IMG/VR virus record: IMGVR_UViG_3300047321_000238
Coordinates: 1 to 64,000 of that record
Direction: 5' to 3' (one strand)
Length of the DNA: 64,000 bases
Both the position numbers and the translations under genes were made by a program. The notes beneath the pieces were generated by a model, which saw only the letters and a list, made by a program, of their open reading frames with translations, had not been told where the DNA came from and ran no database searches. Of the stretch, positions 1 through 64,000 are shown piece by piece (positions within the stretch are counted from its first letter, which is position 1; each line of letters starts with the position of its first letter).

Positions 1-25
1 TTAGCTTCTTTGTAATTTCATTCAT
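1..25 (-). CDS. 5' end of next late gene (runs off the window)
   Basis: ATG (cat at 23-25) with AGGAGGA RBS at 32-38, overlapping the stop of the upstream giant gene. Confidence 0.55.
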
Positions 26-37
26 ACTATTTCCTCC

Positions 38-3000
38 TTAAAGTGCAGGTGATATCATAACTGTATAAGTGTTATCTCCCATAGAAGTATCCTCTTTATA
101 GTTAAATACTCTTGTTGGAGTCGATTGATCTTTAATAATTATTTCTTGCTCATCGTGTAATTTCTTTAATATATTACCAAAGCCATCGTATCCTTTAACC
201 TGTATAGTGAATGAATATCCTGTATTAGACCAAGAACTTTTTTCATTAAGTCTAGTAGCATTATGGATTATTATATTATGAGCATGTAGATTTTCTAATG
301 TACTAGTTTTAGCTAAAGCATCAGGTTGTAATTCTAAAGCAACACTTTGAACAATTAGTGTTAATACATGTCTTGCGTCAGGTCTTAAGAATGGTATATC
401 GTAAACAGGTAGTATGCCGTCTCCTTGCTCTATCTTCTTACATCTTACAGAAGATCCTTCAGTTCCTAAAGTTGCTGGAGCTACTTTCATTTCTATAGTT
501 CCTATTGCATTTCCTGAAGCATCTTTACTATTACTCTCTTGTTGAGCAGAGAATAGTAATACTTGTCTTGAATTATCTGATGGAGCATTTAATAATTGCA
601 TGTCGCCTTCTTGGAATATATAAACTAATTCTTTTTCTATTCTTGCATCTGTTGAAGGATCCGATACATCAAGGAAACAATTGTTTTTATATGCAACTCT
701 TCCTTCTTGACTTATTGGATTACCTACTCTAGGCACTAAGAATAATTGCTTGTAAGCATCCACAGAAGAGACTTCTTGTTTAACTACACTCTTTACCATC
801 TTGTTAGATAAATCAGCTTTCTCTGCATTAGTTGAACTAGTTGCACTTCCAAAAGCAGAATCTCTTTTATAACTATTAACTGTTTCTTTCATTTGAGTAG
901 TGTCAACCAAACATTCTAATACAAATGGATATACACTTCCGTATTTTCCATCGAAGAATTTAGCAGCCATATCTTCAATGAATCCAGGTTGGCTATAAGT
1001 AGGAGAATCAAATACACTACCTTTGTTACCATTTAATCCTGCAGTCATAACTAAGTTATTCTTCATAACAGGGAAGACTGTTAATACTTGAAGGTTCTTT
1101 AACTTTCTTTCAATATACTCTTGTGCATATTTAGTTAAAACAACTTGAGCAGCTAACCATATTAAGTTAGAAGACACTAAAGCTTTTAGGGCCCCTGCAC
1201 CTTTTCTAACAGTATTAACTTCTGCAAATGTTTTACCTAATGTTCCGAAATTCTCTAATGACACTGTTGAAGCTTCGAAGACAGTCTTATCAAGTGTTTT
1301 TAAACTCTTTAACAAGTCAGCCGTAGCACCTGCCTCTTCAGTAAAGTCATCTACATTGTTTGAAGCTACTATAAGATTAGCTATAGCTTCATCAAAGTTT
1401 GCACTTCCTGCTACTACCTTACTATCTTTTATAGTTTCCAAATAGTCCATTGCAGTTTTTAAAGCTCCTTCTTCTGCATACTTATCTTTTGGAACAGCTG
1501 CTATGATGTTTTGAATATACTCTGCGTCTATAGCTACGTTTCCCATTGTAGCTTTTGCTTTTCCAATTGATGCTATATATTCATCACATTTAGTAATTGC
1601 ATTTTCGATCTTTTGTTTTGCTTTTAAATCTAATCCATTTTGTAAAATACTTGTGTCCTTTAATGCTTCTTGTAATTGAGTCTTTAATACCATAGGATCT
1701 ATCTTACTTAAAGCAGCAGATTGACCTTGTATATCTTCAAAGAACTTAACTAAGTCTGTACTGCTTGCAAATGAATGACTTGTTGGCAAAGCTTTGTATG
1801 CTTTTTCTAAAGTACTTATAGAACTATAGATTAAGTAATCTGAAGCTGTAGCACTAAATGCTGAACCTAACTTTCCAAGTACTCCATCAGCAACTCCACT
1901 ATAAGTGGCTAACTCATCTGCTCCTGCCATAGTTTTTATGCTATTAACAATATTCTCACTGAACTTAACACCACTACTTACCGATTGAGCTGCAGAGAAA
2001 TATAATGATCTAGTTATATTTGCAAATCTAGCAGACAATGTTGCAACAGTTATGAAGTTTGCAATAACAGGTAAAGCTACTGCTTTAATAGTACTATGAG
2101 CTATCTTCTCATATTTGTCGTCAACTGCTACTACGCAATCAGGAGCAAGAGAAGTAGTAAATCCAGTATCTACTGAGAATGTTTGTACAACTGTTTCTAT
2201 TTCAAACATACCTTGCATATCTTGATAAGTGTCATAAACAAACATTTTGTCATATGGTTTAACTGCTGGATCTCCCATTACTATAAGTTCTCCAGTATAC
2301 ATATCTTTAACTGTATTCTTTAATCCATTAGCAGTAGCTCTCCATGCAGTCTTGTATCCTTCTTCAGTGAAAGTCTCTGTTAATTTACCAGCAACAGGAA
2401 TTGTAAAAGGTAAATCAAAACTTTTGTGTTCAAAGTTACAATTGATTGTTGTCATCTTTTGGTTTTCAGGATATATATCTATATCTAAATACATTGGCCC
2501 AACTGTTTGAGTTGAAGCTGATAGCCAGTCATCTCCTTTATATATTCCAACTGCTACTGTTCTAATTTCTTTATCTGAAGCAGCTATCTTATTTCCAATG
2601 ATATCTGTGTGTGAAGTATATATATGATATTGTTGGAATGGCTTTCTCTTTTCAACTATTTTGCCGTCTATTGTTTTAGCATAGTCATAAGCACAATAGT
2701 ATCTAGGAGCTCCATAGAATATTGAACTTCTTAAGTTAAATGGAACTACAGCGGCTATATGCTCTGGAGATACTGAAGCAGCTATTCCCATTAGGTCCCA
2801 ATAAGATTTTCCTCCTTCTAATCCGACCTTTATCTTAGGAGATGTTTCCATAGCCCATAAAGATTCATTACAACTAGTTTCACCAGATGTACCCCAAGAA
2901 GGTTTGTTTATAGCTTCGTAAATGTTTTGTTCCATTTCTCCATTAGTTAAGAATACTTCTTTATAATACTTATCTCCAAAGTGAACAATACCAAATGGAT

Positions 3001-6000
3001 TATCATTAAAGAATCTTGAGTTAGACCAGTCTTTAATTAAAGACTTGATCCATGTTCCACTTGATGTTAACGGATTGATAAGCAAATCTCTAGGAGTAGT
3101 ATGCTCATTGAACAATCCATAAAGTCCTCCAAGCATATTCTCAGTATATTTTAAGTCTGCTACAGTATCTGCATCAGCTGCATTAAACATATCTGGATTA
3201 GCAAGTTCTACTCCATCTCCTTGACAGATTACATTCATCATATCGCCTTCAGTTGCTACTTCAGCAACAGCTCCATTGAATAAGATTGGTAGTCTAGAGG
3301 CATCTCCTTCATAACCCATTCTTAAATGAACTCTTGCACCTGGTTTAAGCTTTGCTCTATTGAAGTCTCTTGCTTCTGTTCTTCTAGTAAATTCTTTAGT
3401 ATAGTAATCTCTAGGAGAGAATATACTATTCCAAGCATCTCTGAATGTGTATTGGTATTCATCTTTCATATCTTCATCTTCTGAAGTGAAAGTACCAAAC
3501 AAGTTAGTCATCATGATGTTTGCAGTATCTGCAGCTATCTTTCTAGACTTAACAACTTGGAATTCAGATATAGAAGAAGTATCATAGAAGTTATCTTGTA
3601 GATGCCACATACCTAAGTCTCTTCCTTCATCTATTAATAGCATATAATAAGTAGGGAATGCTCTTGCCATTCTACCTCTCATATCATGCATTACCATGTC
3701 ATAGAATGAATGCATTAAGTATATCTTAGGAATTTCTGCAGCTTTAAGATACATTCTTTGTGACTTATTTGCAGTACTATATTTCTTAAGTGGATCGATA
3801 CGTTTGTTCCATGCATTCTTATTATTGTATTCATCAAAGTCTAAATAAGAAAAGAATCTTCTCATAATTAAATCTGTTTTATTTAGCTTGTTGTAGTTCA
3901 AGTAAGATGCTTTCATACTTTCAATATAGTTACTATATTCAGATAAATTTCCTCCAACGATAGCTTCGTAAATAGGAGTATTAAATTCACCGATTGCTAG
4001 GGCCCCTAAAGTTGTAAACAATCCACATACTAAATTAATCTTAGTTATTGGAAGAGCTTCTTTAAGATCTTTTTTCATTTGCTCTAGCTTATCTTGTATT
4101 GCAGCATTTGCATCATCATCTTCTTTTCGAGTTTCAACTTCTCTTCTAAAAGTGTTTTCTTCACTTAAGAAACTTGCACCATATCCCATAATGCCTTTGC
4201 TTAAATTCCAGAATCCCATTAAAGGATTGTTAACAGATGACATTATACTATTTGCATCTTGTGCTGATTCAGAATTATCTCCATTTAATATGTCAGTTAC
4301 ATTTTTTAAATAATAGAATGATGCTGGTAGAAAACTTTGCTTGTCATCATCTAATAATTTGTAGAACCATACTAACATTATTCTATACATAGCTATACTT
4401 GCATATCCAAATGATTCAACTTGTTCTTTGTTATCCCAAGTTTCATCAGATATTCCTTTTATATATTCAGCTATTCTAGTTGCTTCTTGATCAGCTTTCA
4501 TTTCTCTAGAAGGATCTTTTTCTATTTCCTTTTTATAGAATATATTGTAGACACTTCTGTTGTAATAAGGATCTAAGAATCCATGTTCACCCGATAGTAT
4601 TGAAGATTTATATATAGCACCTAAATACTTAGGATCGTATTTCTTTATAGCAAATGGGCCATAAACCAAACCATTAGCTACTTCTTCATCAGTTTCAGCT
4701 ATTACATAATCAGACATACCTTGACCGTCACAAGTAGTTAAGATGTTTCTTGTATTGTATTTAGTTCCATCAGCTTTGATTGCTTGAACAGTACTTGTAC
4801 CTATCCATTCATCTATCTTCTTTGTTTTGTCATCTTTATCAAAATCTAAAACTGAAGCTCTTCCTGTAGCAGCACTTGATAATGCTGTTCTAAGTTTATG
4901 ATTCATAAAGTATGGTACAGAACTAGTAATAACATATTGATTCTCAGGATTAGTATTCTTGCTTATAGGAGTTCCGCTATCTAACTTATCTCCATTCACA
5001 GTGAATGCTTTGAATGCTTTATCTACAGGTCCTATTGCCAAGATGTCTTCTGTTATATAGTTTATTAAATTGTACATATCTTCTGGCATTATATTTTTAG
5101 AATCTCCAGTTGTAATAGGTTTATTTAATAGTCTCTTAATTAGTTTCTTTAAACCTTCGTTAGTTGTTTTGATAACATCGTCAACTGGTACATCTTTTCT
5201 AAGTGATCCGTCATCCATTACTTCAGTTGTATTACCACCAGATATTATATGACTTGCTTCATCATAAGGAATACTATCTTTTATAGAAACTTTAATTTGA
5301 TGATTGAAATCATAAGTTGAATAACTAGAAGCTTCAAGACTTTCTTGTAAGTCTAATATTATTTTAGTTTTTGCAACATTTTGTTTTTGCTTTGCAGATA
5401 CGTGATCTGTAATTTCCTTTGATGCATAAGGAGCAGAACCTGACAATGATTTTTCAGCATCATCATATACCTTTTGTATTTCTGCAGCATACGCTGATGA
5501 ACCTCCAAGATCTGTTATTAACTCTGTAACTTTTTCATCTCTAGTTAAATTTAATGACACTTGTGCTTCATCGCCATATAAGTCTCCTGAAATATCATGC
5601 ATTAGTTTATCATTAGCAGGATCACTAAAGAAGGTTACTATAGATTTTCTAAACATTTCAGAACTATAAGCATGTAGATATACAAAGTAGAAATCAGCAT
5701 CTGGAAATACTCTTCCTTGTTCATTTTTATATCTTATAAAGTAATAACCTAATCTCTCTAATTCACTTAAAGTAGGTAATTCTAAATCAGGATATAATTC
5801 AACTTTTGATAAAACATTTTGAAAGTCAAAGAAGTTCTTAGACAATATTGAATTGTCGTTGTTAGTATGAGATGTATCTACATCTATCTTCTTTAATGCT
5901 TCTCTGTTTCTAAGTGTTCTATCTACAGAAGTTAATCTTATAGATACTGAATATAATCCTGGAAAATTAGGAACTGTATTTATATCAACTGATTCAACTA

Positions 6001-9000
6001 TTACTTCATTGATACCAGCAAGTCTTGCCATTTCACAATCTATTCTAAGAGGAGAACATGTCATAATCTTTCTATAATTGATTAATCTATCTACGCAGTT
6101 TCTAGGTAAAGATTGAAGATTAGAAATAGTAGTCTTATCTTTAGTCTTTATATTTATTTCAATAGAAGTATCAGATGCTCCGATATATTGAGACACATAA
6201 CCATCCATAGAAGTTAAAGACATTTTATTAAAGTTATTGTTATATATAATCGAAACATTTTCTACTATGCAATTCTCTATTGGATATGGATCGAATAACA
6301 TAGACTTAGAAGTTTCTAAATCCATAGAATCTTTCATTGCAGCTAATGCTTGATTTTGTTGGAATAATTCATCTCCAGTTAATAGCGTATCTGTTAACAC
6401 GTTTCCTTTTTCATCAGTTATAAGGCCATAGTCATTAGCTATACTATCTAATAGATTTGTATCAGCATCAATATAAGTATAAGTGTCAAAAGATCCTGGA
6501 GCAACTATATTAAATGCCCCTGTTAGACTATATTGTACGGTTGTAGTTTTACTATCTGATTTTGTAGTTTTAGTATCTTTATATACTAAACCAACAGAAA
6601 ACCCAACAGTGAAAGCATCGTCTACTAATAATGTATCTGTAGATATAGCAAAACTTTTAGCATATTCTTGTTTTACTTTTCTTAATATATCTGGACTGCA
6701 TTTTGACCAATCGATGATTAGTTTTAAACCAAGCATTAAATTAATAGCCGTATCTGAATTTAATACTTTAGATTCTCTAATAACTATTCCATAATCTTTA
6801 ATTATAGAAGTATCAAAAGTTGTTTTATCTTCAAAGATCTTTTTTAAGTTATTTTCTAAAGGAGCTAAGTACTTATTAAAGAAAGCTGTAGGACTTATCC
6901 CATCAAAGTAAAATCCTTTTTCTCCCTTATATGATTTTGAATCATACTCTCCAGCTATATAATTATCAAAGTTATAATCAGCTATATCTCTTTCAAGATA
7001 AGGTGAATAATAATCTGTATCTGCATTATAAACTGCATTTATTTTCTTTATATCATCGTTAGCTACAGCTAATGTTTTTACAACTGCGGAATTCATTTTA
7101 GCAATCTTAGCTAAGAATGCTTTTTCATCAGCAGTATAAGTTACTACAGTTTCAAAAGGTTTCTTTTCTAAAGCTTCTTTTAATTGCTTTCTCATTTTTA
7201 AATGTTCTTCATTAGCAATATAGAAATCTATTAATGGACTCTTAAACTTCATTGGTTGAAGTACTGTCTTTTGTCCTAAAGTAGCTTCTAAATATGGCTC
7301 AGAGTTATAGTCAAGTAAAATAGCAGCTTCTCCATTTTGAATAGCTCTTTGATAGTAGTATCTCATAACTGGAAAATGAATTGTTTGTGCAAACAAATTC
7401 GTAGTTAAGTCTTCTTTTTTATCAATGTTTGGAGGTAGTATTTCTGGCATGAATTGTCTATATTCAAAGTCTTGTAATCTAATAGTAGCTTGAATAGTTC
7501 TTGGAAAATTAGGTACAGTACTTATTTGTATGCTACTTAAACTTACCGCTTCTATATTTAATACTTGGTTTATATAGTTATTTGTAATTGGTAAGTAAGG
7601 AGTGAATTTAAATTGAGCTATTAATGCTCTTAATCCATTCATATAATACTTCATAGTTTCTCCAGTAGGAAGTGTTTCTTCATAAGGAACTCCATTGATT
7701 CCTGCATCACCATTAAAGTATAATTGCATTTCTATTATTCTTTCTGACTTTGGAATAGTCTTAGTTATAGCACCCTTTGCTCTAATCAAAGATGTTCTTT
7801 GAGAATTAGTTTGAGAAACTAATCTAATTGAAGTTGGAGGCACCATTAACAAACAGTCACCTATAAGTGCTGTGTATTCTTTTAAGCAACTCATATCTGA
7901 ACCTGTAATTGCCCTTTGTATCTTTTCTCTATCGTCTCCTCCATGTTCGCTATGAAAGTCATTAAACTCATCTACATATATTTGAGCATTCTTATCATAA
8001 GACCACATTTTAAATGCACCAGAGTTATAATTGAAGTTAGATTCATTTGCAGGAGAACTACTATAAGAAGGTAGAATTACATACTCATTAAATTGACTAG
8101 CTAAAAACTTAGCCACATTAATCCATAATCCACTTCCATATTTAGGATCATCAGATTTAATATACATAGCACCAAGTCCACGCCTATTAAAGTCTTGTCC
8201 AAAGTAATCGTAACCTAATCTAGTATAAGCCTTACCTTGTGTATTTGTAGCTTGATTGTACAAATATTCAAGAGCGAAAGATGGATCGTCAGACATTCTA
8301 ATTGCATCACCTCTATACTCTTCAGGTACAGCATCTTTTTGTTGCTTAAAGGTTGTCCCATCTAATACAAAAAGCATAGCAGTAGCACCCTTAATCATAT
8401 CTTCAAGCATTGCTTTCGCGTCTAAAGATTGTTTGTGATAATCTTGATCTCTATCTTTTCCATCAGCTGGTTCATCTAAGAAACAAATAGCATATATAGG
8501 CAGAGGAATTTTATTTCCATTATCATATGTTTCATCTAGCTCTACATCTTTCTCTATTATTTCATAATAAACTTCTTTATCTCCAGAATTAATTACTAAA
8601 AAAGTAACATATTTATCGTCTTTTCTTACGTTTGCATATTCTAAATCGACAACACCTGTCTTTTTATCTATTATAGGAGTATAGTCAAAATAAACAAAAG
8701 AAAAATTAGCTCTATCTAATGTTTTATATTTATTAAGGATAGTACCTGCAGTATCACTGAATATTTTATCATCAGGATTATTATATGTCGTTATATTAGT
8801 ATTTGACATTAAATCACCAAATTTAGCATATATTATCTTAGGTTCTGCAGGTACATAAGTAACACGGCAATGAGGGATTTCGGGTGCATTTACACCCAAT
8901 ATTCTTATACCAAGTTTATCAACAGTAGTCGATAAACCCATAGTATTATATAAGAAATTTTTAACAGTAGGATATTCTAATCCGTCTCCTGCAAAGATAA

Positions 9001-9283
9001 AAGGTCTACCTCCATCTTCCATATAATCATATTTTGTACCTACTGTATCTCCATCTGTTACAGTAACTTTACTTGAAGAAATAACAAATACGTTTTCTGC
9101 TTCATGATAACCTAATTGTTCTGAGAATGGATTCTCTAAGAAATATTGTCCACCATCTTTTCCGTCTAACATTTTCTTAGCGATATCTATAATCATGTCA
9201 TTATCTAAGTACTCTGACATGTCAGGAGTCTTTGTCCAATTTTCATTTATTATAGATTCTGTTTTCGTTTTAACATCTGCCAT
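38..9283 (-). CDS. Giant virion protein (3081 aa): N-terminal thermonuclease (SNase)-like domain plus baseplate-hub (gp27/Mu gp44-like) region
   Basis: SNase motifs VTDGDTV, IRILGVNAPEI and DFNRRGLG; hub-like segment GELIVMGDPAVKPYDKMFVYD...GMFEIETVVQTFSVDTGFTTSL; located in the tail module; GGAGG RBS. Confidence 0.6.
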   Translation of the reverse strand: MADVKTKTESIINENWTKTPDMSEYLDNDMIIDIAKKMLDGKDGGQYFLENPFSEQLGYHEAENVFVISSSKVTVTDGDTVGTKYDYMEDGGRPFIFAGDGLEYPTVKNFLYNTMGLSTTVDKLGIRILGVNAPEIPHCRVTYVPAEPKIIYAKFGDLMSNTNITTYNNPDDKIFSDTAGTILNKYKTLDRANFSFVYFDYTPIIDKKTGVVDLEYANVRKDDKYVTFLVINSGDKEVYYEIIEKDVELDETYDNGNKIPLPIYAICFLDEPADGKDRDQDYHKQSLDAKAMLEDMIKGATAMLFVLDGTTFKQQKDAVPEEYRGDAIRMSDDPSFALEYLYNQATNTQGKAYTRLGYDYFGQDFNRRGLGAMYIKSDDPKYGSGLWINVAKFLASQFNEYVILPSYSSSPANESNFNYNSGAFKMWSYDKNAQIYVDEFNDFHSEHGGDDREKIQRAITGSDMSCLKEYTALIGDCLLMVPPTSIRLVSQTNSQRTSLIRAKGAITKTIPKSERIIEMQLYFNGDAGINGVPYEETLPTGETMKYYMNGLRALIAQFKFTPYLPITNNYINQVLNIEAVSLSSIQISTVPNFPRTIQATIRLQDFEYRQFMPEILPPNIDKKEDLTTNLFAQTIHFPVMRYYYQRAIQNGEAAILLDYNSEPYLEATLGQKTVLQPMKFKSPLIDFYIANEEHLKMRKQLKEALEKKPFETVVTYTADEKAFLAKIAKMNSAVVKTLAVANDDIKKINAVYNADTDYYSPYLERDIADYNFDNYIAGEYDSKSYKGEKGFYFDGISPTAFFNKYLAPLENNLKKIFEDKTTFDTSIIKDYGIVIRESKVLNSDTAINLMLGLKLIIDWSKCSPDILRKVKQEYAKSFAISTDTLLVDDAFTVGFSVGLVYKDTKTTKSDSKTTTVQYSLTGAFNIVAPGSFDTYTYIDADTNLLDSIANDYGLITDEKGNVLTDTLLTGDELFQQNQALAAMKDSMDLETSKSMLFDPYPIENCIVENVSIIYNNNFNKMSLTSMDGYVSQYIGASDTSIEINIKTKDKTTISNLQSLPRNCVDRLINYRKIMTCSPLRIDCEMARLAGINEVIVESVDINTVPNFPGLYSVSIRLTSVDRTLRNREALKKIDVDTSHTNNDNSILSKNFFDFQNVLSKVELYPDLELPTLSELERLGYYFIRYKNEQGRVFPDADFYFVYLHAYSSEMFRKSIVTFFSDPANDKLMHDISGDLYGDEAQVSLNLTRDEKVTELITDLGGSSAYAAEIQKVYDDAEKSLSGSAPYASKEITDHVSAKQKQNVAKTKIILDLQESLEASSYSTYDFNHQIKVSIKDSIPYDEASHIISGGNTTEVMDDGSLRKDVPVDDVIKTTNEGLKKLIKRLLNKPITTGDSKNIMPEDMYNLINYITEDILAIGPVDKAFKAFTVNGDKLDSGTPISKNTNPENQYVITSSVPYFMNHKLRTALSSAATGRASVLDFDKDDKTKKIDEWIGTSTVQAIKADGTKYNTRNILTTCDGQGMSDYVIAETDEEVANGLVYGPFAIKKYDPKYLGAIYKSSILSGEHGFLDPYYNRSVYNIFYKKEIEKDPSREMKADQEATRIAEYIKGISDETWDNKEQVESFGYASIAMYRIMLVWFYKLLDDDKQSFLPASFYYLKNVTDILNGDNSESAQDANSIMSSVNNPLMGFWNLSKGIMGYGASFLSEENTFRREVETRKEDDDANAAIQDKLEQMKKDLKEALPITKINLVCGLFTTLGALAIGEFNTPIYEAIVGGNLSEYSNYIESMKASYLNYNKLNKTDLIMRRFFSYLDFDEYNNKNAWNKRIDPLKKYSTANKSQRMYLKAAEIPKIYLMHSFYDMVMHDMRGRMARAFPTYYMLLIDEGRDLGMWHLQDNFYDTSSISEFQVVKSRKIAADTANIMMTNLFGTFTSEDEDMKDEYQYTFRDAWNSIFSPRDYYTKEFTRRTEARDFNRAKLKPGARVHLRMGYEGDASRLPILFNGAVAEVATEGDMMNVICQGDGVELANPDMFNAADADTVADLKYTENMLGGLYGLFNEHTTPRDLLINPLTSSGTWIKSLIKDWSNSRFFNDNPFGIVHFGDKYYKEVFLTNGEMEQNIYEAINKPSWGTSGETSCNESLWAMETSPKIKVGLEGGKSYWDLMGIAASVSPEHIAAVVPFNLRSSIFYGAPRYYCAYDYAKTIDGKIVEKRKPFQQYHIYTSHTDIIGNKIAASDKEIRTVAVGIYKGDDWLSASTQTVGPMYLDIDIYPENQKMTTINCNFEHKSFDLPFTIPVAGKLTETFTEEGYKTAWRATANGLKNTVKDMYTGELIVMGDPAVKPYDKMFVYDTYQDMQGMFEIETVVQTFSVDTGFTTSLAPDCVVAVDDKYEKIAHSTIKAVALPVIANFITVATLSARFANITRSLYFSAAQSVSSGVKFSENIVNSIKTMAGADELATYSGVADGVLGKLGSAFSATASDYLIYSSISTLEKAYKALPTSHSFASSTDLVKFFEDIQGQSAALSKIDPMVLKTQLQEALKDTSILQNGLDLKAKQKIENAITKCDEYIASIGKAKATMGNVAIDAEYIQNIIAAVPKDKYAEEGALKTAMDYLETIKDSKVVAGSANFDEAIANLIVASNNVDDFTEEAGATADLLKSLKTLDKTVFEASTVSLENFGTLGKTFAEVNTVRKGAGALKALVSSNLIWLAAQVVLTKYAQEYIERKLKNLQVLTVFPVMKNNLVMTAGLNGNKGSVFDSPTYSQPGFIEDMAAKFFDGKYGSVYPFVLECLVDTTQMKETVNSYKRDSAFGSATSSTNAEKADLSNKMVKSVVKQEVSSVDAYKQLFLVPRVGNPISQEGRVAYKNNCFLDVSDPSTDARIEKELVYIFQEGDMQLLNAPSDNSRQVLLFSAQQESNSKDASGNAIGTIEMKVAPATLGTEGSSVRCKKIEQGDGILPVYDIPFLRPDARHVLTLIVQSVALELQPDALAKTSTLENLHAHNIIIHNATRLNEKSSWSNTGYSFTIQVKGYDGFGNILKKLHDEQEIIIKDQSTPTRVFNYKEDTSMGDNTYTVMISPAL

Positions 9284-9326
9284 TTAAATATCCTCCCCTT
9301 ATGTTTTATGTATTTAAGATGCTCCA

Positions 9327-12300
9327 TTACAGAGCATCTTTTATAGCTTTCTGAATATCTCTATCATTAATATTACCGTAGTTATCATTGATATTCATGC
9401 TTATATTTACAGAAGATGAAGTTCCGCTAGATATTGCTTGTTGAATAGCAGATATCGCATGGTTCTTACCTTTATCTGATCTAGCATTAATATTAACAAC
9501 ATAACCTTGTTGGCCTCCCATACTAGATGGCATCATACCTTGATCCATTAATCCTTGTTGTGGTTGTTGATAATCATTAGCTTCTTCCATAGCTTGAGTA
9601 TCTGCAGGTCTTGGTCTTCCTCCTACATATCCTAACATCATAACTCCTGCAGCAATTCCTACTGCACCCATTGCTATCTTGCTACCTTTAGCAGCTTTAA
9701 ACAAATCTGCAGCACCTTCAACAATTTTTCTACCGATACCTTTTGCTTCATCACCAAGTTCTTCTTCAGCTCCAGTTACGACTTTATCTATAATGTTTGG
9801 TCCTCCCATTATAGAATTTTTAGCTACATCGTTCATATCTAAGAATTTAAATATATCACTAATATCTGAATCAGATTTCTTCATAATATTAATATATGAG
9901 TCTTGAACGTTTGGAAGATTAGCTGATGATACAGGTCTAGTAATTGCTCCAGTAACACCTGCCATAGATTGTCCTACAGAAGAGTACTTTAAAAAATCTC
10001 CTGTATGTGCAACATCTTTCAAAGAACCTATTGTGTTTACAAAATCTCTTACCATTCTAGATTGTAACTTCTCTTTATTTTCCTTACTTTCCATCATAGT
10101 AGAGAAAGCTTGTTTAGTCAATGATTTTCCGCCATTTAATTCCTCAGCGGCTATATTTTGGAACGTCTTAGATTTATTCCAATAGTAATCATGGTCTACA
10201 TCCTCTACAACATATTTTTTAGACCATGCTTTCATGTCTTCTAAATGTTGATTCATATCTCCTTTTTTTCTAATGAAATTTTCAACACTATTGTTCCATT
10301 GTTTAGCTTTGTCTGGATCAAGTCCTTTAATAGAAGACTTAGAAGAGATAGCAGCTTCTTCTGTTAAATACATCATGTTATATAACAATGATGATTTGTA
10401 ATTATAATCTTCAGAAGTTTTATCCAACGCTGTCATTGCAATGTTCTTAACTTTATAGTTAGTTACATTTGTTTCACCGATACCATTTTTAGCAGCCTTA
10501 GCTACAAACTCATCTTTGTTTTGTTGATAAGCAGTTGCTATACGATATTCATCTACAGCATTCTTATAACCTGCATGGTCATCTTTAAACTGTTCTTTAA
10601 ATTTATCAATTACTACTTGATGACTTCCAGTATCCATTGCTAATTTAACATTATTAGAATGTTTAATTAACATCTTTTCCATATCTGAAAGAGAATAGTT
10701 TTTTGTATCCATCATAGCACTATAGACTTTTCCATCTATAATTCTTTGACTTGCAATATCTTCAATTCTATTTCCAGCTGTTGCAATTCCTTGTTCTTTT
10801 GCAACTCTATCTCTTACTTTTTGATCCCAATGGTGATTTTCATTAACAGCTCTTGTCATTAACATATCTTCTTGAGATTGTATGAATTCACTTTTTGAAG
10901 TATTTCCGTTATATACATAATTAGAATAAGACTTTCCATTATTATCAGTTATTCTAGCTATCGCAAAATTATCTCCATCATGGTCCATCTTCATAGAAGC
11001 TCCAGTATGACCTAATGCTTTTAACTGATTGCCTCTAAGAGTTGTATCTAGATATCCCATAACAACTTTATCTGAAGATTCTTGGTTACGAGGGAATCTA
11101 GTAGCTAAGAAAGTATCTCCATTAGTAGATAAATGTTTGACCATTTTCTCTTTAGCATCTGTTGCATTTACGAAATCTTTACCAAGAAATTCTTTCATAA
11201 AATCTTCTTTAAAGTATCCCATCTTTTCGAATGCTTCATGAGATGCACTTACCGCATCAATTAATTGACCTTTTGAATAACGTTTAAGTAACGTCTCTCC
11301 ATCGAACATAGCAGTATCTAAAAATGTTTTACCATTTAGATTCTTTAAGTTTTCATAAGTATCTTCACCTAAAGCCAGGTTCGTATTTATAGTTAAACTC
11401 GAAGCTTTACCAAAAACTGATTGAGAAAGTCTAGTAGATATTAAATCACCAGCTAAACCGTTTTTACTTGTTACATCATGCTTTTGCATTTCTTTGATTT
11501 CGCCAACAAGCTTTCTAGCATAATTTTGTTCACGAATTAAGTCATCTGAACCTTCTTTAAGATTTCCGCTATTAATTCTTTGTAATGAACTTTGTAAACT
11601 ACCTAATGATTTAATATGGTTAGTCTTAATTAAACTATCTTCAAAATGACGTTCTGGCATTCTAGCTATAGCTAAATGTTCTTCATTCCCACCTAATCCA
11701 GTCTTTATCATAATGTTATGACTATAAGGATTATTAGCTGCAGAAACTATAGTATTTCCTTGACCACCTATATCTAAATCTAACCAACCAGCTTCATGAG
11801 GTTTTAAGTTACTTAGATCAACTTCTTTAAAAGCATTGTATGCATTTTTGTTATTTGATACTAAAGCATCATATTTATCTTGTGAATAAACTTTAGAATT
11901 GAAGTCTAAAGCTCTAACTCCTTGTTGATAAGAATAAAGCTTTTCTGCTTTTTCTACAGATATCTCATGAGTTGAATCTTTATAGCTTTCTAACAAATGC
12001 TTATGAGTACGTTTATCTTTTCCTTTAAGGTCAGATAATCTTGTTTCTCCATATCCTATTAAAGTTCTACCTCTTAGTATTGAAGTAACTGGATCTAACA
12101 TACTTTTATTTAAATACTTTTCAGATATCTCTCCACTTTCATTTAAAGCATGCCCAAAGTATTTGTTGAATTCTGTAGGATTCATTCTTTCACGAGCTAA
12201 AGCCATTGAATCATTGTTATAGAATTCCTTTTGTAAATTCAAGTTCATTCTATTATCAAACTTTAAACCTTTTTGATTAGCTATGCCTTCAATTTGATTG

Positions 12301-15300
12301 TCTATATCAGCTATCCTAACTGAGTGGTCAAGTGTTTTATCTTTCCTCATTTCAGCTGTTAATTGATTACGTTCTTTAGATAATTCATTAATATCTACAT
12401 TGCTTGAGTAAGTTCCAGATTGATGATCGTATGCTTGAATTGTATGAGAGTAACCTGAATGGCCAACAACATTCTTCTTGTCATTTAACACAAGATTTTG
12501 ATTATTCAATACTTCTTGTAGAATCTTACCTTCTCCTCTTACTAACCCATACTTTGCAAAGTCCTTATCGAAGCCAGCTACATTAATCCTATCTACATCA
12601 TCAGTTATTAATGTACCATTCTTTATTTTTAACTTATCTCCAAAAAGAGCTTTATAGTATTTTCCAAGATCCTTTTTATTAATCTTCTCATTTCGTTGTA
12701 AACTCTCTATAATGTTAGTAGCAGCTAATGAAATAGATTCATGCTTAGTTGCTTCTAAACTTGTAGTTTGAGCTACTCCTTTAAATGCTGGGAATAATTC
12801 TTGTAATGTATCTGAGAAAGCAAATCTTTCTTTAAGTATTCTATCTTCAAAATTCTTTCCTAATTGAGGTGTTAAAAAATCTTCTATATATTCTCTTGAT
12901 AGGTATTGTCCATGAAGTCCTTTAAAGTTTTTAGATTCTAAATCTTTTGCTAAAGTAGAATCGATTGAACCAATAGCCATATCCATTGAATCAACAGTTG
13001 ATTTTTCTGAAGCATCATTATAAATCTTATGACCAAAGTTATCGTATTTATTAATAACTTGATAGTTGAAATTATACTCTTCATTTAAGAAGTCTAAAGC
13101 TGCTTGACCAGTTAGCTTTCTACTTTTAATAGCTTTATTAAGTTCTCTTTGAGATACGACATCTCCATGCTTATTAAAGAATCTACCTCTAAATACACCA
13201 TCAAATTTAGATTGAACTATATTCTTTTCTGAACCGAATGCTCCTAAGACTTGTTCTCTCTTTACTTCATATCCTAATTGATATTTAATATTGCCGTCTG
13301 CATCTATTGTAGGAACTAATTTATGACTTTCTTTAATTGCATTAATAACACTAATGTTTTGATTATGAGCTATTATTAATTCTTTTTTTGCATTAATTAA
13401 TTGTGAATTAGTTTTATAGAAAGCAGCGTATTGTACTCTAGAATCCATTATAGATTGTTGTTCATAAGTACTTAAACTCATTGCTTTCTCTGCTAATGCT
13501 TCGGAAGCTTTACTAAGTTCAGCTTGTGTTAATTTTCTTCCATAATTATTAGACAAGAATTTGCTGAATCTATTTGATTTACCTTCTCTTACTTTTATTA
13601 CATCATCAATAAATTGATTCTTTAAAGTATTAGAATCCATTTGCATATATTTCAATGTTAACCCGCCAGTGTATTTTCCATTGTGGTTAACATATTTGTC
13701 TCCAGCAGAAGACATTAACTTACCGCCAATTGACATGTTTTTTGCTAGTTCTGAATCTTTCTTTAGATATTCATTTATATCTTTTTTAAGATCACGTCTA
13801 TCATATAATACAGTGTTTTCTCTTTGAATAGAAACAGATCTTCCTGTCTTATCGAACTTAGCTATACCATGTTCGTATGAACTATTATCAACAGTTAAAA
13901 TACCTTTAGCTAAGTTTGTATCTTGAGTATGAGGATTTACTGTTTTAGCTAATTCCTTTAAATTTAAGCCATCGATATTTCCTAGATCAGCTCTTTCTTG
14001 AAGCATTGATAATATAGGATTAAGATATTCATCAAAGAATAAATTTTGTTCAGAAGCTAATAATTTGTTAATTTTATCAGGTCTGTAGTCTCCTTTTTTC
14101 ATTTTCTTAATCAAGTCTTTCATGCTTGCAGAAGACTTATCACTTATATTATAAGTTGTTTCTATTTCACTTAATAATCCAGAATGTTGTAATTCAGGCA
14201 AAATACCTACTATTGGATTAGTATTAAAATACATTGCTCTTTTTATTGTATTACTAAAATTAGCATTTTCTTTTCTAGGACCAATTTCTCTTAATACTCC
14301 TGAATCTTTTTTTATCTTATATAAAAGAGATTGAATAATATCTCTATCTCCGTCTCTTGCACTTTTAATAACTTCTTTATAAGTTCTAGTTTTACCTAAA
14401 GCTTCTTGTACATTTGAAGTTATTCTTACATGATCAAGAACATCATGAGCTGAGACATTACCTGGCTTACCTGTTCTAGATAGAATTTCATTTACATTTA
14501 AACTGAAGTTAGTTGCATAATCATTGTTGTTGATTCTATGATTAATAACTCCATCATTTAAAACGTATTTATACATATCAAAGAAATGTTGTTCTCCATT
14601 TCCATTCGTAAAGAACATGTTAGCATTTTTACCTCTACCATTTACGCCTAGAGTTATACCAGTGTCTTTAAGACCTTCAATCAATTGTTCTACTCTAGTA
14701 GTGGCATCTTGCTTACTGAATCCATATTGAGCCTTCATCCATTTTTGTTGATCTGAATTTAAACCCTTAATTTGCTTTTCAAAATCATTTTGTGAAAACG
14801 TCATGAAATAATTGTTTACTACATCTGAAACTAAAGTCTTATTTTTTTCATCAGCAATATAAGTTCTAGAGTTAACTGATTTCATTTCATTAGTAATTAA
14901 TGATTTTAATTTACCTGGCTCAACTCCTGCAATCATACCTGTTAAAGTATCTACATTAGAGTAATCTTGTATAGTTCTAGCAAACTCTAATCCAAAAGCA
15001 GGATTGTTTTTTCTTTCAACATCTACAAATGAATGCAATCTTGTTGTCATTTCATGATTTAATTGTGAATAATTACCGCCATTTTGGTATGAGAATACTT
15101 CTTCTTTTGATAAACCATTCCATACTCCTTTAAATCTAGGATCTTCCCCTATAGCATCATAAGCTGAATTTAAAGCAGTGAAACCAGCATTAGCTTTCTT
15201 GGATTCTTTTACATTCTTAAAGTCATTGCCATGGAACATGTTTAATAAACCATCATTCTTTGTTAAATCTAAAGAAATGAATTTGCTATTTTCTCCAGCA

Positions 15301-17930
15301 ACAGTATAACCTTGATGTGTTTTTTCTATCTCTGGAAATAAGTCTCCTCTTAAGAAATCTATTTTCTCTAATTCATCTCCTGTAAATATAGAAGATTTAG
15401 AATTACTTAATGTTTCAGTAGTTGCTCCAGGGAGTTGTTCTAATACATTGCTCATTACGCTTTGGAATATAAGATTCTTTTGAGCTTTTAATGCTTTAGA
15501 ACTAACACCTTTTGTTCCTTGACTTAAACCTAATTCAGCAAACACATCTTCCATAGTATTTAACAATGGACTTAACGCTTCTGAGTATTTATCTGTTATT
15601 AATGCATTTGCAACAGTTTCAGGCATCAGTCTCATTTCTTTAGTATTATGATCTTCCCACCCTAATGTTGCAGTTAGGTTTTCCATAAGTCCTTGAGTGA
15701 TATTAATTCCTGCAGTTTTATTCTTAGATATCATTTCTGCAATAGTTTGAGAAACTCTTTGATGAGTTGCGTTAGCAGCATTAGTTGTATATCTATGAAG
15801 TTTAGCTACATCTTCATACTCTAGTTTTCTAAGTTTTGATGCAGGACTATCTACATGCATTCTATAAGAACTTCTATCTTTTATCATTTCCCATGCTTTA
15901 TCTGGATCTTCTATGCTCTCTAAAATTACAGCTCCATTTTCATTTTTCATTGTTTTTAAATTTAGAGCTTTAAGATTGTCTTTCATGATATGCTCTTCAC
16001 CGTTTTCGCCAGCACGAGCTACATACGTTCCAGTCATAGTAGGTATTTGGTTCTCATTAGTTAATAGCGTATAGAAAACTGTAGAATCTTCGTAAGTAAC
16101 ATCTTTACCAAACTTAGCTTCAATCATTTTCTTAGTTTCATAAGGAGTAGATTTCATTACAGTTAATTTATCTAAAGTTGAGTATTCTTGATAGTATTGT
16201 CTATCACTAGGTATAGGTAATCCTAAATCTGTGAATGCTTTTTTCCATGCATCTCCTTCATGATTTAAATCAACACTAGAGAACTCGTGAGTATATAAAG
16301 CACCTGACTTAGGACCGTATCCTTGAATATCTTCTTTAGTTACTTTTCCATCAGCACTTATTCTGAAACCATCATAAGTTTTATATGAACCATCTATTGG
16401 ATTATGAGAAAAACTTAATCCACCCTTATTAGAATTCCAATTCTTTTTTCCTGTCTTATCCATAAGGAATACAGCTTTTCCGCCATTTCTATCTGTCATA
16501 GGAATATTATGTTTTAAGTCAGTTAATTTGCTATTAACTTTCTTAGTCATTCCAAACATATATTCACCATAAGACATATCTTTACCATTTATATTTATAG
16601 AATTGTCTGCAAATATATGAAATAAGTTATTTTCATCAGCCTGTGCATTATGGGCAGATACTGACTTGTTTCTTCCTTTATTAAATAGGAAGTTAAATTG
16701 ATCTTCAGTAGCTATACCGAATTTTCCAGTAGCTTGCATTCCTTGTGGTATATGAGAAGCTTGACCAAAGTTTTCTTGAGCATATTTTACAGATTGATAT
16801 AAATCTACATGCTTTCCAGCTTCGTGTCCTACATTTTCTCCTAATATCATTCTTGCACCTGGATCATCGAATATGTCACCATTTTGAGATATAGCAACAC
16901 GATTGTTATATGTTAATCCAGGAGTACTGTTGCTTATTCCTCCATATACTAAATCAGTATATTGTTTAGTATATTTTTTCTTATAATCAGATAATGTTCC
17001 TAATCCATTTTCAGCCAAGTATTGTTCTTGACGCTTACCTATATTTCTATATTCATCAAGACCAATTAAAGCGTTATCTATATTCTTTGTTATATTATCT
17101 GGATCATCAGCACCCGTAATTCTAAATTCAAATCCATTATCTTCATTTTGTTTCACTTTAAAAGTAGGATCACTTAATAAACTTAATCTGCTAATATATA
17201 CGTTATCTCTACCAGTAAGTTCATTAGGAGTTTTACCTCTTAAGCTTGTAATATAATTTTTTACCTCTTGGTGTTCTTCATGTGTAAAACCAGCTACACT
17301 ATTAAGAGTATCTATTGGATTTTTAGATTTAACACCGTTTGCGTTTACTCCCCAAACAGAAGCTGAGAATTCAGTAATATAATCGAATTGTTGATGTCCT
17401 TCCGCATTTACTCCACCTAAAGTTTCTAAATCGTAACTTATAATATTTCCACCATTTTTCATGATGTCCATATAGTTATTGAAAGATCTATATAAGTCTT
17501 GGAAATCAGTCATTTCTGTTTTTGTTGTTCTATTATAATTAGTATAATTAATATCATGAGCCATACCTATAACATTTTTAATTAGTTGAGCACCAGATTC
17601 TTGTTTAGTTAAAGTAGATAAGTTTCCTGATATGCCTTGAAAGAATCCGCCTTTATATAAATTTCCATAAACAGCTTCTCCGATTTTAGAATCACTTTTA
17701 AAACTAGTAGGCTTCTTAAAATCTTTTGATTCTGTAGATAGAACTGTTATAGTATCACTAAAATCTGTTATAAAATCTTTCATCCCTGGATGTATTCCAG
17801 CAACAGTATTTCTTTCTTGATCGCTCATGCCTTTATATAAATCACTATCTAGTATTTTTCTTCTATTATTAGTTTGTTCTTTATTAAATTGATTTGCACT
17901 TTTTCTACTAAGCCACAATTTTTTAAACAT
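9327..17930 (-). CDS. Giant single-chain two-barrel RNA polymerase-like protein (2867 aa) with N-terminal DEDDh exonuclease domain; candidate virion RNAP
   Basis: Beta'-like: KNGLAGDLISTRLSQS, TRFP and MDHDGD. Beta-like: YEQQSI and GHKIYNDASEK (K-x7-K). DEDDh: YDLET, NGDIFD, HNAQAD. C-terminal hydrophobic helix. Confidence 0.7.
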   Translation of the reverse strand: MFKKLWLSRKSANQFNKEQTNNRRKILDSDLYKGMSDQERNTVAGIHPGMKDFITDFSDTITVLSTESKDFKKPTSFKSDSKIGEAVYGNLYKGGFFQGISGNLSTLTKQESGAQLIKNVIGMAHDINYTNYNRTTKTEMTDFQDLYRSFNNYMDIMKNGGNIISYDLETLGGVNAEGHQQFDYITEFSASVWGVNANGVKSKNPIDTLNSVAGFTHEEHQEVKNYITSLRGKTPNELTGRDNVYISRLSLLSDPTFKVKQNEDNGFEFRITGADDPDNITKNIDNALIGLDEYRNIGKRQEQYLAENGLGTLSDYKKKYTKQYTDLVYGGISNSTPGLTYNNRVAISQNGDIFDDPGARMILGENVGHEAGKHVDLYQSVKYAQENFGQASHIPQGMQATGKFGIATEDQFNFLFNKGRNKSVSAHNAQADENNLFHIFADNSININGKDMSYGEYMFGMTKKVNSKLTDLKHNIPMTDRNGGKAVFLMDKTGKKNWNSNKGGLSFSHNPIDGSYKTYDGFRISADGKVTKEDIQGYGPKSGALYTHEFSSVDLNHEGDAWKKAFTDLGLPIPSDRQYYQEYSTLDKLTVMKSTPYETKKMIEAKFGKDVTYEDSTVFYTLLTNENQIPTMTGTYVARAGENGEEHIMKDNLKALNLKTMKNENGAVILESIEDPDKAWEMIKDRSSYRMHVDSPASKLRKLEYEDVAKLHRYTTNAANATHQRVSQTIAEMISKNKTAGINITQGLMENLTATLGWEDHNTKEMRLMPETVANALITDKYSEALSPLLNTMEDVFAELGLSQGTKGVSSKALKAQKNLIFQSVMSNVLEQLPGATTETLSNSKSSIFTGDELEKIDFLRGDLFPEIEKTHQGYTVAGENSKFISLDLTKNDGLLNMFHGNDFKNVKESKKANAGFTALNSAYDAIGEDPRFKGVWNGLSKEEVFSYQNGGNYSQLNHEMTTRLHSFVDVERKNNPAFGLEFARTIQDYSNVDTLTGMIAGVEPGKLKSLITNEMKSVNSRTYIADEKNKTLVSDVVNNYFMTFSQNDFEKQIKGLNSDQQKWMKAQYGFSKQDATTRVEQLIEGLKDTGITLGVNGRGKNANMFFTNGNGEQHFFDMYKYVLNDGVINHRINNNDYATNFSLNVNEILSRTGKPGNVSAHDVLDHVRITSNVQEALGKTRTYKEVIKSARDGDRDIIQSLLYKIKKDSGVLREIGPRKENANFSNTIKRAMYFNTNPIVGILPELQHSGLLSEIETTYNISDKSSASMKDLIKKMKKGDYRPDKINKLLASEQNLFFDEYLNPILSMLQERADLGNIDGLNLKELAKTVNPHTQDTNLAKGILTVDNSSYEHGIAKFDKTGRSVSIQRENTVLYDRRDLKKDINEYLKKDSELAKNMSIGGKLMSSAGDKYVNHNGKYTGGLTLKYMQMDSNTLKNQFIDDVIKVREGKSNRFSKFLSNNYGRKLTQAELSKASEALAEKAMSLSTYEQQSIMDSRVQYAAFYKTNSQLINAKKELIIAHNQNISVINAIKESHKLVPTIDADGNIKYQLGYEVKREQVLGAFGSEKNIVQSKFDGVFRGRFFNKHGDVVSQRELNKAIKSRKLTGQAALDFLNEEYNFNYQVINKYDNFGHKIYNDASEKSTVDSMDMAIGSIDSTLAKDLESKNFKGLHGQYLSREYIEDFLTPQLGKNFEDRILKERFAFSDTLQELFPAFKGVAQTTSLEATKHESISLAATNIIESLQRNEKINKKDLGKYYKALFGDKLKIKNGTLITDDVDRINVAGFDKDFAKYGLVRGEGKILQEVLNNQNLVLNDKKNVVGHSGYSHTIQAYDHQSGTYSSNVDINELSKERNQLTAEMRKDKTLDHSVRIADIDNQIEGIANQKGLKFDNRMNLNLQKEFYNNDSMALARERMNPTEFNKYFGHALNESGEISEKYLNKSMLDPVTSILRGRTLIGYGETRLSDLKGKDKRTHKHLLESYKDSTHEISVEKAEKLYSYQQGVRALDFNSKVYSQDKYDALVSNNKNAYNAFKEVDLSNLKPHEAGWLDLDIGGQGNTIVSAANNPYSHNIMIKTGLGGNEEHLAIARMPERHFEDSLIKTNHIKSLGSLQSSLQRINSGNLKEGSDDLIREQNYARKLVGEIKEMQKHDVTSKNGLAGDLISTRLSQSVFGKASSLTINTNLALGEDTYENLKNLNGKTFLDTAMFDGETLLKRYSKGQLIDAVSASHEAFEKMGYFKEDFMKEFLGKDFVNATDAKEKMVKHLSTNGDTFLATRFPRNQESSDKVVMGYLDTTLRGNQLKALGHTGASMKMDHDGDNFAIARITDNNGKSYSNYVYNGNTSKSEFIQSQEDMLMTRAVNENHHWDQKVRDRVAKEQGIATAGNRIEDIASQRIIDGKVYSAMMDTKNYSLSDMEKMLIKHSNNVKLAMDTGSHQVVIDKFKEQFKDDHAGYKNAVDEYRIATAYQQNKDEFVAKAAKNGIGETNVTNYKVKNIAMTALDKTSEDYNYKSSLLYNMMYLTEEAAISSKSSIKGLDPDKAKQWNNSVENFIRKKGDMNQHLEDMKAWSKKYVVEDVDHDYYWNKSKTFQNIAAEELNGGKSLTKQAFSTMMESKENKEKLQSRMVRDFVNTIGSLKDVAHTGDFLKYSSVGQSMAGVTGAITRPVSSANLPNVQDSYINIMKKSDSDISDIFKFLDMNDVAKNSIMGGPNIIDKVVTGAEEELGDEAKGIGRKIVEGAADLFKAAKGSKIAMGAVGIAAGVMMLGYVGGRPRPADTQAMEEANDYQQPQQGLMDQGMMPSSMGGQQGYVVNINARSDKGKNHAISAIQQAISSGTSSSVNISMNINDNYGNINDRDIQKAIKDAL

Positions 17931-18000
17931 ATATTCAAATCCTTTCTCTACATTGCTATAAATTCCTATTACTATAGAAATGTAATAATATAATAAATAA

Positions 18001-18020
18001 GACCTACAAAAAAGTAGGTC
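18001..18020 (-). terminator. Probable intrinsic terminator
   Basis: gacctac-aaaaaa-gtaggtc hairpin followed by a T-rich run on the minus strand, just after the 18036 stop. Confidence 0.55.
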
Positions 18021-18035
18021 CTATCCAGTTTTATT

Positions 18036-18293
18036 TTATTCTATTGTTTTAGTCTTTTTATTCTTCTTGACAATTGGTTCTTGAATAGCTACAACTGGTT
18101 CATCTATAGGTACTTCTTCAACTGTTTTTTGTTTCTCTAATTCATTAGAAATTATAATTAACATCTCTGAAGCCCCTTGAAGTTTATATATCTCTGCTTC
18201 TATTGCAGAAATCTCATTCTTCTTTGAAACAATGTCATTCCCCTTAAGTTTAAGTTGTGCTTGTACATTTTCATACATTGCTTGAAAATCCAT
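18036..18293 (-). CDS. Small coiled-coil hypothetical protein
   Basis: 85-aa ORF, GAGGA RBS, heptad-like N-terminus. Confidence 0.7.
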   Translation of the reverse strand: MDFQAMYENVQAQLKLKGNDIVSKKNEISAIEAEIYKLQGASEMLIIISNELEKQKTVEEVPIDEPVVAIQEPIVKKNKKTKTIE

Positions 18294-18316
18294 TTTAAAA
18301 TCCTCCTCTTATTATA

Positions 18317-18775
18317 TTATACGAATGTAAAGTCTGAACCTAATGTAACCCAATTTAAACCTAGTTTATATTTGAGTACATTATTTACTGAATCTATCCA
18401 TATTGTTGCACCAACAGGTTCAGTATCACTAGTTACTATTCCTGCCGATGTAGACATAGCAGTGTTTATCTTAGCTAATTCATTTGATATTTTAGTTGAA
18501 GTCCATAAGTAAGATAATCCTGTTTTTGTATCATCAACTGATCTATTACCAACTGTGTCAGCATTTCCTCCATCTGCTGTAAAGCCTGGAGGAATATTAG
18601 TTAAACTACTGAAGTCATGTGAATGATTTTCATCAGCTTTATTGTTTAACAAGTCTGTTAATGTTTGTATCTTTAATGAAATGGTTATCCCATCTGCAGT
18701 AAGTATCGCATCTTCGTGAGTTTTAGGATATATGATTTCATTGTCTACATTTTTTATAAACGTAATCTTTGGCAC
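18317..18775 (-). CDS. Short tail-fibre-like structural protein
   Basis: IYPKT, KADENHSHDF and GGNADTVG motifs typical of Firmicutes phage fibre repeats; GTG start with GAAGG RBS. Confidence 0.5.
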   Translation of the reverse strand: MPKITFIKNVDNEIIYPKTHEDAILTADGITISLKIQTLTDLLNNKADENHSHDFSSLTNIPPGFTADGGNADTVGNRSVDDTKTGLSYLWTSTKISNELAKINTAMSTSAGIVTSDTEPVGATIWIDSVNNVLKYKLGLNWVTLGSDFTFV

Positions 18776-18849
18776 AATAAAAACCTTCTTTCTATTTTTA
18801 TTATTTCTAATATATTACTTTGGTAATGCTTAAAATACATATATTTAAT

Positions 18850-21800
18850 CTAAAATAATTTGTATAAAGCATTTTGAACTTTTTGATTTAAATTATATTG
18901 TGTTACTCTTCCGATGTTGGTTATTACTTGTAACCCTGAAGCAGAGGTAGGTTCTACGGATACATCTACGCTATGCAAGCCAACGCCATTTAATAATCCT
19001 AACATATCTCTTTGTAGAGCAAGAGGAGATGGACCATTATGAATATCTTTTATCTCTGGAGCTTTTTGGTATGCAGGTTCATTTTTATTTGAATCATACA
19101 TTCCAAAGTCAGATAATAACATACCTTCATTTTCTATAGTCTTCATCTTAATATTTTCTAAGTTCTCATCTGGCCTCCAACCTGCCCAAAACATATTAGG
19201 TAGATTGTGATTACTAAAGAAAGATTTATTAGATTTAGCTTTATCAACTTTTTCTCCCCATAAAACTTTTAAAGCTTTTTGTTTGTAAGGAGAAATCATC
19301 TTAAGTATCTTCTTCCTAGCTCTAGGATCTTTCTCTTTAGCAAACTCTAAGAAATAGTCTCTATCGTATTTAGGTAAAGCTCTAAGTACATCAGCCGCTG
19401 AAGAGTTATTTGTTAAACCATATATAGTTGTGTCTGCAGCTTTCTTATAAGCTAAAGCTGCTTTAGTATATTTGCCCATTTTATAATACTGTTCAGGAGT
19501 TTGTAACTTATATATTGCATTGCTAATATTGTAATCAAGTTGTTTCTTTACTTTAGCATCGATAGTATATTTATCTACTCTTTCTTTTTGCTTCTGTAAT
19601 CTTAATATTGCTTTCTGATTCTTTTTTTGATTGTATTCAAATTTGTTAACAATAGCTGCAATATTAACGCCGTCTTTTCTCTTAGATAGTCGTGCTGCTT
19701 TATTATATAAACCCATGTACTTCATGTATTCTAATCTGTCAAAGTACTCTTCTAATTCCCACTTCTTTTTAGTGTTCTTAGGAATGTACTTGCCAAACAT
19801 CTCATGATAGTTAAAGCTAGGATTTTTAATAGCTGATAATCCTACTCCGATAACTGCTCCAGCAATTGCCCCTTTTCCACCGCCAATTGTTTCTCCTTCT
19901 TTTTCTGCTATCTTTAATGCATTAGCTAAACCAGGAAACTTATTAGCTGGAACTTTTAATTGTCTAGCAACTGCGAATCCAGCCATACCGAAGTTAGCTG
20001 CACTTGCAATAGGATTATTTAAATGAGCAAATCCATAACCTAAAAATCCAATGGTTGCTGATATATTTGCACCATTCTTAGAATTCCAAACAGAAGCTTT
20101 AGATCCCCAATTCATTCTAGGAATTGCTCCAATAATTCCACCAGTTAAAGCATATGGATTAGTGAAAGCGAATAAAGCATGTGATGCCCATTTAGCTTTT
20201 CCTTCTAAACCTTTAGCTCTAGCTTGATTAGACCAGTACCAACTTGCTAAACCAAGAGCTTGAACTCCTAACCCTTTAGACCAACCAGTTTGTAATGTTG
20301 GCATAATGAATCCTTTAATAGGATGTCCCCATGTAGAATAGTTTGTTCCATATACTTGTTCTTTCTTATAAGATTCCATTGGATCATCTATTCTTAAATA
20401 CTTGTTATGAAGATAAGGAATTTGAGCATGAGCAATTCTTTCAAATATAGGGCCCATCATCTTATTAGAATCACCAGCAGCAAATAATTGATCAGCTAAA
20501 GTATCTTGACTATATTTCTCTTTAGCTTTCTTTTCTTCCCACATCTTCTTTGAGATACTTTCAGCTCCAACATTAACTAATGCACTAATAGATCCAGTAT
20601 TATCTCTTTGTCTAAATTTATTGTTTTCGTATTGTAATTCTACAATCATACCTGGCTTTAAGTATTCATGAATATAACTTTTCTTATTTTCATCATTAAG
20701 AGGCTTGACTCCAGCTAGAGTATATTGTTCATCACTACCGACTACTGTAAATCCTCCAGCATTAGCTACAGTGTTAATAACAGCGTGTCTAGTTTCCATC
20801 TTCTTTCCTGCAAATTGATAATTGTAGAATTTGTGATCGCTAGATTGAACCTTAACCCTCTTTTCTATTTGAGCCATTTCAGTTTTCATTTGAGGAGTTA
20901 ATGATGTTTCTTTCGCAATCTTTTTCCATGTCTTATACTCATCTGAACCAGGAGATATATCTGCTAAGATTTTGTATCTATCAAATGCACCATATCTTCC
21001 ATAACTATCTGGATGTAATTTATTTAAAGTTTCATATCCAGCACCAGGAAGTCTAGCTTCTCCTTTAGTTACTTTCGTATAAGGATCTCCTGTTTGATAT
21101 CTTTCAGGCATCCATAATGGCATAGTATTTCTAAGTGGATTAACTTGTTCGATATCATGGTTTTCATGTGGGAAGAAACGTCTAGCGATTTCCATGAAGT
21201 CTCCACCCATACCGCCTACGCCTTCATCCCAGAATCCTCGAACAAAAGAATTCATTTGTCCAGCTTTTTCTAATTGATATCCATGGCTAGCAGGTAACAT
21301 TGAATCAGCTAAGAATCCATACATACCTGATAATTGTTTAGCTGAGTACATTATGCTAGAAACATAATCACTCTTAGAACCTATTTCATTAACATGTATA
21401 TCATTAAGATATTTATCCTTAGCATTAGCAGCAGCCATAGTGAACGGTATATTTTGTAGTTTAGTATTTTCATTTATAACGCCGTTATCTTGGAATTCGT
21501 TAGCATTATTGCCTCTTGTTTTAATACCTTGATTAACTCCAGCTATTAATGACATTGCAGTTGAACCTGTTGTTAATCCACTAGTTACAAGTCTAGATAA
21601 GCCACTAGTTAACATGTCGCTAATAACTCCACTAGGTTCTTGATTTACATTAACATATTGAACTTGAGTGCCACTACCTCCACCTCTTATAACTGGAACA
21701 ACTGTATGATCAACTCCAGCTAGAGTTTCAGGATATCTTTCTCCATCAAATCCTGCAGATGTTACTTTACCTCTACTATTAAACTTAAGACTATATACAG

Positions 21801-24800
21801 ATTCACTCATTGAAGGCATAGACTTAGCTTTATAATCCATTGGTGTAAAGCCAGCTGGATCAACTCTAATAACTCTGTTTCCAGGTGCTTGTGCTTTGAT
21901 GTCGTTGTTTCTATTAGCTATTATTGATCTAACATCTAACAACGTACCGCTAAGTTCTGATTGATGCATTCTTCTTATAGGCTTTATTAATTGACCTATA
22001 GTAGGATTTAATACTGCTCCCCATGGAGTTTCTTCTTCGAATAACGAGCCTGTTACAGGATATGGTCTATCCCAATAATGTTTTTCTTCAAGCCAATAAG
22101 GATTAGCTAAATATCTTAATGGAGATAATGGATGTCGAAGAGTAGGAATTAAACTGTGTTTCCATTTCTCATCTTCTGAACCATATAGAGAAACATCTTT
22201 ATAATGACTATATGCTTGTCTTATTTTATTTGGTTCATAGTAAGATACTTTTCCTCCACGGAATTCAGAAGCAGAACCGAAACTCCACCATCTACCTTTT
22301 CTAACTGGATCTTCACCATTCTCTAAATAATCAAGATATTCATCTTTATCTTTATAGTCTCCAAGCCAGTAATTAGTAATAGGATTATACATTCTAGAAC
22401 GTCTATGATTGTCAGCCATTCCAGTTACTTGAGCAAATGTTTTAACTCCTACTCCAAAATTAGCTCTGAAGTTATAGTAGTCTTGAACAAAAGAAGTACC
22501 AGTTAAGTTTTCAGCTTCAAAGTTTAAATAACTAGCAGCATAACCTATTCCCATTATAGGCAGTATTCTTTTAAGTCCTAAGAATTTAATTTGATCTAGT
22601 ACACTTCCAGTGTTAGCTTTTGATGCACCTAATCCAAACTTCTCCATTGGAGTTATAAGTCTGTTAAGCATATGGTATGGTAAGAATGTAGCAGTAGTTA
22701 TATCTTTAACATTATTTCTTCCAGCAAAGAATTGTTTACCAAATCCCCTAGCTGCTGCAGCTGCTTTAGTAGAATCATTTAAGCTTTTAATAACATCAAG
22801 AGCTGATATAGATTTTCTCATTGTAACCCATTGATTATTTCTATGACCTTTTTGTATTGAGTTATCTTCTTCTATTACAACGTCTTTTCTCCAACTAGAA
22901 TTACTCTTTATGAAAGAATTGATTCCTGTTCTAAATTCGCTTAAGAACATATCTGTTTGAGCATTCTCAGAACTACCTTTTATTATATGACCAAAGTGTG
23001 ACATGATAGATTGTTTTTTTAGTCTATCTTGAACCTCATGTTGTGCTGAAGAGAATGATGCAGTTTCTTGTTGAAGAATACCCCAATTGAATATATTCTT
23101 CAGATTCTTTCTATCTGCTCCAGTGATATTCATCTTGCTTATTTTACTATAACTTATAGAATATCCTTGAACAAAATTTCCAATATAACTATTCTGATGT
23201 GCAGAATCTCTTAATAAAGCTTCTTTTACTACTTCTCTTTTAAGTAAATCGTTATATTTAAGAATGTTCATTCCATTCTTGTCACCAAGGTTTCCAATTT
23301 GAGCTATAGTATTTATTGAAGATATATTCTTCTTATACTTATTAACTAGAGACTTTAGATCACGATTCATAAATTCATCGTATTCATTTTCTATTAAATG
23401 GCCTGCAATATTATCATGGTTTAATGAGCTTAATACCATTCTTGCATGAGGGCCCAATGTCTTTTGTAATTCATTAATTGTATTTTTAGAAGGAGCGAAT
23501 GTTCTATGATTATATAAACGATTAACTTGATTTACATCTTTACCAAACTTCATCGCTGCTTCTTCATCTATCTTTGCATAAGTATCGTGACTAAACAATC
23601 TTTTAGGTACATTACCAACCCAACTCGAACCTTCACTAAACTTACTAAAGAATCCTCTGAACCTTTCAAGTTCATTTGTTCCTGTTGTATTAAAGTCTAA
23701 CCATTTAAGAGTCTTGTTGTCTTGAACTTTAGTGTCAAAGTTACCTTGTATTCTATTGTTCATTACATTGAAAGAACCATGTCTTCCAGACATAAGATAT
23801 AAATTGTCAGCTTCTTTTACATGCACTAAGTCACCATTATTATATTGGAATATTTTATTTCCTATTTTAAAATGGTCGAATCCTAACATTCCACTTTGTG
23901 ATCCAGTTAGATTTCCTAATACTGAATCAAAAGAACCTTGTGGTAAGTAGAAGAAATCTGGTGCTTTCTTATTGTCTATAAAACTTCTAGCAGAAAATAG
24001 TTTACCAGCGATTGTATCAGCAAACTCTTCTTTAACTTTGTAGCTTAAATCATTAATAGCTTTTGTAGAATAAAGTTCTCCATTTTTATTTACTCTTAGA
24101 GTAGCATTATCGATAACCATATCATTAAATCTATTATCATGTTGAACTAAAGCATGTAATGTATCAATAATATTATCATGACTTCCTTCAAACAGTTCAG
24201 AGTTCTTTATACTTGTTGTTTTGTTATCTACTCCGCTTAACAAGTCTCCAACAGTGGCTGCTCTATCTAAAGTATTTTTAAAGAATGTATCTTTCTTATT
24301 AGTATACTTATCTATAAGCTCTTCTTTATACGTATTTAATAATTGACCTTTAAATTTATCTTGATACTCAGTACTAAACTCTTCTTCTAATCTTTTAGAG
24401 TTATTTAAAGCTTGTTCCATAACATTCATGATGTCATCTTTATGCTCTTCTAAGATAGAACCATTAATCCTATCTTCAAATTCTGATCTGACCAAACTAG
24501 TTCCTTCGGCAGATTCTTGTAGATAAGTACTCTTTTTATTTAAACTCTCATCAACCATTTTGGTTAACTCTGAAAAGAACTCTCCTGAATTTGCTTTTGC
24601 ATTTTCATTTAGTTTTATATTATCAGTAAGAGATGTCATTACATGATTCTTTTGAACAGCATCAAACATTTCATCAGCTAAGTATGTTCCATCAGTTTTT
24701 AGTTTATTATAATGAAGTGCAGAAGATAATAATCCTCTACTATAATCAAGCTCTATACCTGTTTCTCTTCTAGTTGCATTCCAAGTGCTATCATCATTTA

Positions 24801-25035
24801 AAACATTCTTCTTAATGATACCACCTATTGCTTCATAGTCTAAATCTTTAAACGCCTTAGTAGATAAATCATCAGATACTTTGCTTATAGTTGTGCCTAA
24901 GTCTCCTATTGCTTTAGATAGGTATTTCATATTACCAGAATCTTTTAAGGCAAATGCACCTGCAGTAATGCCAGCTACAGCTAAACCTATATTTTTCAAT
25001 CTACTTGATCTTTCATCGTTGTCTGCATATTTCAA
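18850..25035 (-). CDS. Giant virion protein (about 2060 aa), positionally the tape-measure or an ejected protein; degenerate SNase-like domain
   Basis: Follows the two tail-chaperone genes; several Gly/Ala hydrophobic segments; likely TTG start at 25035 behind GGAGGTGA (ORF track starts at 25050). Confidence 0.55.
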   Translation of the reverse strand: MKYADNDERSSRLKNIGLAVAGITAGAFALKDSGNMKYLSKAIGDLGTTISKVSDDLSTKAFKDLDYEAIGGIIKKNVLNDDSTWNATRRETGIELDYSRGLLSSALHYNKLKTDGTYLADEMFDAVQKNHVMTSLTDNIKLNENAKANSGEFFSELTKMVDESLNKKSTYLQESAEGTSLVRSEFEDRINGSILEEHKDDIMNVMEQALNNSKRLEEEFSTEYQDKFKGQLLNTYKEELIDKYTNKKDTFFKNTLDRAATVGDLLSGVDNKTTSIKNSELFEGSHDNIIDTLHALVQHDNRFNDMVIDNATLRVNKNGELYSTKAINDLSYKVKEEFADTIAGKLFSARSFIDNKKAPDFFYLPQGSFDSVLGNLTGSQSGMLGFDHFKIGNKIFQYNNGDLVHVKEADNLYLMSGRHGSFNVMNNRIQGNFDTKVQDNKTLKWLDFNTTGTNELERFRGFFSKFSEGSSWVGNVPKRLFSHDTYAKIDEEAAMKFGKDVNQVNRLYNHRTFAPSKNTINELQKTLGPHARMVLSSLNHDNIAGHLIENEYDEFMNRDLKSLVNKYKKNISSINTIAQIGNLGDKNGMNILKYNDLLKREVVKEALLRDSAHQNSYIGNFVQGYSISYSKISKMNITGADRKNLKNIFNWGILQQETASFSSAQHEVQDRLKKQSIMSHFGHIIKGSSENAQTDMFLSEFRTGINSFIKSNSSWRKDVVIEEDNSIQKGHRNNQWVTMRKSISALDVIKSLNDSTKAAAAARGFGKQFFAGRNNVKDITTATFLPYHMLNRLITPMEKFGLGASKANTGSVLDQIKFLGLKRILPIMGIGYAASYLNFEAENLTGTSFVQDYYNFRANFGVGVKTFAQVTGMADNHRRSRMYNPITNYWLGDYKDKDEYLDYLENGEDPVRKGRWWSFGSASEFRGGKVSYYEPNKIRQAYSHYKDVSLYGSEDEKWKHSLIPTLRHPLSPLRYLANPYWLEEKHYWDRPYPVTGSLFEEETPWGAVLNPTIGQLIKPIRRMHQSELSGTLLDVRSIIANRNNDIKAQAPGNRVIRVDPAGFTPMDYKAKSMPSMSESVYSLKFNSRGKVTSAGFDGERYPETLAGVDHTVVPVIRGGGSGTQVQYVNVNQEPSGVISDMLTSGLSRLVTSGLTTGSTAMSLIAGVNQGIKTRGNNANEFQDNGVINENTKLQNIPFTMAAANAKDKYLNDIHVNEIGSKSDYVSSIMYSAKQLSGMYGFLADSMLPASHGYQLEKAGQMNSFVRGFWDEGVGGMGGDFMEIARRFFPHENHDIEQVNPLRNTMPLWMPERYQTGDPYTKVTKGEARLPGAGYETLNKLHPDSYGRYGAFDRYKILADISPGSDEYKTWKKIAKETSLTPQMKTEMAQIEKRVKVQSSDHKFYNYQFAGKKMETRHAVINTVANAGGFTVVGSDEQYTLAGVKPLNDENKKSYIHEYLKPGMIVELQYENNKFRQRDNTGSISALVNVGAESISKKMWEEKKAKEKYSQDTLADQLFAAGDSNKMMGPIFERIAHAQIPYLHNKYLRIDDPMESYKKEQVYGTNYSTWGHPIKGFIMPTLQTGWSKGLGVQALGLASWYWSNQARAKGLEGKAKWASHALFAFTNPYALTGGIIGAIPRMNWGSKASVWNSKNGANISATIGFLGYGFAHLNNPIASAANFGMAGFAVARQLKVPANKFPGLANALKIAEKEGETIGGGKGAIAGAVIGVGLSAIKNPSFNYHEMFGKYIPKNTKKKWELEEYFDRLEYMKYMGLYNKAARLSKRKDGVNIAAIVNKFEYNQKKNQKAILRLQKQKERVDKYTIDAKVKKQLDYNISNAIYKLQTPEQYYKMGKYTKAALAYKKAADTTIYGLTNNSSAADVLRALPKYDRDYFLEFAKEKDPRARKKILKMISPYKQKALKVLWGEKVDKAKSNKSFFSNHNLPNMFWAGWRPDENLENIKMKTIENEGMLLSDFGMYDSNKNEPAYQKAPEIKDIHNGPSPLALQRDMLGLLNGVGLHSVDVSVEPTSASGLQVITNIGRVTQYNLNQKVQNALYKLF

Positions 25036-25109
25036 TAATTTCACCTCCAAAAAAAAGATAATAATAAAAGCTTGTTAACTTCTATTACTATCTCTTTTAA
25101 TCTCTATAA

Positions 25110-25895
25110 CTATCGACCAACTCTTAAAGCTGGCGAAACTACATCTAATGAATCAACCATTCCACTTTCACCTTCTGTTGCTATTGTATCAGCATCCCAA
25201 TTAATTTCAGGGAACTTCTTTTTCATCTCAGCAAGTTTTTCAGGTGTTAATGCTTCTTTCTTTTTAGTAGTTTTCACTTCTTTAGGTTGATTTTCACTCG
25301 CCTTCACATTGGAGGTGAGTGCTTCTTGTTGCTCTGAAGCCGCTTGCCCACTAGCTTCTTGTTGTTGAAGCAAGTCATAATTAAATTCCATACCTCTTAA
25401 ATTTTGAAGTTTCCATTCAGCTCTAGATAAATATTTAGATGTTCTTTCTACATCCCAATTCTCTATATCTTCAATATCGTATTGAGGAAAAGCTTCATTT
25501 ATTAAGCATGGGATTTGATTCTGCAAATCAAACATTTCAGATCTATAGTAATCCATTATTGCAGTTCTGCTTTCCAAGTCTGCTAAGAAGGAGTTTTCCA
25601 TAATAGTTGTAAATAATCTATTACCAATTCCAGCAGGTAGATCATCTATATCTATAGTTTTAGAATCAGGATAAAGTAAGCATTTAACCATTACTTCATC
25701 CTCTTTATCCATAGTAGATAATGATTCATTTTCAGATATATCTTTATAATCTTTTCTTCCTAGTGGTTTGTATATATAGATTTCACCATCTAAATGTATC
25801 CAATAGACAGTCCTGTACTTAGCTTTTAATTCTTCTATCAATTCAATGATATCTACACTTTGTTCAACTAAACCTCTATCGTTTGTAAGTTTCAT
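25110..25895 (-). CDS. Probable tail assembly chaperone (long)
   Basis: Lies between tube genes and the tape-measure-like gene; YKPLGRKDYKDI...LLYP resembles the neighbouring ORF; own RBS GAGGGTGA. Confidence 0.5.
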   Translation of the reverse strand: MKLTNDRGLVEQSVDIIELIEELKAKYRTVYWIHLDGEIYIYKPLGRKDYKDISENESLSTMDKEDEVMVKCLLYPDSKTIDIDDLPAGIGNRLFTTIMENSFLADLESRTAIMDYYRSEMFDLQNQIPCLINEAFPQYDIEDIENWDVERTSKYLSRAEWKLQNLRGMEFNYDLLQQQEASGQAASEQQEALTSNVKASENQPKEVKTTKKKEALTPEKLAEMKKKFPEINWDADTIATEGESGMVDSLDVVSPALRVGR

Positions 25896-25908
25896 TTAGA
25901 TCACCCTC

Positions 25909-26340
25909 TTATAAAGATTCAGTTGCTGATATTTCAAATCCTGAATATTTTAAAATTTCTTCAGATAATACTGTAGCTAGTCCAGCTCTTGAATCGATTA
26001 AGTCACTTGCGTTAGCAGGATATAGTATAGCCATTTTAGCTATAGCTTCTTGCTTTGCTAAGATTTCAACTTCTTCATCTGCATCTAATAATTGTTTGTA
26101 TTCTTTTCTCTTTATTGGCCTCCAGATTACAAACTCATCGTCATCAACAGTGTTTTTGAATACCTTACCGTATAGTGCTTTCCATTCAGGAATTAATTGC
26201 TCTAAGTTTTCTGCAGTAACAGGTGTTGCTACAGGTGCTTTCTTGTCTTTTAAGATAGGCAATTTTGCTGGTGCTTCTGGTATCACCTTTTCAATTTTTG
26301 TTTCTACTTCTGTGTTTTCAATTGTATCATTAAGTTTCAT
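25909..26340 (-). CDS. Probable tail assembly chaperone (short)
   Basis: WRPIKRKEYKQL...ILYP; acidic; position. Confidence 0.5.
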   Translation of the reverse strand: MKLNDTIENTEVETKIEKVIPEAPAKLPILKDKKAPVATPVTAENLEQLIPEWKALYGKVFKNTVDDDEFVIWRPIKRKEYKQLLDADEEVEILAKQEAIAKMAILYPANASDLIDSRAGLATVLSEEILKYSGFEISATESL

Positions 26341-26417
26341 TTTTTATTCCTCCTAGATTTTATTTGCTTTCATCATAATTTGATTACTATATTTAATCGT
26401 TGATATAACATACTATT

Positions 26418-27467
26418 CTATTTTTTTATTTTAAATTCTATAGTATATTGTTGTTGAACTACTTGTCCCTTAGTAGCTCCTGTCGTAGCTTTACTATTAT
26501 ATTTACATATGACTATTCCAAGCATAGTTGATTTAGTTGAGCATTCTTTATTAAATGCAGTTACAAAGTCTGGACTGACTGAATATATTAACCTAGTACT
26601 ATCAATAACAGTTAATTTCATTAATGTTGAAATTAATTTATTTGTGTAAGTTCCTGATAACTGTAAAGTACCTTCAGTGAATATTACTTTTTCGTCAGAA
26701 GTCATAGTTATTAAATTAGAAGCAGGATCTATTGTTCCTGTTATAGTAATGTAAGATGTATTAGTAGCAGTAGTTATCAAATTCTCACTAGTGACACTTG
26801 AAGGATTAGCTTCAGCAGCATCTGAAAAGGCTTCTTTAACATCCCTTGCTATAAATGAATACATCTCTTGTACAGGATCACCATTATAATCTAATTGAAT
26901 ACTTGAACCAGTGATTTGCACAGTATCTAAAACAAGATAAGTTCCATACATACCTTTTGCTCCAGATAGAGCGTCTGCTTTTGTTTCACCAAATCCTACA
27001 ACTATATCAAAGCCTTTATCCCATACAGGTAAGTGAAGTCTCTTTCTAAAGTCAGAATAAAAATCACATGTGGCAGGATTGTCTTCTCCATACATTCTTC
27101 TAGACATCTTTTGAAAGTTCGTATTTGATTGCAGTTTACTTAAGAAGTTTCTCTCAGTAAAGTTAATAGCAAATTGCCCTTGAACTATTCTTGAACCTAC
27201 AGCCATATCATCAAATGTATAAGAGTTGTAACCATAGATAGGTAATGATTGTTGTTGAATAGACCATGCGATATTAGTTACTTCATCTATGAAGACATCT
27301 CCAAAGTATATCTCTGCATCCACTGCAGAGTAATACCTAGTCTTACCATTTACACTAGTTACAATAGGAGGTAGCTTTTCTAATGTTTGGCCGCTACCAC
27401 TTCTAGTATTATCCCATCCTTGATAAGTAGTGCCATTCTTAGTGTTCTTATTGTTATATTGATACAT
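26418..27467 (-). CDS. Tail-tube-fold structural protein (baseplate/tube initiator-like)
   Basis: YSAVDAEIYF...PIYGYNSY...GSRIVQGQFAINF...FDIVV...YSFIARD aligns with the tube protein at 30271-30927. Confidence 0.55.
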   Translation of the reverse strand: MYQYNNKNTKNGTTYQGWDNTRSGSGQTLEKLPPIVTSVNGKTRYYSAVDAEIYFGDVFIDEVTNIAWSIQQQSLPIYGYNSYTFDDMAVGSRIVQGQFAINFTERNFLSKLQSNTNFQKMSRRMYGEDNPATCDFYSDFRKRLHLPVWDKGFDIVVGFGETKADALSGAKGMYGTYLVLDTVQITGSSIQLDYNGDPVQEMYSFIARDVKEAFSDAAEANPSSVTSENLITTATNTSYITITGTIDPASNLITMTSDEKVIFTEGTLQLSGTYTNKLISTLMKLTVIDSTRLIYSVSPDFVTAFNKECSTKSTMLGIVICKYNSKATTGATKGQVVQQQYTIEFKIKK

Positions 27468-30190
27468 TATAGCACCTCCATGTATTTCTCATTTTTATTT
27501 ATAATTAATATATTTGATTTGCTATTAAGTGAATTTTCTATTGCAACAATTATTACAATGTTTGATTGATAGTTATTCAATTGTATTGCGTTAGAATTTT
27601 CTAAATTAATATTCAATATTTGATCCAAATCATAAATCAATATTGTTCCTGTTTTAGAACTATCAAATGATATTGTACTTGTGTTGTAATTTATATTGTT
27701 AATGAATGAGTTATCTATATCACTAAATATTCCAATGTATTTCTTTATACTATATAAGAAGTTAAGTAAATTAACTTTAGGTATTACATTGGTGCTTAAA
27801 ATATCTATTACAGCAGAAACTATTTCATTGATTGTTATATCCTCATTATTCTCTATAGTACCTAATATGACATCTTGAATATCTACTGGCAATTCCTTTT
27901 TAGCTATTGTATTAATAATTTCTATAAAGTCTTTTGATTCATACTTAGTTATATTATCCACTGGATCAGTTCCAGGGATGTATACGAAAGTAGTCACGTT
28001 TGATAATTGCACGCCTTCAGAATTCTCTATCCATAATGCATAAGCAGCATTCTCTTTTATACCATTAGATAATGGAGATATAGTAATTGCCGTATCTTTA
28101 CTTGAAAAAGGAACTTTATAAATATCATTGTTATTTACTATATCATTATAAGTAGCGATTGCTAAATAAAACGTAGTATCATTATTAGTTATATTATTTA
28201 AGAAGGTTTGTACTATTACATCTGTATCTATAGATAGTATAGTTGGAGCAGTTATCTTATCGTTAGATATCTTTTTTGCATTAACAAGAAAAGCTCTTTG
28301 TTGTTCTATAGTTGAAATAGTATCTTCTAAATCATTATCAACAGTAGCATTCAATTTAGATATAGTACTAGCAGACATAGTATCTTTTATTATATCTTTA
28401 TTAATATATGCTTCTTTTTCTTTAGCAGTCATTACATAGAATTCTACTTTAGTTGATCTTACATTGCTTATAATTGCTTGCACGTAATGTTTTACTCCTG
28501 GCTTACCTATAAACTTAAAGCAATTAGTTTTGCCATTTATAGTTTTAAAGTTATAAGAACTTATAGTAGCCGCATATTGTTCTATACTATCGTAGTCTCT
28601 AAAGAACTCTGCACTAGTAATGTTCTCATCAAATTGAAAAATGTTGTCATAATTCTCATCTAAATAGAATGTCGGTGCTGGAACGTTGAGACTTTTATTA
28701 ATAGCTGAAACTGTATTATTGTTCATCTTAATTGAAACAGTAAGTATTAAGCTACTCATAAGTATCTTCTTTTCCAGTGCTAGTTTATCTTCTTTATAAG
28801 TAGAACTTCCTAAATCTAAAACAGCTAATGCATTTGTATAATTAGATTTAGCTTTTGATATTGCTTCACTAGGAGTTAAATCTGGATCTTCGTTATCTTC
28901 TACTAAGTTAACATAATCACTAATACTATCTTCTATAGATAAGACTTTCTTATTAGCTTTTAAATAACTAATCAAATCTTCGTATGCTTCATAATCACCT
29001 AAAGTTTTAAATGAAATAGTTTTAGAACTATCGTTGTCATCGCTATTATAAGTTCTTACATTGTAAGTTGAGTTTGGATCCAGGTTCTTTATCTTAGCTT
29101 TTTTGTTAGTTATATTATAAGAATCTAAATCGCCATTAGCCAAAGTACTTAGTAATACTTTATTGTGCTTTGAGTTACTTGTAGAAATAGTAACAGATGT
29201 AGAAGTTAACTTATCAATAACTGGAGTCATAGTTACGCTTGTGCTTGATTTTCTATACTTCTTAATTACAAACTTAACTGTATTTGATTTCTTATCAGAA
29301 TCATTAATAAAGTAAGCTGTGTAAGTACCTGGATAGAATATTGAAGATACATAAGTTACTAAAGAATCTCCCGCTTTTATTTTAATCTTTGTTTCTTCAT
29401 CATCTGCATCCGTTACATATATTGTTCCACTTTGTTGTGCTGGACTTAAGAAGAAATCAACAATACCTTTATTATTTGCTCTCGTTGGTTGCTTTGCAGA
29501 AACTGTTAACGTAACTGGTTCTGATGATAGTTTATTCAAATAGTCTGTTGTAGTTGTATCTAGTGCCGCATTATAAAAGACATTTGGAGAATCTGTATTT
29601 ATATAATCTATTGTATCAGTAAGCTTATATAATTTTTCATTTGCACTCCTTGTGTATTCCATTTCATCAGTAAGGTATGCTAAATCAGTAGCAAAGAACT
29701 GATAAGTATTTTCTGTAAATACATCATTAATAGACATTACTTGCCCTTCATTAAGCAATCTAATTCCGTATATAGCTAATTTAGATCTATAACCATATTC
29801 ATTAGCTGCAGATATTATTATATCGAAAGGAGGTAATTCATCTACTAGATATACAGTACCTGCTGTGTGATTTTTATTTATGTTTTCAATAAGATCTTGA
29901 GAAAAATGTTTATTAAAAACAGAGAAAACTAATGAACCTGCGATTGTTCTAGGGCCCATAACATAATCTTTAGCATTAACATTTCCTATACTTCTTATTG
30001 GTCTTTTCTCCATATGTATAGAATATGATACTGTTTGTAGTTCACCTACGACTTTATTATAAGTTTTCATTTCTGTTGATTTTGTATCTTGGTTGTATAC
30101 TGCATTTGATATTGAGATGGAAGCTACCATGTCGCAACCAGAAAAAGTTTCATTACTATATTTATAAGTTTGTGTATTTTCTTGTGCCAT
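27467..30190 (-). CDS. Tail-tube-like N-terminal domain fused to beta-sandwich/FN3-like extension (907 aa)
   Basis: FSGCDMVA, VGELQTVSYS, RTIAGSLVFSVFN and DELPPFDIIISAANEYG closely match the tube protein; NLDPNSTYNVR is FN3-like. Confidence 0.6.
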   Translation of the reverse strand: MAQENTQTYKYSNETFSGCDMVASISISNAVYNQDTKSTEMKTYNKVVGELQTVSYSIHMEKRPIRSIGNVNAKDYVMGPRTIAGSLVFSVFNKHFSQDLIENINKNHTAGTVYLVDELPPFDIIISAANEYGYRSKLAIYGIRLLNEGQVMSINDVFTENTYQFFATDLAYLTDEMEYTRSANEKLYKLTDTIDYINTDSPNVFYNAALDTTTTDYLNKLSSEPVTLTVSAKQPTRANNKGIVDFFLSPAQQSGTIYVTDADDEETKIKIKAGDSLVTYVSSIFYPGTYTAYFINDSDKKSNTVKFVIKKYRKSSTSVTMTPVIDKLTSTSVTISTSNSKHNKVLLSTLANGDLDSYNITNKKAKIKNLDPNSTYNVRTYNSDDNDSSKTISFKTLGDYEAYEDLISYLKANKKVLSIEDSISDYVNLVEDNEDPDLTPSEAISKAKSNYTNALAVLDLGSSTYKEDKLALEKKILMSSLILTVSIKMNNNTVSAINKSLNVPAPTFYLDENYDNIFQFDENITSAEFFRDYDSIEQYAATISSYNFKTINGKTNCFKFIGKPGVKHYVQAIISNVRSTKVEFYVMTAKEKEAYINKDIIKDTMSASTISKLNATVDNDLEDTISTIEQQRAFLVNAKKISNDKITAPTILSIDTDVIVQTFLNNITNNDTTFYLAIATYNDIVNNNDIYKVPFSSKDTAITISPLSNGIKENAAYALWIENSEGVQLSNVTTFVYIPGTDPVDNITKYESKDFIEIINTIAKKELPVDIQDVILGTIENNEDITINEIVSAVIDILSTNVIPKVNLLNFLYSIKKYIGIFSDIDNSFINNINYNTSTISFDSSKTGTILIYDLDQILNINLENSNAIQLNNYQSNIVIIVAIENSLNSKSNILIINKNEKYMEVL

Positions 30191-30211
30191 TTAATATTCC
30201 TCCCTAAAAAA

Positions 30212-30248
30212 ATATAAGAGATGTAGCTCTTGTCCACATCTCTTATAT
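30212..30248 (-). terminator. Intrinsic terminator after tail tube gene
   Basis: atataagagatgt...acatctcttatat inverted repeat followed by a T-run on the minus strand. Confidence 0.7.
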
Positions 30249-30270
30249 ATTACAGTCTATATTCTTTTTA

Positions 30271-30927
30271 TTACCATGAAGCACTTATTGCTGAATCTTT
30301 TTCATCATCAAGAGATTTCATGTAATCAATTCTTCTAGCTACAAAAGTATAAGCTTTTTCAGTAGAAACTGAATCGATAGAATATCCTGAACCTTCGTTA
30401 AGTAATTCTACTCCATAGATAACAAGTACAGCTCTTTGGCCATATTCATTAGCAAATGTAATAGTAATATCAAATGGAAGGATTTCATCAGCATATATTG
30501 GAGTATATTTTCCAACTAAATCTGAAACCTTACCAGCAGTTGTTCCATTAGTATTAACTGTAGCGGAACCACCTGAGGCGTAACTAGACATTTGAGAGTC
30601 CCAATCTTCGATAGAAAGATATTCTCTTGAACCTTCAGATTTGAATTTTTGAATTCCTAAAGTTTCACCGCTAAGTTTTTCTTTGAATTCTTCGATTAAT
30701 GCATCTCTGTTAAACACTGTAAATACAAGTGTTCCAGCGATACCTCTCTTTCCTCTTGAGAAAGATCTTGGTTCAGCACTACCCATTGTATAAACTGGAG
30801 CCTTTTCTCTAGATACGCTGTAAGTGATACCTTGAAGTTCACCAACAACTTTACCATTAAAAGCAGCTACAATATCGCATCCACTAAAAGTAGTATAAGT
30901 TTTAGTATAAGTTTCTGTTAATGCCAT
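30271..30927 (-). CDS. Tail tube protein
   Basis: 218 aa, immediately after sheath; beta-rich tube-like motifs; strong RBS. Confidence 0.7.
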   Translation of the reverse strand: MALTETYTKTYTTFSGCDIVAAFNGKVVGELQGITYSVSREKAPVYTMGSAEPRSFSRGKRGIAGTLVFTVFNRDALIEEFKEKLSGETLGIQKFKSEGSREYLSIEDWDSQMSSYASGGSATVNTNGTTAGKVSDLVGKYTPIYADEILPFDITITFANEYGQRAVLVIYGVELLNEGSGYSIDSVSTEKAYTFVARRIDYMKSLDDEKDSAISASW

Positions 30928-30985
30928 GTCATATTCCTCCTTCTATTTTAGTTGGAGCGAATACTTTCGTATCCACCCCAAGTTA

Positions 30986-33934
30986 TTATTCAGTTATTGT
31001 GATGTTGTTTTTGATTTCTTTGATTTCATAAATTGGAACTATTGCATAGTCGATATTTATGATACCTAACTTAGTAGTTGCCTTGTCTAAGATTAGTTTG
31101 AAATCATATGCTTCGATTAAAGTTCCCTTGATTGTATCAAGTTGAGATTTAATAGCAGCATTTAATGAGTTTTGGTGTGATAAGTGATTTTGTTTACCAA
31201 TGAATGGTTCACAAGCTGATCTTATTAAACCTTCCATAGCATCTGAGATTCTTGAAGCAGACAATCTCTTGTATACTGAATCAGCAGGAGCCATAGTGAT
31301 ACCATCAGTTATAACCCAACCTTTTGTATAAGACTTCTTGATTGTTACAAAACCAGCAGTAGTTAAAAGTCCTAATTGGTAATTAGTGAACTCGTAAGTT
31401 AAGTCAGGGATTGTAATAGGTTGACAAGTAGATGATTGATCTAAAGGTAGACCAGAAACCATACCTGCATAACCAGCAGCCATATTTATTACAGTTGTGT
31501 AGTTACTGTCAGTAGTTAAAGAATATTGTCCAGTGATAACTGAAATCTTTCTACCTATTGGATATGGCATGTTGTTTTTATCTAACATGTTTGAACCATT
31601 TCCTTTTTTAGCAACTAGAGATGATACAAGTTTTAAAGCAACTAGTTCTTTAACTTTCTTTGTAATTGCATCTACACTTGTATCAAGTAAAACCTTAGTT
31701 CCTATCACACCGTGAGTTGGAGAAGTTTTTAATGAAGTGTAAGTACAATGTTGAGCTAAGTGTCTAGCGAAGTTATCATCAGTTCTGAAAGGTATTAATA
31801 GAGTAGTATCATAAGTTATTACTTTATTAACAAATGTGTCTGACAACTTAATTGCAGCTAATGCAGCTCCAGCTAATAAAACTCCTGTGTCGTCTCTCAT
31901 TATGTCTGAGATACATTCTTGAGATTTTAGTATATCTAGAACAGTTATTGTTAAGATCTTTTGGAAGTCTTTATCTTCAGTCAATAGGTCTACAACTTCA
32001 TCGATTGTTAAGAAGTCGAATTGGTTAGACTTGATAACTATATCGTTCATGTTGTAAGTGTTACTTACTGAAACTAAAAGCTTGTCTTCTTCAGTTGAGA
32101 AAACTTGATCTACTGTTCCCATTATTGCTACATCTAATGTTAAAGGATCTACTGCAGCTATAACGAATGAACCGTTACTTACACTTACAATTACATAACC
32201 TTTGCTGTTAATGTCAGTTAAAACTATTTCTTTGAAAGCATTGAATCCAAGTAATGGATTGCTTGTTAGTGTTTCATAGTCGTCACAAACATATATTTTT
32301 CCACCAGCTAATATTAATGAATCGAATAGTAAGTCTGTAGCTCCAACAACATCAGCAGTGTGCATACATGTTAACTTTCCATTAGTATAAGTGTATAAAA
32401 GATCTAATGGTGTAGCATAATCAGTTGTATCTCCAGTTACTAAGAATAAAGAACCTTCTTCGTAAACTTTAGATGCATCGATATCTGCAAAGTCTAATAA
32501 TGTAGCTTCTCTTACAGTTCTAGTAGAATATAAATCCGCTTTTACTGTATCTAAAGCTGTTACTTCAGCGTCAGTCATTTCTACGAATGATACAGTGTAA
32601 TCTCTAGTTTCTTTTAAGTCTTTTGAATCAACTTTAGCAGAAACAGATACAGCATCATTTAATAGTTTTACAGATTCAGTTTTAGCAAATTTGAATGCGT
32701 CAGCTTTAGGTAATGTTCCTTTTATTACTTGTTCAGCATAAACTTTAGTTAAAACTCTGTAGTTAGTATCTACATTTTCTAAAGTAGAATATATACCATC
32801 AGCTATTTCAGCTTTCTTAGTTGCTTTATCTGTAACTTCTTTAACCTTAGCTTTTATTTTCTTACTACCATCTGATAATGTAACTTCTTTAACATCGATG
32901 TAAGAATTAATAGCAAAACCTGCTCCTAATTTCTTATAAAGTTCAAAGTCAGCTATATCAACTTCTTCGTAATCTATTGAGTTCTTTAAGAAGTAATCAT
33001 CGATCATTCCTGCTGATTCTAAGAAATCAAATTGACCTACAGATGATATTCCTAATATTTCATTTAAGTTTGCGTCTTCAGAGTAAAGTGGTACATCTTG
33101 AGATACATTAGTGTTTAAAGTTAACTTCTTGTAGAAGATTCCTTCAAATCCAGTGTAAGGTATTCCATCTAATACTATGTCAGTTTTAGTTTCAGCGATT
33201 ACGCCTGTAGCGTTTGCACTTCTACCTACTGTGTAAAGACCTGGGAACATATCTCCAACTCTTAAACTCTTTGCATCGATAGAAGATAAAGTAACATCAT
33301 TACCGTCTTCATCAACGATAGCTAATCTAAGAACGTTATTGTAAGTATAGTTGTTTACTAATGAGATTAACTCAGTTAATTCAGTTTCAGCAGTTATACC
33401 GTTGCTATATAAATCGACAGTGTTAATTATTACTGAATCAGAAGATTCAACCACACCTTGTTTCTTTTCGTTTATAGTAGCTCTTTCTGATGGTTTGTAG
33501 ATTGTCATAGCCATTTCATAAGAATCCTTATTAAATAACATACTTAAATCTTTGTTTGAGTTAGATGGGAAAATACCACGAACTCTTAATTTAAGATTAG
33601 TATCTACAGCTAATTGATAATCTTTGTAGATGTCTTTACCAGATACTCTACATGCATAGATTGTTCTACAACCTCTGTCCCAAGCATCTTGGATGTTTGC
33701 AACTAAAGTAGTTTCTTTTCTAGAAGCAGAATCATATACTTGTCCAAATACATATTGTGAATGTTCTGGGCTATATACTTCTACAACTTTGCCTACTGGA
33801 CCATTGAATGCTGTACCTATAACCATAACAGAATCAGTAGTTCCAAATAAACTTGTGTCATACCCGCTTGAATAATCGCTTATAATTTCGGTTACAACTC
33901 CTGGTAATACAATGTCATCGTCAAATAAACTCAT
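30986..33934 (-). CDS. Tail sheath protein (982 aa)
   Basis: N-terminal LPGVVTE..VMVIGTAFNGP; C-terminal AAGYAG..DGITMA..EPFIGK..IVPIYEIKEI sheath signatures. Confidence 0.85.
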   Translation of the reverse strand: MSLFDDDIVLPGVVTEIISDYSSGYDTSLFGTTDSVMVIGTAFNGPVGKVVEVYSPEHSQYVFGQVYDSASRKETTLVANIQDAWDRGCRTIYACRVSGKDIYKDYQLAVDTNLKLRVRGIFPSNSNKDLSMLFNKDSYEMAMTIYKPSERATINEKKQGVVESSDSVIINTVDLYSNGITAETELTELISLVNNYTYNNVLRLAIVDEDGNDVTLSSIDAKSLRVGDMFPGLYTVGRSANATGVIAETKTDIVLDGIPYTGFEGIFYKKLTLNTNVSQDVPLYSEDANLNEILGISSVGQFDFLESAGMIDDYFLKNSIDYEEVDIADFELYKKLGAGFAINSYIDVKEVTLSDGSKKIKAKVKEVTDKATKKAEIADGIYSTLENVDTNYRVLTKVYAEQVIKGTLPKADAFKFAKTESVKLLNDAVSVSAKVDSKDLKETRDYTVSFVEMTDAEVTALDTVKADLYSTRTVREATLLDFADIDASKVYEEGSLFLVTGDTTDYATPLDLLYTYTNGKLTCMHTADVVGATDLLFDSLILAGGKIYVCDDYETLTSNPLLGFNAFKEIVLTDINSKGYVIVSVSNGSFVIAAVDPLTLDVAIMGTVDQVFSTEEDKLLVSVSNTYNMNDIVIKSNQFDFLTIDEVVDLLTEDKDFQKILTITVLDILKSQECISDIMRDDTGVLLAGAALAAIKLSDTFVNKVITYDTTLLIPFRTDDNFARHLAQHCTYTSLKTSPTHGVIGTKVLLDTSVDAITKKVKELVALKLVSSLVAKKGNGSNMLDKNNMPYPIGRKISVITGQYSLTTDSNYTTVINMAAGYAGMVSGLPLDQSSTCQPITIPDLTYEFTNYQLGLLTTAGFVTIKKSYTKGWVITDGITMAPADSVYKRLSASRISDAMEGLIRSACEPFIGKQNHLSHQNSLNAAIKSQLDTIKGTLIEAYDFKLILDKATTKLGIINIDYAIVPIYEIKEIKNNITITE

Positions 33935-33948
33935 TTAAATTTCCTCCT

Positions 33949-34596
33949 TTATTCTTGAGCTAAGATTTCAATTTCTTTAATCTTCTCTCTAAATATTACT
34001 GTTAGTTTTTCTATTTCTACATAGTAACAAAGATTTCTTACAGATAAAGTTTCTCGTAGTTTTTCGTGAACTTCATCGGTATAGTGTTTTTGAAAGAATA
34101 TCTCCGCAACACCATTCTTTTTAAAGAATCCTGTATACGATGTAATTAGCTCTTCAAACTTTTCCATTACCTCTTCAGCTTCACTATATACACTTGTAAA
34201 AATATTAAATTGGACAAGGCATTTAAATTTTTGGCCCCATACTTCACCTAATCTTTCATCTTCAGATGCATAAGCTGCTTCTACAATAGACTCTCTTATC
34301 CTAGGTTTTAATTCATTCTTTGGTTCTCTATTCTTTATCTTATAAGAGATAATAGGTTTTTCTATTTTCTTCATTGCATCTAATTGTAGAACCTTACCTT
34401 CATCAGGAATGAATATAACGTCCTTCATGGTTAAAGAAACTAACTTATCTACCATCTTAATGAAGTCAAATAGTGTTGCAGACTTATCTGCTTTCTGTGG
34501 GTAAGACTTGGTATTACTTTGTATAACATCTTTATCGTTAGAACTAATCTCTGACATATAATCTTTTTCTTTGAGCAGTGCTTCAAAGTTATCCAT
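33949..34596 (-). CDS. Probable tail terminator/completion protein
   Basis: Position before sheath; alpha/beta pattern QFNIFT..EAEEVMEKFEELI. Confidence 0.45.
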   Translation of the reverse strand: MDNFEALLKEKDYMSEISSNDKDVIQSNTKSYPQKADKSATLFDFIKMVDKLVSLTMKDVIFIPDEGKVLQLDAMKKIEKPIISYKIKNREPKNELKPRIRESIVEAAYASEDERLGEVWGQKFKCLVQFNIFTSVYSEAEEVMEKFEELITSYTGFFKKNGVAEIFFQKHYTDEVHEKLRETLSVRNLCYYVEIEKLTVIFREKIKEIEILAQE

Positions 34597-34599
34597 ATT

Positions 34600-35622
34600 C
34601 TAAACCTCCAATGTAACATTGATTTCTTCGATAGAGTTGTATGGTTTCACAGAAAGATATATATAGACAATAATTCTATGATCATTAGTTGTGGTATAAT
34701 TAATCTTTAAGATCTTGTATGACTCTATCAATACTTCAACAAAATTACTCATTATCTTATTTACTTTGTTTTCGATTTTTATTTGCATATAACTAGTGAA
34801 TAGTGTTCCAGAGAATTCAGAGAAGTCTAGTTCTCTTTTAATCTTCTGAATGATTAAGTGAATTGGTACGAATTTTTCTGGAGCAGGTTGAGTTCTGAAA
34901 TTTAAGAAATTCTCGATACTTGTTTTCGCTAATGTATCATATGCAAAATAAATAATCTCTTGTCCATAAATATCAAAGTTATTAATATCATAAACAACAT
35001 CGCCTATATCCATTTGGGGATAATATTTTAAATCACTTTGCATTAGAATACTTGCTAGAGCTACATTTGCAAAATTATATTTTTTCAAACAATTTAATAC
35101 AAAGCAAAAGTTATCTCCATACTGTATTTTATCTTTTGATGATTGTTTAAATAAGCTATTAATTGAATTCATTTCATCCAAGTATTGTTCGATGCCCTCA
35201 TATAGAGATGCATGCTTGTCTGTAAAAATTAATTGTGTAAGCTTGTCTCCAATTATATTACTGTACAATTCGCACAAATAAACTTCTTTATTTAAATTAG
35301 TTTCATAAGTTTCTGAAAAATTAAACAAAGGAGTAATGTATGCAAACTCTGTACTAGCAATTAAACCAAGCACATTAATGTAATCAGTAAATAGATAACA
35401 GTTGCAAAGATATATATTACGGGCCCCTAACGCATATGCTTCTTTAAATGCATAAGTTAAATCAGAATCTGCACCGTATAAGTATTCTACATCTTCAACA
35501 AGAACACACTTAACTATTTCTTTGTTTTTATATTCTGACTCTCCCTTACCTATGATAAGGAGAGCAGTCCCCATATCACTAGTTTCTGTTATTCTTTTGT
35601 CTGTAGTACTTAAGTTAACCAT
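34600..35622 (-). CDS. Short sheath-like paralog (340 aa)
   Basis: ALLIIGKG..LYG..AFKEAYALGARNIY and C-terminal VKPYNSIEEINVTL mirror both ends of the sheath. Confidence 0.5.
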   Translation of the reverse strand: MVNLSTTDKRITETSDMGTALLIIGKGESEYKNKEIVKCVLVEDVEYLYGADSDLTYAFKEAYALGARNIYLCNCYLFTDYINVLGLIASTEFAYITPLFNFSETYETNLNKEVYLCELYSNIIGDKLTQLIFTDKHASLYEGIEQYLDEMNSINSLFKQSSKDKIQYGDNFCFVLNCLKKYNFANVALASILMQSDLKYYPQMDIGDVVYDINNFDIYGQEIIYFAYDTLAKTSIENFLNFRTQPAPEKFVPIHLIIQKIKRELDFSEFSGTLFTSYMQIKIENKVNKIMSNFVEVLIESYKILKINYTTTNDHRIIVYIYLSVKPYNSIEEINVTLEV

Positions 35623-36101
35623 GGGAACTCTCCTTTCTGTGCATCAGTTAATTTATTATTTATGATGTGCATAAAATTCTTTAATACTTTATCATGATCT
35701 TCTGTTTTTAATACAGAAGTAACTTGCTTATGAGTTATCTCTCCACCTAGTCCTACCAATATGGCACTTCTATAAACATAATATATTTGACCTCTATCAA
35801 TGATATAGTTATTTTCCCAAAAATCATATTTGTTATCTACATAATAAGTTCTCATGATTCTTGAAGTCTTAGACGATAGTGTTGCTCCACCTTTCATCTC
35901 TTCATAACAAGCTCCTCGCATCTTCTTAATCTTAACTTTAAAACCAGTACCTAAACATTTCTTGCATGCAGGATCTGGTTGTTTAGTTGAATGATTAACA
36001 CAAGAGCATTTAAAGTTTTCATCTTGTTGAACTACAAAGAAGTTGTAAGCACATTGTTCTATAGTTTGTTTTATCTTATCAGTAAAGACAGCTGTTTGCA
36101 T
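35610..36101 (-). CDS. Head-tail joining/neck protein with Zn-finger
   Basis: CSC...CKKCLGTG cysteine cluster; position in neck region. Confidence 0.45.
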   Translation of the reverse strand: MQTAVFTDKIKQTIEQCAYNFFVVQQDENFKCSCVNHSTKQPDPACKKCLGTGFKVKIKKMRGACYEEMKGGATLSSKTSRIMRTYYVDNKYDFWENNYIIDRGQIYYVYRSAILVGLGGEITHKQVTSVLKTEDHDKVLKNFMHIINNKLTDAQKGEFPWLT

Positions 36102-36721
36102 TAGCGACCAACTCCTCTATCAAATTCAACTCCAACAGGTTGATTTATATAAGTACTAGGATAATATCCTTTAACTGCAGTTTGCATTTTAGCTCTACCT
36201 TCGTTATGGTATCCTTTTACTCCATCCATCCATTTATTAACTTCATCAAGGAAACTCTTTAGTAACTTAGAAATATCTCTATTAGTTTCTTTGTCTGCAA
36301 ATGTAACATCCCCAACCTTACCTGATATACCAACAGTAGTAGATTCTTGTACTGAGAAGTTTAATAGACATTCATGAGCAGCTCTATATTTTACAAATTG
36401 AGTTACTTCAAATGGAATATCGTTCTCATCTATCTTTCCACCTTTTATATATTCTGCGTACTTAGAAGCTTCTCTTATATTATAAAGTATAGTTGTATCT
36501 GGTACGCCAATATCAGCTATTAACGATTTAACTGCATTGATATCTGAAAAGATTGGAGATAATTTAGTATACAAAGTAAATGTCTTAGTTATTGTGTTTC
36601 CATTTAAGTCTTTAATGTTCTTGAGAGTTATCTCATAAATAGAATTATCTTTCCATCCCTTTTCAGGAATAATCTCTAAGTACTTATCTGTAGCATTTGA
36701 TTTGCATTTTACGAGTTCCAT
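36101..36721 (-). CDS. Probable head-tail connector/adaptor
   Basis: Ig-like N-terminus, helical core and KVGDVTF strand typical of connectors; position. Confidence 0.4.
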   Translation of the reverse strand: MELVKCKSNATDKYLEIIPEKGWKDNSIYEITLKNIKDLNGNTITKTFTLYTKLSPIFSDINAVKSLIADIGVPDTTILYNIREASKYAEYIKGGKIDENDIPFEVTQFVKYRAAHECLLNFSVQESTTVGISGKVGDVTFADKETNRDISKLLKSFLDEVNKWMDGVKGYHNEGRAKMQTAVKGYYPSTYINQPVGVEFDRGVGR

Positions 36722-37545
36722 TATCTCACGTCCTTTCTAGTTATCACTATGTTATCTATAGACATATCATTTAGATAATTGCTAAAAACTATAAGCATAC
36801 CTTCTTCAGGAGTAACTCCTTGCTCTGGATATTCTACAATAGTAAAAGGATCACTAATATCTATTTCTGGCTCTTCATCATCGCCTAGGTCCGTGTCTAT
36901 ATCGATATAGCCTGCTTCTTCATCGGTAGGAACAGCAGGAGTTATATCTTTACTTCCATATATAAATGAAATTGTTTCGCTCCATATACTGTAATTACTT
37001 TCGTCAACTTGAACTCTAGCTCTTATGAAGTACTGACCAGTTTCTTTTAAGAACATAATCATATTGTCTTTATCTATAGTTGCTTTATTTGTTACATTGA
37101 AAAAAGCATTGTCTGTAGCTACTTCTACATAGAATAAGTTAACTAAACTCTCAGGCATATCTGCAGTCTCTACTAATTTGATTTCTAGTTTTTGAATCTC
37201 TTCGAACACTGCAGGAGAAGTAATTTTAACTTCTGAAACTACATTGGAATCAAACTTGAGTCTCTTTTTAATGTTTGTATCTAATGAGTCATCTGTAACT
37301 GATGTTATTCCAGATACACCTAATATATAATCTGTATTAGGAATAGGCCATTCTTTTAAAGTTATTACTAAGCTTTCGAAATCTATATCGTAATCAAATA
37401 AGACAGGCGTCTTAGTCTCTCTTTCATATACTTGAATAATAATACCTTCGTTGTTGTTTTCATTAATAGCTTTATTCGCCGTCACTATAATTTGTTTGCT
37501 TTTAGTTATAGCATCTATACTTATAATAGAAAATTCTTGATACAT
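36721..37545 (-). CDS. Ig/FN3-like structural protein
   Basis: FYVEVATDNAF and GQYFIRARVQ...YSIWSE FN3-type motifs. Confidence 0.45.
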   Translation of the reverse strand: MYQEFSIISIDAITKSKQIIVTANKAINENNNEGIIIQVYERETKTPVLFDYDIDFESLVITLKEWPIPNTDYILGVSGITSVTDDSLDTNIKKRLKFDSNVVSEVKITSPAVFEEIQKLEIKLVETADMPESLVNLFYVEVATDNAFFNVTNKATIDKDNMIMFLKETGQYFIRARVQVDESNYSIWSETISFIYGSKDITPAVPTDEEAGYIDIDTDLGDDEEPEIDISDPFTIVEYPEQGVTPEEGMLIVFSNYLNDMSIDNIVITRKDVR

Positions 37546-37590
37546 TTAAATCACCCCTTCAAATAAAAAAAAGGGAAGTTGAGAAGAAGA

Positions 37591-38025
37591 TTACTCTTCT
37601 CTCTTCTTCCTTTTTGATTTAGGTTTTATATCTAATTCTGTTTCTTCAACTTCATTGATTTCAACTTCTTTAGCTTCTTCAACAATTTCTTCTACTGCTT
37701 CAACTTTTACTTCTTCTACAATAGGTTCTACTATTGGTTCTGCTACTATTTCTTCAACTGCTCTCTTAACTTCTTCTGCTTTAACTACTGGTGCAGTCAC
37801 TTTAACTTCTACCATTGGTGCAACTGGTGCAGCATCAACATTAAAGGATCCTGTAACTAAACTTAGAATCTTATTTGAAACAGCTCTTTTAATTCTGTCT
37901 GTCTTCATATAATCATATATATCTGTCATAGGATTGCCCATAGTAAGATGCGTACTAGTTAATTCATCATAGAAAGCAACTTGTCCTGGAGCAAGTCTTA
38001 CGACTGCTATTATCTTTGACATCAT
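37591..38025 (-). CDS. Hypothetical head-associated protein with acidic low-complexity tail
   Basis: ORF with RBS directly after the capsid gene; E/V/P-rich C-terminal half. Confidence 0.55.
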   Translation of the reverse strand: MMSKIIAVVRLAPGQVAFYDELTSTHLTMGNPMTDIYDYMKTDRIKRAVSNKILSLVTGSFNVDAAPVAPMVEVKVTAPVVKAEEVKRAVEEIVAEPIVEPIVEEVKVEAVEEIVEEAKEVEINEVEETELDIKPKSKRKKREE

Positions 38026-38053
38026 ATCACTCCCGTTTTAATATTTTTAAAAA

Positions 38054-38086
38054 GTTAGATAGAAAACATAATGCTCTCTACCTAAC
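38054..38086 (-). terminator. Probable terminator after major capsid gene
   Basis: gttagatagaaaacat/atgctctctacctaac imperfect hairpin plus minus-strand T-run. Confidence 0.5.
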
Positions 38087-38093
38087 ATAAACA

Positions 38094-39308
38094 TTATATT
38101 GTTTTTGTATTTACTGTGATAGTTGGTGGTACTGGATAAGATGGAGCAACTGCAATTCCCTTAGCAACTGTTATAGCTAGTCCATTATTCAAGATTCCGA
38201 TTCCATATCTTTCTTTACACTTAAGGTTTCTGATATCTTTTTCAGGATCAGTCCAGTTCTCAGTAGTTAATCCTTCTTTTTGAACGATAACTCCTACTTC
38301 AGATCTGTCTAAGCAATACATATCAAACTTCTTGTTTTGTTTGTCGAAACTAACAAATGGAGAGAAGTTCATAGTTAAAGGCATAGGTAATCTGTTTTGA
38401 ACTTGTTCTGGTTTCATTATAAGCTTTTGTCCATTACCATTAGCTTGAAGTCCAGCAAATCCTGGAGTTCCTTGTATTTGGTTGTTGAAGTGTACATCGT
38501 TACCGCCGAATGCTCCGTAGCTCATTCCGTTTCCGATCATACTGTTTCTAGCAAATACTACCCAAGTTAAAGGATGCATGATTACGTCTGTAGGAACAAA
38601 ACCGTTAGACATTACTGTTAAAGCCATATCTAAGAAATCTTCAACTGATAATGTATCGTTGTAATCTCCGTTTTCGTTTCTTCCTGTAGTTCCTGCTTCA
38701 GGTACTTGAGCTCTGATGTTGTTATTGAAAACTTGATGACAGTTAGATGAGAATGTATTGAATATCCATTCTTCTTTATATCTAGCCATAGCTTTACCCA
38801 TTTTTCTAACATTAAGACCTAAGATATCCCATGAGCTATCTGTAACAGCTTCTTCAGTTATAGCAACTCTAGTACCGATTTTCTTAACTCTGATTTCTAG
38901 AGTTGAGTTTTCGATAGTATTCATATCTACAACTTGTTCAGCGTATCTTCCGCCTTCTCCTACTTCGTGTGCATATAATTCACCAACAACTGGGATTACA
39001 TATACTGCTGAGTTTCCTCCTTCAACATTGATTGTTGAGAAAAAGTTTGTACCTAAATATTCAGGTTCTGCAGCTTCTCTTAATTTACCTTCGATTATTT
39101 TAGGAATTAATTTAATTGTATCAGTAGTAGTTAATGCTTCTTGTAAAGATGCTCTACCCTTTTGGAAATCTCCACCTAAATTTCTAACCATTTTTTCCAT
39201 AAGATCAATTGTCTTTGTTTCGATGCTAGGTTTCTTTCCTTCAGCAAGTTCAGCGTTAACAGTAGATCTCATAGTTTCTATTTTATTTAAAGTTTCTGTT
39301 AAATTCAT
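38094..39308 (-). CDS. Major capsid protein (HK97 fold)
   Basis: 404 aa; EVGEGG..Y, KKIGTRVAITEEAV, PTDVIMHPLTW and KERYGIGIL; follows protease and decoration genes; strongly biased codons. Confidence 0.85.
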   Translation of the reverse strand: MNLTETLNKIETMRSTVNAELAEGKKPSIETKTIDLMEKMVRNLGGDFQKGRASLQEALTTTDTIKLIPKIIEGKLREAAEPEYLGTNFFSTINVEGGNSAVYVIPVVGELYAHEVGEGGRYAEQVVDMNTIENSTLEIRVKKIGTRVAITEEAVTDSSWDILGLNVRKMGKAMARYKEEWIFNTFSSNCHQVFNNNIRAQVPEAGTTGRNENGDYNDTLSVEDFLDMALTVMSNGFVPTDVIMHPLTWVVFARNSMIGNGMSYGAFGGNDVHFNNQIQGTPGFAGLQANGNGQKLIMKPEQVQNRLPMPLTMNFSPFVSFDKQNKKFDMYCLDRSEVGVIVQKEGLTTENWTDPEKDIRNLKCKERYGIGILNNGLAITVAKGIAVAPSYPVPPTITVNTKTI

Positions 39309-39421
39309 CTTAATTTTTCCTCCTCATTATCTAATCATTTATATTTGTGGAAGTACACTCTCATGCACTTCTCACAACTATATTACTAATCAAATTTATT
39401 TTATTACTATTCTTATTGAAA

Positions 39422-41047
39422 TTATTTTTGTAATAATACTGATGCATATCCCATACATCCGTCCCAATCCATGAATGTTGGAACACCAGCTAGTCCACGT
39501 TTATTGAATTTAACATAAACATTTAATGGAGCAGTTAGAGTTTCAGCATGGAAAGCAGCTTTATCAGCAATTTCTAATACTAAGAATCCTTGTAATTCAT
39601 CCATGTACTTAACTGAAATTTCTTCAGTTGCAGTAGATGCAGCTCCTATGAAAGGTTTAAGTCCTTGTCCAGCCATTGTTACTGGTGTAAAGTCTGCGTC
39701 TACTAATTCAACAGCAGTCTTTGTAGTAACAGCGATTTGAACTGTTCCTTTTTCTACATTAACTTCAGACATCTTGTAGAACATATCAACATAAGCAGCT
39801 TCTGAAACAGCTTTCTTAATATCTCCAACGTTTTCTGGTCCGTAAGGTCTAGTAACAGCATTGTAACCATCAGTTAAACCTGGAATACCATTTTCTAATT
39901 GGTGTTCTAATCCGAATCTTAAGTCAGATTTTCTAGCACTAGATGCTAGCATGTGTAAGTCATGTTGAGTCATTGTTTGATCATATCCGTAACCTCTTGG
40001 ATCAAATGGATCTAATCCTGGAGTAGCTTGAGTACCACCGTTAACTGCTCCGCCACCGTTTGGTGCATAAGGAGAGTTTTCGTTAATATCTTCGCCTCTT
40101 CTGTTGTTTCCTCTCCACATGAAAGGATTAGTTTGATCGAAGTTCATTCTATCACTTAATGCCCATTGAGCATATTTAGCAGCACCTGCTGGTAATAGAT
40201 CTCTTGATACTGAGTAGATTTGTCCAACTAATTGTTGTCTTTCAACTTCAATTTGAGCAGCTGTTAAAGTAGCTAATACTTCAGCTCTACTTAATGGAGA
40301 AACTACGAATCTACCATTTTCATCTGATTTAAGTAAATCTCCTGGTAAGATGTTTCCGTAGATTGATCCCCATGGATTTGCTTCAGCTTTATCTTTTAAT
40401 GCGAATAAAGGTAATTCTACTAAAGCGTCTGTTAAAACAGCTCCTGGTTGCATACCATTGAATGCATCATCATCTCTAGTGTATTCATTTCTTGATATAA
40501 TACCTATTGGTTTATTAGCTGGTCTGTAATCGATAGTTGAAACTCCCGCAAGAGCAATCTTTCCAGTAGCAGCATCAGTAGTAATGTTTAATGCAGATAC
40601 ATCTACACTGTTAGAAACATAAACTTGTTCTCCACCAGCAGCAGCAACATATTTACCTGATACAGGTTCCCATGTTTTCTTGTCAGCTTTTAAAGAAACT
40701 ATAGATCCACCATTAGCTATTGTTAAAACATTATAAGACTTGTGCGTATCGAAATCTAATTGATTCATATGTGGATCAACTGCAACTAATCTACCTTTAG
40801 GCATAACTAATTGATTGTATCCAATTGCATATCCATATCTAAATAGTACTGGAAGTCTTCTATCCAATTCCCATTTGATATTTGGAACGTCATGTTCTGA
40901 AGTAGATAAATTCATGTTTGATCTATTTATTCTATCTTCGTCACCTCTGTAACCTGGTAAGTTCGATTTAAAAGTTTCTCCTCTAGCTCCAGGTTGTAAT
41001 GTATCCTTACCTTGATTTGTATATGGGTATAATGCCATATTGTTCAC
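39422..41047 (-). CDS. Abundant head structural/decoration protein (likely start ATG 41038)
   Basis: Between protease and capsid genes; highly biased codons; MPKGRLVAV and PGDLLKSDENGRFV motifs. Confidence 0.55.
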   Translation of the reverse strand: MNNMALYPYTNQGKDTLQPGARGETFKSNLPGYRGDEDRINRSNMNLSTSEHDVPNIKWELDRRLPVLFRYGYAIGYNQLVMPKGRLVAVDPHMNQLDFDTHKSYNVLTIANGGSIVSLKADKKTWEPVSGKYVAAAGGEQVYVSNSVDVSALNITTDAATGKIALAGVSTIDYRPANKPIGIISRNEYTRDDDAFNGMQPGAVLTDALVELPLFALKDKAEANPWGSIYGNILPGDLLKSDENGRFVVSPLSRAEVLATLTAAQIEVERQQLVGQIYSVSRDLLPAGAAKYAQWALSDRMNFDQTNPFMWRGNNRRGEDINENSPYAPNGGGAVNGGTQATPGLDPFDPRGYGYDQTMTQHDLHMLASSARKSDLRFGLEHQLENGIPGLTDGYNAVTRPYGPENVGDIKKAVSEAAYVDMFYKMSEVNVEKGTVQIAVTTKTAVELVDADFTPVTMAGQGLKPFIGAASTATEEISVKYMDELQGFLVLEIADKAAFHAETLTAPLNVYVKFNKRGLAGVPTFMDWDGCMGYASVLLQK

Positions 41048-41087
41048 TCTCCCTTAATTTTTTGTTATTAATATTTTTTAATAAGTT

Positions 41088-42407
41088 TTAACCTAATAGT
41101 ATACTAGATAAAATATCTCTTACGCTTTCTGTCATATCATTATTACTATCTGATTTTGCTTCATTCACATTGATGTTTTGTTTTTTTACAATTTCTTCGG
41201 ATTTTAATCCTTCATCTTCTACTTTTGTAATGTTTTTAACACCATTGATACCTGATAACTCTTCTTTTAAATCTAATATAGAATCTTTTATTGATTCAGT
41301 AGATCTGCTAGTTAAACTTTCTTTTAATACAACTGGTTTGTTAAGAGCAGTTCTAAGAACGTTTAAATTCTCTTCAGCTGATTCTCTTAATTCAACTTTC
41401 ACGCTTATAAGATTACTCTCTGCAGCTTCTTTTAACACAATCTCTTGCTTTAAAGATTTTTCTACTGTATCTAATCTATCAACTATAATAACTAAGTCAG
41501 ATTTAGATTTAGCCAAGTCTTTAGCAACAGTTTCTTTCTCTGTTTCTAATTTAATTACTTTAGCTTTTAATTCTGCTATCTCAGCATCCTTAGCTGTGAT
41601 TATTGATTCCTCAACTTTTTCTTTAGTCTCAGTAGCTGTTGCTTCAACGACTTGGTCTTTCTTAACCTCTTCTTCTATTTTTTGACTTTCTTGTACTTCT
41701 AAGTTTTGTTTGTTATCTTCCATTTTTTTAAACTCCCCTTCTCTTAAATTTAGGCTTTCTGATAATCCTACTTGTTTATTTTGTTTTACTTTATACGTTC
41801 TAATATTATGAGTGTATATGTCAGAAGGAACGATAACGTATGAAAGTTCTTTTGCTTCCATTTCGTAAACTTCCCAATAACATGTTTTGTTATTTTCATA
41901 AACTGCTCCTCTATCATGTCCACATACAGAATCTCCATTTTGATCTAATTCAATTTGTTCTCCACATATTGAACATCTTACGTCATGAGCAGTGACTCCT
42001 ACAGAAACAGTTTTAAGTCTGCCATCTTGTATTTGTTCTTTACCTTCTTTATCTGGAACATTACATGTAAATAATAATGCTGGTGTTCCAGATCTAGTAT
42101 TTTTAGTTACTTTTTCAGCACTAACTACTCTACCGATTATTTTACCGTTCTGCTCGTTATGATGCATGATTAACGGTTTTTGATAAGGCTTTGTCCAACT
42201 TGGAATGCTTGAATCCAAAGCTGACTCCATGTACCAAGTAAAGTTTCTAGTAGGGCCAACGTGTAGTCCTTCTATCTCTTGCATTATAGAATCTTCAGAT
42301 ATAGGATCTATATCCACTACGTATTCTTTACAGTCTAAATTAGTGTTTTTTGTTGCACCTTTATTTAGAACTTTACTTCCTACATATTCTTGTAACTCAA
42401 TTGCCAT
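41088..42407 (-). CDS. Prohead protease with C-terminal scaffold coiled coil
   Basis: MHHN..IIGRV, TVSVG, CSICG..CGH and ELSYVIVPSD; long acidic coiled-coil tail. Confidence 0.75.
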   Translation of the reverse strand: MAIELQEYVGSKVLNKGATKNTNLDCKEYVVDIDPISEDSIMQEIEGLHVGPTRNFTWYMESALDSSIPSWTKPYQKPLIMHHNEQNGKIIGRVVSAEKVTKNTRSGTPALLFTCNVPDKEGKEQIQDGRLKTVSVGVTAHDVRCSICGEQIELDQNGDSVCGHDRGAVYENNKTCYWEVYEMEAKELSYVIVPSDIYTHNIRTYKVKQNKQVGLSESLNLREGEFKKMEDNKQNLEVQESQKIEEEVKKDQVVEATATETKEKVEESIITAKDAEIAELKAKVIKLETEKETVAKDLAKSKSDLVIIVDRLDTVEKSLKQEIVLKEAAESNLISVKVELRESAEENLNVLRTALNKPVVLKESLTSRSTESIKDSILDLKEELSGINGVKNITKVEDEGLKSEEIVKKQNINVNEAKSDSNNDMTESVRDILSSILLG

Positions 42408-44621
42408 TTACTTTGCTCCTTTCTTAAATGTGATTTTGCAACTACAAAAAGAATGGAATGGAGGAATCTCATCAACATTAATAGCTTTTAATTCAATCGT
42501 CTTATTATATTGTTTACTGTCTTCCGAATCACCAAAGTCTACATAAGCTTCTTGATATTTAAATGCTTCTCCTGTTTTTAAGTACGAGTACCAATATACT
42601 TTAGGTAGAATATATTCTAATAAGTATCTAACTCTATATTCCAGTACATCGAAAACATCATTAACATGATTTTCGCTAGTGTCATCCTTTATTCTCTTTT
42701 TAATGTCTTGCAATGTTTTTTGTAATGTGATTCTTGCTTCGTCTTCGAATTGCATTAAAGTAATTCTGACTGTAGGTAATATTAGCTTTTTATTCTGAAG
42801 CGTTTCTATATCATCAGTAGCTTTATTAATACCTTCTAAAGAATACAATTGCATATTTAATTTGACTTCTTCAATTAGATTTGTTAAAGCCAATGGGAAT
42901 ATTAAATCGATATCTTCTGGATTATCGATAATATCATTACGCAAGTTATTGTATTTTATATATACCGACTCAAAACTTTTTTTGTGTTTTGTCTTAGAAT
43001 TTTTTGCTTTCTCTTGCAAACTCAAACTTTCCTTAATCTTTACAGATGTTTTACCATGCTGATTTGAAGGAGTATTTGTATTACTTATTGACTTATTTGG
43101 TTTGCTACTTTTGCTTGTACCATTTCCTTTTGGATTAACTCCTTTAGAACCTGAACCTGTTACAGCTTTTGATTTAGCAGCAACTGCAGCTTGTTTAGCT
43201 TGAGCATCCGCGGTTATCTTAGCTGTCTTTAATGCTGTATCTGCATTAAACTTAGCTTGTTCCATTTGGATATCTCCTTGTTCTTGTGCAATCTCAACCG
43301 AAGCATCAGTTTGAACATTAATCATATCTTCTTGTGCTTTGCCTATAATCATGTTTTGATATAATCTTTCTTCATCAACAGTTTCCTTCTTACCGATTTC
43401 TCTTCTCATTTCTTCGAATGTAATCATGTTAGATTGGAACTTGTTCATTTCATGATTCTCTAACTTAATTCTTGTATCAATAGAGATTTCATTAAATACA
43501 AAACTTACTCTGTCATCTTCATTAGTAACTGGATTGAATCCACCTTCTAATAGTAATTCGTTGATGACAAAATTCTCTAGGAATATAGAGAATATCTTTT
43601 GAATGTATTTAACTGTATCATGAGCTTGTGATTCCATAGTGTCAGCATTACTTCCTGTAGCACCTCTACCCATTTGAGATTGAGATACTCCCAAAGCAGA
43701 GAATACCCTGTTTTCAAAGTATGTTAAATATGCAGATGCATTAAGAGCTGTTCCTTGTGCACCAATCGCTTTTATTTCTGTCTTTTCGTTTGTTACAACA
43801 GAACCATCAAGTGGCATACTTTCTATTTCACGTTTTGCTTCATCTATTTCTCTATCTGTAGCTTGGAATCCTGTTAGAGGTTTACCAATTATCCATTGAA
43901 ATAGAGGCATTGAAAATCTGTGAATTAAAGTCATTATATTTCCTTCAATTCTTCTAAGTATCTTTACATCTTCCATTGCTGCAAGCATTCTTGGTGTACC
44001 AAAAGCATTAGATGCTTCTTTATCAAGATAGAAATGTATTACTTCTGTAACATCGTATATCTTTTCTTTTCCATCTACTTGTTGAATGTATTTCTTAATC
44101 TCACCATTAATTCCTCTTTGTACAGAAACTGTAGCTGGATCAATCTTAAAATAACCGCCTATAGGGTTGTCCTTATAAAATCCTTTTGCTTGAACTCCAT
44201 CCATGATATTCTTAACTCTTGATTTAATAATAAAAGCATTTGAATATTTAATAAGATCATCGCCTATTTCCTGAAACAAAATGTCTACAGGTTTTCCAGT
44301 AGAAAAACTCATTATATAAAGTCTTGTCTTGATATAGTCTGTTGCCTTTTCATTTTCTGATTTGAGTAAGTACCCAGCTTTAAATAACATATAACTATAT
44401 TTCATTATTGACATTTTGATATAAGAGTCAGCTTCAGCAGCTTCTCTAATTTCTGCTAAGTCGTATTCAGGTGCAGATAGATTTTCTCTCGTATCTGCAT
44501 CCCCCTTAATAAGACTAATTGCTTTAACTAAATAATTCTTATAATTATTTTTATTTACATTTGAACTAGGTGACTCTGTGAAATTTCTATTGTTAGCTTT
44601 TGACTTAAAAAAGAAACCCAT
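42408..44621 (-). CDS. Portal protein with C-terminal MuF/gp7-like extension
   Basis: DLIKYSNAF, EVIHF..AFGTP and ALGVSQSQMG portal motifs; terminal IPPFHSFCSC. Confidence 0.8.
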   Translation of the reverse strand: MGFFFKSKANNRNFTESPSSNVNKNNYKNYLVKAISLIKGDADTRENLSAPEYDLAEIREAAEADSYIKMSIMKYSYMLFKAGYLLKSENEKATDYIKTRLYIMSFSTGKPVDILFQEIGDDLIKYSNAFIIKSRVKNIMDGVQAKGFYKDNPIGGYFKIDPATVSVQRGINGEIKKYIQQVDGKEKIYDVTEVIHFYLDKEASNAFGTPRMLAAMEDVKILRRIEGNIMTLIHRFSMPLFQWIIGKPLTGFQATDREIDEAKREIESMPLDGSVVTNEKTEIKAIGAQGTALNASAYLTYFENRVFSALGVSQSQMGRGATGSNADTMESQAHDTVKYIQKIFSIFLENFVINELLLEGGFNPVTNEDDRVSFVFNEISIDTRIKLENHEMNKFQSNMITFEEMRREIGKKETVDEERLYQNMIIGKAQEDMINVQTDASVEIAQEQGDIQMEQAKFNADTALKTAKITADAQAKQAAVAAKSKAVTGSGSKGVNPKGNGTSKSSKPNKSISNTNTPSNQHGKTSVKIKESLSLQEKAKNSKTKHKKSFESVYIKYNNLRNDIIDNPEDIDLIFPLALTNLIEEVKLNMQLYSLEGINKATDDIETLQNKKLILPTVRITLMQFEDEARITLQKTLQDIKKRIKDDTSENHVNDVFDVLEYRVRYLLEYILPKVYWYSYLKTGEAFKYQEAYVDFGDSEDSKQYNKTIELKAINVDEIPPFHSFCSCKITFKKGAK

Positions 44622-44632
44622 TTAATTAACAC

Positions 44633-44935
44633 CTACTTTACTATTACTAAGATATCTGTCTCCTTTAGAATTAGAAATCTGTCGTCCCCTACAGCAATTT
44701 CTGATCCTGCAAACTTATTAAATATTACTGTTTGTCCAGCTTCAACACTTAATGGTATTAAATCTCCATTAGCTGTTAATCTTCCTTGACCTACTGCAAT
44801 GATAACTCCTTGGTCTGGTTTGGCTTGACCTGGATTATTATTAGCTATAAAGATACCACTCTTAGTAGTAACCTCTTTTTCTACTTCTGGAAGTTGAATT
44901 ATAATATTATCGTTTATTGGTTGTAATGTCATCAT
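44633..44935 (-). CDS. groES: Co-chaperonin GroES
   Basis: LQPINDNIII, TKSGIFI, GVIIAVGQGR, VIFNKFAGSEI and LILKETDIL. Confidence 0.92.
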   Translation of the reverse strand: MMTLQPINDNIIIQLPEVEKEVTTKSGIFIANNNPGQAKPDQGVIIAVGQGRLTANGDLIPLSVEAGQTVIFNKFAGSEIAVGDDRFLILKETDILVIVK

Positions 44936-44937
44936 TT

Positions 44938-45864
44938 TTAGTTCCCTCTCTCTTCATACTTATTTATTGTTAATACACTCTTGTTTTGTTTTAATAAAGT
45001 TTGAGTGCTCTCATTCATTAATATTACGCTCGAATTTAGATATTTATATAATGCATAGAAATTTTCTTTATATTTTTTATCAGCAACCTTTTTACTTTCT
45101 AATAATAATATATTAGAAGTTAGTGCTAAATCGTTGTCGTTATCAAGTTTTCCTATGTCATAATATCTTTCTATTAACTTTTCAGCTAGTTTAATTCCCC
45201 TTACGTGTAAGATAGTTGCATCCATGTCAAATAACTTTTTATGCAATCTGATAGTTTGATCAAATGAAATACTTGATTTTGTCAAGAAATCTGTCACATG
45301 TAATAAGTCCTTGTTATTAATATCTATTGAACTGTAACTTTCTAAGTTATGATTCTTATCACTCATATCTAAAGAAGCTAATGCGGTATACATATAACTT
45401 TGAGTAGCTTGATTTAATTTTTCTAAATAATCTTTATATATATCTAGAAAATCAGTTCGGTATTTATCTCCAATTACTTTTGACTTCTTTTCTAAAGGAT
45501 CAGTAATGTCGATATAAATATCTGTACCCTTAACAAATGGATCAGTTGGAAAATCATCATCTGGATCTACTGTAGAAGATGTAACAGTTGGATCTGGAAT
45601 TATATCTGGTTCTGTTATATCGTAAGCCACGTTGCTGTACTCTTCTTGTAACGCGATATATGGCGATAAATATGTTTCTTTAATTACTTGTGGAATCCAC
45701 TTTAAATTATTATCGATAGTATTTAGCAAGTTATTTATTATAATGGCGGTAGGTGTACTTGTGTCTACTGAAGGAATTAAACTAGATGAATCATCAAATG
45801 TTCCCTCTGTATAATAACTCTTTTTATTTTCTATCGATGGTTGATATAATATATCTTTACTCAT
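44938..45864 (-). CDS. Hypothetical protein (about 308 aa)
   Basis: ATG 45864 behind AGGAGG; the ORF-track extension to 45921 overlaps a terminator. Confidence 0.7.
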   Translation of the reverse strand: MSKDILYQPSIENKKSYYTEGTFDDSSSLIPSVDTSTPTAIIINNLLNTIDNNLKWIPQVIKETYLSPYIALQEEYSNVAYDITEPDIIPDPTVTSSTVDPDDDFPTDPFVKGTDIYIDITDPLEKKSKVIGDKYRTDFLDIYKDYLEKLNQATQSYMYTALASLDMSDKNHNLESYSSIDINNKDLLHVTDFLTKSSISFDQTIRLHKKLFDMDATILHVRGIKLAEKLIERYYDIGKLDNDNDLALTSNILLLESKKVADKKYKENFYALYKYLNSSVILMNESTQTLLKQNKSVLTINKYEERGN

Positions 45865-45890
45865 TTTTGTTTTGCCTCCTATATTAAAAT

Positions 45891-45918
45891 AAGCACTAGA
45901 GGGGGAAATTCTAGTGCT
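45891..45918 (-). terminator. Probable terminator after terminase
   Basis: agcactaga...tctagtgct stem, T-rich tail on minus strand. Confidence 0.6.
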
Positions 45919-45975
45919 CATTCCGTATAATATATGATGAAAGGGAGGATATATATAGAACGTATTTCTACGTAA

Positions 45976-47727
45976 CTACCACATTGATCTTCCGCCGCCA
46001 CCGCCAGCTCTCTTACCCCAAGAACTACTTCTTGTTGAAGCACTGCTTCGATAACCTTGAGATACTTTATACCATGAAGGTCTGTCTCCTCTTAAGTCAT
46101 CAGATGGTGGTTGTAATGGAACTCCGTTGCTAGAATAACTACCTTGTATTTGATTAAACATACTGTTCAATCCTGCTTGGCCTGGAATCTTACTTGAGAA
46201 ACTCATCTTTGTTGCAACTTCCATATCTTTTATAGTACCAGTCAATTCTTTGAATTCTAATACCATTGCTAAATATGCAAGTCCCATAGCATCAATATAA
46301 TGCTCTTCCTTAGATGAGAACACAGGCTTTCCGTCTGCAGAGATTCTTTCAACTTCATAGTTAACTAGTTGAGTATATAAAACTGTATCTAATGGTGACA
46401 TCATCATTCTATCTCTTTCAAAGCACAATGTTAATTGGTTTACCATAAATGGTTTCATTGGTTGTTTACTAACTTCTCCTGTTACAGGATCTACTATATC
46501 TATTACGTTAGAAAACTGCCATCTCTTAACTTTATTCTTTAATCCTGATTCAGGATGTTCATCTCCATATATATGAAGTCTTTCTATTTGATATTCTCCA
46601 GATCCTGCATCACAATAGATAAAGGCTGGTCTATAAATATCATTTAGTTCGATTATAGTGTTAACAGCATTGTCATAACTATAGTCGGCTCTTGCTAGTT
46701 CTACCCTTTTGATTACCTGGAATTTTTCCTTTATTACATTGTACTCTAAAATAATTATAGAAGATGATGCCCCATATTTATCCCAATCTATCCCCATTGT
46801 TCTAAATGGATTATACATTGGCTTGTTTAATTTATCATAAGAAAGCATTTTAGGAAATCTTTTTTCTCTTTCGCATAATAATTGTTGTTCATAATCTAAT
46901 TTATTATAAGCATAATATTCGAAAGTTAAAGATGCATCTAGTCTATCTTTAGGGAATACTCCTTTGTCTTGTGTACCAAAGTCAGCTTCTATTTCGTGTA
47001 CGTAAGCTTGAGCTGTTAATTGTGCTCTAAACTCAGAGGCCATTCTATCACACCAGTTTGGATTATGCATCGATGGATGATAGTGTTCTACAAATCCCAT
47101 GTTCTTATCTGTACATGCATTATAGAAATGCGATCTCTTACCTGTTGGGGTACTACTCATAGTAGTTCCTATATTAGGTCTTTCTGCAGCAATTGTAGTT
47201 ACAGCATCATAACAAACGTCAGACATATAATCTACTTCATCTAGATATAGCCAGTCAGCTTTTTGTCCACGGACAGAAGAAGCATCATTACCAGCAGTAA
47301 ATCCAATAATAGCTGATTCGTTCTTAAATTTAATTATAAATGGATTCTTTGTATTCGTAACCACTTCACTCGCTATCAATGGTGAAGATCTAAGTATTTC
47401 GTTTATACGCATGAATATTAATCTGATTTGATTTTCGTATGGAGTAACTACAACTATTCGATAGTTCTTTCTAGTGCACGCTCTCCAAAGCATGTCCACA
47501 ACCATTGTTTCCGTTTTACCTGTTCTTCGTCCGCATCTATAAACTTTCTTTAAACTTGGATCTCGAAGCATTTGAACTTGATACCAACGGGCGAGCCATG
47601 GTTCCTCTTTCTTTGTTATCGGATTAAATATTCTAAGAAATACTTGGGCCCACTTAACAGGATCGTTTAATACTTCTTGCATATTCTTTTTTTCTATCTC
47701 AGACATTTTCTGTCTTAATATTGCCAT
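45976..47727 (-). CDS. terL: Terminase large subunit
   Basis: Walker A CGRRTGKT, Walker B LYLDEVD, STPTG, nuclease MGIDWD and HYIDA. Confidence 0.92.
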   Translation of the reverse strand: MAILRQKMSEIEKKNMQEVLNDPVKWAQVFLRIFNPITKKEEPWLARWYQVQMLRDPSLKKVYRCGRRTGKTETMVVDMLWRACTRKNYRIVVVTPYENQIRLIFMRINEILRSSPLIASEVVTNTKNPFIIKFKNESAIIGFTAGNDASSVRGQKADWLYLDEVDYMSDVCYDAVTTIAAERPNIGTTMSSTPTGKRSHFYNACTDKNMGFVEHYHPSMHNPNWCDRMASEFRAQLTAQAYVHEIEADFGTQDKGVFPKDRLDASLTFEYYAYNKLDYEQQLLCEREKRFPKMLSYDKLNKPMYNPFRTMGIDWDKYGASSSIIILEYNVIKEKFQVIKRVELARADYSYDNAVNTIIELNDIYRPAFIYCDAGSGEYQIERLHIYGDEHPESGLKNKVKRWQFSNVIDIVDPVTGEVSKQPMKPFMVNQLTLCFERDRMMMSPLDTVLYTQLVNYEVERISADGKPVFSSKEEHYIDAMGLAYLAMVLEFKELTGTIKDMEVATKMSFSSKIPGQAGLNSMFNQIQGSYSSNGVPLQPPSDDLRGDRPSWYKVSQGYRSSASTRSSSWGKRAGGGGGRSMW

Positions 47728-47777
47728 ATGATTTAGTCACCTCTATTATTAATTATATTTATATTTATATAAACATA

Positions 47778-47802
47778 TAGCCAGGTCATTTCTGCCTGGC
47801 TA
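47778..47802 (-). terminator. Probable terminator hairpin
   Basis: tagccagg...cctggcta perfect 8-bp stem in intergenic gap. Confidence 0.55.
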
Positions 47803-47840
47803 CTGTAAGTATCTAATTGTGCACTTAATGATGGTGTTTA

Positions 47841-48197
47841 TTAATATTTAATATCTATAGAAACTTCTGAAGGAATCAAATCAGAATTATAGTCATCTTG
47901 AAGTTTTTCCATCTTTTGTTCCATTTGTAGTTGAACTTCTTCTAAGAAACTTTCGATATAGCCAGCAGTTATATCAGTATCAATTTCTAATGAAGCATCA
48001 AACTTTGCTTTAGCTTTAAATCCTGTCATAATTCTTTTTGCGAATTTAACTGAATTTCCACCATAGTTTTTGTCTATTTCAATAATTGGTTCTCCTAATT
48101 GTTCTAGCATTTGCTTTTCTCTATCTGTGAAAAAGAAAGTTTCTAGTTCAATAGTGACCATCTTATTTTTAGTAAACTTTTTGATTTTAAGTTTCAT
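47841..48197 (-). CDS. Hypothetical protein (paralog of neighbour)
   Basis: ORF with RBS; similar layout to 48218-48709. Confidence 0.65.
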   Translation of the reverse strand: MKLKIKKFTKNKMVTIELETFFFTDREKQMLEQLGEPIIEIDKNYGGNSVKFAKRIMTGFKAKAKFDASLEIDTDITAGYIESFLEEVQLQMEQKMEKLQDDYNSDLIPSEVSIDIKY

Positions 48198-48217
48198 GGA
48201 TGATCATCTCCAATCTA

Positions 48218-48709
48218 TTATTGTAAATCTACAGTAAATGTTCCTGCAGGTACAGTCTTTTCAAAAGTAGTTGCTTCTGCTTTCCAGTCAGCTACAGCTT
48301 TTTCAATTCTATCTTGCATAGTTTTTTCAAACAATTCACATTTAAGTTCTGCTACTTTTAAAGCAGGTAATACAGTTGCTACGTCAAATTGAACTTGAGC
48401 TTCTAATTTGCCATCACATTTGAACACTAAAGAACTAGTCTTAGTAAGTTGTACAACATTAGTAGGAGTAGCAAATTTAAATGCAATTGTATCTACGCCA
48501 ACTACTCCAGTTAAAGATGCAGAGAAATCTCCACTAACGTCTTTAGTTATAAAACCTGAAAATAAACTTCCTGTATCTACTGATACTGCACCGAAATCAT
48601 TTTCCAAACCAGCTTCTATAATATCGTCTGGATCATCTTGTACAAATTTTCTAACAACAGTAGAAGTAAAAGCTTTATTAGTTAAATCTCTTAATACATC
48701 AAATTTCAT
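48218..48709 (-). CDS. Hypothetical protein
   Basis: ORF with AAGGA RBS. Confidence 0.65.
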   Translation of the reverse strand: MKFDVLRDLTNKAFTSTVVRKFVQDDPDDIIEAGLENDFGAVSVDTGSLFSGFITKDVSGDFSASLTGVVGVDTIAFKFATPTNVVQLTKTSSLVFKCDGKLEAQVQFDVATVLPALKVAELKCELFEKTMQDRIEKAVADWKAEATTFEKTVPAGTFTVDLQ

Positions 48710-48823
48710 TATTAGTCACGTCCTTTATATATATTTCACCATCATCAAGTGCAATCTACACATAATCATTACTTCATATTTTTCTGTTTTTAACATAGTA
48801 CTGAAAACGTTAATTACTTTTTT

Positions 48824-49393
48824 TTAGTTATACATTATATTGTATGTCTCTATGCCTGCTAGGAAGAAATGTACATGAGTAGGAAAAGTAGAAGTTACTA
48901 CATTAAGCATCTCATCATTAGTAGAATCATTTGTGTTATAATCATCAAAGAACACTTCTGGATTCATTCTAAATCCTAATAAGTTTTGTGAGTTGTTATT
49001 ATAGAAGTATATAATTGTACCAAAATTAAATTCGATACTATATCTATTATGTCTAACAACTTGTCCCATAAGATCTGAACGATTTAATAGTTCTATCATT
49101 GCTTCTTTCATATAACGACATTGATTATTTGTTCTACTTATAATAAGCTTAGTGTTATGTGTTTGATTTAAGAATATGCTTTGATATACTTTTAAGAGCA
49201 AGGCAGTAGATGTACCACTTTGTCTTGGTTGAGCCGCATACATTGTTTGTGAATTACTAGCAGTCTCAGCTATCAAAACATCTAATTGATAATCATTTAA
49301 ATAATACCCACATAAACGTCTTAGGTTTTCCCTTCTTCTGTTATATCTATATTCCTCAGTTTGCATATCTTGTACTAATTTTAATATCTCCAT
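48824..49393 (-). CDS. Terminase-ATPase-like domain protein with degenerate Walker A
   Basis: LNDYQ (Q-motif), PRQSGTST (K replaced by T), LLGFR and VFFDDY; start 49393 behind GGAGG. Confidence 0.55.
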   Translation of the reverse strand: MEILKLVQDMQTEEYRYNRRRENLRRLCGYYLNDYQLDVLIAETASNSQTMYAAQPRQSGTSTALLLKVYQSIFLNQTHNTKLIISRTNNQCRYMKEAMIELLNRSDLMGQVVRHNRYSIEFNFGTIIYFYNNNSQNLLGFRMNPEVFFDDYNTNDSTNDEMLNVVTSTFPTHVHFFLAGIETYNIMYN

Positions 49394-49429
49394 AACGTAA
49401 CATCCTCCAAACATTTAATTAATAGCTAT

Positions 49430-50257
49430 TTATTGACCATATGCTTTTTGTTGACCATATAATTCTGAGTTACTCATTTGGCCGCCTCTACCAAACATCG
49501 AGAATATTAATCCCCCACCAACTGCTATAGGTATAGCTTGTTTCAAGAACGAATCCATTTTACCTTGAGTCTGTTTTTGCTCTTCCTTTTTTGTACTTTT
49601 TATTTGATTCTTTAATTGATCGTTATTTTCTGCATACATTTTTCTTAAAACTTCAGGATCTTTTATATTTACAGGACCATGATCTGGTATTTTTGGGCCA
49701 AAATGCTCTTTTGGAATTGTATTATTAAATTCATTCATAAAATTAACTCTGCCAGTTCTCATAGTGTCAGCAATATTTTCTGAAGATCTTCCATTTAAAT
49801 AACTTAATGCATTACCTAATTTAGTATCAGTAGCTGCAACGTTGTTTCTTGTTTTATTAGCTCTTAACTTACTAATTTGATAATCTAAATCAGGATCTGC
49901 CTTACTAACTTTTAAAGTTTGTCCCATATCAGCAGCTCTTTGATTCCACATTTTTTCGTTATTTATAGTTTTTTGTTTTTTCATTGCATCATCATAAAAA
50001 GCATTTGGTCCTTTTGAATTCCTAAAAATACTTAAATCAGGTTCTTCAGTAACATTATCTAGAACATTTTTAACATACTTACTTTCATTTTGTTCAAATT
50101 TTCTTCCTTGTGACATTATAGTATGTTCTAAAGAATTTGCTTCGAATTTTTTACCCTGATTAAGTATTAATTCGCGAACTGATTTTGCTGTTCCTCTTTT
50201 TAATTCAAGATTTATTCCTTTAGTTGCAAGTTGTTCTGCAATATTTCCAAAACCCAT
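49430..50257 (-). CDS. Hypothetical protein with C-terminal hydrophobic helix (possible internal virion protein)
   Basis: ORF with RBS; AIPIAVGGGLIFSMFG. Confidence 0.6.
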   Translation of the reverse strand: MGFGNIAEQLATKGINLELKRGTAKSVRELILNQGKKFEANSLEHTIMSQGRKFEQNESKYVKNVLDNVTEEPDLSIFRNSKGPNAFYDDAMKKQKTINNEKMWNQRAADMGQTLKVSKADPDLDYQISKLRANKTRNNVAATDTKLGNALSYLNGRSSENIADTMRTGRVNFMNEFNNTIPKEHFGPKIPDHGPVNIKDPEVLRKMYAENNDQLKNQIKSTKKEEQKQTQGKMDSFLKQAIPIAVGGGLIFSMFGRGGQMSNSELYGQQKAYGQ

Positions 50258-50286
50258 TATATTTCACTTCCTTTCTTAGCTATTAA

Positions 50287-50721
50287 TTACCTATTTAAAT
50301 AAGCAGCTTCATTTCCCATTAATGTTTGTTGTAAATTGTATTGACTTGCTTTAGCCATTTGCATTCCTGCTTGTCTCATTGTGAAAGCTTGATTGTAATC
50401 ATTAAAGCTAGAATTAACAAAAGGAACTTGTTTTCCTTGTTGATTCATTTGTCTTGTTAATTTACCTAATGATTCATATCCTTCTACGGCCATCTTAGGA
50501 AGTGCTGGTAGTAATTGCATTGCCATCGTTGGTACAAAACCTAATGATTGATACAATGCGAAATTTCCTACACCAGCAACTGTTGCTCCTAATCTACTTG
50601 AACCACCTTCTCTTGCAGTCTTGTAGTCAGATGCAGCAAAAGCAACGTCCATACCAACACCAATCATTGAACCAAGACCTATCTTTTCTAAAGCACCTTT
50701 TGCAAAAGGGATCTTCGCCAT
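50287..50721 (-). CDS. Gly/Ala-rich membrane-like protein
   Basis: ORF with RBS; hydrophobic GxxxG segments; Gln/Met-rich tail. Confidence 0.6.
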   Translation of the reverse strand: MAKIPFAKGALEKIGLGSMIGVGMDVAFAASDYKTAREGGSSRLGATVAGVGNFALYQSLGFVPTMAMQLLPALPKMAVEGYESLGKLTRQMNQQGKQVPFVNSSFNDYNQAFTMRQAGMQMAKASQYNLQQTLMGNEAAYLNR

Positions 50722-50732
50722 ATTATTTCCTC

Positions 50733-51362
50733 CTATCTATTTTTGAACATAGAGAATACTAAGTCTCCAGTTGCACCTGCATTGTTTGAATAACTTCCTC
50801 CACTAGATTGTTGTTGTACTGGAACTATTGGTGTAGCATTTCTTATTATTCCATCATTAGTTCCCATTCTACTTTTCTCAAAAGCACTTACTCCATCAGC
50901 AAGACCTTTAAATGCAGATGCTCCAAGTATTAATGGAATAGCAGTTGCTTTATTTAATTTAAATTCTCCTAAGTCTCCTAAGCCAACTGGACCTTTTGGA
51001 GCTTTTATCATTCCTCTACCAACAGTGCCTAATGCGTTTACACCAATCATTGCAGCACCAGCTACACCCAAAGCAGCACCTGAAGCTACAGTTGCTCCAC
51101 CAAATGCTGCAAGTCCTGCTCCCCATGCTGCTCCTCTACCAGCAGCTTTTCTTGGATCAACTTGACCATCTTGATCTGCAAGTACTGCACCAGCAGTAGC
51201 TCCAGCTAACACTGTTCCTACTACGGCAGCAGCACGATTATCAAATTGATGCATTAGAGATTTTCCTGGTACTTTAGCTATATCCATACTAATCTCTCCA
51301 ACAGCACGAGCAGAACCTAAACCTAATTTACCTATACCTTTTAATATACCACCTAAGCCCAT
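50733..51362 (-). CDS. Gly/Ala-rich membrane-like protein
   Basis: Several glycine-zipper-like hydrophobic segments. Confidence 0.6.
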   Translation of the reverse strand: MGLGGILKGIGKLGLGSARAVGEISMDIAKVPGKSLMHQFDNRAAAVVGTVLAGATAGAVLADQDGQVDPRKAAGRGAAWGAGLAAFGGATVASGAALGVAGAAMIGVNALGTVGRGMIKAPKGPVGLGDLGEFKLNKATAIPLILGASAFKGLADGVSAFEKSRMGTNDGIIRNATPIVPVQQQSSGGSYSNNAGATGDLVFSMFKNR

Positions 51363-51378
51363 AAGCTATTTCATCTCC

Positions 51379-51723
51379 TTATACAAATGGAACTCCTACT
51401 AAATTAGTACTACCGTTACCATCTTTATATATTCCACCACCAGTTAATACTCGTCCTGCGGCAGCTGCTCCTAAATAAGATCCAGCTATTTTACCAGCAT
51501 CCCACTTAGTAACTTTACCTTCTGTATCGAAATTTTTACCGAAGGTCTTTGTTAATGATTCCATTCCTTCTCCTCGTAAGGCTCTGCCTGCAGCTTCTAA
51601 TCCACCAAAGCCATTGTTAGCTATAGCATTAATAGCTTTATTAGATCCATTTCTTTTTGTACCATTATATGCTGCTTTAACTAGTGCGGCAGCTTCTTTA
51701 GCAGCATCATCGTATAAACCCAT
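51379..51723 (-). CDS. Gly/Ala-rich small protein
   Basis: ORF with AAGGAG RBS. Confidence 0.6.
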   Translation of the reverse strand: MGLYDDAAKEAAALVKAAYNGTKRNGSNKAINAIANNGFGGLEAAGRALRGEGMESLTKTFGKNFDTEGKVTKWDAGKIAGSYLGAAAAGRVLTGGGIYKDGNGSTNLVGVPFV

Positions 51724-51743
51724 ATTAATTCACTCCTTCTTTA

Positions 51744-52445
51744 TTAATTTTGTTCTTTGACATCTACAAACTCTGCAGGAGCTTCATCGATTATGAATTC
51801 TGCATTACCTGACATAACTGTATTAATCATATCAGTTAACGAATCCTTATCACTAATCTCACCTTTCTTATTCTTTCTAGTAGCAAGCATTAAATCATAT
51901 ATCTCATTTCTTTTTCTTTCTGTTCTTTCTAATGCTTCCCAATGTTTTGATATCTCAGGTTTGAAATAAACCTCACCTTGTTCACTAACACCAGCAAATA
52001 CATCTTCTACTAGAACGCCTGCTTTATTAAGTAAGGCTTTGCATCTCTCAATCATAATGTCGTGATTAATTAATGATATAACTAAATTCTTATCAGTGAA
52101 ACTTGCATCTTCTAGATCAAAGTCATTTTCATATCCAGCATATCGTAACTCAATTTGGGCCGTCTCTACTGGACACGGTTCACCAAGTGGTGCCAAATTA
52201 TATGGAAGCAAACTACAAGTTTCTGCATACGGACATCCGTCAGCTTTACAACTAAGCGGTATTCTAGCATACATTCCCGTTTTTGTAGATAACATACTCA
52301 TAGCAGCTCTTTTAGCTTCAACTCCTACAGCAGAGTAACCCCACATATTTTCTAAGTTCTTTTCAAAGTTTTCTCTATTTATCATAGCCTCACACTGAGT
52401 ATCATCTACAGCTAAATCAGATTGTAATACTTCTTCTTCATCCAT
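51744..52445 (-). CDS. Cys-cluster protein, possible terminase small subunit
   Basis: CKADGCPYAETC..PCPVE, then helical segment ending LATRKNK; near the start of the late module; function inferred from position only. Confidence 0.35.
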   Translation of the reverse strand: MDEEEVLQSDLAVDDTQCEAMINRENFEKNLENMWGYSAVGVEAKRAAMSMLSTKTGMYARIPLSCKADGCPYAETCSLLPYNLAPLGEPCPVETAQIELRYAGYENDFDLEDASFTDKNLVISLINHDIMIERCKALLNKAGVLVEDVFAGVSEQGEVYFKPEISKHWEALERTERKRNEIYDLMLATRKNKKGEISDKDSLTDMINTVMSGNAEFIIDEAPAEFVDVKEQN

Positions 52446-52861
52446 TATTTATCACCACCAGTCTCTTCTTCTATTTCCTCTACCTTGACCATACCCTTAT
52501 ACTGTGGTCCGATATCTCCCATAATAGGATGTTCATCTTTATACATTTCATCTTCGATCATTTTCATCTCAGAAGGATATAGTATAAATTTAGCACCATC
52601 TTCTTCAATTCCTAAGATTTCTAATTTAGTACAAGTGAAATAATATCCTATATTATAATCATCACTTCCGAAACTTTCTTGATATACTTCTACTCCAGTC
52701 AATTTAAATCTCTTTGTTTGTATTGAAGTAATGTCATCAAAGTACAGATGTGTCAAAATAATACCTTGAATCTTAAATCCTGATCTATCCTCATTAGGTA
52801 CTCTATCAAATGTCACTTTTCCATTTACAGAAAGATCATTGTTTATTATTATGTTTGCCAT
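52445..52861 (-). CDS. Hypothetical protein, first gene of late module
   Basis: ORF with AAGGGGG RBS. Confidence 0.65.
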   Translation of the reverse strand: MANIIINNDLSVNGKVTFDRVPNEDRSGFKIQGIILTHLYFDDITSIQTKRFKLTGVEVYQESFGSDDYNIGYYFTCTKLEILGIEEDGAKFILYPSEMKMIEDEMYKDEHPIMGDIGPQYKGMVKVEEIEEETGGDK

Positions 52862-53140
52862 GTTAAATTCCCCCTTGTTCTTTTCTTTTCTCTATATATT
52901 ACTATCTATATCTCATATATTAATAACGTCTTGCCATATATTACTTATTCTAAATATTCTATTTAATTTCCAAATATTACCTTATATAGAGATGAAAAAT
53001 TTATAAAAAATAATTTTAAAAAATAGAAAAGTTGAACTTTTAAAAAAAGCCTATAGGGAAAAACGAAAAATATAAAAAATTTCTAGGGGAAGTAGGTATA
53101 TATATATATGTATATATGTTGAAAATGTAGCCCCATGGGT
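52862..53140. promoter_or_regulatory. Divergent late/early control region with three TATTAC(T/C) copies, A-tracts and a TA run
   Basis: Strand switch; TATTACT at 52897 and 52939, TATTACC at 52975; A5-A7 tracts 52995-53080; (TA)n 53097-53117. Confidence 0.5.
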
Positions 53141-53394
53141 ATCATTATCATTATCAAGTTGAACTGTTTCAGTAACCGAGTTGAATGGAATAACATGCAA
53201 CGTCATGCCACAACTCATGGAGGATCATGAAAAACTTATCTCTATCTGTCAAGATAACCTTAACTTTAAAAGACTTATTAATAACTAGTACAGTAAAGGC
53301 TTATATATGTGCATACATATATAGGTCTTATAGTGTACTAGATACACAAGCAATAGACTACATATAGTAGGTGAGCATAAGGAGGACAACTAGT

Positions 53395-53850
53395 ATGACA
53401 ACTTTATCAATGGAGGCTTTAATGAGCTTAAGCAAAGAAGAATTAGCAAGAATGGTTATGGACTTACACAAAGACACATTAACAGGATGTTATAAAAGAG
53501 AAGTATTAGATACAGTGAAACAAGACTTATACACTGTAGCGTTTGTTGATGTTAATGGATTAAAGGCTATTAATGATACACAAGGTCATGAGTATGGAGA
53601 TAAGCACATACTAAGTGTAGTAGATAGTATCAATGCTAATGTAAGGAAACAAGATACTGTAGTTAGGTATGGTGGAGATGAATTCATAATCATATTCAAT
53701 GACTGTAGTATAGACAATGCTAAAGGTGCTATATCTAGGATAACATCTGCATCAGTGGGTATAGCACAACATACAGACTTAGATATGGCAATTAAACTAG
53801 CTGATATGGACATGTATAAGAACAAAAGAAACTACTATGATGTAGTATAG
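53395..53850 (+). CDS. Minimal GGDEF diguanylate cyclase
   Basis: DTLTG, FVDVNGLKAINDTQGHEYGD, RKQD I-site, RYGGDEF, SVGIA and ADMDMYKNK; ATG 53395 behind AAGGAGG. Confidence 0.9.
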   Translation: MTTLSMEALMSLSKEELARMVMDLHKDTLTGCYKREVLDTVKQDLYTVAFVDVNGLKAINDTQGHEYGDKHILSVVDSINANVRKQDTVVRYGGDEFIIIFNDCSIDNAKGAISRITSASVGIAQHTDLDMAIKLADMDMYKNKRNYYDVV

Positions 53851-53878
53851 ATACTCATATACGAAAGGATGAATAAAC

Positions 53879-54136
53879 ATGAAAACAACAAAGAATGAAG
53901 CATTACTTATACTAGCACAAAGGATAATGGATCAACGTATTAAGCCTATGATAGATAAGGCTATTAGTATGGACCATGATAGTAAGCCTATAGCATATAG
54001 ACCTGAATTAGACAATAACGATTATGCTGAATACATAGCATCTAAGGACAAGACATTAGTACACATAAATAAACACACACGAAAGGATGATGAAACATGC
54101 ATTACTACGAATACAACGATACAGAGGACAAGATAA
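53879..54136 (+). CDS. Hypothetical early protein
   Basis: GAAAGGA RBS plus ATG. Confidence 0.6.
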   Translation: MKTTKNEALLILAQRIMDQRIKPMIDKAISMDHDSKPIAYRPELDNNDYAEYIASKDKTLVHINKHTRKDDETCITTNTTIQRTR

Positions 54137-54288
54137 TCCACTTACTAGTAGCAGCAATAGGAGAAGGCTTATATAAACAAGCTATATCAGAATGTGCTAT
54201 AGAGTATGGACAAGCAACAACAGATAAAGCAGTAACAGTATTTAATGAACAATACGCTAACTTAATCAGATTAATAGGAGGAAGATAA
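54097..54288 (+). CDS. Hypothetical early protein
   Basis: GAAAGGA RBS plus ATG. Confidence 0.65.
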   Translation: MHYYEYNDTEDKIIHLLVAAIGEGLYKQAISECAIEYGQATTDKAVTVFNEQYANLIRLIGGR

Positions 54289-54289
54289 C

Positions 54290-54559
54290 ATGGAAAACAG
54301 AAGAATAGAGGCAATCATGTATATGAAATTCAACAATAACGATAAAAGAGGTGCTTTATTACAAGCTAATAAGAAAGGGGTAGTAGTAGTGGACAAGCCA
54401 TTTAAAGAAGTACTAAAACAAGTAGTTATAGAAAGTGCCCATATAGTAGAGGTAGCACCTATAGTAACTCATACAGAAGAAGTAGAAATAACGTTATTAT
54501 GGCAATCTCAAATACATGCTAATTACCTAAAACAAAGAGGAGGAAAACAAAATGATTAG
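54290..54559 (+). CDS. Hypothetical early protein
   Basis: AGGAGG RBS; coupled to neighbours. Confidence 0.6.
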   Translation: MENRRIEAIMYMKFNNNDKRGALLQANKKGVVVVDKPFKEVLKQVVIESAHIVEVAPIVTHTEEVEITLLWQSQIHANYLKQRGGKQND

Positions 54560-54872
54560 GAAGAGCAAAACAATATTCAAATTCTTTATGAACAAGTACA
54601 ATTTAGACTTATCAACTACAAAAATCTATATAATTGATCTTGTAGGAAAGAATGGTGCTTATGATTATATAGAAGATGAAGTCTATATAGATCATACTTT
54701 AAATGCAATAACTAGAGAACTAACATTAGTACATGAACTTACTCATAAGATTGTTTATGTACTAGAGTTAGATGTTATAGATGAAGAAGCATATTGTAAA
54801 GAAGTTACATTAGAATACGTCAAACAAGAATTTAATGAAGTAGCTGTAACTTTAGTAAAAAATGAAATATAG
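54552..54872 (+). CDS. Small HExxH metallopeptidase-like protein (ImmA/IrrE-like)
   Basis: G-x-Y...VYID...RELTLVHELTH...EEAYC. Confidence 0.6.
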   Translation: MIRKSKTIFKFFMNKYNLDLSTTKIYIIDLVGKNGAYDYIEDEVYIDHTLNAITRELTLVHELTHKIVYVLELDVIDEEAYCKEVTLEYVKQEFNEVAVTLVKNEI

Positions 54873-54884
54873 GAGGAATTAATA

Positions 54885-55085
54885 ATGATGAAAGTAAAAG
54901 AAATAAAAACAGAACGCGTATCAAGAGAATATGTAGTTGAACAATTTGGTGAAGAAGAAGTAGCCAGAATGGAAAGAGATTGGATGTTAGGTGTCAAAAG
55001 AAAATTAGTTAAACATTCTCTTAGCACAAGAATAAAAAGAAAAGTAGTTGATTTAATTAATAGCTTATTAAACAAATTAATTTAA
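54885..55085 (+). CDS. Hypothetical early protein
   Basis: AGGAGG RBS. Confidence 0.6.
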   Translation: MMKVKEIKTERVSREYVVEQFGEEEVARMERDWMLGVKRKLVKHSLSTRIKRKVVDLINSLLNKLI

Positions 55086-55095
55086 TGTAGGGAAT

Positions 55096-55125
55096 AAGGA
55101 ATATGGAGAGATCTGTATTCCTTTT
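55096..55125 (+). terminator. Intrinsic terminator
   Basis: aaggaatatgga-gaga-tctgtattcctt followed by T-run. Confidence 0.65.
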
Positions 55126-55188
55126 ATCGTGCATTAAAGCACATTGGTTAGCTGTAATCCTTAATATAGCAAGAAAAGGAGAACAATT

Positions 55189-55479
55189 ATGATAAAGTAC
55201 AAGGACCTAGATTCATTGGAAGGAGTTGAACTTGAGAAGGCTATTTTTGAAGTAAATCTAAATAGCATTAATGAGTTAACTCAAGAACAAAAAGCAATCT
55301 TGTGTAAAATCAATTACAAGAAAGCAGAAGCTCAAGAACCAGAATCAGAAGTAATGTCATTGGTTGATCTAATCAGCAGTAAGTTATTCAAAAAGAAAAA
55401 GTTCAATCAAAAGAAAACAGACCTTAAAGACAGGTTACAAGGTTGTATTAAACCAATAAAAAAAGAAGGAGAGATGTAA
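55189..55479 (+). CDS. Hypothetical early protein
   Basis: AAGGAG RBS. Confidence 0.6.
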   Translation: MIKYKDLDSLEGVELEKAIFEVNLNSINELTQEQKAILCKINYKKAEAQEPESEVMSLVDLISSKLFKKKKFNQKKTDLKDRLQGCIKPIKKEGEM

Positions 55480-55480
55480 T

Positions 55481-56017
55481 ATGTCAATATTAATCGTGCT
55501 AGCTATGATATGCATTATTATGGCTACAAAAGAAATCAGGAAAGAAAAAGCTCATAATAAAAAAAGAAAGGAAATCAGAAGTAAAAAACAATTAACTTCA
55601 GTTCCAGTAGATGCTGTAGATAAGTTAAATGCATTCTTAGAAGTAGATAAGTCTAAGGATAAAGAATTTAAATTAGCTGCACTGTTTATAGAAGACGAAT
55701 CAGGACACATATCTATTGAAGATGTAGATCTTAGAGGAGATTCAGCTGAAAACATTAAGTTATCAGATTATGCTATTAATAAAAAGAAATATATAGCTGA
55801 TCAAATACTATTTAATAGTAATGCTGTTAAGTTAATAGCTAATAAAGTTAATAGTATGGTAGCTGACACTGAAAGATACTATGCATTCGAAATAACTAAA
55901 GAGAATGTGGAAGCAGGAAGACATGGAAAAACAAAGAAGAAGATAGTAAATGATTTTGTTATGTTATTAGATTTAAATGAAAAGGAACTTAAGAGAATTG
56001 CTAATCTAAGTTTCTAA
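55481..56017 (+). CDS. Hypothetical protein with N-terminal membrane anchor
   Basis: MSILIVLAMICIIMA followed by a basic stretch. Confidence 0.6.
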   Translation: MSILIVLAMICIIMATKEIRKEKAHNKKRKEIRSKKQLTSVPVDAVDKLNAFLEVDKSKDKEFKLAALFIEDESGHISIEDVDLRGDSAENIKLSDYAINKKKYIADQILFNSNAVKLIANKVNSMVADTERYYAFEITKENVEAGRHGKTKKKIVNDFVMLLDLNEKELKRIANLSF

Positions 56018-56045
56018 TGTAAAAGGTGAAAGGTGGATAAACAAA

Positions 56046-56663
56046 ATGGAAAACATCAATAAGAATTTAGACTTCATGGACTTAACAGGAAACGTAAAGG
56101 ATATGAGAATTATCAATAATACACAAGTTGGTATATTCTCTGTTGTGCAAAAGCATTTAACAGAATCATATTTTCACACATCAAGAGGATATATCAAAGT
56201 TGATCCTGTTGTATCTATAATATGTGTTGAACATGCTAAAGGTAAAATGGAACTATTAGCTGGAATCAAGATGTTAGAAACAGTCCAAATGATTAACTAT
56301 TTGATTGAAAAGAATTTCACAATTGCTGAACTTCCTACAGAAGTTGCAAAGATCAGAAACTACAGAGCTATTATAAGAACTGTAGAAAATAAGTTGAAGT
56401 TCGAAGCTAAACAATTATTAGTAGCTAAAGAAGCAGAGAATAAAGAAATAGAGAATAAAGAAATAGAAACTACTGTAGTTGTTGAACCAATCAAAAAACA
56501 ACTTCCTAAGATGAAGACTCTTTCTGATATACCTTCATATAGAGAAGTTGCTTTAACAGTTGAAGAAAAGAAGATAATGCAAAGCATTGTTCACACTAAA
56601 GATATAGCATCATCTTTCTTCAACAAAAGTAAAATAATCAATATCTTTAGCAAAACTAAATGA
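56046..56663 (+). CDS. Hypothetical early protein
   Basis: GAAAGGTGG RBS; 205-aa ORF. Confidence 0.65.
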   Translation: MENINKNLDFMDLTGNVKDMRIINNTQVGIFSVVQKHLTESYFHTSRGYIKVDPVVSIICVEHAKGKMELLAGIKMLETVQMINYLIEKNFTIAELPTEVAKIRNYRAIIRTVENKLKFEAKQLLVAKEAENKEIENKEIETTVVVEPIKKQLPKMKTLSDIPSYREVALTVEEKKIMQSIVHTKDIASSFFNKSKIINIFSKTK

Positions 56664-56724
56664 TAGATTATATACGTACTAAAGACAAATAAACTCCACC
56701 AGACCTTAGCAAGCAAATTCGCTT

Positions 56725-57156
56725 GAAAGGAGGTGATGCCTGGCAAGATATACGAACTTGGGTAGGCTGCTTGAACATGTTGTGCTTTTGATGCAGCAAC
56801 AGTTGGTTGGGTGGGACAGAAACACAACAATGGGGGATGAAATAAACAGATTTCACTAACGAAAGGAAGAAACAAACAGAATGATATTTTCAAAACTAAA
56901 GACGCTAAAGGAAGACTCGGCAAATTACCAACAACTATTCAGCCTGGAGGTTGATGAATTAAATTTTCTTCAATCTCTAGAAAGGAGGTTGATAATCTAA
57001 ATTTTTATCAGCCACCGAAAAGGAGGTTGGTAAGGATTATGACGTAACTTTACACATATCATTTAAGGAGGTTGATACTCACACATGGACTAATATTAAA
57101 GGAGATGATGCTTGGCAAGAAATAGAAATGACTATAAATATGAAAGGAGGTGATGC
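56725..57156 (+). repeat. Array of 7 (A)AAGGAGGT(T)GAT motifs; candidate ncRNA or leader
   Basis: GGAG(G/A) cores at 56729, 56946, 56984, 57022, 57067, 57101 and 57146 with no long ORF. Confidence 0.75.
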
Positions 57157-57298
57157 TAAATCTAAGACTAATAAGACTACTGAAGGATTGTTCGTAATCT
57201 TTCAATGCATGGGCCTATAGTATTTGAACTTAGGCACTATGAGTGACAGGGATAATGGGGTACAAATAAAAATATATGATGAAAAGGATGGATACAAA

Positions 57299-60200
57299 AT
57301 GATAAACACAAACACATTAACTAATGGAACTACTACAACAAACACAAATGAAGGGATGGATGTACAAATGGTAAATATCAATGTAACAAACGTAGCTAAA
57401 ATAGTAGGGGTATCAAATGAAGAAGTTGTAGCATTAGCTATAAGATTAGGTTTAGAAGTTTCAACATCAGGTAAGAAAATAAACAATGTTATTTCTACTG
57501 CAATTGTAGTTGAAGCTGTTAATGATTTAATAGCTAAAGATGAAGTTGCAGTTACAAATATAGTAAACAATAATGAAGGGATGGATGTAAAAATGGTTAA
57601 CAAGATTAAAGAGGAAATAATGGAAATGGTTTATTCTGAAATGAACAAGGAAATAGCTAAACAAGAAATTAGAGACGAATACTTAAACAGAGTTGCAACT
57701 GTTGCAGCTATAGTTGATGAATCTAATAAAAAGTACAAAAGAAATACTTTAAGCAAAGTAGAATTAGTTGATTATGTAGTAGCTAACAATATCGAAGTTA
57801 ATGACAAAGAATTAAGAGCACTATATTCTCAATTAAATGCTGCAAGAGATAAAGAAGCTAAATCAGAATTAGTTCACAAGATCATAGATCAAATGAATGA
57901 AGGTAAATTCACTTATAAAATGTATGCAACTGCTAATAAGTACAAGCACCTTTTATCTGAAGATGATACAATTACTTTTGAATTAGCATTAGATGTAGCT
58001 CTTAATAAGGCTTCTATGAAGAACTACAAGAACCTATTAGCTGTTAAAAGATGGACTAAAGATATCACTGTTGCATTATTAAGAAGAGTTGTTTGCTATA
58101 CTGGTAATCAATATGAAACAGAAGTAGCTCCTCAAATGTTCAGTTCTCTAATCAGAGCTTGTGATGTTACAGTTAAAGATGTTGCAGATTCTAAGATGAC
58201 TTTAAATGGATACACTACTGATGAGTTACTATTATTCTCATTCGATAAAGATGTATTAAAATTAACTGGAAATAATGACAGAGAAGTATTAGCTAAAAAA
58301 GATTACCTAGCTAAAGTATTCTATATCATTGCTGGATTATCTGAACAAAAGGTTTATATAGTTGAAAGAAAATCAGGTATTGCAGATGTTTATACTAATA
58401 TCAACAAGATCAAATTAAATGAAGGTGAAGTTATAAAACAATATGAATTCTTAGGAATAACTCCATCTGGTTTAAGATCTGGAACTATGACATTAGCTAT
58501 CACTAAAGAAATTCACGCTGATGGAACTGTTGTTGAAAGAGATAGAAGAGTTGAAATCATGGACAAAGCTTCTGATAATTCATTCAGCATTAACTTTATC
58601 GTAGGTGCGAATGAAAATGGACAAGCTATATTCAAAGATTGCGAATCAGTACTTGATGCATTTAAAGAAATGTCTAGAATGATGTTATGTGCTACATCTT
58701 CAAAAGTGCTTGGTAAATTAGACTCTTATGTTGTATTAGATAATTTATCTTTTGGTGCAGGATATAATGCTAAAGATACTAACTCTCCTGCTAAAATGGG
58801 TGAAGAAAATTTCGTAGATTGTCAAGATACTACTGATGGTTTAGGATTAATATCTAATGATATGTTAAAAGAAAATCTTCAAGCTATGAACATTCCATGC
58901 TCAATTAAAGACTTATTAGGAATGACATTCCAAGCTAGAGGTGGCGGATTAAAGATTGCTGCAATGTCAAGATCTAAAGAAGCTATTAGACTAGAAGCAA
59001 AAGCATCATTAAGCAGAGGAGCATCTGTATTAAGAGCTGTATTCAAAGGACAAGAAGTTAAAGCTAAAGATCTAACTGATGAAATGTTAGATAACATGCA
59101 AGGATTGTTTGATGGTAATGGTATGAAGTTAATCGATCACAATGCTGAAATCGAATTAGTAATGCTTAAGAAAGCTTATTCATCTGACTCTAAATTATCT
59201 GATGTTGTTAATATTATAATGATGGTTAATGATGAACAAGCTACTACAGCATTATTATCTTCTAAAATAAAAAGTCAAATCTTAGACAAATTAAAAGACA
59301 TTGGTATAAACGTAGATTACAATGCAGAAACTGATGAAGTTATCAGCGTAAAATGTGATCTTAAGAACTTAAAAAGAATCAACAATGACAGTCAAACAGT
59401 TGAATGGATGTTTAGATCTCTTCCTGAAACTATGATTGCATTAGCTCCTGGTGTTCAAAAGACAAACTTTAATAGCTTATTGAAAGGTTTAGCTAACCTA
59501 ATCAACGAGCTTAATGTTGAAGTTAATTGTGAATATACTGTTGTTCAATCAGATCCAGCAGTTAGATTTGGTGTAAGAATAATAAAAGAAGATGAAGTAT
59601 TCTGCCCAAGCTTAATAGAAGTAAATAAAGTATCAGGTGTTAGACATCCAGTATCAAACTTATTTGCTGTTTCTACATTCAAGACACTTACTCTAAAAAC
59701 TATCTTAAAGAGAATTGATAAATTGAATGTATCTCTTGAAGTTAAAAACATGTTATTTGAATTCTACAAAGGAGTAGAAGGTTATGCTATAATACCAGCA
59801 TCTCACTACTACATGGAAAAACATGATGGAATGGATTTCGATATCGATGCTATGCAATTTTTCTTAGATCAAGAAGTAGTAGCAATACTTGAAAAGACTT
59901 CTGATATAGGAACAATAATTGATAGATCTATTGATGAAGAAATGGATTGTTCTATTAAGGAATCTAATGATGACCATGCTATCAAAGCTTTCTACAAAGA
60001 TATTAACAAGAAAGATTTCCACCCTATAGCTTATGATGTAAAAGTATCTGAAGAAAAGATAGCACCAGTTAAAGCATTAAAAGGAATGGTTATGCCTAAG
60101 AAGATTAATGTTGCTTCTACTGAAGATAATCATTACAAGAAAAATGCAAATGGAAGATACTCATTAGACTTCTCTTCAGTTGCTATGATGGTATTAGATT

Positions 60201-62242
60201 ATTTCTTAAACCCAATAGATTCAGTTGGTATCATGGCAACAAACTTCTATAATAATGCTAAAATACTTATGGCATTAAAATCAATTAACACTGAAATCAC
60301 TAAAGAAATGAAACAATTCATAGTTCAAGGAATGAGAACAATGTTTTCTTGTAGTGGTTTAAAGAAGTATTCTTCTCCAATCAGAAAGAACAATGACGGA
60401 ACAAAATTTAACTACAACGATAGAAATAAAGTTGTTCTATGCAAAGATGTTTGTCACAAAATAATCAAAACATTTATCAACTCTAAAGGAGATTTTGCAG
60501 ATTGTATTCAATTCTTAATTGATGTATGTATTTGTAGTAGATATCCAGCTGAAACTTCTATTGATAGTGCTAAGAAAATGTATAAAGTTATAAACATGTT
60601 TGCATTATCTGGTTGTATTAAAGCTATGGGTTGTAAAAATGCTGTTAAATTCTTAAACTTTGATCCATATATGTTAGATGACCAAGGTAACTCTATTGAA
60701 GAAGTAGAAACTACAAAAGCATTCACTAACATTATTGACATCTTTAATGCAGCTCAACCAAAAAATGCTCTACAATATTCAACAAACAATTTCTTTGGAT
60801 TAAAATTAATAAAAGAAGAAATGTCATGTGTTGGTTGGGAAGATGCTGATAAGGCTATGTTAGCTTTCAATACAGAGAAAAAAGTAGCAGGTATTAAAGA
60901 TCCTACTTATCTATTAAAAGAAAGACTAATGAACTTTGCTAATTCAGTTATAGTATTTGCAGCTAAAGAATTAGAAGCATTTGTTAAATCAGATGAAGCT
61001 AATGCTATCAGAAAAGAATTCAAAGGTTTCTACAATTCAGAAGATAATTATTTCAGAGTTGATAAAGTAGTATCTAACATCGTTGGTACTTATATCACAT
61101 TAACTGAATCAATCAAAGCTTCAGAAAATGATGAAATAGATGATATAACTGCAAAGAAATATCTTAAGACAAATGCATTACAAGCTCTAATGAACACAGC
61201 TAAACTTTCATTTAAAACAGCTAGAAAACCAGTATCTGATGAAGAAATTGGAGCAGGTGTGTTCTATTATATGATTACTTCTTTTGAAAAAGAAAAAGAC
61301 AATGTATGTACTTCAGTTAACTCTAAGATTCTTGATATCTTCCAAAAAGAGATATTAGCATTCTTAAAATCTAAAGGATATGATATGCTTGCTGCTGAAG
61401 AAATATTATATGCTGTTAATCCTGTAACTAACAGACAAGTTAAATTAAATACAACAGAAGGATTAACATGTTCTGCATATAATGGTCATGGTACAATTGA
61501 ATTAGAAGATGGTTCAATCTATTTATTAACTCTAAAGAATAAGAAAGCATCTTTTGATAATGGTACTATTTCTATAGTAGATGATAAGTATGTTGTTGTT
61601 CAACAAAGAAAAACTTTAGAAGAAAATATACAATCAGGATTCTACTTTGGTGCTAAAATGGAAAAAGGAATATTCAACAAAGCTAATCTTCTAATGCAAG
61701 ATATTAAAAAGACTACTGGTGATTACAATGAATACAAAGCAGCATTAGCAGAAATAAATCCTAATAACATTTTAGCTGAGACACAATATGATGAAATTCT
61801 TTTCAGAACAAGAAGAGAAATGGACGAAAGAGGAAAATCATATACAGCTAATCTTTTAATTGGTATGAAAGATGATCAAGAATGTTTAATAGCTGAGTTA
61901 TACCTTAATACAATCGTTGCTCAATTATTACAAACTGCTGAGTTATCTGAAAGCAATGTAAGATTATTCATGACTGAAAATAGTTGTACTGTTAACATTA
62001 TTGAAGACTCTCTATTAGCTGAAGTTGAATCAGTTAGCACTCCTGACACTATAAGTGATTCATTTGGATTAGATGACTTAGAAGGATTCAGTAACTCAAT
62101 AATAGATTATTCTTGTTATGATGTTACTCCAGTTCAAGAAAACTATGATGAAAAACAATTCGTTGCAATTACAACAAACTACGATATTCCTCAAGTTGAC
62201 ATGTGCAATGACGAAAACTATTTAAATGGTTTAACTCAATAA
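57299..62242 (+). CDS. YonO/cRdRP-like single-subunit DNA-dependent RNA polymerase (about 1647 aa)
   Basis: TDGLGLIS, FQARGGGLK, VRHP and DGMDFDID in the order found in the cRdRP/YonO family; likely ATG 57299 behind GAAAAGGA (ORF track starts 57224). Confidence 0.8.
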   Translation: MINTNTLTNGTTTTNTNEGMDVQMVNINVTNVAKIVGVSNEEVVALAIRLGLEVSTSGKKINNVISTAIVVEAVNDLIAKDEVAVTNIVNNNEGMDVKMVNKIKEEIMEMVYSEMNKEIAKQEIRDEYLNRVATVAAIVDESNKKYKRNTLSKVELVDYVVANNIEVNDKELRALYSQLNAARDKEAKSELVHKIIDQMNEGKFTYKMYATANKYKHLLSEDDTITFELALDVALNKASMKNYKNLLAVKRWTKDITVALLRRVVCYTGNQYETEVAPQMFSSLIRACDVTVKDVADSKMTLNGYTTDELLLFSFDKDVLKLTGNNDREVLAKKDYLAKVFYIIAGLSEQKVYIVERKSGIADVYTNINKIKLNEGEVIKQYEFLGITPSGLRSGTMTLAITKEIHADGTVVERDRRVEIMDKASDNSFSINFIVGANENGQAIFKDCESVLDAFKEMSRMMLCATSSKVLGKLDSYVVLDNLSFGAGYNAKDTNSPAKMGEENFVDCQDTTDGLGLISNDMLKENLQAMNIPCSIKDLLGMTFQARGGGLKIAAMSRSKEAIRLEAKASLSRGASVLRAVFKGQEVKAKDLTDEMLDNMQGLFDGNGMKLIDHNAEIELVMLKKAYSSDSKLSDVVNIIMMVNDEQATTALLSSKIKSQILDKLKDIGINVDYNAETDEVISVKCDLKNLKRINNDSQTVEWMFRSLPETMIALAPGVQKTNFNSLLKGLANLINELNVEVNCEYTVVQSDPAVRFGVRIIKEDEVFCPSLIEVNKVSGVRHPVSNLFAVSTFKTLTLKTILKRIDKLNVSLEVKNMLFEFYKGVEGYAIIPASHYYMEKHDGMDFDIDAMQFFLDQEVVAILEKTSDIGTIIDRSIDEEMDCSIKESNDDHAIKAFYKDINKKDFHPIAYDVKVSEEKIAPVKALKGMVMPKKINVASTEDNHYKKNANGRYSLDFSSVAMMVLDYFLNPIDSVGIMATNFYNNAKILMALKSINTEITKEMKQFIVQGMRTMFSCSGLKKYSSPIRKNNDGTKFNYNDRNKVVLCKDVCHKIIKTFINSKGDFADCIQFLIDVCICSRYPAETSIDSAKKMYKVINMFALSGCIKAMGCKNAVKFLNFDPYMLDDQGNSIEEVETTKAFTNIIDIFNAAQPKNALQYSTNNFFGLKLIKEEMSCVGWEDADKAMLAFNTEKKVAGIKDPTYLLKERLMNFANSVIVFAAKELEAFVKSDEANAIRKEFKGFYNSEDNYFRVDKVVSNIVGTYITLTESIKASENDEIDDITAKKYLKTNALQALMNTAKLSFKTARKPVSDEEIGAGVFYYMITSFEKEKDNVCTSVNSKILDIFQKEILAFLKSKGYDMLAAEEILYAVNPVTNRQVKLNTTEGLTCSAYNGHGTIELEDGSIYLLTLKNKKASFDNGTISIVDDKYVVVQQRKTLEENIQSGFYFGAKMEKGIFNKANLLMQDIKKTTGDYNEYKAALAEINPNNILAETQYDEILFRTRREMDERGKSYTANLLIGMKDDQECLIAELYLNTIVAQLLQTAELSESNVRLFMTENSCTVNIIEDSLLAEVESVSTPDTISDSFGLDDLEGFSNSIIDYSCYDVTPVQENYDEKQFVAITTNYDIPQVDMCNDENYLNGLTQ

Positions 62243-62252
62243 TATCAACATT

Positions 62253-62280
62253 AGAGTCTCATTAATTTGAGGCTCTTTTT
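62253..62280 (+). terminator. Intrinsic terminator after RNAP gene
   Basis: agagtctca-ttaatt-tgaggctct followed by TTTT. Confidence 0.75.
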
Positions 62281-62306
62281 ATTTTAAATTTGAAAGGATG
62301 ATTATA

Positions 62307-63398
62307 ATGAAAACAATTAATAACAAACAATTAGAAACAGGAAAGAAAATAGTAAATCAATTAGGAGTTAACAAAACTGCTATAGCACTAACTCATTATA
62401 ATGTAGAAAAGAACAATATTGATATCAGAATGTTTTTGTACTCAGATGAAGACATTACAATATATACAACTGGTAGATTGTTTTTAGGAACATATAAAAA
62501 GGAAGATAAAAAGTTCTCATTCGATCCTGCTACTAAACTACCTTATGTTGTAGGATGCAATAACATTAAGACTCGTAGAGAAGTTAAGGATGCTATTAAG
62601 AAAGTATTATCTACTCATGCAGATGTATTAAAAATGAGTAATGGATACAAAAACTTAATTAATGATGTAGAGGATGTTTTACTTTATGTTATCAAGAGTG
62701 GAATTATTAAAGGCAGCTACTTACCACTTGAGGCACAACTAAAACATAATTGGATCATGAATCCAGACACAATAATTGTAGAGGGTGAGTCAGTAGCTAA
62801 ACATGAAATAGCAGTAACAACAGATACTAATACAAAAACAGAAGGAGAAGTCAAAATGAATATAATGAGTGCGGCACATAAACTAAGAAAAGAAATGGAA
62901 ATAGAAGATAAAGAATATGCATCTTACAGCTATAAACTTAAAATGAAGATTGCATTAAAGTATGCATGGGATACATGTCATATTAATAAAGTAGTAGCTA
63001 TTAAAGAAGTAGCTATTACTGTAGATAAAGTGATAAACATAAATACACGTAGACCAGAGCCAACAGCTAAGGATGAAGTTATGGCAAGTAAGCTTGAACC
63101 ATTAACAGCTAAGTGCGACAATGGCAAGAAAAGAATCAAAGGAGAAACTTATATTGTATCCACACCAGGACACGTTAATATAGAAGATCACATTGGAACA
63201 GTGATTAAGGCTTTTGATATATCCACTCAAATATTAGGCAGAAAAACATTAGCTGAGTTAAATGTGAAATTCACTGAAAGAAAGTTTGCAGAGAGCAGAT
63301 TTTACAGAGAGAATGCACATAAGTTAATTATTGTTACTAGCCATAAAGATGAATATGAACAAATTAAAAACCCAAGAGGATTTATACTTGTTAAATAG
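62307..63398 (+). CDS. Hypothetical protein, possibly a two-part fusion
   Basis: GAAAGGA RBS; internal GAAGGAG-N8-ATG at 62841-62858. Confidence 0.65.
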   Translation: MKTINNKQLETGKKIVNQLGVNKTAIALTHYNVEKNNIDIRMFLYSDEDITIYTTGRLFLGTYKKEDKKFSFDPATKLPYVVGCNNIKTRREVKDAIKKVLSTHADVLKMSNGYKNLINDVEDVLLYVIKSGIIKGSYLPLEAQLKHNWIMNPDTIIVEGESVAKHEIAVTTDTNTKTEGEVKMNIMSAAHKLRKEMEIEDKEYASYSYKLKMKIALKYAWDTCHINKVVAIKEVAITVDKVININTRRPEPTAKDEVMASKLEPLTAKCDNGKKRIKGETYIVSTPGHVNIEDHIGTVIKAFDISTQILGRKTLAELNVKFTERKFAESRFYRENAHKLIIVTSHKDEYEQIKNPRGFILVK

Positions 63399-63404
63399 TA
63401 TTGC

Positions 63405-63905
63405 CCCCTTCGGGGATAGATCAGTGCCATTCCTTCGGATAAATATAAATAAGCTCCCTCCGCTCGCAGTCCCTTCGGGAACAAATAAACTAACTTCGTT
63501 AGTAGAAATAAGCTTCGCAGACTAATCGTGCGGATTCTATGAGAGCTATATTGAAACTAAGTTCTTATTGAACTATTTAGTTCTCATAATAAATTCGCTA
63601 CACTCATAGTCTTAGTCATGCGTGTTATCTGAGATTATCCTTAATCCCAAATCTCATCTTATCCCAATAAACTCACTACGTTCGTAGTTTTAATCATGCG
63701 GATATCTTGAGACATTTATATGCTTACTCATAGTTATAAACTTACTTACGAGTGACATTATAAATTCAATTAGCTATTAATTAGCTACTACATACATACA
63801 ACAAGGGGGAAATAATAGGAGACTTGCGTTTAATCCATTTCTCAGGTTAAATCTATATGCTCTGTATGTATAAAATAAGCTACGCAGTTTAATCATGCGT
63901 ATTAT
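63405..63905. repeat. Non-coding cluster of C-TTC-G hairpins and TAATCATGCG-type repeats
   Basis: Hairpins at 63405, 63431, 63470, 63489, 63512, 63675 and 63879; repeat cores at 63523, 63613, 63691 and 63890. Confidence 0.65.
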
Positions 63906-64000
63906 TCGTGTAACTCTAATGCTGAAAATAGAGTGTAGACTTAGCAGGTTCTTCTATTGCTTGCTATATGTTGAACGTATAAATGGAATCCTTATATATT

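What the first reader, a model, noticed from the sequence alone, without database searches (positions are those of the whole stretch)
17967..52981. Recurrent AGTAATA motif upstream of late genes: candidate promoter for the phage RNAP
Seen on the plus strand as TATTACT at 17967, 18813, 25083, 39381, 39402, 44642, 52897 and 52939, with variants GATTACT 26382, CATTACT 48767 and TATTACC 52975. Five copies lie 36-48 nt upstream of minus-strand starts (17930, 18775, 25035, 26340, 52861); others precede the capsid, portal and 48709 genes. No shared -35 element is evident. Inference: a short late promoter, analogous to the T4 TATAAATA element.
Basis: partly seen in the sequence, partly recalled or inferred. 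Interest (0 to 1): 0.62.

Follow-up and report, generated by a model that had tools for sequence, protein, structure and literature searches.

The report
Conserved late promoter of jumbo phage
A short DNA word (AGTAATA) in front of the virion and lysis genes of an uncultured 248-kb phage looks like a real late-gene promoter that related phages also keep, but it is more likely read by the host RNA polymerase carrying a phage sigma factor than by the phage's own YonO-like polymerase.

Summary
All listed copies exist. TATTACT is not enriched over the whole window (33 found, 29 expected). However, 7 of the 24 gene-sense copies lie in the 1,744 nt of intergenic DNA (0.78 expected, p about 1e-5), and none lies there in antisense.

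The consensus is (T/A)AGTAATAT(A), 25-65 nt upstream of start codons. About a quarter of sites also carry ATGTTA(A) exactly 17-18 bp upstream, so a -35-like element does exist.

The motif is kept in front of orthologous genes in four related 240-kb phages whose intergenic sequence has otherwise diverged. It also precedes a lone plus-strand holin gene and the first gene of the minus-strand block, two places where a promoter must exist.

The reading as a late promoter is therefore well supported. The assignment to the phage polymerase is not:
- The 1,672-aa protein does have a QDE-1/YonO-type fold, but complete relatives that keep the motif lack it.
- A 295-aa sigma-like protein (outside the window) is present in every relative that is at least half complete.
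- That protein has a sigma region-4 domain and is predicted to dock on the beta-prime clamp helices.

No transcript data exist. This is a new member of a known kind.

The parts
17966..17974 (-). Motif copy TAGTAATAG. Its G is 42 nt before the ATG of the 2,867-aa virion-block gene (9327-17930). A terminator-like hairpin (18027-17994) lies just upstream.
   Evidence: (18.3 bits). The G002 ortholog has the motif; the G001 ortholog does not.
18812..18820 (-). Motif copy AAGTAATAT, 43 nt before the start of gene 18317-18775.
   Evidence: 20.8 bits. Conserved upstream of the G001 ortholog.
25082..25110 (-). Bipartite copy: GTTA (25110-25107), 18 nt, then GTAAT. The core is TAGTAATAG, upstream of the 2,066-aa gene 18850-25035.
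   Evidence: The G001 and G002 orthologs keep the motif, and G001 also keeps GTTAAT at the -35 position.
26381..26409 (-). Bipartite copy ATGTTATAT ... TAGTAATCA, 47 nt before the start of gene 25909-26340.
   Evidence: 20.1 bits. Conserved in G001 and G002.
30247..30255 (-). Variant CTGTAATAT, upstream of the 907-aa tail-tube-like gene 27467-30190. It directly abuts a 15-bp hairpin with a T-run (30248-30212). It is ambiguous: either a promoter whose transcript starts with a 5' hairpin, or part of a terminator module.
   Evidence: (19.0 bits). GTAAT followed by the hairpin is kept in G001, G002, G004 and G005.
39380..39409 (-). Tandem pair TAGTAATAA and TAGTAATAT, 99 and 78 nt before the major capsid gene (38094-39308). 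A 5'-UTR stem-loop follows.
   Evidence: 26.2 bits. The tandem pair is kept in G001 and G002 and absent in more distant relatives.
41140..41148 (-). TAGTAATAA inside the 3' end of gene 41088-42407, 99 nt before the start at 41047. It may be an internal promoter, or it may be conserved only because it is coding sequence.
   Evidence: (17.2 bits).
44641..44649 (-). TTAGTAATAG inside ORF 44633-44935, about 21-27 nt before the portal ATG (44621). This copy is doubtful.
   Evidence: It is not among the weight-matrix hits of 10 bits or more.
48766..48794 (-). Bipartite copy ATGTTAAAAA ... AAGTAATGA, 63 nt before the start of gene 48218-48709. A second, weaker copy (AAGTAATTA) lies at 48811-48819.
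   Evidence: 24.4 bits. The G001 ortholog keeps both halves.
52896..52982 (-). Three copies (TAGTAATAT 52896-52904, AAGTAATAT 52938-52946, AGGTAATAT 52974-52982) in the 509-nt divergent region. They stand in front of the first gene of the minus-strand block (52445-52861).
   Evidence: 29.4 and 19.0 bits. Orthologs in G001, G002 and G004 keep a copy.
57224..62242 (+). Gene of the QDE-1/YonO-type single-chain two-barrel RNA polymerase. It is 1,672 aa from the TTG start, or 1,647 aa as called elsewhere. It carries RHPIS and DFDID motifs.

Best explanation
(T/A)AGTAATAT(A) is the -10-type core of a phage-specific late promoter class in a clade of roughly 240-kb myophages of low-GC Firmicutes related to Bacillus phage 0305phi8-36.

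**Where it sits.** It lies 25-65 nt upstream of the start codons of virion and tail genes, the holin, a fibre gene and a few others such as nrdD, often just after an intrinsic terminator. About a quarter of the copies also carry ATGTTA(A) with a 17-bp spacer, which is the geometry of sigma-70-family promoters.

**Proposed cascade (inferred).**
1. Host sigma-A holoenzyme reads consensus TTGACA-17-TATAAT promoters in the replication and metabolism regions.
2. One of those transcription units supplies a conserved 295-aa phage sigma-like protein ('sigma-2', genome 193814-194701, outside the window).
3. This sigma replaces host sigma-A on the host core enzyme and directs it to the AGTAATA promoters.

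**Shown versus inferred.**
- Shown: the motif's enrichment, orientation, placement and conservation; the sigma-like fold.
- Inferred: that the element is a transcription start signal.
- More weakly inferred: that sigma-2 rather than the YonO-like enzyme reads it.

**My odds.**
- The element is a promoter: about 0.85.
For: **Enrichment and orientation.**
- Window: 7 intergenic sense copies against 0.78 expected; 0 antisense.
- Whole genome, 40-nt weight matrix: 21 hits of 14 bits or more against 0.4 in Markov controls. The 14 seed sites match by construction. Nearly all hits lie upstream of genes in the sense orientation.

**Places where a promoter must exist.**
- The best hit in the genome (32.6 bits; 25.1 when left out of the matrix) lies 38 nt before the lone plus-strand holin gene at 189656.
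- Three copies head the minus-strand block.

**Bipartite form.** GTTA-N18-GTAAT gives 13 hits against about 5 at other spacings, and 6 intergenic hits against 0-2. The offset-specific test gives p 6e-11, or 4e-4 without this genome.

**Conservation in relatives.**
- TAGTAATA is a leading non-Shine-Dalgarno upstream word in two relatives: 10 against 1.2 expected in G001 and 12 against 1.2 in G002.
- The motif recurs upstream of most orthologous genes in G001, G002 and G004 despite diverged flanks.
- A matrix built here finds 4-10 times more sense intergenic hits than coding hits in four other genomes, and at most one antisense-only hit.

**Sigma-A promoters lie elsewhere.**
- Consensus sigma-A promoters occur only in non-structural regions.
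- Sigma-70-type matches in the structural block are not above chance: 57 against 74 expected, and 78 against 81.

**Sigma-2.**
- Pfam Sigma70_r4 and r4_2 domains.
- 75%, 68% and 53% identical in G001, G002 and G004.
- Found in 11 of 11 related records that are at least 50% complete; 395 homologs in total.
- The model's C-terminal domain superposes on sigma region 4 (Z about 8, rmsd 1.6-2.5 A). All top Foldseek hits are sigma factors.
- Its N-terminal domain is predicted to bind B. subtilis beta-prime residues 259-287, the clamp helices. The score is 0.79 against a best control of 0.16. That mark was reached by 58 of 80 solved complexes and 2 of 110 mismatched pairs. The three runs agree in at least 75% of contacts and the partner's pLDDT is at least 85.

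**Precedent.** Late genes of crAss-like phi14:2 and of Thermus phage P23-45 are read by the host polymerase, although both phages carry two-barrel polymerases of their own.
Against: - There are no transcript 5' ends. No RNA run holds this phage, so promoter function itself is inferred.
- Only about 25% of sites here, about 8% in G001 and G002, and none in G004 or G005 show the -35-like half.
- If AGTAAT is aligned with TATAAT, the invariant G falls at position -11. Sigma-70-family factors normally need an A there, so the register is uncertain.
- Sigma-2 shows no Pfam region-2 match. Its N-terminal domain is assigned only by weak fold matches and by a complex prediction that may merely echo solved sigma-core structures.
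- The test of whether the motif depends on the YonO-like enzyme rests on few independent lineages. The motif is also weaker in the genomes that lack it.
- SPbeta YonO does transcribe late genes.
- Some motif-bearing genes are not structural: nrdD and a 105-aa ORF.
Confidence: 0.5

Rival explanations
1. AGTAATA is the promoter of the phage's own QDE-1/YonO-type single-chain RNA polymerase (57224-62242). That enzyme would be made early from the head of the plus-strand block and would then transcribe the late genes, as YonO does in SPbeta.
For: - The enzyme is real. It has RHPIS and DFDID motifs. Its model (pTM 0.76) matches QDE-1 at E 3.6e-5 over about 930 columns, and phi14:2 gp66 at E 1.2e-3.
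- SPbeta YonO transcribes the late operon.
- The gene sits near the start of the plus-strand block.
- The motif is strongest, and the -35-like half is found only, in G000, G001 and G002, the genomes analysed that carry this enzyme.
Against: - An 18-sequence profile of the enzyme finds nothing in complete G004 and G008 or in 92%-complete G005.
- G004 nevertheless keeps AGTAATA: 12 sense, 2 antisense, 3.4 expected. It also has the motif in front of about 7 of 11 orthologous genes.
- A bipartite element with a 17-bp spacer is not what is known for single-chain phage polymerases. No common motif was found for phi14:2 gp66, and a single contiguous motif each was found for the P23-45 enzymes.
- The 1.68 kb upstream of SPbeta yonK, which holds the YonO start site, has no AGTAAT.
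- In phi14:2 and P23-45 such enzymes read early genes, not late ones.
Confidence: 0.2
2. The host's own holoenzyme reads the element as a weak -10 (TAATAT, with A at -11 and T at -7). It would do so with the primary sigma or a host alternative sigma, helped by a phage activator that recognises the flanking AG or the upstream half.
For: - In the other register, TAATAT shares T-12, A-11 and T-7 with TATAAT.
- phi14:2 middle and late promoters resemble primary-sigma promoters and are read by sigma-70 holoenzyme in vitro.
- The phage carries further HTH and sigma-like ORFs: sigma-1 at 132408-133655, and a weak match at 169515.
Against: - The most invariant letters are G-T-A-A-T, not the TAnnnT pattern expected of a primary-sigma -10 element.
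- Perfect TTGACA-17-TATAAT promoters exist in the same genome but never in front of structural genes.
- None of the motif sites passes a sigma-70 consensus scan.
- The upstream half, ATGTTA, is unlike TTGACA.
- From my own knowledge, the motif matches none of the Bacillus or Clostridium alternative-sigma consensus sequences (H, E, K, F, G, B, D).
Confidence: 0.15
3. The element is not a promoter. It acts in RNA or as a protein-binding site: an intercistronic processing site (AGUAAUAU), a translational operator, or an operator for a repressor of late genes.
For: - Most copies lie between co-oriented genes that could be co-transcribed.
- One copy (30253) abuts a terminator-like hairpin, and the capsid copies precede a conserved stem-loop.
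- No transcript data exist.
Against: - Copies stand where no upstream transcript in that sense is expected: at the head of the divergent block, in front of the plus-strand holin embedded among minus-strand genes, and directly after strong terminators.
- The distance to the ATG varies from 25 to 119 nt and the copies do not overlap the Shine-Dalgarno site, which argues against a translational operator.
- A second element at a fixed 17-bp spacing fits recognition of double-stranded DNA.
Confidence: 0.1

Closest known systems
Bacillus phage SPO1 middle and late promoters, read by host core polymerase plus the phage sigmas gp28 and gp33/gp34
   Same: - A large virulent phage of a low-GC Gram-positive host.
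- Phage-encoded sigma-70-family proteins redirect the host core enzyme.
- The target promoters are bipartite, and their -35 and -10 hexamers differ from TTGACA/TATAAT.
   Different: - The hexamer sequences differ.
- Sigma-2 is only distantly related to sigmas of SPO1-like phages; tblastn links it only to 0305phi8-36-type phages.
- Most copies here lack a recognisable -35 half.
- None of this has been tested biochemically.
T4 late promoter TATAAATA (gp55, gp33 and the gp45 clamp)
   Same: A short AT-rich -10-type word that marks late genes, is read by the host core enzyme with a phage sigma-like factor, and mostly has no -35 element.
   Different: - The word differs: AGTAATAT, with an invariant G.
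- A quarter of the copies have a -35-like half at a 17-bp spacing.
- The candidate sigma has a region-4 domain, which gp55 lacks (my own knowledge).
- I did not search for a gp33-like or clamp-coupled system.
SPbeta YonO and its late promoter P(yonO) (PMC5467207)
   Same: A single-chain two-barrel RNA polymerase of the QDE-1/YonO class, encoded by a phage of a Firmicute. In SPbeta it reads the late genes.
   Different: - The enzyme here is 1,672 aa and has no BLAST-level similarity to YonO.
- The YonO promoter sequence is still undefined.
- The region upstream of yonK has no AGTAAT.
- The motif here persists in relatives without the enzyme.
The 21-bp promoter candidates of Bacillus phage 0305phi8-36 (PMC2147016)
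   Same: The same phage lineage, by terminase, synteny and the sigma-2 ortholog gp193. These too are phage-specific motifs in promoter-sized gaps, and they were proposed for the YonO-like gp99.
   Different: - Their recoverable core is GC-rich, C(C)GTTCGCACG(G), with 9-10 copies.
- AGTAATA, GTAATAT and TAGTAAT do not occur in upstream regions of that genome.
- They lie in the non-structural arm and were proposed as middle promoters.
crAss-like phage phi14:2 and Thermus phage P23-45 transcription schemes (bioRxiv 10.1101/2020.03.07.982082 and 10.1101/2022.12.01.518664)
   Same: Phage two-barrel polymerases coexist with host-polymerase transcription of late genes from promoters resembling -35/-10 elements. 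The promoter motifs were traced across related genomes in the same way as here.
   Different: In those systems start sites were mapped and enzymes assayed; here nothing is. Here a dedicated phage sigma is the proposed specificity factor.

Membership tests
Sigma-70-family-dependent promoter (-35/-10 type) | A conserved -10-type element at a short, fairly constant distance upstream of the transcript start | tested here: inconclusive
   A conserved 8-9-nt core lies 25-65 nt before start codons. No start sites are available, because no RNA run holds this phage.
Sigma-70-family-dependent promoter (-35/-10 type) | A second element 16-18 bp upstream of the -10 element | tested here: met
   GTTA lies exactly 18 nt before GTAAT at 6 of 24 sites here, at 2 of 25 in G001 and at 2 of 22 in G002, against about 0.1 per other offset. 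It is absent from most sites and from G004 and G005.
Sigma-70-family-dependent promoter (-35/-10 type) | A cognate sigma factor is available that can bind the core polymerase | tested here: met
   - Sigma-2 has Pfam region 4 and a region-4 fold with Z about 8.
- All top Foldseek hits are sigma factors.
- Predicted docking on the beta-prime clamp helices scores 0.79 against a best control of 0.16. That mark was reached by 58 of 80 solved complexes and 2 of 110 mismatched pairs.
- This is a prediction only, and it may reflect likeness to solved complexes.
Sigma-70-family-dependent promoter (-35/-10 type) | Specific initiation by the holoenzyme at the element | not testable with these tools
   This needs in vitro transcription or start-site mapping.
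Host primary-sigma (sigma-A) promoter | A match to TTGACA-(16-18)-TATAAT | tested here: not met
   None of the motif sites appears in the consensus scans. Near-perfect sigma-A promoters lie only in non-structural regions.
T4-type late promoter | TATAAATA at -10, no -35 element, and a sigma lacking region 4 | tested here: not met
   The word differs, a -35-like half is present in a subset of sites, and the candidate sigma has region 4.
Promoter of a YonO/QDE-1-type phage RNA polymerase | An enzyme of that class is encoded by the phage | tested here: met
   The model of residues 500-1400 matches QDE-1 at E 3.6e-5 with probability 1.00, and phi14:2 gp66 at E 1.2e-3. The RxP and DFDID motifs are invariant across the family.
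Promoter of a YonO/QDE-1-type phage RNA polymerase | The motif occurs only in genomes that carry the enzyme | tested here: not met
   The enzyme's profile is absent from complete G004 and G008 and from 92%-complete G005. AGTAATA is still enriched and sense-oriented in G004 and stands upstream of orthologous genes there.
Promoter of a YonO/QDE-1-type phage RNA polymerase | Similarity to the one mapped YonO promoter region (SPbeta, upstream of yonK) | tested here: inconclusive
   There is no AGTAAT in the 1.68-kb region. The start site could not be placed in phage coordinates, and the two enzymes are very distant.
0305phi8-36 21-bp promoter candidates | A shared sequence motif | tested here: not met
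   The core there is CGTTCGCACG. AGTAATA, GTAATAT and TAGTAAT have no upstream copies in that genome.

The most novel reading that the evidence does not exclude
AGTAATA, with its optional ATGTTA half, is after all the recognition sequence of the 1,672-aa QDE-1/YonO-type polymerase. Relatives without a detectable copy would then use a diverged enzyme that the profile missed. This would be the first defined promoter consensus for this class of single-chain two-barrel DNA-dependent RNA polymerases. It would sit within a three-polymerase programme: a possible polymerase-like domain in the tape-measure-position virion protein, the YonO-like enzyme, and the host core with phage sigmas.
Probability: 0.15. 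Interest if true: 0.75.

Novelty: new member of a known kind. Interest (0 to 1): 0.45.

Why it matters
- It gives a concrete, testable late-promoter consensus for an uncultured but widespread clade of roughly 240-kb phages of Firmicutes. The conserved sigma-like protein alone has 395 homologs.
- It separates three candidate transcription machineries in these phages: host sigma-A, phage sigma-like proteins, and a YonO-type polymerase.
- It identifies gp193 of the type phage 0305phi8-36 as a previously unrecognised sigma-like protein. That weakens the 2007 argument that the lack of a sigma factor points to the phage polymerase.
- Which promoters YonO-type enzymes recognise is still an open question. 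This clade contains genomes with and without the enzyme that share the same late motif, which makes it a natural comparison set.

Tried and rejected
- **Whole-window enrichment of TATTACT:** none. Only the intergenic, oriented test is meaningful.
- **Transcript evidence:** no RNA run holds the phage, only DNA metagenomes from rhizosphere, wastewater, freshwater, soil and sediment.
- **Strict GTTA-N18-GTAAT counts over whole relatives:** no different from the reversed-pattern control. The signal shows only among upstream sites.
- **CATAATAT in G004:** I first took it for the ortholog of the motif. It is a separate, more general promoter-like class with its own upstream AGTAGTCTTTTT, found before replication genes and tRNAs.
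unlikely. It is found only in G000 and G002, while G001 keeps the motif.
- **A second motif in the plus-strand block for the YonO-like enzyme:** none found. ATATGTATAC is not enriched.
- **The YonO-like protein by sequence:** tblastn against phages, PHROGs, Pfam and PDB gave nothing or only a weak 14.5-bit PF05183 match. Only the fold comparison settled it.
- **The giant 2,867-aa protein as a polymerase:** the conserved RxP...D(F/H)DGD signature has no support from hhalign against the YonO-like family, from a PDB profile search or from the protein atlas. 0305phi8-36 ORF146 lacks the signature.
- **Literature search for the motif words:** no paper.
- **Expression studies of the cultured relatives:** none turned up in a name search.

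Full report
**Context**

The window is the first 64 kb of a 247,883-bp virus record with direct terminal repeats. GC content is about 31% and Shine-Dalgarno sites (GGAGG) are strong.

The large terminase is closest to Moorella phage MTATph1 (43% identity), then to Bacillus jumbo phages vB_BceM_WH1, Edson, KLEB27-3 and 0305phi8-36.

Genes run on the minus strand from 38 to 52,861 and again from 185.5 kb to the right end. They run on the plus strand from 53.4 to 185.4 kb.

The window's minus-strand block is the virion module:
- terminase, portal and major capsid protein;
- tail sheath and tail-tube paralogs;
- three giant proteins of 2,066, 2,867 and 3,081 aa.

It is syntenic with 0305phi8-36 ORF117-147.

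**The observation**

Over the whole window TATTACT is not enriched: 33 matches against 29.2 in shuffles.

Restricted to intergenic DNA and to the sense of the genes, the picture changes.
- 7 of the 24 sense copies fall in the 1,744 intergenic nucleotides.
- Only 0.78 are expected by length (p 8e-6).
- Markov simulations of the intergenic composition give a mean of 0.77 and a maximum of 5 in 2,000 runs.
- No intergenic copy is antisense.

A blind word count over upstream regions ranks GTAATAT (19 found, 4.1 expected) and AGTAATAT (11 found, 1.5 expected) directly after the ribosome-binding words.

Aligned sites give (T/A)AGTAATAT(A). G-T-A-A-T is nearly invariant.

A 40-nt weight matrix finds 21 sites of 14 bits or more in the genome, against 0.4 in Markov controls. 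The 14 seed sites match by construction. Almost all sites lie 25-65 nt upstream of a start codon in the sense orientation.

**A second half-site**

Scanning spacings shows otherwise.
- GTTA-N18-GTAAT occurs 13 times, against about 5 at most other spacings.
- Six of those are intergenic, against 0-2 at other spacings.
- Among all upstream AGTAAT sites, GTTA sits at that one offset in 6 of 24 sites here, 2 of 25 in G001 and 2 of 22 in G002.
- The background is about 0.1 per offset. This gives p 6e-11 overall and 4e-4 without this genome.

In promoter terms this reads ATGTTA(A), a 17-bp spacer, then AGTAAT. The half-site is optional. It was not seen in G004 or G005.

**Placement**

Two positions must hold a promoter, and both carry the motif.
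- The 509-nt divergent region in front of the first minus-strand gene has three copies.
- A lone plus-strand holin gene (189656-189943, Pfam Phage_holin_5_2) sits among minus-strand genes. It has the best site in the genome, with both halves, 38 nt before its ATG.

Other features of placement:
- The 17972 copy directly follows a terminator-like hairpin.
- Downstream genes include the three-gene giant-protein region, tail-tube-like and capsid genes, and a fibre gene with an Mtd_N domain.
- Two exceptions are nrdD and a 105-aa ORF.
- 'Late' therefore fits most targets but not all.

**Relatives**

The capsid protein retrieved 21 related loci from viral contigs. I took four whole genomes:

| Genome | Capsid identity | Note |
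|---|---|---|
| G001 | 86% | GC 25% |
| G002 | 73% | |
| G004 | 70% | direct terminal repeats, complete |
| G005 | 68% | 92% complete |

Findings in these genomes:
- De novo, TAGTAATA is a leading non-Shine-Dalgarno upstream word in G001 (10 found, 1.2 expected) and in G002 (12 found, 1.2 expected).
- AGTAATA counts in upstream regions, as sense/antisense/expected, are 14/4/4.5 in G001, 18/3/3.8 in G002, 12/2/3.4 in G004 and 8/1/3.4 in G005.
- The motif reappears at similar distances upstream of most orthologs of the motif-bearing genes, although the surrounding intergenic sequence is not alignable.
- A 12-nt matrix built only from this genome gives 4-10 times more sense intergenic hits than coding hits in the four others, with at most one antisense-only hit.

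This footprint is the strongest evidence that the element is functional.

**Which polymerase?**

*Host sigma-A.* Near-perfect TTGACA-17-TATAAT promoters exist, for example at 154092 and 193749. They occur only in replication and metabolism regions. In the structural block, sigma-70-type matches are at or below chance, and no motif site qualifies.

*The YonO-like enzyme.* The 1,672-aa protein has invariant RHPIS and DFDID motifs. A model of its core (pTM 0.76) matches QDE-1 (E 3.6e-5), plant RDR2 and phi14:2 gp66 (E 1.2e-3).
- Orthologs are in G001, G002 and G003.
- An 18-row profile finds nothing in complete G004 and G008 or in G005.
- G004 nevertheless keeps the motif.

*Phage sigma-like proteins.* Sigma-1 (132408-133655, regions 2 and 4) occurs only in G000 and G002.

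Sigma-2 (193814-194701, 295 aa, region 4 by Pfam) is conserved far more widely.
- It is 75%, 68% and 53% identical in G001, G002 and G004.
- It is present in all 11 related records that are at least half complete.
- It has 395 homologs.
- 0305phi8-36 gp193 is its ortholog (hhalign probability 98%, E 3e-13).

Structural evidence for sigma-2:
- The model has a sigma region-4 domain (Z about 8, rmsd 1.6-2.5 A over 57-59 residues).
- Every top Foldseek hit is a sigma factor, although with weak E-values.
- Its N-terminal domain is predicted to bind B. subtilis beta-prime at residues 259-287, the clamp helices.
- The score is 0.79 against a best control of 0.16.
- That mark was reached by 58 of 80 solved complexes and 2 of 110 mismatched pairs.
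- The runs agree in at least 75% of contacts, and the partner's pLDDT is at least 85.
- The result may show likeness to solved sigma-core complexes rather than real binding.

I therefore favour host core polymerase plus sigma-2, at about even odds. The YonO-like enzyme remains a live rival.

**Comparison with known systems**

- The YonO promoter is still undefined. The 1.68 kb upstream of SPbeta yonK holds no AGTAAT.
- The 21-bp promoter candidates of 0305phi8-36 have a GC-rich core, CGTTCGCACG. AGTAATA, GTAATAT and TAGTAAT are absent from that genome's upstream regions.
- In phi14:2 and P23-45 the phage two-barrel enzymes read early genes, and the host enzyme reads late genes.
- The nearest functional analogues are the sigma cascades of SPO1 and T4 (my own knowledge).

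**Limits**

- No start sites, expression data or host are known.
- The register of the -10 word is uncertain.
- The independence of the motif from the YonO-like enzyme rests on two or three lineages.
- My gene calls are simple longest-ORF calls.

**Verdict**

This is a real, conserved promoter-like element. The link to the phage polymerase is not.

Noticed in passing
window 9327-17930 (-), residues about 2250-2295 of the 2,867-aa protein: A conserved signature TRFPR, about 38 residues, then MD(H/F)DGD occurs in the orthologs of G000, G001, G002 and G004. It resembles the R-x-P ... DxDGD catalytic signature of two-barrel RNA polymerases. The gene sits where 0305phi8-36 has its virion 'tape measure' ORF146, which recalls the tape-measure-fused virion polymerase of Thermus phage P23-45. 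There is no support from hhalign, a PDB profile search or the protein atlas, and ORF146 itself lacks the signature.
   Followed up: partly
genome 193814-194701 (-), outside the window; 0305phi8-36 ORF193 (L125:13986-14849): A 295-aa sigma-like protein is conserved throughout the clade. Its ortholog in the type phage 0305phi8-36 is annotated as hypothetical, although the 2007 analysis argued from the absence of sigma factors.
   Followed up: yes
window 56,700-57,200 (+): About seven repeats of a Shine-Dalgarno-like unit, AAAGGAGGT(G/T)GAT..., lie in the 560-nt gap upstream of the YonO-like gene. They could mark tiny ORFs or decoy ribosome sites.
   Followed up: no
window 30212-30255 (-): GTAATAT is followed at once by a 15-bp hairpin and a T-run, in front of the tail-tube-like gene. 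This arrangement is kept in all five genomes. It may give a leader with a 5' hairpin, or it may be a combined terminator-promoter module.
   Followed up: partly
window 39309-39380 (-), and L016-L036 upstream of the capsid gene: A stem-loop lies in the capsid gene leader at a conserved position in nearly all relatives, although its sequence differs. It is probably a 5' mRNA stabiliser.
   Followed up: no
window about 49,415-49,430 and other gaps; intergenic regions of G001 and G005: The palindrome TTAATAGCTATTAA is strongly over-represented in intergenic regions of relatives. GCTATTAA occurs 17 times against 0.6 expected in G001. It is present in both orientations, so it may be an operator or a structural repeat.
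   Followed up: no
window 53371-53850 (+): The first plus-strand ORF carries a GGDEF (diguanylate cyclase) domain, E 1.3e-20.
   Followed up: no
G004 (L093-L104), many intergenic regions: This relative has its own bipartite motif, AGTAGTCTTTTT ... CATAATAT. CATAATAT occurs 16 times against 1.2 expected, in front of replication genes and tRNAs. It is a different promoter-like class from AGTAATA.
   Followed up: partly
genome 159402 (+), upstream of nrdD 159445-161664: The late-type motif also precedes the anaerobic ribonucleotide reductase gene, and this is conserved in G001 and G004. The motif is therefore not restricted to virion genes. The gene also hints at an anaerobic host.
   Followed up: partly
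genome 196,750-197,350 (-), outside the window: Three tandem small ORFs encode lysine-rich peptides of 40-50 residues; two of the three end in TRMSASK. My ORF caller missed them.
   Followed up: no

What the first reader, a model, noticed from the sequence alone, without database searches (positions are those of the whole stretch)
53395..53850. Phage-encoded minimal diguanylate cyclase as the first clear early gene
Seen: a 151-aa stand-alone GGDEF domain with intact active site, an RxxD inhibitory site (RKQD, five residues before GGDEF) and only a short amphipathic helix (LSKEELARMVMDL) before DTLTG; no sensor domain. Established: DGCs need dimerisation, and in clostridia c-di-GMP acts through riboswitches on flagella, pili and adhesion. 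Inference: a constitutive, feedback-capped cyclase that reprograms the host right after infection, affecting receptor display, biofilm, sporulation or nucleotide-signal immunity.
Basis: partly seen in the sequence, partly recalled or inferred. Interest (0 to 1): 0.72.

Follow-up and report, generated by a model that had tools for sequence, protein, structure and literature searches.

The report
Minimal diguanylate cyclase in jumbo phage
A 248-kb uncultured phage that probably infects soil Clostridium carries a stripped-down but apparently intact enzyme for making the bacterial signal c-di-GMP. It is a new example of a little-studied class of short phage cyclases, not a new kind of system.

Summary
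Window 53395-53850 (+) encodes a 151-aa stand-alone GGDEF protein. It has an intact GGDEF motif, the metal- and guanine-binding residues of PleD, a complete RxxD I-site with its partner arginine, and only a short N-terminal helix. The fold is a confident GGDEF palm (pLDDT 96) that lacks the peripheral hairpin and the last strand. A homodimer through the N-terminal helix is predicted (ipSAE 0.50; best control 0.01).

The genome is a complete 247.9-kb jumbo myovirus from a rhizosphere metagenome. A Clostridium host is supported: NrdD is 65-67% identical to Clostridium sensu stricto, Shine-Dalgarno use is strong, and the phage has a SigF/G-like sigma factor.

The gene is a single-gene cassette of about 0.7 kb. 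It sits between a conserved divergent regulatory region and the first conserved plus-strand gene, and it is absent from close relatives. It lies in a variable block of small genes upstream of a phage RNA polymerase gene of the QDE-1/crAss-gp66 fold.

Short GGDEF-only phage proteins are already known but uncharacterised (YuA gp44, C. perfringens phages, Bacillus phages G and SP-15). This is a new member of a known kind. Enzyme activity, timing of expression and effect on the host remain inferred.

The parts
53395..53850 (+). CDS of the 151-aa stand-alone minimal GGDEF protein
   Evidence: ORF and sequence. Pfam PF00990 74.5 bits. TIGR00254 71.7 bits. AF2 pLDDT 96.1. The Foldseek top 50 matches are all diguanylate cyclases.
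53380..53385 (+). Shine-Dalgarno AGGAGG, 9 nt before the ATG
   Evidence: Sequence. SD-like motifs precede 60% of the naively called ORFs against 8% of random positions.
53428..53466 (+). N-terminal amphipathic helix (residues 12-24, LSKEELARMVMDL), the predicted dimer interface
   Evidence: Helix 14-24 in the model. The interface residues of the predicted homodimer fall here. L9, K14, L17 and V21 are invariant in the family.
53473..53487 (+). DTLTG entry motif of the GGDEF domain (residues 27-31)
   Evidence: D27, L29, T30 and G31 are invariant in the close family.
53548..53601 (+). DVNGLKAINDTQGHEYGD block: D52 (metal), K57, N60 and D69 (guanine recognition)
   Evidence: Ungapped alignment to PleD 2wb4 315-391. 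These residues are invariant across 44 sequences.
53644..53655 (+). RKQD, the RxxD primary inhibitory (I) site
   Evidence: Sequence. Corresponds to PleD R359-D362. D87 is invariant; R84 is kept in 9 of 12 family members.
53671..53685 (+). GGDEF active-site motif (residues 93-97)
   Evidence: Sequence. Invariant in the close family.
53737..53739 (+). R115, equivalent of PleD R390 (third residue of the primary I-site)
   Evidence: Last residue but one of the ungapped stretch aligned to PleD. Arginine in most family members.
53800..53826 (+). ADMDMYKNK: C-terminal helix motif with K144 (phosphate-binding lysine of AD..Y..K)
   Evidence: A136, D137, Y141 and K144 are invariant in the family. Aligned to TM1788 132-150.
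53170..53878 (+). About 0.7-kb cassette (leader with hairpin, SD, GGDEF gene) that is absent from the syntenic junction of a 258.8-kb relative
   Evidence: DNA alignment with L209. Synteny of the flanking genes.
52862..53169 (.). Divergent intergenic region conserved with the relative. It holds unique G/C-rich blocks at 53050, 53081 and 53127 and is the likely regulatory region for both gene blocks.
   Evidence: alignment. (the blocks are unique in the genome and keep the same order and spacing in L209).
53285..53341 (+). 57-nt near-perfect hairpin in the leader, 54 nt before the ATG
   Evidence: the repeat finder I5/I9. RNA fold -34.2 kcal/mol for 53270-53400, z = -4.0.
53879..54136 (+). First conserved gene of the plus block (85 aa, no family). 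In relative L209 its homologue is the first plus-strand gene.
   Evidence: tblastn. No Pfam or PADLOC hit.
57239..62242 (+). Context: 1,667-aa single-subunit two-barrel RNA polymerase (QDE-1 / crAss gp66 / YonO class) with an invariant HDGMDFDIDA motif, 3.4 kb downstream
   Evidence: No Pfam or PHROG hit. 48 homologues all keep the motif. AF2 pLDDT 83. Foldseek matches QDE-1 at E 2.7e-8 and phi14:2 gp66 at E 3e-5.

Best explanation
The gene encodes an active, sensor-less diguanylate cyclase.

Proposed mechanism:
- Two copies are held together by the short N-terminal helix.
- Each GGDEF half-site binds one GTP, through D52 and E96 (metal), N60 and D69 (guanine), and K144 (phosphates).
- The dimer condenses the two GTP molecules to c-di-GMP.
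- Product binding at R84/D87/R115 caps the output.

The gene is a single-gene accessory cassette. It sits directly behind the conserved divergent control region, at the head of the non-structural block of a jumbo Clostridium myovirus. It is therefore probably transcribed with the first wave of genes.

The c-di-GMP made would act on the host's own receptors, because the phage carries none. In clostridia these are largely riboswitches and lead to motility and chemotaxis off, adhesion and pili on, and sporulation delayed. That would hold the infected cell in a sessile, non-sporulating state that suits phage production.

Shown: the gene, its residues, fold, rarity, cassette nature and position.
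Predicted: the dimer.
Inferred: catalysis, timing of expression, host and physiological effect.
For: Domain and residues:
- The GGDEF family scores are well over their cut-offs.
- Every catalytic and I-site residue of PleD is matched one-to-one in an ungapped alignment.
- The same residues are invariant across the roughly 150-aa family despite 43-54% overall identity, which points to selection for catalysis.
- Asp, not Ser, sits at the guanine-specificity position (D69).

Fold and dimer:
- The GGDEF fold is confident and all top PDB matches are true cyclases, including coiled-coil-tethered ones (3i5c, 6ttr).
- The predicted homodimer forms through residues 1-25. Score 0.50, best of 3 controls 0.01. 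That mark was reached by 20 of 30 proteins solved as pairs and 1 of 23 solved as single chains.
- A natural tandem fusion of two minimal domains exists (P0045).

Gene and position:
- Intact ORF with a strong SD.
- It is the first gene after a conserved regulatory region, as a cassette.

Host:
- NrdD is 65-67% identical to Clostridium sensu stricto.
- SD usage is strong.
- The phage has a SigF/G-like sigma factor.
- C. oryzae has c-di-GMP-I riboswitches before cheB/cheX and cheY/cheA operons.
- c-di-GMP inhibits early sporulation in C. difficile (PMC8653836, PMC13724677) and regulates flagella, pili and adhesins through riboswitches (PMC6200980).
- Lysogens of a Bordetella phage that encodes a similar short GGDEF protein over-produce biofilm (PMC8471281; correlative only).
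Against: - No enzyme of this truncated form has been assayed. The domain lacks the beta-hairpin of about 20 residues between alpha3 and the SxGxA strand, and it lacks the C-terminal strand.
- The second phosphate-binding arginine of the AD..Y.AK..GRN motif is not in register: position 148 is Tyr, and R145 lies three residues earlier.
- The stalk helix is only about three turns.
- The dimer is a prediction, made with my own alignment.
- R84 of the I-site is missing in 3 of 12 family members.
- Timing of expression is unknown. No promoter motif was found and no RNA run was listed.
- Complete relatives do without the gene, so it is not essential.
- The host is inferred, not shown. The riboswitch and sporulation data come from other species (C. 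oryzae, C. difficile).
Confidence: 0.6

Rival explanations
1. The gene is a lysogenic-conversion-type or carrier-state 'moron'. The cyclase is real, but it serves a persistent association (pseudolysogeny, or a biofilm or sessile carrier state). It is not an immediate-early takeover step of lytic infection.
For: - It is a single-gene cassette with its own leader, present or absent among close relatives.
- The same junction in relatives and in L082/L204 carries antirepressor (pRha/ANT) and HicAB genes.
- The YuA annotation reads 'putative role in host cell conversion'.
- Lysogens of the Bordetella phage show hyper-biofilm (PMC8471281).
Against: - I saw no integrase or repressor gene, but I did not search the whole genome for them.
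- The gene lies in the orientation and position of the first transcription unit of the non-structural block.
Confidence: 0.15
2. The protein acts as a c-di-GMP binder (a sponge or receptor through the I-site), or is otherwise catalytically dead. It would lower or read host c-di-GMP rather than make it.
For: - The primary I-site is complete (R84, D87, R115).
- The fold is truncated and the second phosphate-binding arginine is out of register.
- Phages are known to use nucleotide sponges (PMC12657218).
Against: - All A-site residues (D52, K57, N60, D69, GGDEF, K144) are invariant in the family, while the I-site arginine is the less conserved feature.
- To my knowledge, receptor-type GGDEF domains have degenerate active sites.
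Confidence: 0.1
3. The enzyme makes a different nucleotide (cGAMP or c-di-AMP as in Hypr GGDEF, or mCpol-like decoy nucleotides). It would serve counter-defence against cyclic-nucleotide immunity.
For: - Its minimal palm size resembles mCpol/OptS (PMC12657218).
- Some short homologues carry weak Cas10 palm hits (P0006, P0024; Atlas row 59).
Against: - Asn60 and Asp69, the guanine-reading residues, are invariant. According to PMC12657218, Ser versus Asn decides A versus G recognition.
- The best sequence and structure matches are all c-di-GMP cyclases.
- There are no PADLOC hits and no effector-like neighbour.
Confidence: 0.08
4. The cyclase is functionally coupled to the neighbouring phage RNA polymerase. 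For example, it could supply pppGpG or c-di-GMP as a primer or a cofactor.
For: In 5 of 6 contexts with enough flanking DNA, the mini-GGDEF lies 0.06-3.4 kb from a large DxDxD two-barrel RNAP gene. The gene order varies, and in one context the RNAP is of a different lineage.
Against: - Relatives keep the RNAP and the surrounding genes without any GGDEF. The linkage is therefore explained by a variable early-gene region that happens to lie next to the RNAP gene.
- L204 has no such gene within 8 kb downstream.
- YuA and the C. perfringens phages show no annotated RNAP beside their GGDEF gene.
Confidence: 0.04

Closest known systems
Pseudomonas phage YuA gp44 and the Yuavirus / Bordetella Vojvodinavirus homologues
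   Same: A short GGDEF-only phage protein of about 150 aa, with a short N-terminal helix and the same deleted hairpin. Foldseek matches Bordetella phage CN1. Already cited as the example of a phage c-di-GMP element (PMC10333796) and annotated 'putative role in host cell conversion'.
   Different: About 30-33% identical. YuA has SGDEF instead of GGDEF and no RxxD. It is a 58-62-kb siphovirus of Gram-negative hosts. Its gene lies inside a middle-region operon, not at a divergent junction.
Clostridium perfringens phage proteins (Clo-PEP-1 gp61, CP3, CPD4, P21, A2-H1)
   Same: A 146-aa stand-alone GGDEF in phages of a Clostridium, with the same truncations. It is sister to the window's family in the tree, with moderate support of 82/84.
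   Different: About 35% identical. The motif is RWGGDEF with no arginine in the RxxD position. These are 50-kb phages, and the gene lies among replication genes.
Canonical GGDEF diguanylate cyclases (PleD, WspR, TM1788, DosC, SiaD)
   Same: Same family by Pfam and TIGRFAM. Identical catalytic and I-site residues. TM-score 0.66-0.79.
   Different: No sensor or receiver domain. The beta3'/beta3'' hairpin and the terminal strand are missing. The second phosphate-binding arginine is out of register. It is encoded by a virus.
Small GGDEF proteins of jumbo Bacillus phages (SP-15 'diguanylate cyclase', 183 aa; phage G gp350, 254 aa)
   Same: Jumbo phages of spore-forming Bacillota that carry a small GGDEF protein. 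Foldseek E 5e-11 and 7e-11.
   Different: 28-29% identical and longer. I did not inspect their context.
mCpol / OptS of the Panoptes defence system
   Same: A minimal stand-alone palm-domain nucleotide cyclase that works as an oligomer (PMC12657218).
   Different: mCpol nearly lacks the GGDEF motif, makes 2',3'-c-di-AMP or cGAMP, is bacterial and is paired with a membrane effector. Here the motif and guanine-reading residues are canonical, there is no effector neighbour and no PADLOC hit.

Membership tests
GGDEF diguanylate cyclase (PF00990 / TIGR00254) | Profile score above the curated cut-off | tested here: met
   PF00990 74.5 vs 23.8 bits. TIGR00254 71.7 vs 37.4 bits. Only profile positions 29-104 of 161 align strongly.
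GGDEF diguanylate cyclase (PF00990 / TIGR00254) | GG[D/E]EF active-site motif and metal-binding Asp (PleD D327) | tested here: met
   G93-F97 and D52. Ungapped alignment to PleD. Invariant in the family.
GGDEF diguanylate cyclase (PF00990 / TIGR00254) | Guanine-specific Asn and Asp (PleD N335, D344) | tested here: met
   N60 and D69. Invariant in 44 sequences.
GGDEF diguanylate cyclase (PF00990 / TIGR00254) | Phosphate-binding Lys and Arg of the C-terminal helix (PleD K442, R446) | tested here: inconclusive
   K144 is in register and invariant. The Arg position is Y148, and R145 lies one turn earlier. This region is outside the confident alignment to PleD.
GGDEF diguanylate cyclase (PF00990 / TIGR00254) | Complete GGDEF fold (five-stranded sheet with beta3'/beta3'' hairpin and terminal strand) | tested here: not met
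   About 20 residues are missing between residues 118 and 127 relative to TM1788. The model ends in a helix at 129-150 and has four main strands. The core palm is retained (TMq up to 0.79).
GGDEF diguanylate cyclase (PF00990 / TIGR00254) | Dimerisation that brings two half-sites together | tested here: inconclusive
   Predicted homodimer through the N-terminal helix. Score 0.50, best of 3 controls 0.01. The mark was reached by 20 of 30 pair-solved and 1 of 23 single-chain proteins. This is a prediction only.
GGDEF diguanylate cyclase (PF00990 / TIGR00254) | Conversion of 2 GTP to c-di-GMP | not testable with these tools
   Needs an enzyme assay.
Product-inhibited DGC (I-site) | RxxD five residues before GGDEF, plus the partner Arg (PleD R359, D362, R390) | tested here: met
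   R84, D87 and R115 are in exact register. RxxD is kept in 9 of 12 family members.
Hypr GGDEF (cGAMP-producing) | Ser in place of the guanine-specific Asp (PleD D344 position) | tested here: not met
   D69 is invariant in the family. The criterion itself is from my own knowledge of Hypr GGDEF enzymes.
mCpol / Panoptes OptS | Palm domain nearly lacking the GGDEF motif, adjacent 2TM effector gene, defence-island context | tested here: not met
   The motif is canonical. The neighbours are small soluble ORFans. There are no PADLOC hits. The top structural matches are GGDEF cyclases.
Short GGDEF-only phage proteins (YuA gp44 type) | Phage-encoded, about 130-190 aa, GGDEF domain only, hairpin-less C-terminal half | tested here: met
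   Alignment with YuA gp44 and Clo-PEP-1 gp61. They fall on the same side of a weakly supported split (63/77) in the tree. The nearest Atlas clusters are viral proteins of 154-166 aa. Nine of 43 complete IMG/VR ORFs have the short tail.

The most novel reading that the evidence does not exclude
The hairpin-less mini-GGDEF proteins may form a phage-restricted lineage of constitutive cyclases shared by phages of Gram-positive and Gram-negative hosts. In jumbo Clostridium phages they would be swapped in as cargo at the head of the early block next to a QDE-1/gp66-like phage RNA polymerase. Their role there would be to stop the host from sporulating or swimming during infection. More speculatively, they could feed a G-dinucleotide to that polymerase.
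Probability: 0.15. Interest if true: 0.7.

Novelty: new member of a known kind. Interest (0 to 1): 0.4.

Why it matters
Why phages carry c-di-GMP cyclases is an open question that has hardly been tested. The known examples are annotations only.

This protein is small (151 aa) and has no sensor domain. All catalytic and feedback residues are in place, and it occurs as a clean presence/absence cassette. That makes it a convenient test case for two things: the minimal requirements of a GGDEF cyclase, and what a burst of c-di-GMP does to a spore-forming anaerobe during infection.

If it does block sporulation or motility, it would join phage sigma factors as a second way in which phages steer dormancy in Bacillota.

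Tried and rejected
- c-di-GMP riboswitches or other Rfam families in the phage: none. Only the tRNA cluster was found, at gathering thresholds over the whole genome and at E<=1 around the gene.
- EAL, PilZ and HD-GYP in the phage: none.
- Sigma-70-like promoters and terminators: not above shuffled expectation.
- Enriched upstream k-mers: only the SD.
- TATATTAC as a phage promoter motif: no consistent strand or position, although one copy lies in a block conserved with L209.
- Megablast of 44-64 kb against GenBank phages: no match.
- Closest cellular GGDEF proteins: at most about 41% identity and from many phyla, so uninformative for the host.
- RNA runs: none was listed.
Coverage at the junction was therefore not checked.
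- Genus-level search around C. oryzae did not expand beyond that genome.
- PADLOC on the gene and seven neighbours: nothing.
- Pfam on ten neighbours: nothing.
- Profile of the large neighbour against PDB sequences: nothing. Against the L201 RdRP-family protein: only E 0.064. The fold comparison settled that question.
It was removed.

Full report
**1. The observation**

Window 53395-53850 (+) is an intact ORF of 151 codons plus a stop. AGGAGG lies nine bases before the ATG. The product scores 74.5 bits against Pfam GGDEF (cut-off 23.8) and 71.7 bits against TIGR00254 (cut-off 37.4).

- LSKEELARMVMDL at residues 12-24.
- DTLTG at 27-31.
- RKQD at 84-87, then five residues, then GGDEF at 93-97.

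HMMER aligns residues 40-116 without a gap to PleD chain positions 315-391 (2wb4). This gives:
- D52 = D327 and K57 = K332.
- N60 = N335 and D69 = D344.
- R84/D87 = R359/D362.
- G93-F97 = 368-372.
- R115 = R390.

So the metal site, the guanine-reading pair, the signature motif and the complete primary I-site are all in register. The roles of these PleD residues are established knowledge (Chan et al. 2004, cited in PMC12657218). No other domain is present.

**2. What 'minimal' means here**

Pfam aligns only profile positions 29-104 of 161. Against the T. maritima GGDEF domain, query 118-127 spans target 103-132. About 20 residues, the peripheral hairpin after helix alpha3, are therefore missing. 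The helix after DxLTG is also shorter by about 8 residues.

AlphaFold2 with a 44-row alignment gives pLDDT 96.1. The model has a short stalk helix (14-24) and strands at 46-53, 88-91, 96-101 and 119-126. A long terminal helix (129-150) ends the protein, so the usual last strand is absent.

The top 50 Foldseek matches in the PDB are all bona fide diguanylate cyclases, with TMq 0.62-0.79. They include coiled-coil-tethered constructs.

One caveat remains. In the C-terminal AD..Y..K motif, K144 is in register, but the arginine four residues later is Tyr. R145 may or may not substitute for it.

**3. Dimer**

A two-copy prediction gave ipSAE 0.50 (runs 0.46, 0.50, 0.50), against 0.01 for the best of three controls. 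That mark was reached by 20 of 30 proteins solved as pairs and by 1 of 23 solved as single chains. These counts hold only roughly, because my own alignment was used.

The confident interface is residues 1-25 plus 28, 33, 36-37 and 40-42, which is the N-terminal helix region. L9, K14, L17 and V21 are invariant in the six closest homologues. One relative, P0045 (325 aa), is a tandem of two such minimal domains in a single chain. Both observations fit a two-domain working unit. All of this is prediction or inference, not measurement.

**4. The family**

A profile search of 1.84 billion representatives found about eight clusters of this roughly 150-aa form, 42-54% identical to the query. After these, ordinary multidomain GGDEF proteins take over the ranking.

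All members keep D52, K57, N60, D61, G64, H65, G68, D69, D87, R91, Y92, GGDEF, G122, A136, D137, Y141 and K144. RxxD is kept in 9 of 12.

Short viral GGDEF proteins are much more widespread than this family:
- 127 GenBank phage records match. They include C. perfringens phages at about 35% identity and Pseudomonas Yuavirus and Bordetella Vojvodinavirus at about 33%.
- 203 IMG/VR contigs encode relatives.
- BFVD holds Bacillus phages SP-15 and G and Bordetella CN1.
- The nearest ESM Atlas clusters are viral GGDEF-only proteins of 154-166 aa with 61-89 members.

YuA gp44 and Clo-PEP-1 gp61 share the same truncations, but they lack RxxD, and YuA has SGDEF.

In a 58-sequence tree the short viral forms fall on one side of a weakly supported split (63/77). 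Clo-PEP-1 gp61 is sister to the window's family (82/84). This hints at a common origin. Shared deletions and my selection of cellular sequences could also produce that result.

[quoted passage not shown] I found no biochemical study.

**5. The genome and the host**

The record is a complete 247,883-bp IMG/VR virus with a 127-bp terminal repeat. It was found in a rhizosphere metagenome.

Terminase, portal, major head and tail sheath genes lie on the minus strand of the window. The plus block encodes GyrA/B, a UvrD-type helicase, an SNF2-type helicase, NrdD, LigA, Pol III alpha and NAPRTase, and it holds a tRNA cluster.

Host evidence:
- NrdD is 70-87% identical to proteins on other contigs, some of about 245-370 kb.
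- Among named cellular proteins, NrdD is 65-67% identical, almost all of them from Clostridium sensu stricto species.
- SD-like motifs precede 60% of ORFs, against 8% of random positions.
- G+C is about 31%.
- The phage encodes a SigB/F/G-like sigma factor.

Together these support an anaerobic, spore-forming Clostridium host. This is an inference, not proof.

**6. Position and cassette nature**

The gene is the first of the plus-strand block, after a 533-bp divergent gap.

In a 258.8-kb relative (L209) the flanking genes are collinear:
- Homologues of window 51744-52445 (83%) and 52445-52861 (71%) lie on the minus strand.
- After a 275-bp gap comes the homologue of window 53879-54136 as the first plus-strand gene.

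The DNA alignment shows that the intergenic region from 52840 to about 53165 is conserved. Window positions from about 53170 to 53878 (a leader with a 57-nt hairpin, the SD and the GGDEF gene) have no counterpart in L209. The conserved part holds three G/C-rich blocks. Two occur only here in the genome and the third (CCTATAGGG) has one other copy at 44158. All three recur in the same order and near-identical spacing in L209.

Two complete relatives identified by terminase similarity (241 and 233 kb) lack any GGDEF. A third (238 kb) has one at 45% identity, but inside a block rather than at its head. Three relatives with the same architecture have no GGDEF within 10 kb.

The gene is thus accessory cargo, inserted directly behind a conserved control region. 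'Early' is a reasonable positional inference, but nothing here tests it. Promoter scans were at background level, and no RNA run was listed.

**7. The neighbouring polymerase**

The 1,667-aa ORF at 57239-62242 has no Pfam or PHROG match. It has 48 homologues of 1,377-1,756 aa that all keep EKHDGMD[FW]DIDA.

A model of residues 410-1030 (pLDDT 83) matches QDE-1 and RDR2 (E 2.7e-8, probability 1.00) and the virion RNA polymerase gp66 of crAss-like phage phi14:2 (E 3e-5). It is therefore a single-subunit two-barrel RNA polymerase.

In five of six contexts with enough flanking DNA, the mini-GGDEF lies within 3.4 kb of such a gene. The contexts are the window, L082, L200, L002 and L201, and L201's polymerase is a Pfam RdRP-family member. 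Relatives keep the polymerase and the neighbouring small genes without the cyclase. The simplest reading is that a variable region of small genes lies between the control region and the polymerase gene, and that the cyclase is one of its interchangeable occupants. A functional coupling is not excluded but is unlikely.

**8. Mechanism and rivals**

The best-supported reading is an active, sensor-less, helix-tethered dimeric cyclase that makes c-di-GMP and is capped by its I-site. It would act through host receptors, because the phage has no EAL, HD-GYP, PilZ or c-di-GMP riboswitch of its own.

What the signal would do in a Clostridium is inferred from three sources:
- C. oryzae has two c-di-GMP-I riboswitches in front of cheB-cheX and cheY-cheA operons.
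- In C. difficile, c-di-GMP controls flagella, pili and adhesins through riboswitches (PMC6200980).
- In C. difficile, c-di-GMP also inhibits early sporulation (PMC8653836, PMC13724677).

Delaying sporulation and stopping motility would both plausibly favour phage production. The phage's own SigF/G-like sigma factor shows that it already touches the sporulation circuitry.

The rivals are given with their probabilities in the Rival explanations section:
- A carrier-state conversion gene.
- A c-di-GMP binder.
- A different nucleotide product used for counter-defence. Invariant N60 and D69 and the absence of any defence-type neighbour argue against this.
- Coupling to the RNA polymerase.

**9. 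Verdict**

Short GGDEF-only phage proteins are on record, so this is a new member of a known kind.

Four points go beyond the record:
- The defined truncation of the fold.
- The retained I-site.
- The predicted stalk dimer.
- The clean cassette polymorphism in a jumbo Clostridium phage.

Interest is moderate.

Noticed in passing
window 57239-62242 (+); the database gene call starts at 57299: A 1,667-aa protein with no Pfam or PHROG family is a single-subunit two-barrel RNA polymerase. It has an invariant HDGMDFDIDA motif in 48 homologues of 1,377-1,756 aa. The model matches QDE-1/RDR2 (E 2.7e-8) and crAss-like phi14:2 gp66 (E 3e-5). Many homologues carry a Rho_N domain. It may be an undescribed branch of YonO/gp66-like phage polymerases in roughly 250-kb Clostridium-type phages.
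   Followed up: yes
window 53285-53341 (+): A 57-nt near-perfect hairpin lies in the leader, 54 nt before the GGDEF start. No T-run follows it. It belongs to the cassette that relative L209 lacks, and nothing similar was apparent by eye upstream of the homologue in L082. Its function is unknown; it could be an operator, a processing site or a recombination scar.
   Followed up: partly
window 52862-53169: The divergent intergenic region is conserved with a 258.8-kb relative at a level close to that of the coding flanks. Its G/C-rich blocks (CCTATAGGG at 53050, TTCTAGGGG at 53081, GTAGCCCCATGGG at 53127) are rare or unique in the genome (CCTATAGGG recurs once, at 44158) and keep their spacing in the relative. 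The cumulative GC skew also turns here (about 53 kb). The region could hold promoters or operators, or a replication origin.
   Followed up: partly
genome G000 132444-133655 (+), outside the window (L197 1345-2553): A 403-aa sigma factor whose best NCBIfam matches are SigB/SigF/SigG (E 2.5e-29, below the equivalog cut-offs). This fits a spore-forming host and phage interference with sporulation.
   Followed up: partly
genome G000 159445-161664 (+), outside the window (L089 16445-18661): An anaerobic ribonucleotide reductase NrdD, 65-67% identical to Clostridium sensu stricto enzymes and 70-87% identical to those of other contigs, some of about 245-370 kb. It points to a sizeable uncultured group of jumbo phages of anaerobes.
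   Followed up: partly
window 38-25050 (-): Three giant ORFs of 3,081, 2,867 and 2,066 aa lie downstream of the tail genes. The only Pfam hit is DUF6046 in the first. They are presumably virion or tail-fibre proteins.
   Followed up: partly
protein P0045 (locus L207 1314-2291): A 325-aa protein made of two tandem minimal GGDEF domains (RFGGDEF and RLGGDEF, both without RxxD). It is a natural covalent 'dimer' of the mini-domain.
   Followed up: partly
genome G000 about 115,000-120,000, outside the window (L087): A cluster of 16-19 tRNA genes, two with odd anticodon loops according to ARAGORN.
   Followed up: no
genome G000 88656-90224 (+), outside the window (L086 5056-6621): A 522-aa protein that combines an NMT1/THI5-like solute-binding domain with a C-terminal OmpA-family peptidoglycan-binding domain. 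This is unusual cargo for a phage.
   Followed up: no
loci L082 2230-2988, L208 428-1243, L210 4132-5010, L204 3440-4207 and 5666-6168: The same junction or early region in relatives carries pRha/ANT antirepressor-like genes. In L204 it also carries a HicA/HicB pair. This suggests a hot spot for accessory genes, and possibly a temperate or carrier lifestyle in part of the group.
   Followed up: no

What the first reader, a model, noticed from the sequence alone, without database searches (positions are those of the whole stretch)
56725..57156. Non-coding array of seven extended Shine-Dalgarno/GGA-loop hairpins upstream of the RNAP gene: ribosome or CsrA sponge?
Seen: GAAAGGAGGTGATGCCTGGCAAGA (56725), GGAGGTTGAT (56946), GAAAGGAGGTTGAT (56980), GAAAAGGAGGTTGGT (57017), TAAGGAGGTTGAT (57064), AAAGGAGATGATGCTTGGCAAGA (57098) and GAAAGGAGGTGATGC (57142). 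The last six cores are 34-45 nt apart. Copies 1 and 7 are 13-nt perfect complements of the Firmicutes 16S 3' tail, yet none heads a properly spaced substantial gene. Several fold with G-U pairs so that GGA lies in the loop (tcagcc-TGGA-ggttga; atcagcc-accgaaaaGGA-ggttggt; tcaatc-tctagaaaGGA-ggttga). Established: repeated loop GGA is the CsrB/RsmZ architecture, Firmicutes CsrA is normally antagonised by the protein FliW, and the spacing is about one ribosome footprint. Inference: a phage RNA that titrates CsrA or 30S subunits, or a ribosome-loading leader for the RNAP mRNA.
Basis: partly seen in the sequence, partly recalled or inferred. Interest (0 to 1): 0.82.

Follow-up and report, generated by a model that had tools for sequence, protein, structure and literature searches.

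The report
Frameshift gene full of ribosome-binding motifs
The cluster of ribosome-binding-like motifs is real, but most of it lies inside a small jumbo-phage gene that seems to be read with two back-to-back -1 ribosomal frameshifts, not in a free-standing decoy RNA.

Summary
Observation confirmed. All seven motifs are at the stated coordinates. Copies 1 and 7 are the two strongest complements of the canonical 16S 3' tail in the whole 248-kb phage genome, and 7 of 157 strong sites fall within 500 nt.

The 'non-coding sponge' reading is not supported. A small ORF with its own RBS (56881-57000) carries an in-phase slippery heptamer A_AAT_TTT. Thirteen nt downstream lies a 14-nt purine element that pairs with the 16S tail apart from one bulged base. 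The zero frame stops 10-14 codons later, while the -1 frame, which has no start codon, stays open.

This 34-nt cassette aligns without gaps in 12 related uncultivated jumbo-phage contigs. In this phage the 38-nt (3n-1) cassette is duplicated. Two successive -1 shifts would therefore give a 113-aa product ending at 57220, and each GGAGGT sits 9 nt 5' of the next heptamer, as in dnaX. Copies 2-7 are thus inside coding sequence.

Copy 1 precedes a conserved, covarying H-type pseudoknot (56766-56829) that matches no Rfam family.

The motifs are conserved as nucleotides whatever the reading frame, so cis-acting 16S pairing is likely (frameshift stimulation, pausing or STAB-SD-like protection). That step is inferred. 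There are no RNA or protein data.

The parts
56725..56739 (+). Copy 1: extended SD complement GAAAGGAGGTGATGC, 26 nt 5' of the pseudoknot; not inside the recoded gene
   Evidence: -23.0 kcal/mol, joint strongest site in the genome. The same 14-mer occurs 1-3 times in the leaders of 10 relatives, in different positions and reading frames.
56766..56829 (+). H-type pseudoknot: S1 56766-70 with 56793-97, S2 56778-84 with 56823-29; G-rich loop 3 (GGGTGGGA); conserved GGG at 56760-62
   Evidence: The same topology is the best pseudoknot at the homologous place in 14 loci, with different, compensating stem sequences. Single copy in the genome. No Rfam match.
56862..56869 (+). RBS (AAAGGAAG) of the small ORF
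   Evidence: Each relative has an AAGGAG-type RBS 7-13 nt before its small ORF's start.
56881..57000 (+). ORF0, 39 codons, zero frame; product if no shift occurs
   Evidence: Homologous short ORFs are called in relatives (L047 2655-2825; L056 1709-1840).
56946..56955 (+). Copy 2: GGAGGTTGAT inside ORF0, 9 nt 5' of heptamer 1 (position of a dnaX-type upstream stimulator)
   Evidence: The 9-14 nt range for -1 stimulation is given in PMC5009743.
56961..56967 (+). Slippery heptamer 1, A_AAT_TTT, in phase with ORF0
   Evidence: The motif class A_AA.U_UU.Y is among the efficient ones in E. coli (PMC4066793).
56980..56994 (+). Copy 3: cassette element 1 (GAAAGGAGGTTGATA). It starts 13 nt after heptamer 1, pairs with the 16S tail with one bulged U, and its GGAGGT is 9 nt 5' of heptamer 2
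   Evidence: -19.7 kcal/mol.
56999..57005 (+). Slippery heptamer 2, in phase with the frame reached after shift 1; overlaps the ORF0 stop (56998-57000)
57018..57032 (+). Copy 4: cassette element 2 (GAAAAGGAGGTTGGT); 3' arm of a predicted 14-bp hairpin
   Evidence: (-17.5 kcal/mol, z -5.9).
57005..57220 (+). Third-frame ORF reached after shift 2: 71 codons, no start codon before 57128. Contains copies 5 (57064-76), 6 (57098-111) and 7 (57142-56), read as KEVD, KGDDA and KGGDA
   Evidence: 61 codons open beyond the cassette, P = 0.0018 by shuffling.
57229..57262 (+). Conserved motif between the end of the recoded gene and the big gene (TTAGGCACTATGAGTGAC..GGGGTAC); relatives carry ATGAGTGCCATG at the same place
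   Evidence: Function unknown.
57299..62242 (+). Big downstream gene (1647 aa) with invariant KHDGMDxDID motif; probably a YonO/RdRP-type single-subunit RNA polymerase
   Evidence: protein-atlas look-alikes carry PF05183, score 0.96. No Pfam, PHROG, NCBIfam or PDB sequence hit.

Best explanation
Positions 56881-57220 are a small, fast-evolving phage gene decoded by programmed -1 ribosomal frameshifting. The 'Shine-Dalgarno array' consists of cis elements embedded in it.

How it would be read:
- Ribosomes start at the ORF0 RBS and ATG (56881).
- At A_AAT_TTT (56961) a fraction slips to -1. The rest stop at 57000.
- Shifted ribosomes meet a second, in-phase heptamer 38 nt later (56999). A second slip carries them through 71 more codons to 57220, 78 nt before the polymerase-like gene.

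Each cassette is: heptamer, a 13-nt variable spacer, a 14-nt purine element that pairs with the 16S rRNA 3' tail apart from one bulged base, and a zero-frame stop about 10 nt later. Because the cassette is 38 nt (3n-1) and is duplicated here, each element also sits 9 nt 5' of the next heptamer. That is the position from which an internal SD stimulates -1 shifting in dnaX.

Shown: the motifs, their enrichment, the cassette's conservation and phase, the open start-less -1 frame, and the complementarity to 16S.

Inferred: that shifting really occurs; that 16S pairing (not the hairpin or a protein) is why the element is conserved; and that the perfect 13-nt copies (1, 6, 7) act as ribosome-tethering sites. 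Those could work through pausing or through STAB-SD-like protection of the leader of the polymerase mRNA.
For: - Cassette conservation. It aligns without gaps in 13 instances from 12 phages whose big protein is only 26-63% identical. T4-T7, A22, G24, G25, G28, G31, T33 and A34 are invariant, while the spacer varies.
- Phase. The heptamer is in phase with a short RBS-bearing ORF in 12 of 13 instances. The 13th keeps the T_TTT tetramer.
- Frames. After the heptamer the zero frame closes in 10-14 codons and +1 in 3-8, while -1 runs 24-76 codons. Beyond the conserved cassette -1 stays open for 14-66 codons, with P = 0.002-0.25 per locus by shuffling.
- Shift site. In 4 instances a -1-frame stop lies 3 nt before the heptamer, so the shift must occur at or after it.
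- No independent start. The -1 ORFs have no ATG/GTG/TTG near their 5' ends and no near-cognate start after the SD-like element.
- Coding signature. Internal indels between relatives are 3, 3, 3 and 21 nt.
- Repeat arithmetic. The period is 38 nt = 3n-1. The copies are only 71% identical, yet both keep the heptamer.
- Heptamer class. H_HH.U_UU.Y is among the most efficient in E. coli and U_UU.Y is among the best tetramers (PMC4066793). AAAUUUU is a shift site in two umbraviruses (PMC13098196).
- Upstream SD. GGAGGT lies 9 nt 5' of both heptamers, inside the 9-14 nt range for -1 stimulation (PMC5009743).
- 16S pairing. All 13 cassette elements pair with the tail over 12-14 bp at -14.6 to -19.8 kcal/mol. 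The single bulge sits at different places in different clades.
- Co-occurrence. Relative L051 has an ordinary RBS+ATG small hydrophobic ORF, no heptamer and no strong anti-SD complement.
Against: - There are no RNA-seq, Ribo-seq or proteomic data; no RNA run was listed.
- The -1 products are poorly conserved in sequence and length. 7 of 10 scored products have a hydrophobic segment, but the window's and L043's do not. The product itself may therefore matter less than the act of translation.
- The downstream hairpin starts 0-3 nt after the heptamer, which is too close for a classical 3' stimulator. It uses two registers, is weak or absent in 4 of 13 instances and has no covariation support.
- An anti-SD complement downstream of a shift site has no established role.
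- Two serial shifts would give a low yield of the full product.
- The substitution pattern between relatives is not clearly biased to third positions; the counts are small.
- The upstream SD at 9 nt is found only in this phage.
Confidence: 0.62

Rival explanations
1. Untranslated-leader reading. Only ORF0 is translated. The rest is a long 5' leader of the polymerase mRNA, and its SD complements bind 30S subunits or ribosomes without initiating. That would protect the mRNA from 5'-to-3' decay (STAB-SD / SP82 polypurine type) or keep ribosomes on standby.
For: - Copies 1 and 7 are the strongest 16S complements in the genome and have no usable start codon.
- The 14-mer is conserved as nucleotides in different frames and positions among relatives; for example it reads KGGDA in L049 and KEVMP in L059.
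- The nearest cultured phages by terminase infect Moorella and Bacillus, i.e. Firmicutes, which have RNase J. STAB-SD and the polypurine stabiliser are cited in PMC3997798.
Against: - It does not explain the in-phase invariant heptamer or its fixed 13-nt distance to the element.
- It does not explain the start-less -1 frames kept open in every lineage, the 3n indels or the 3n-1 repeat period.
- The transcript's 5' end is unknown.
- This reading may well hold for copies 1, 6 and 7 alongside frameshifting.
Confidence: 0.17
2. One reading: a discrete non-coding phage RNA that titrates CsrA or free 30S subunits in trans.
For: There are seven purine motifs in about 430 nt, some with GGA in predicted hairpin loops, and very strong 16S complementarity.
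Against: - The region holds an RBS-bearing ORF and a conserved recoding cassette.
- GGA is replaced by GGG in 4 of 13 homologous elements.
- The hairpins are not supported by covariation.
- Relatives carry only 1-4 strong sites per leader, too few for a sponge.
- No terminator-like or sigma-70-like signals bound a discrete RNA.
- The phage encodes no CsrA.
Confidence: 0.05
3. Decay reading: in this particular phage the small gene was broken by a 38-nt duplication and is a drifting remnant. The motif array is a by-product of that duplication.
For: - Only this phage has two cassettes.
- Its predicted product lacks the hydrophobic segment seen in most relatives.
- The region evolves fast.
Against: - The two copies are only 71% identical, so the duplication is old. 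Yet both heptamers, both purine elements and both phases are intact.
- The third frame then stays open for 71 codons (P = 0.0018).
- A 38-nt unit containing a -1 site is self-consistent.
Confidence: 0.1
4. DNA-level reading: the repeats are protein-binding sites on DNA (iterons, operators or promoter elements for the phage polymerase).
For: Direct repeats with 34-45 bp spacing lie next to a polymerase-like gene.
Against: - The motifs occur on one strand only and match the 16S tail.
- They are unique to this locus, so they are not a general promoter.
- The spacings are not helical multiples.
- The reading-frame arithmetic (3n-1, 3n-1, 3n, then two in-frame codon spacings) is unexplained by DNA binding.
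Confidence: 0.04

Closest known systems
E. coli dnaX -1 frameshift cassette (A_AAA_AAG, SD-like element upstream, stem-loop downstream)
   Same: An in-phase X_XXY_YYZ heptamer. In this phage an internal GGAGGT lies 9 nt upstream, inside the 9-14 nt window. A predicted hairpin lies downstream. Two products share an N terminus.
   Different: The heptamer differs (A_AAU_UUU). The hairpin starts 0-3 nt after the site and lacks covariation. The conserved element in relatives is a 16S complement placed downstream, not upstream. The cassette is tandemly duplicated. The gene is tiny and poorly conserved.
IS3/IS911 OrfA-OrfB and phage tail-chaperone G/GT -1 frameshifts
   Same: Short zero-frame ORF, overlapping -1 ORF without its own start, a slippery heptamer conserved in phase across relatives, and a mobile-element or phage context.
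   Different: No relation to transposase or tail-chaperone genes. The locus sits in the early/replication arm upstream of a polymerase-like gene. Two serial sites. The -1 part is not a conserved domain.
Bacillus subtilis cdd -1 frameshift (SD of the next gene acts as stimulator)
   Same: Firmicute context; an SD-type sequence inside a coding region is linked with a -1 shift near the end of a short reading frame.
   Different: In cdd the SD is upstream of the shift site CGA_AAG (from my own knowledge; the paper appears only as a reference in PMC5009743). Here the conserved element is downstream of the heptamer, except in the duplicated window copy.
STAB-SD of cryIIIA and the SP82 phage polypurine 5' stabiliser
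   Same: Copies 1, 6 and 7 are perfect GAAAGGAGG-type 16S complements in a leader, not used for initiation, in a phage whose nearest cultured kin infect Firmicutes.
   Different: Position relative to the transcript 5' end is unknown. Copies 6 and 7 lie within a translated frame. Stabilisation is untested.
CsrB/RsmZ-type sponge RNAs
   Same: Repeated purine motifs, some with GGA in predicted loops.
   Different: The region is coding. GGA is not conserved in homologues. There are few sites per relative and no discrete transcript signals.
Pseudoknot translational operators (T4 gene 32, rpsO/S15 leaders)
   Same: An H-type pseudoknot in a leader about 50 nt 5' of an RBS, conserved by covariation.
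   Different: No sequence or Rfam relation. The ligand or protein partner is unknown. The G-rich loop 3 is itself SD-like.

Membership tests
Programmed -1 ribosomal frameshift cassette | X_XXY_YYZ (or Z_ZZN) slippery motif in phase with the zero frame | tested here: met
   A_AAT_TTT is in phase at 56961 and 56999 and in 10 of the 11 relatives' cassettes; T_TTT in L057.
Programmed -1 ribosomal frameshift cassette | Overlapping ORFs: the zero frame ends soon after the site; the -1 frame is open, lacks its own start, and this is conserved in relatives | tested here: met
   Zero frame closes in 10-14 codons; -1 runs 24-76 codons; no start codons; shuffle P = 0.002-0.25 per locus. Indels are multiples of 3.
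Programmed -1 ribosomal frameshift cassette | Stimulatory RNA structure 5-9 nt downstream, supported by covariation | tested here: inconclusive
   Hairpins fold in 9 of 13 instances (z -2 to -7). They begin 0-3 nt after the heptamer and use two registers, and pair counts are no better than shuffles or a -3 slide.
Programmed -1 ribosomal frameshift cassette | Upstream SD-like stimulator 9-14 nt 5' of the site (bacterial type) | tested here: met
   Met in the window at both sites (9 nt; range from PMC5009743). Not present in the single-cassette relatives.
Programmed -1 ribosomal frameshift cassette | Trans-frame protein actually made | not testable with these tools
   No RNA runs were listed; no proteomics.
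STAB-SD / polypurine 5' mRNA stabiliser | SD complement that does not direct initiation | tested here: met
   In copies 1 and 7 ATG is 2 nt after GGAGG, and no ORF longer than 22 codons follows.
STAB-SD / polypurine 5' mRNA stabiliser | Lies near the 5' end of the stabilised transcript, and stabilisation depends on 30S binding and a 5' exonuclease | not testable with these tools
   The transcription start is unknown. The promoter scan is uninformative. No RNA data.
CsrB/RsmZ-type CsrA sponge | Non-coding transcript | tested here: not met
   An RBS-bearing ORF0 plus a conserved recoded frame cover copies 2-7.
CsrB/RsmZ-type CsrA sponge | Many GGA motifs in hairpin loops, conserved in homologues | tested here: not met
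   GGA becomes GGG in L041, L043, L056 and L059. Relatives have 1-4 sites. The hairpins lack covariation.
CsrB/RsmZ-type CsrA sponge | Binds CsrA | not testable with these tools
   Needs EMSA. The phage has no CsrA gene and the host is unknown.
Any Rfam family (riboswitch, sRNA, intron) | Covariance-model match | tested here: not met
   No hit at gathering score in the window, and nothing meaningful at E <= 10 in 56400-57500.

The most novel reading that the evidence does not exclude
The conserved element 13 nt downstream of the heptamer may work by pairing with the 3' tail of 16S rRNA of another 30S subunit or ribosome. That partner could be one newly docked on the site once the translating ribosome has melted the hairpin, or a leading ribosome tethered there. 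In effect it would be a natural 'antisense-oligo' or collision-type roadblock that drives -1 shifting. Frameshift efficiency, and with it translation through the leader up to the polymerase-like gene, would then report the cell's free-ribosome load. Together with the tandem double shift and the new upstream pseudoknot, this would be a ribosome-sensing control module for a phage RNA polymerase.
Probability: 0.12. Interest if true: 0.85.

Novelty: new variant of a known kind. Interest (0 to 1): 0.55.

Why it matters
If confirmed, four things follow.
- It would be a rare case of two serial -1 frameshifts 38 nt apart, created by duplicating a 3n-1 unit.
- It would be the first frameshift cassette whose conserved partner element is a near-complete complement of the 16S 3' tail placed downstream of the slip site.
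- It flags a family of uncultivated jumbo phages, probably infecting Firmicutes. In them, gene callers leave a 400-600-nt 'empty' gap before a YonO/RdRP-like polymerase gene. That gap in fact holds a recoded gene, a new pseudoknot RNA and a further conserved motif.
- It is a caution for genome scans: dense SD-like clusters can be coding and recoding signals rather than non-coding RNAs.

Tried and rejected
- Rfam at gathering and at E <= 10, and tRNA/tmRNA scans: nothing.
- blastn of the locus and tblastn of the big protein against GenBank phages: no match.
- IMG/VR pattern search for paired GGAGGTTGRT: 39 unrelated coding repeats.
- IMG/VR search for the cassette pattern. One scan was wasted on a spacing that was off by one. 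The correct one found only the known relative plus ordinary genes that read the pattern in a single frame.
- Single-protein locus search in IMG/VR: nothing. The profile search gave 3 loci in IMG/VR and 3 in metagenomes.
- RNA-seq: none was listed.
- Stop-codon read-through from the recoded gene into the big gene: in frame and stop-free only in the window; 5 of the other 11 loci are in frame but all 5 have further stops in the gap. Rejected.
- Internal initiation of the -1 ORF from the SD-like element: no canonical or near-cognate start at columns 34-42. Rejected.
- Shift site just before the zero-frame stop (cdd-like): no conserved slippery sequence there. Rejected.
- ATACGTRC and GGGGTAC as general phage promoters: too few copies in the genome.
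- Collision model with a leading ribosome at the stop codon: A-site spacing is about 12 codons, against the 8-10 optimum reported in PMC6815119. Kept only as a speculative variant.
- MAFFT alignments of the pseudoknot were structurally wrong, and one coordinate was mistyped. I used my own helix search instead, so no covariance model was built.
- Pfam, PHROG, NCBIfam and PDB sequence searches did not identify the big protein. Only the protein-atlas lead did.

Full report
**Context.** The window is the first 64 kb of a 247,883-bp IMG/VR virus record with direct terminal repeats. GC content is 30.5%. A crude ORF map shows strong Shine-Dalgarno use: a G-rich peak at -13 to -9, with typical spacing of about 8 nt. 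By terminase, the nearest cultured phages are Moorella phage MTATph1 and the Bacillus jumbo phages of the 0305phi8-36 group, so a Firmicute host is likely but not shown. The finding lies in a 635-nt stretch (56664-57298) between a 205-aa ORF and a 1647-aa ORF.

The big protein has no Pfam, PHROG, NCBIfam or PDB sequence match. It does have an invariant KHDGMDxDID motif across 28 homologues. Its protein-atlas look-alikes are phage proteins carrying PF05183 (RdRP), some also with Rho_N.

- AAGGAGGT occurs 20 times in the genome (both strands), 5 of them here. GGAGGTTG occurs 4 times, all here.
- Against the canonical 16S 3' tail (typed from general knowledge), copies 1 and 7 are the two strongest sites in the genome at -23.0 kcal/mol, and copy 3 is fourth.
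- Seven of 157 sites at or below -12 kcal/mol fall in 500 nt, where about 0.16 would be expected.
- None is followed by a properly spaced start that opens a substantial ORF.
- Rfam and tRNA scans are empty.

**Relatives.** The big protein has 28 homologues at 26-63% identity in public assemblies. I fetched 17 loci. In most of them gene callers leave a gap of about 200-590 nt, or a gap with one tiny gene, in front of the big gene. Three blocks recur in those gaps: a pseudoknot, a short RBS-bearing ORF ending in a conserved cassette, and a motif (ATGAGTGCCATG) shortly before the big gene. One clade (L045, L048, L052) has an ordinary gene there instead, with an HExxH motif.

**The cassette.** Thirteen instances, two in the window and eleven in relatives, align without a single gap over 34 nt.
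- Columns 1-7 are AAATTTT. L057 has TCTTTT.
- Columns 8-20 vary.
- Columns 21-34 are AARGGNNGKTGATA, with A22, G24, G25, G28, G31, T33 and A34 invariant.

The heptamer is always in phase (A_AAT_TTT) with a short ORF that has an AAGGAG-type RBS. After it the zero frame stops in 10-14 codons and the +1 frame in 3-8, but the -1 frame runs 24-76 codons. In four instances a -1-frame stop lies 3 nt before the heptamer, so the frame change must occur at or after it and before the zero-frame stop 30-42 nt later. The heptamer is the only slippery sequence conserved in that interval.

The -1 ORFs have no ATG/GTG/TTG near their 5' ends, and there is no near-cognate start at a usable distance from the SD-like element. 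Beyond the conserved cassette the -1 frame stays open for 14-66 codons. Each of these is unlikely in shuffles of the same sequence (P = 0.0018 to 0.25, below 0.04 in eight of ten loci). Internal indels between relatives are 3, 3, 3 and 21 nt.

Relative L051 has an ordinary small hydrophobic ORF with RBS and ATG, no heptamer and no strong 16S complement. This suggests that the SD-like elements go together with recoding.

The heptamer class A_AA.U_UU.Y is among the efficient ones in E. coli, and U_UU.Y is among the best tetramers (PMC4066793). AAAUUUU is the shift site of two umbraviruses (PMC13098196).

**This phage has two cassettes.** The direct repeat 56946-56983 / 56984-57021 has a 38-nt period and 71% identity. 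Thirty-eight is 3n-1, so a unit containing one -1 site can be duplicated without losing the frame, provided both sites are used.

That is what the sequence shows. After a slip at 56961, the new frame reads 13 codons and arrives in phase at the second heptamer (56999). After a second slip, 71 codons are open to 57220. Possible products are therefore:
- 39 aa with no shift;
- 55 aa with one shift;
- 113 aa with two shifts.

In the final frame, copies 5, 6 and 7 read KEVD, KGDDA and KGGDA. The 34 arises because the GGAGG core sits one position differently in the KEV and KGG codons.

In the window only, GGAGGT lies 9 nt 5' of each heptamer. That is within the 9-14 nt range in which an internal SD stimulates -1 shifting (PMC5009743).

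**What the purine elements are.** They are conserved as nucleotides, not as peptide.
- In the cassette, the invariant columns are third positions of the zero frame, while the variable columns are first and second positions of both frames.
- The perfect 14-mer AAAGGAGGTGATGC recurs 1-3 times in ten relatives' leaders. It appears before the pseudoknot, after it, or inside the -1 ORF. It is read as KGGDA in most and as KEVMP in L059.
- The cassette element is the same 13-nt 16S complement with one extra base, and the position of that base differs by clade: GGAGGU-U-GAU, GGAGG-A-UGAU, GGA-C-GGUGAU, GGA-U-GGUGAU. All 13 pair over 12-14 bp at -14.6 to -19.8 kcal/mol.
- A-to-G changes (GGGGG in four loci) keep G-U pairing with 16S but destroy the GGA that CsrA needs.

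I therefore think pairing with the 16S tail is the selected property. How a complement placed downstream of a shift site would act is not established.

The cis hairpin that includes it folds well in 9 of 13 instances. However, it begins 0-3 nt after the heptamer, uses two registers, and is no better than shuffled or slid controls in pair counts. A stalled leading ribosome can stimulate a trailing one at 8-10 codons of A-site spacing (PMC6815119). Here the geometry gives about 11-12 codons, so that model is only a possibility.

For copies 1, 6 and 7, the closest known behaviour is the STAB-SD / SP82 polypurine type of non-initiating SD that protects Firmicute mRNAs. Both are cited as references in PMC3997798. 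This is untested here.

**The pseudoknot.** Between copy 1 and ORF0 lies an H-type pseudoknot:
- S1, 56766-70 with 56793-97;
- S2, 56778-84 with 56823-29;
- a G-rich loop 3.

In 14 loci the best-scoring pseudoknot at the homologous place has the same topology with different stem sequences. Examples for S2 are TGTTGTG/CACAACA, GTTATAGTTT/AAACTATAAC, ATAGCAG/CTGCTAT and TCACAATAG/CTATTGTGA. Close relatives also differ by compensatory changes: GTTTATAG/CTATAAAC in L049 against GTCTATAG/CTATAGAC in L058. The element is single-copy in this genome and matches no Rfam family. Its role is unknown; an operator, a 5' protective structure or a standby site are all possible.

'Non-coding' and 'CsrA sponge' are not supported. 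The '30S-binding / ribosome-loading leader' option survives only in a cis-acting form. The phage has no CsrA gene. No RNA data could be found, so transcription, shifting and binding all remain to be shown.

**Limits.**
- The host, and therefore its 16S tail, is inferred.
- All evidence for frameshifting is comparative.
- The -1 products are weakly conserved, and the window's lacks the hydrophobic segment seen in 7 of the 10 scored products. The act of translating through the leader may matter more than the protein.
- Transcriptional slippage on the short T run cannot be excluded without RNA reads, though runs of 4-5 are far shorter than known slippage sites (my own knowledge).

Noticed in passing
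window 56766-56829 (flanks 56760-56843): Conserved H-type pseudoknot with a G-rich loop 3, supported by compensatory changes in 14 related loci. It is single-copy in the genome and has no Rfam match.
   Followed up: partly
window 63399-64000 (continues to about 64180 in the genome): A gene-free stretch of about 780 nt after the 366-aa gene that follows the big gene. It is dense in short hairpins with UUCG-type tetraloops and carries at least 4 copies of TAATC(A/G)TGCG(G/T)AT. Relatives have a 400-1070-nt gap at the same place. No Rfam hit at E <= 1. Candidate large structured RNA.
   Followed up: partly
window 57229-57262; e.g. L046 2895-2930, L047 2905-2940: A conserved motif (ATGAGTGCCATG, often inside a covarying stem such as GGCTAA/TTAGCC or GACTAA/TTAGTC) lies between the end of the recoded gene and the big gene. 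In one clade it is followed by a conserved TATATAAATAAAAT. It could be a promoter or a processing site.
   Followed up: no
window 57281-57301, 57350-57372, 57575-57597: The string RGGATGGATRYAMAAATG (SD-like plus ATG) occurs three times in frame at the start of the big ORF: once as its RBS and twice as the peptide NEGMDV(Q/K)M. L042 has the same repeat. These may be alternative starts or an N-terminal duplication.
   Followed up: no
window 53371-53850: A 159-aa ORF with a GGDEF (diguanylate cyclase) domain at the head of the rightward gene arm (Pfam E = 1.3e-20).
   Followed up: no
window 38-25050 (minus strand): Three giant ORFs of 3081, 2867 and 2066 aa lie next to the structural module, which includes capsid 38094-39308 and terminase 45976-47727. 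They were not characterised.
   Followed up: no
L045 2512-2982, L048 2519-2941, L052 about 6267-6715: In the clade that lacks the leader module, the gene directly upstream of the big gene encodes a small protein with an HExxH-like motif (VHELMH, LLHELTH, VHEIMH), suggesting a metallopeptidase-like protein.
   Followed up: no
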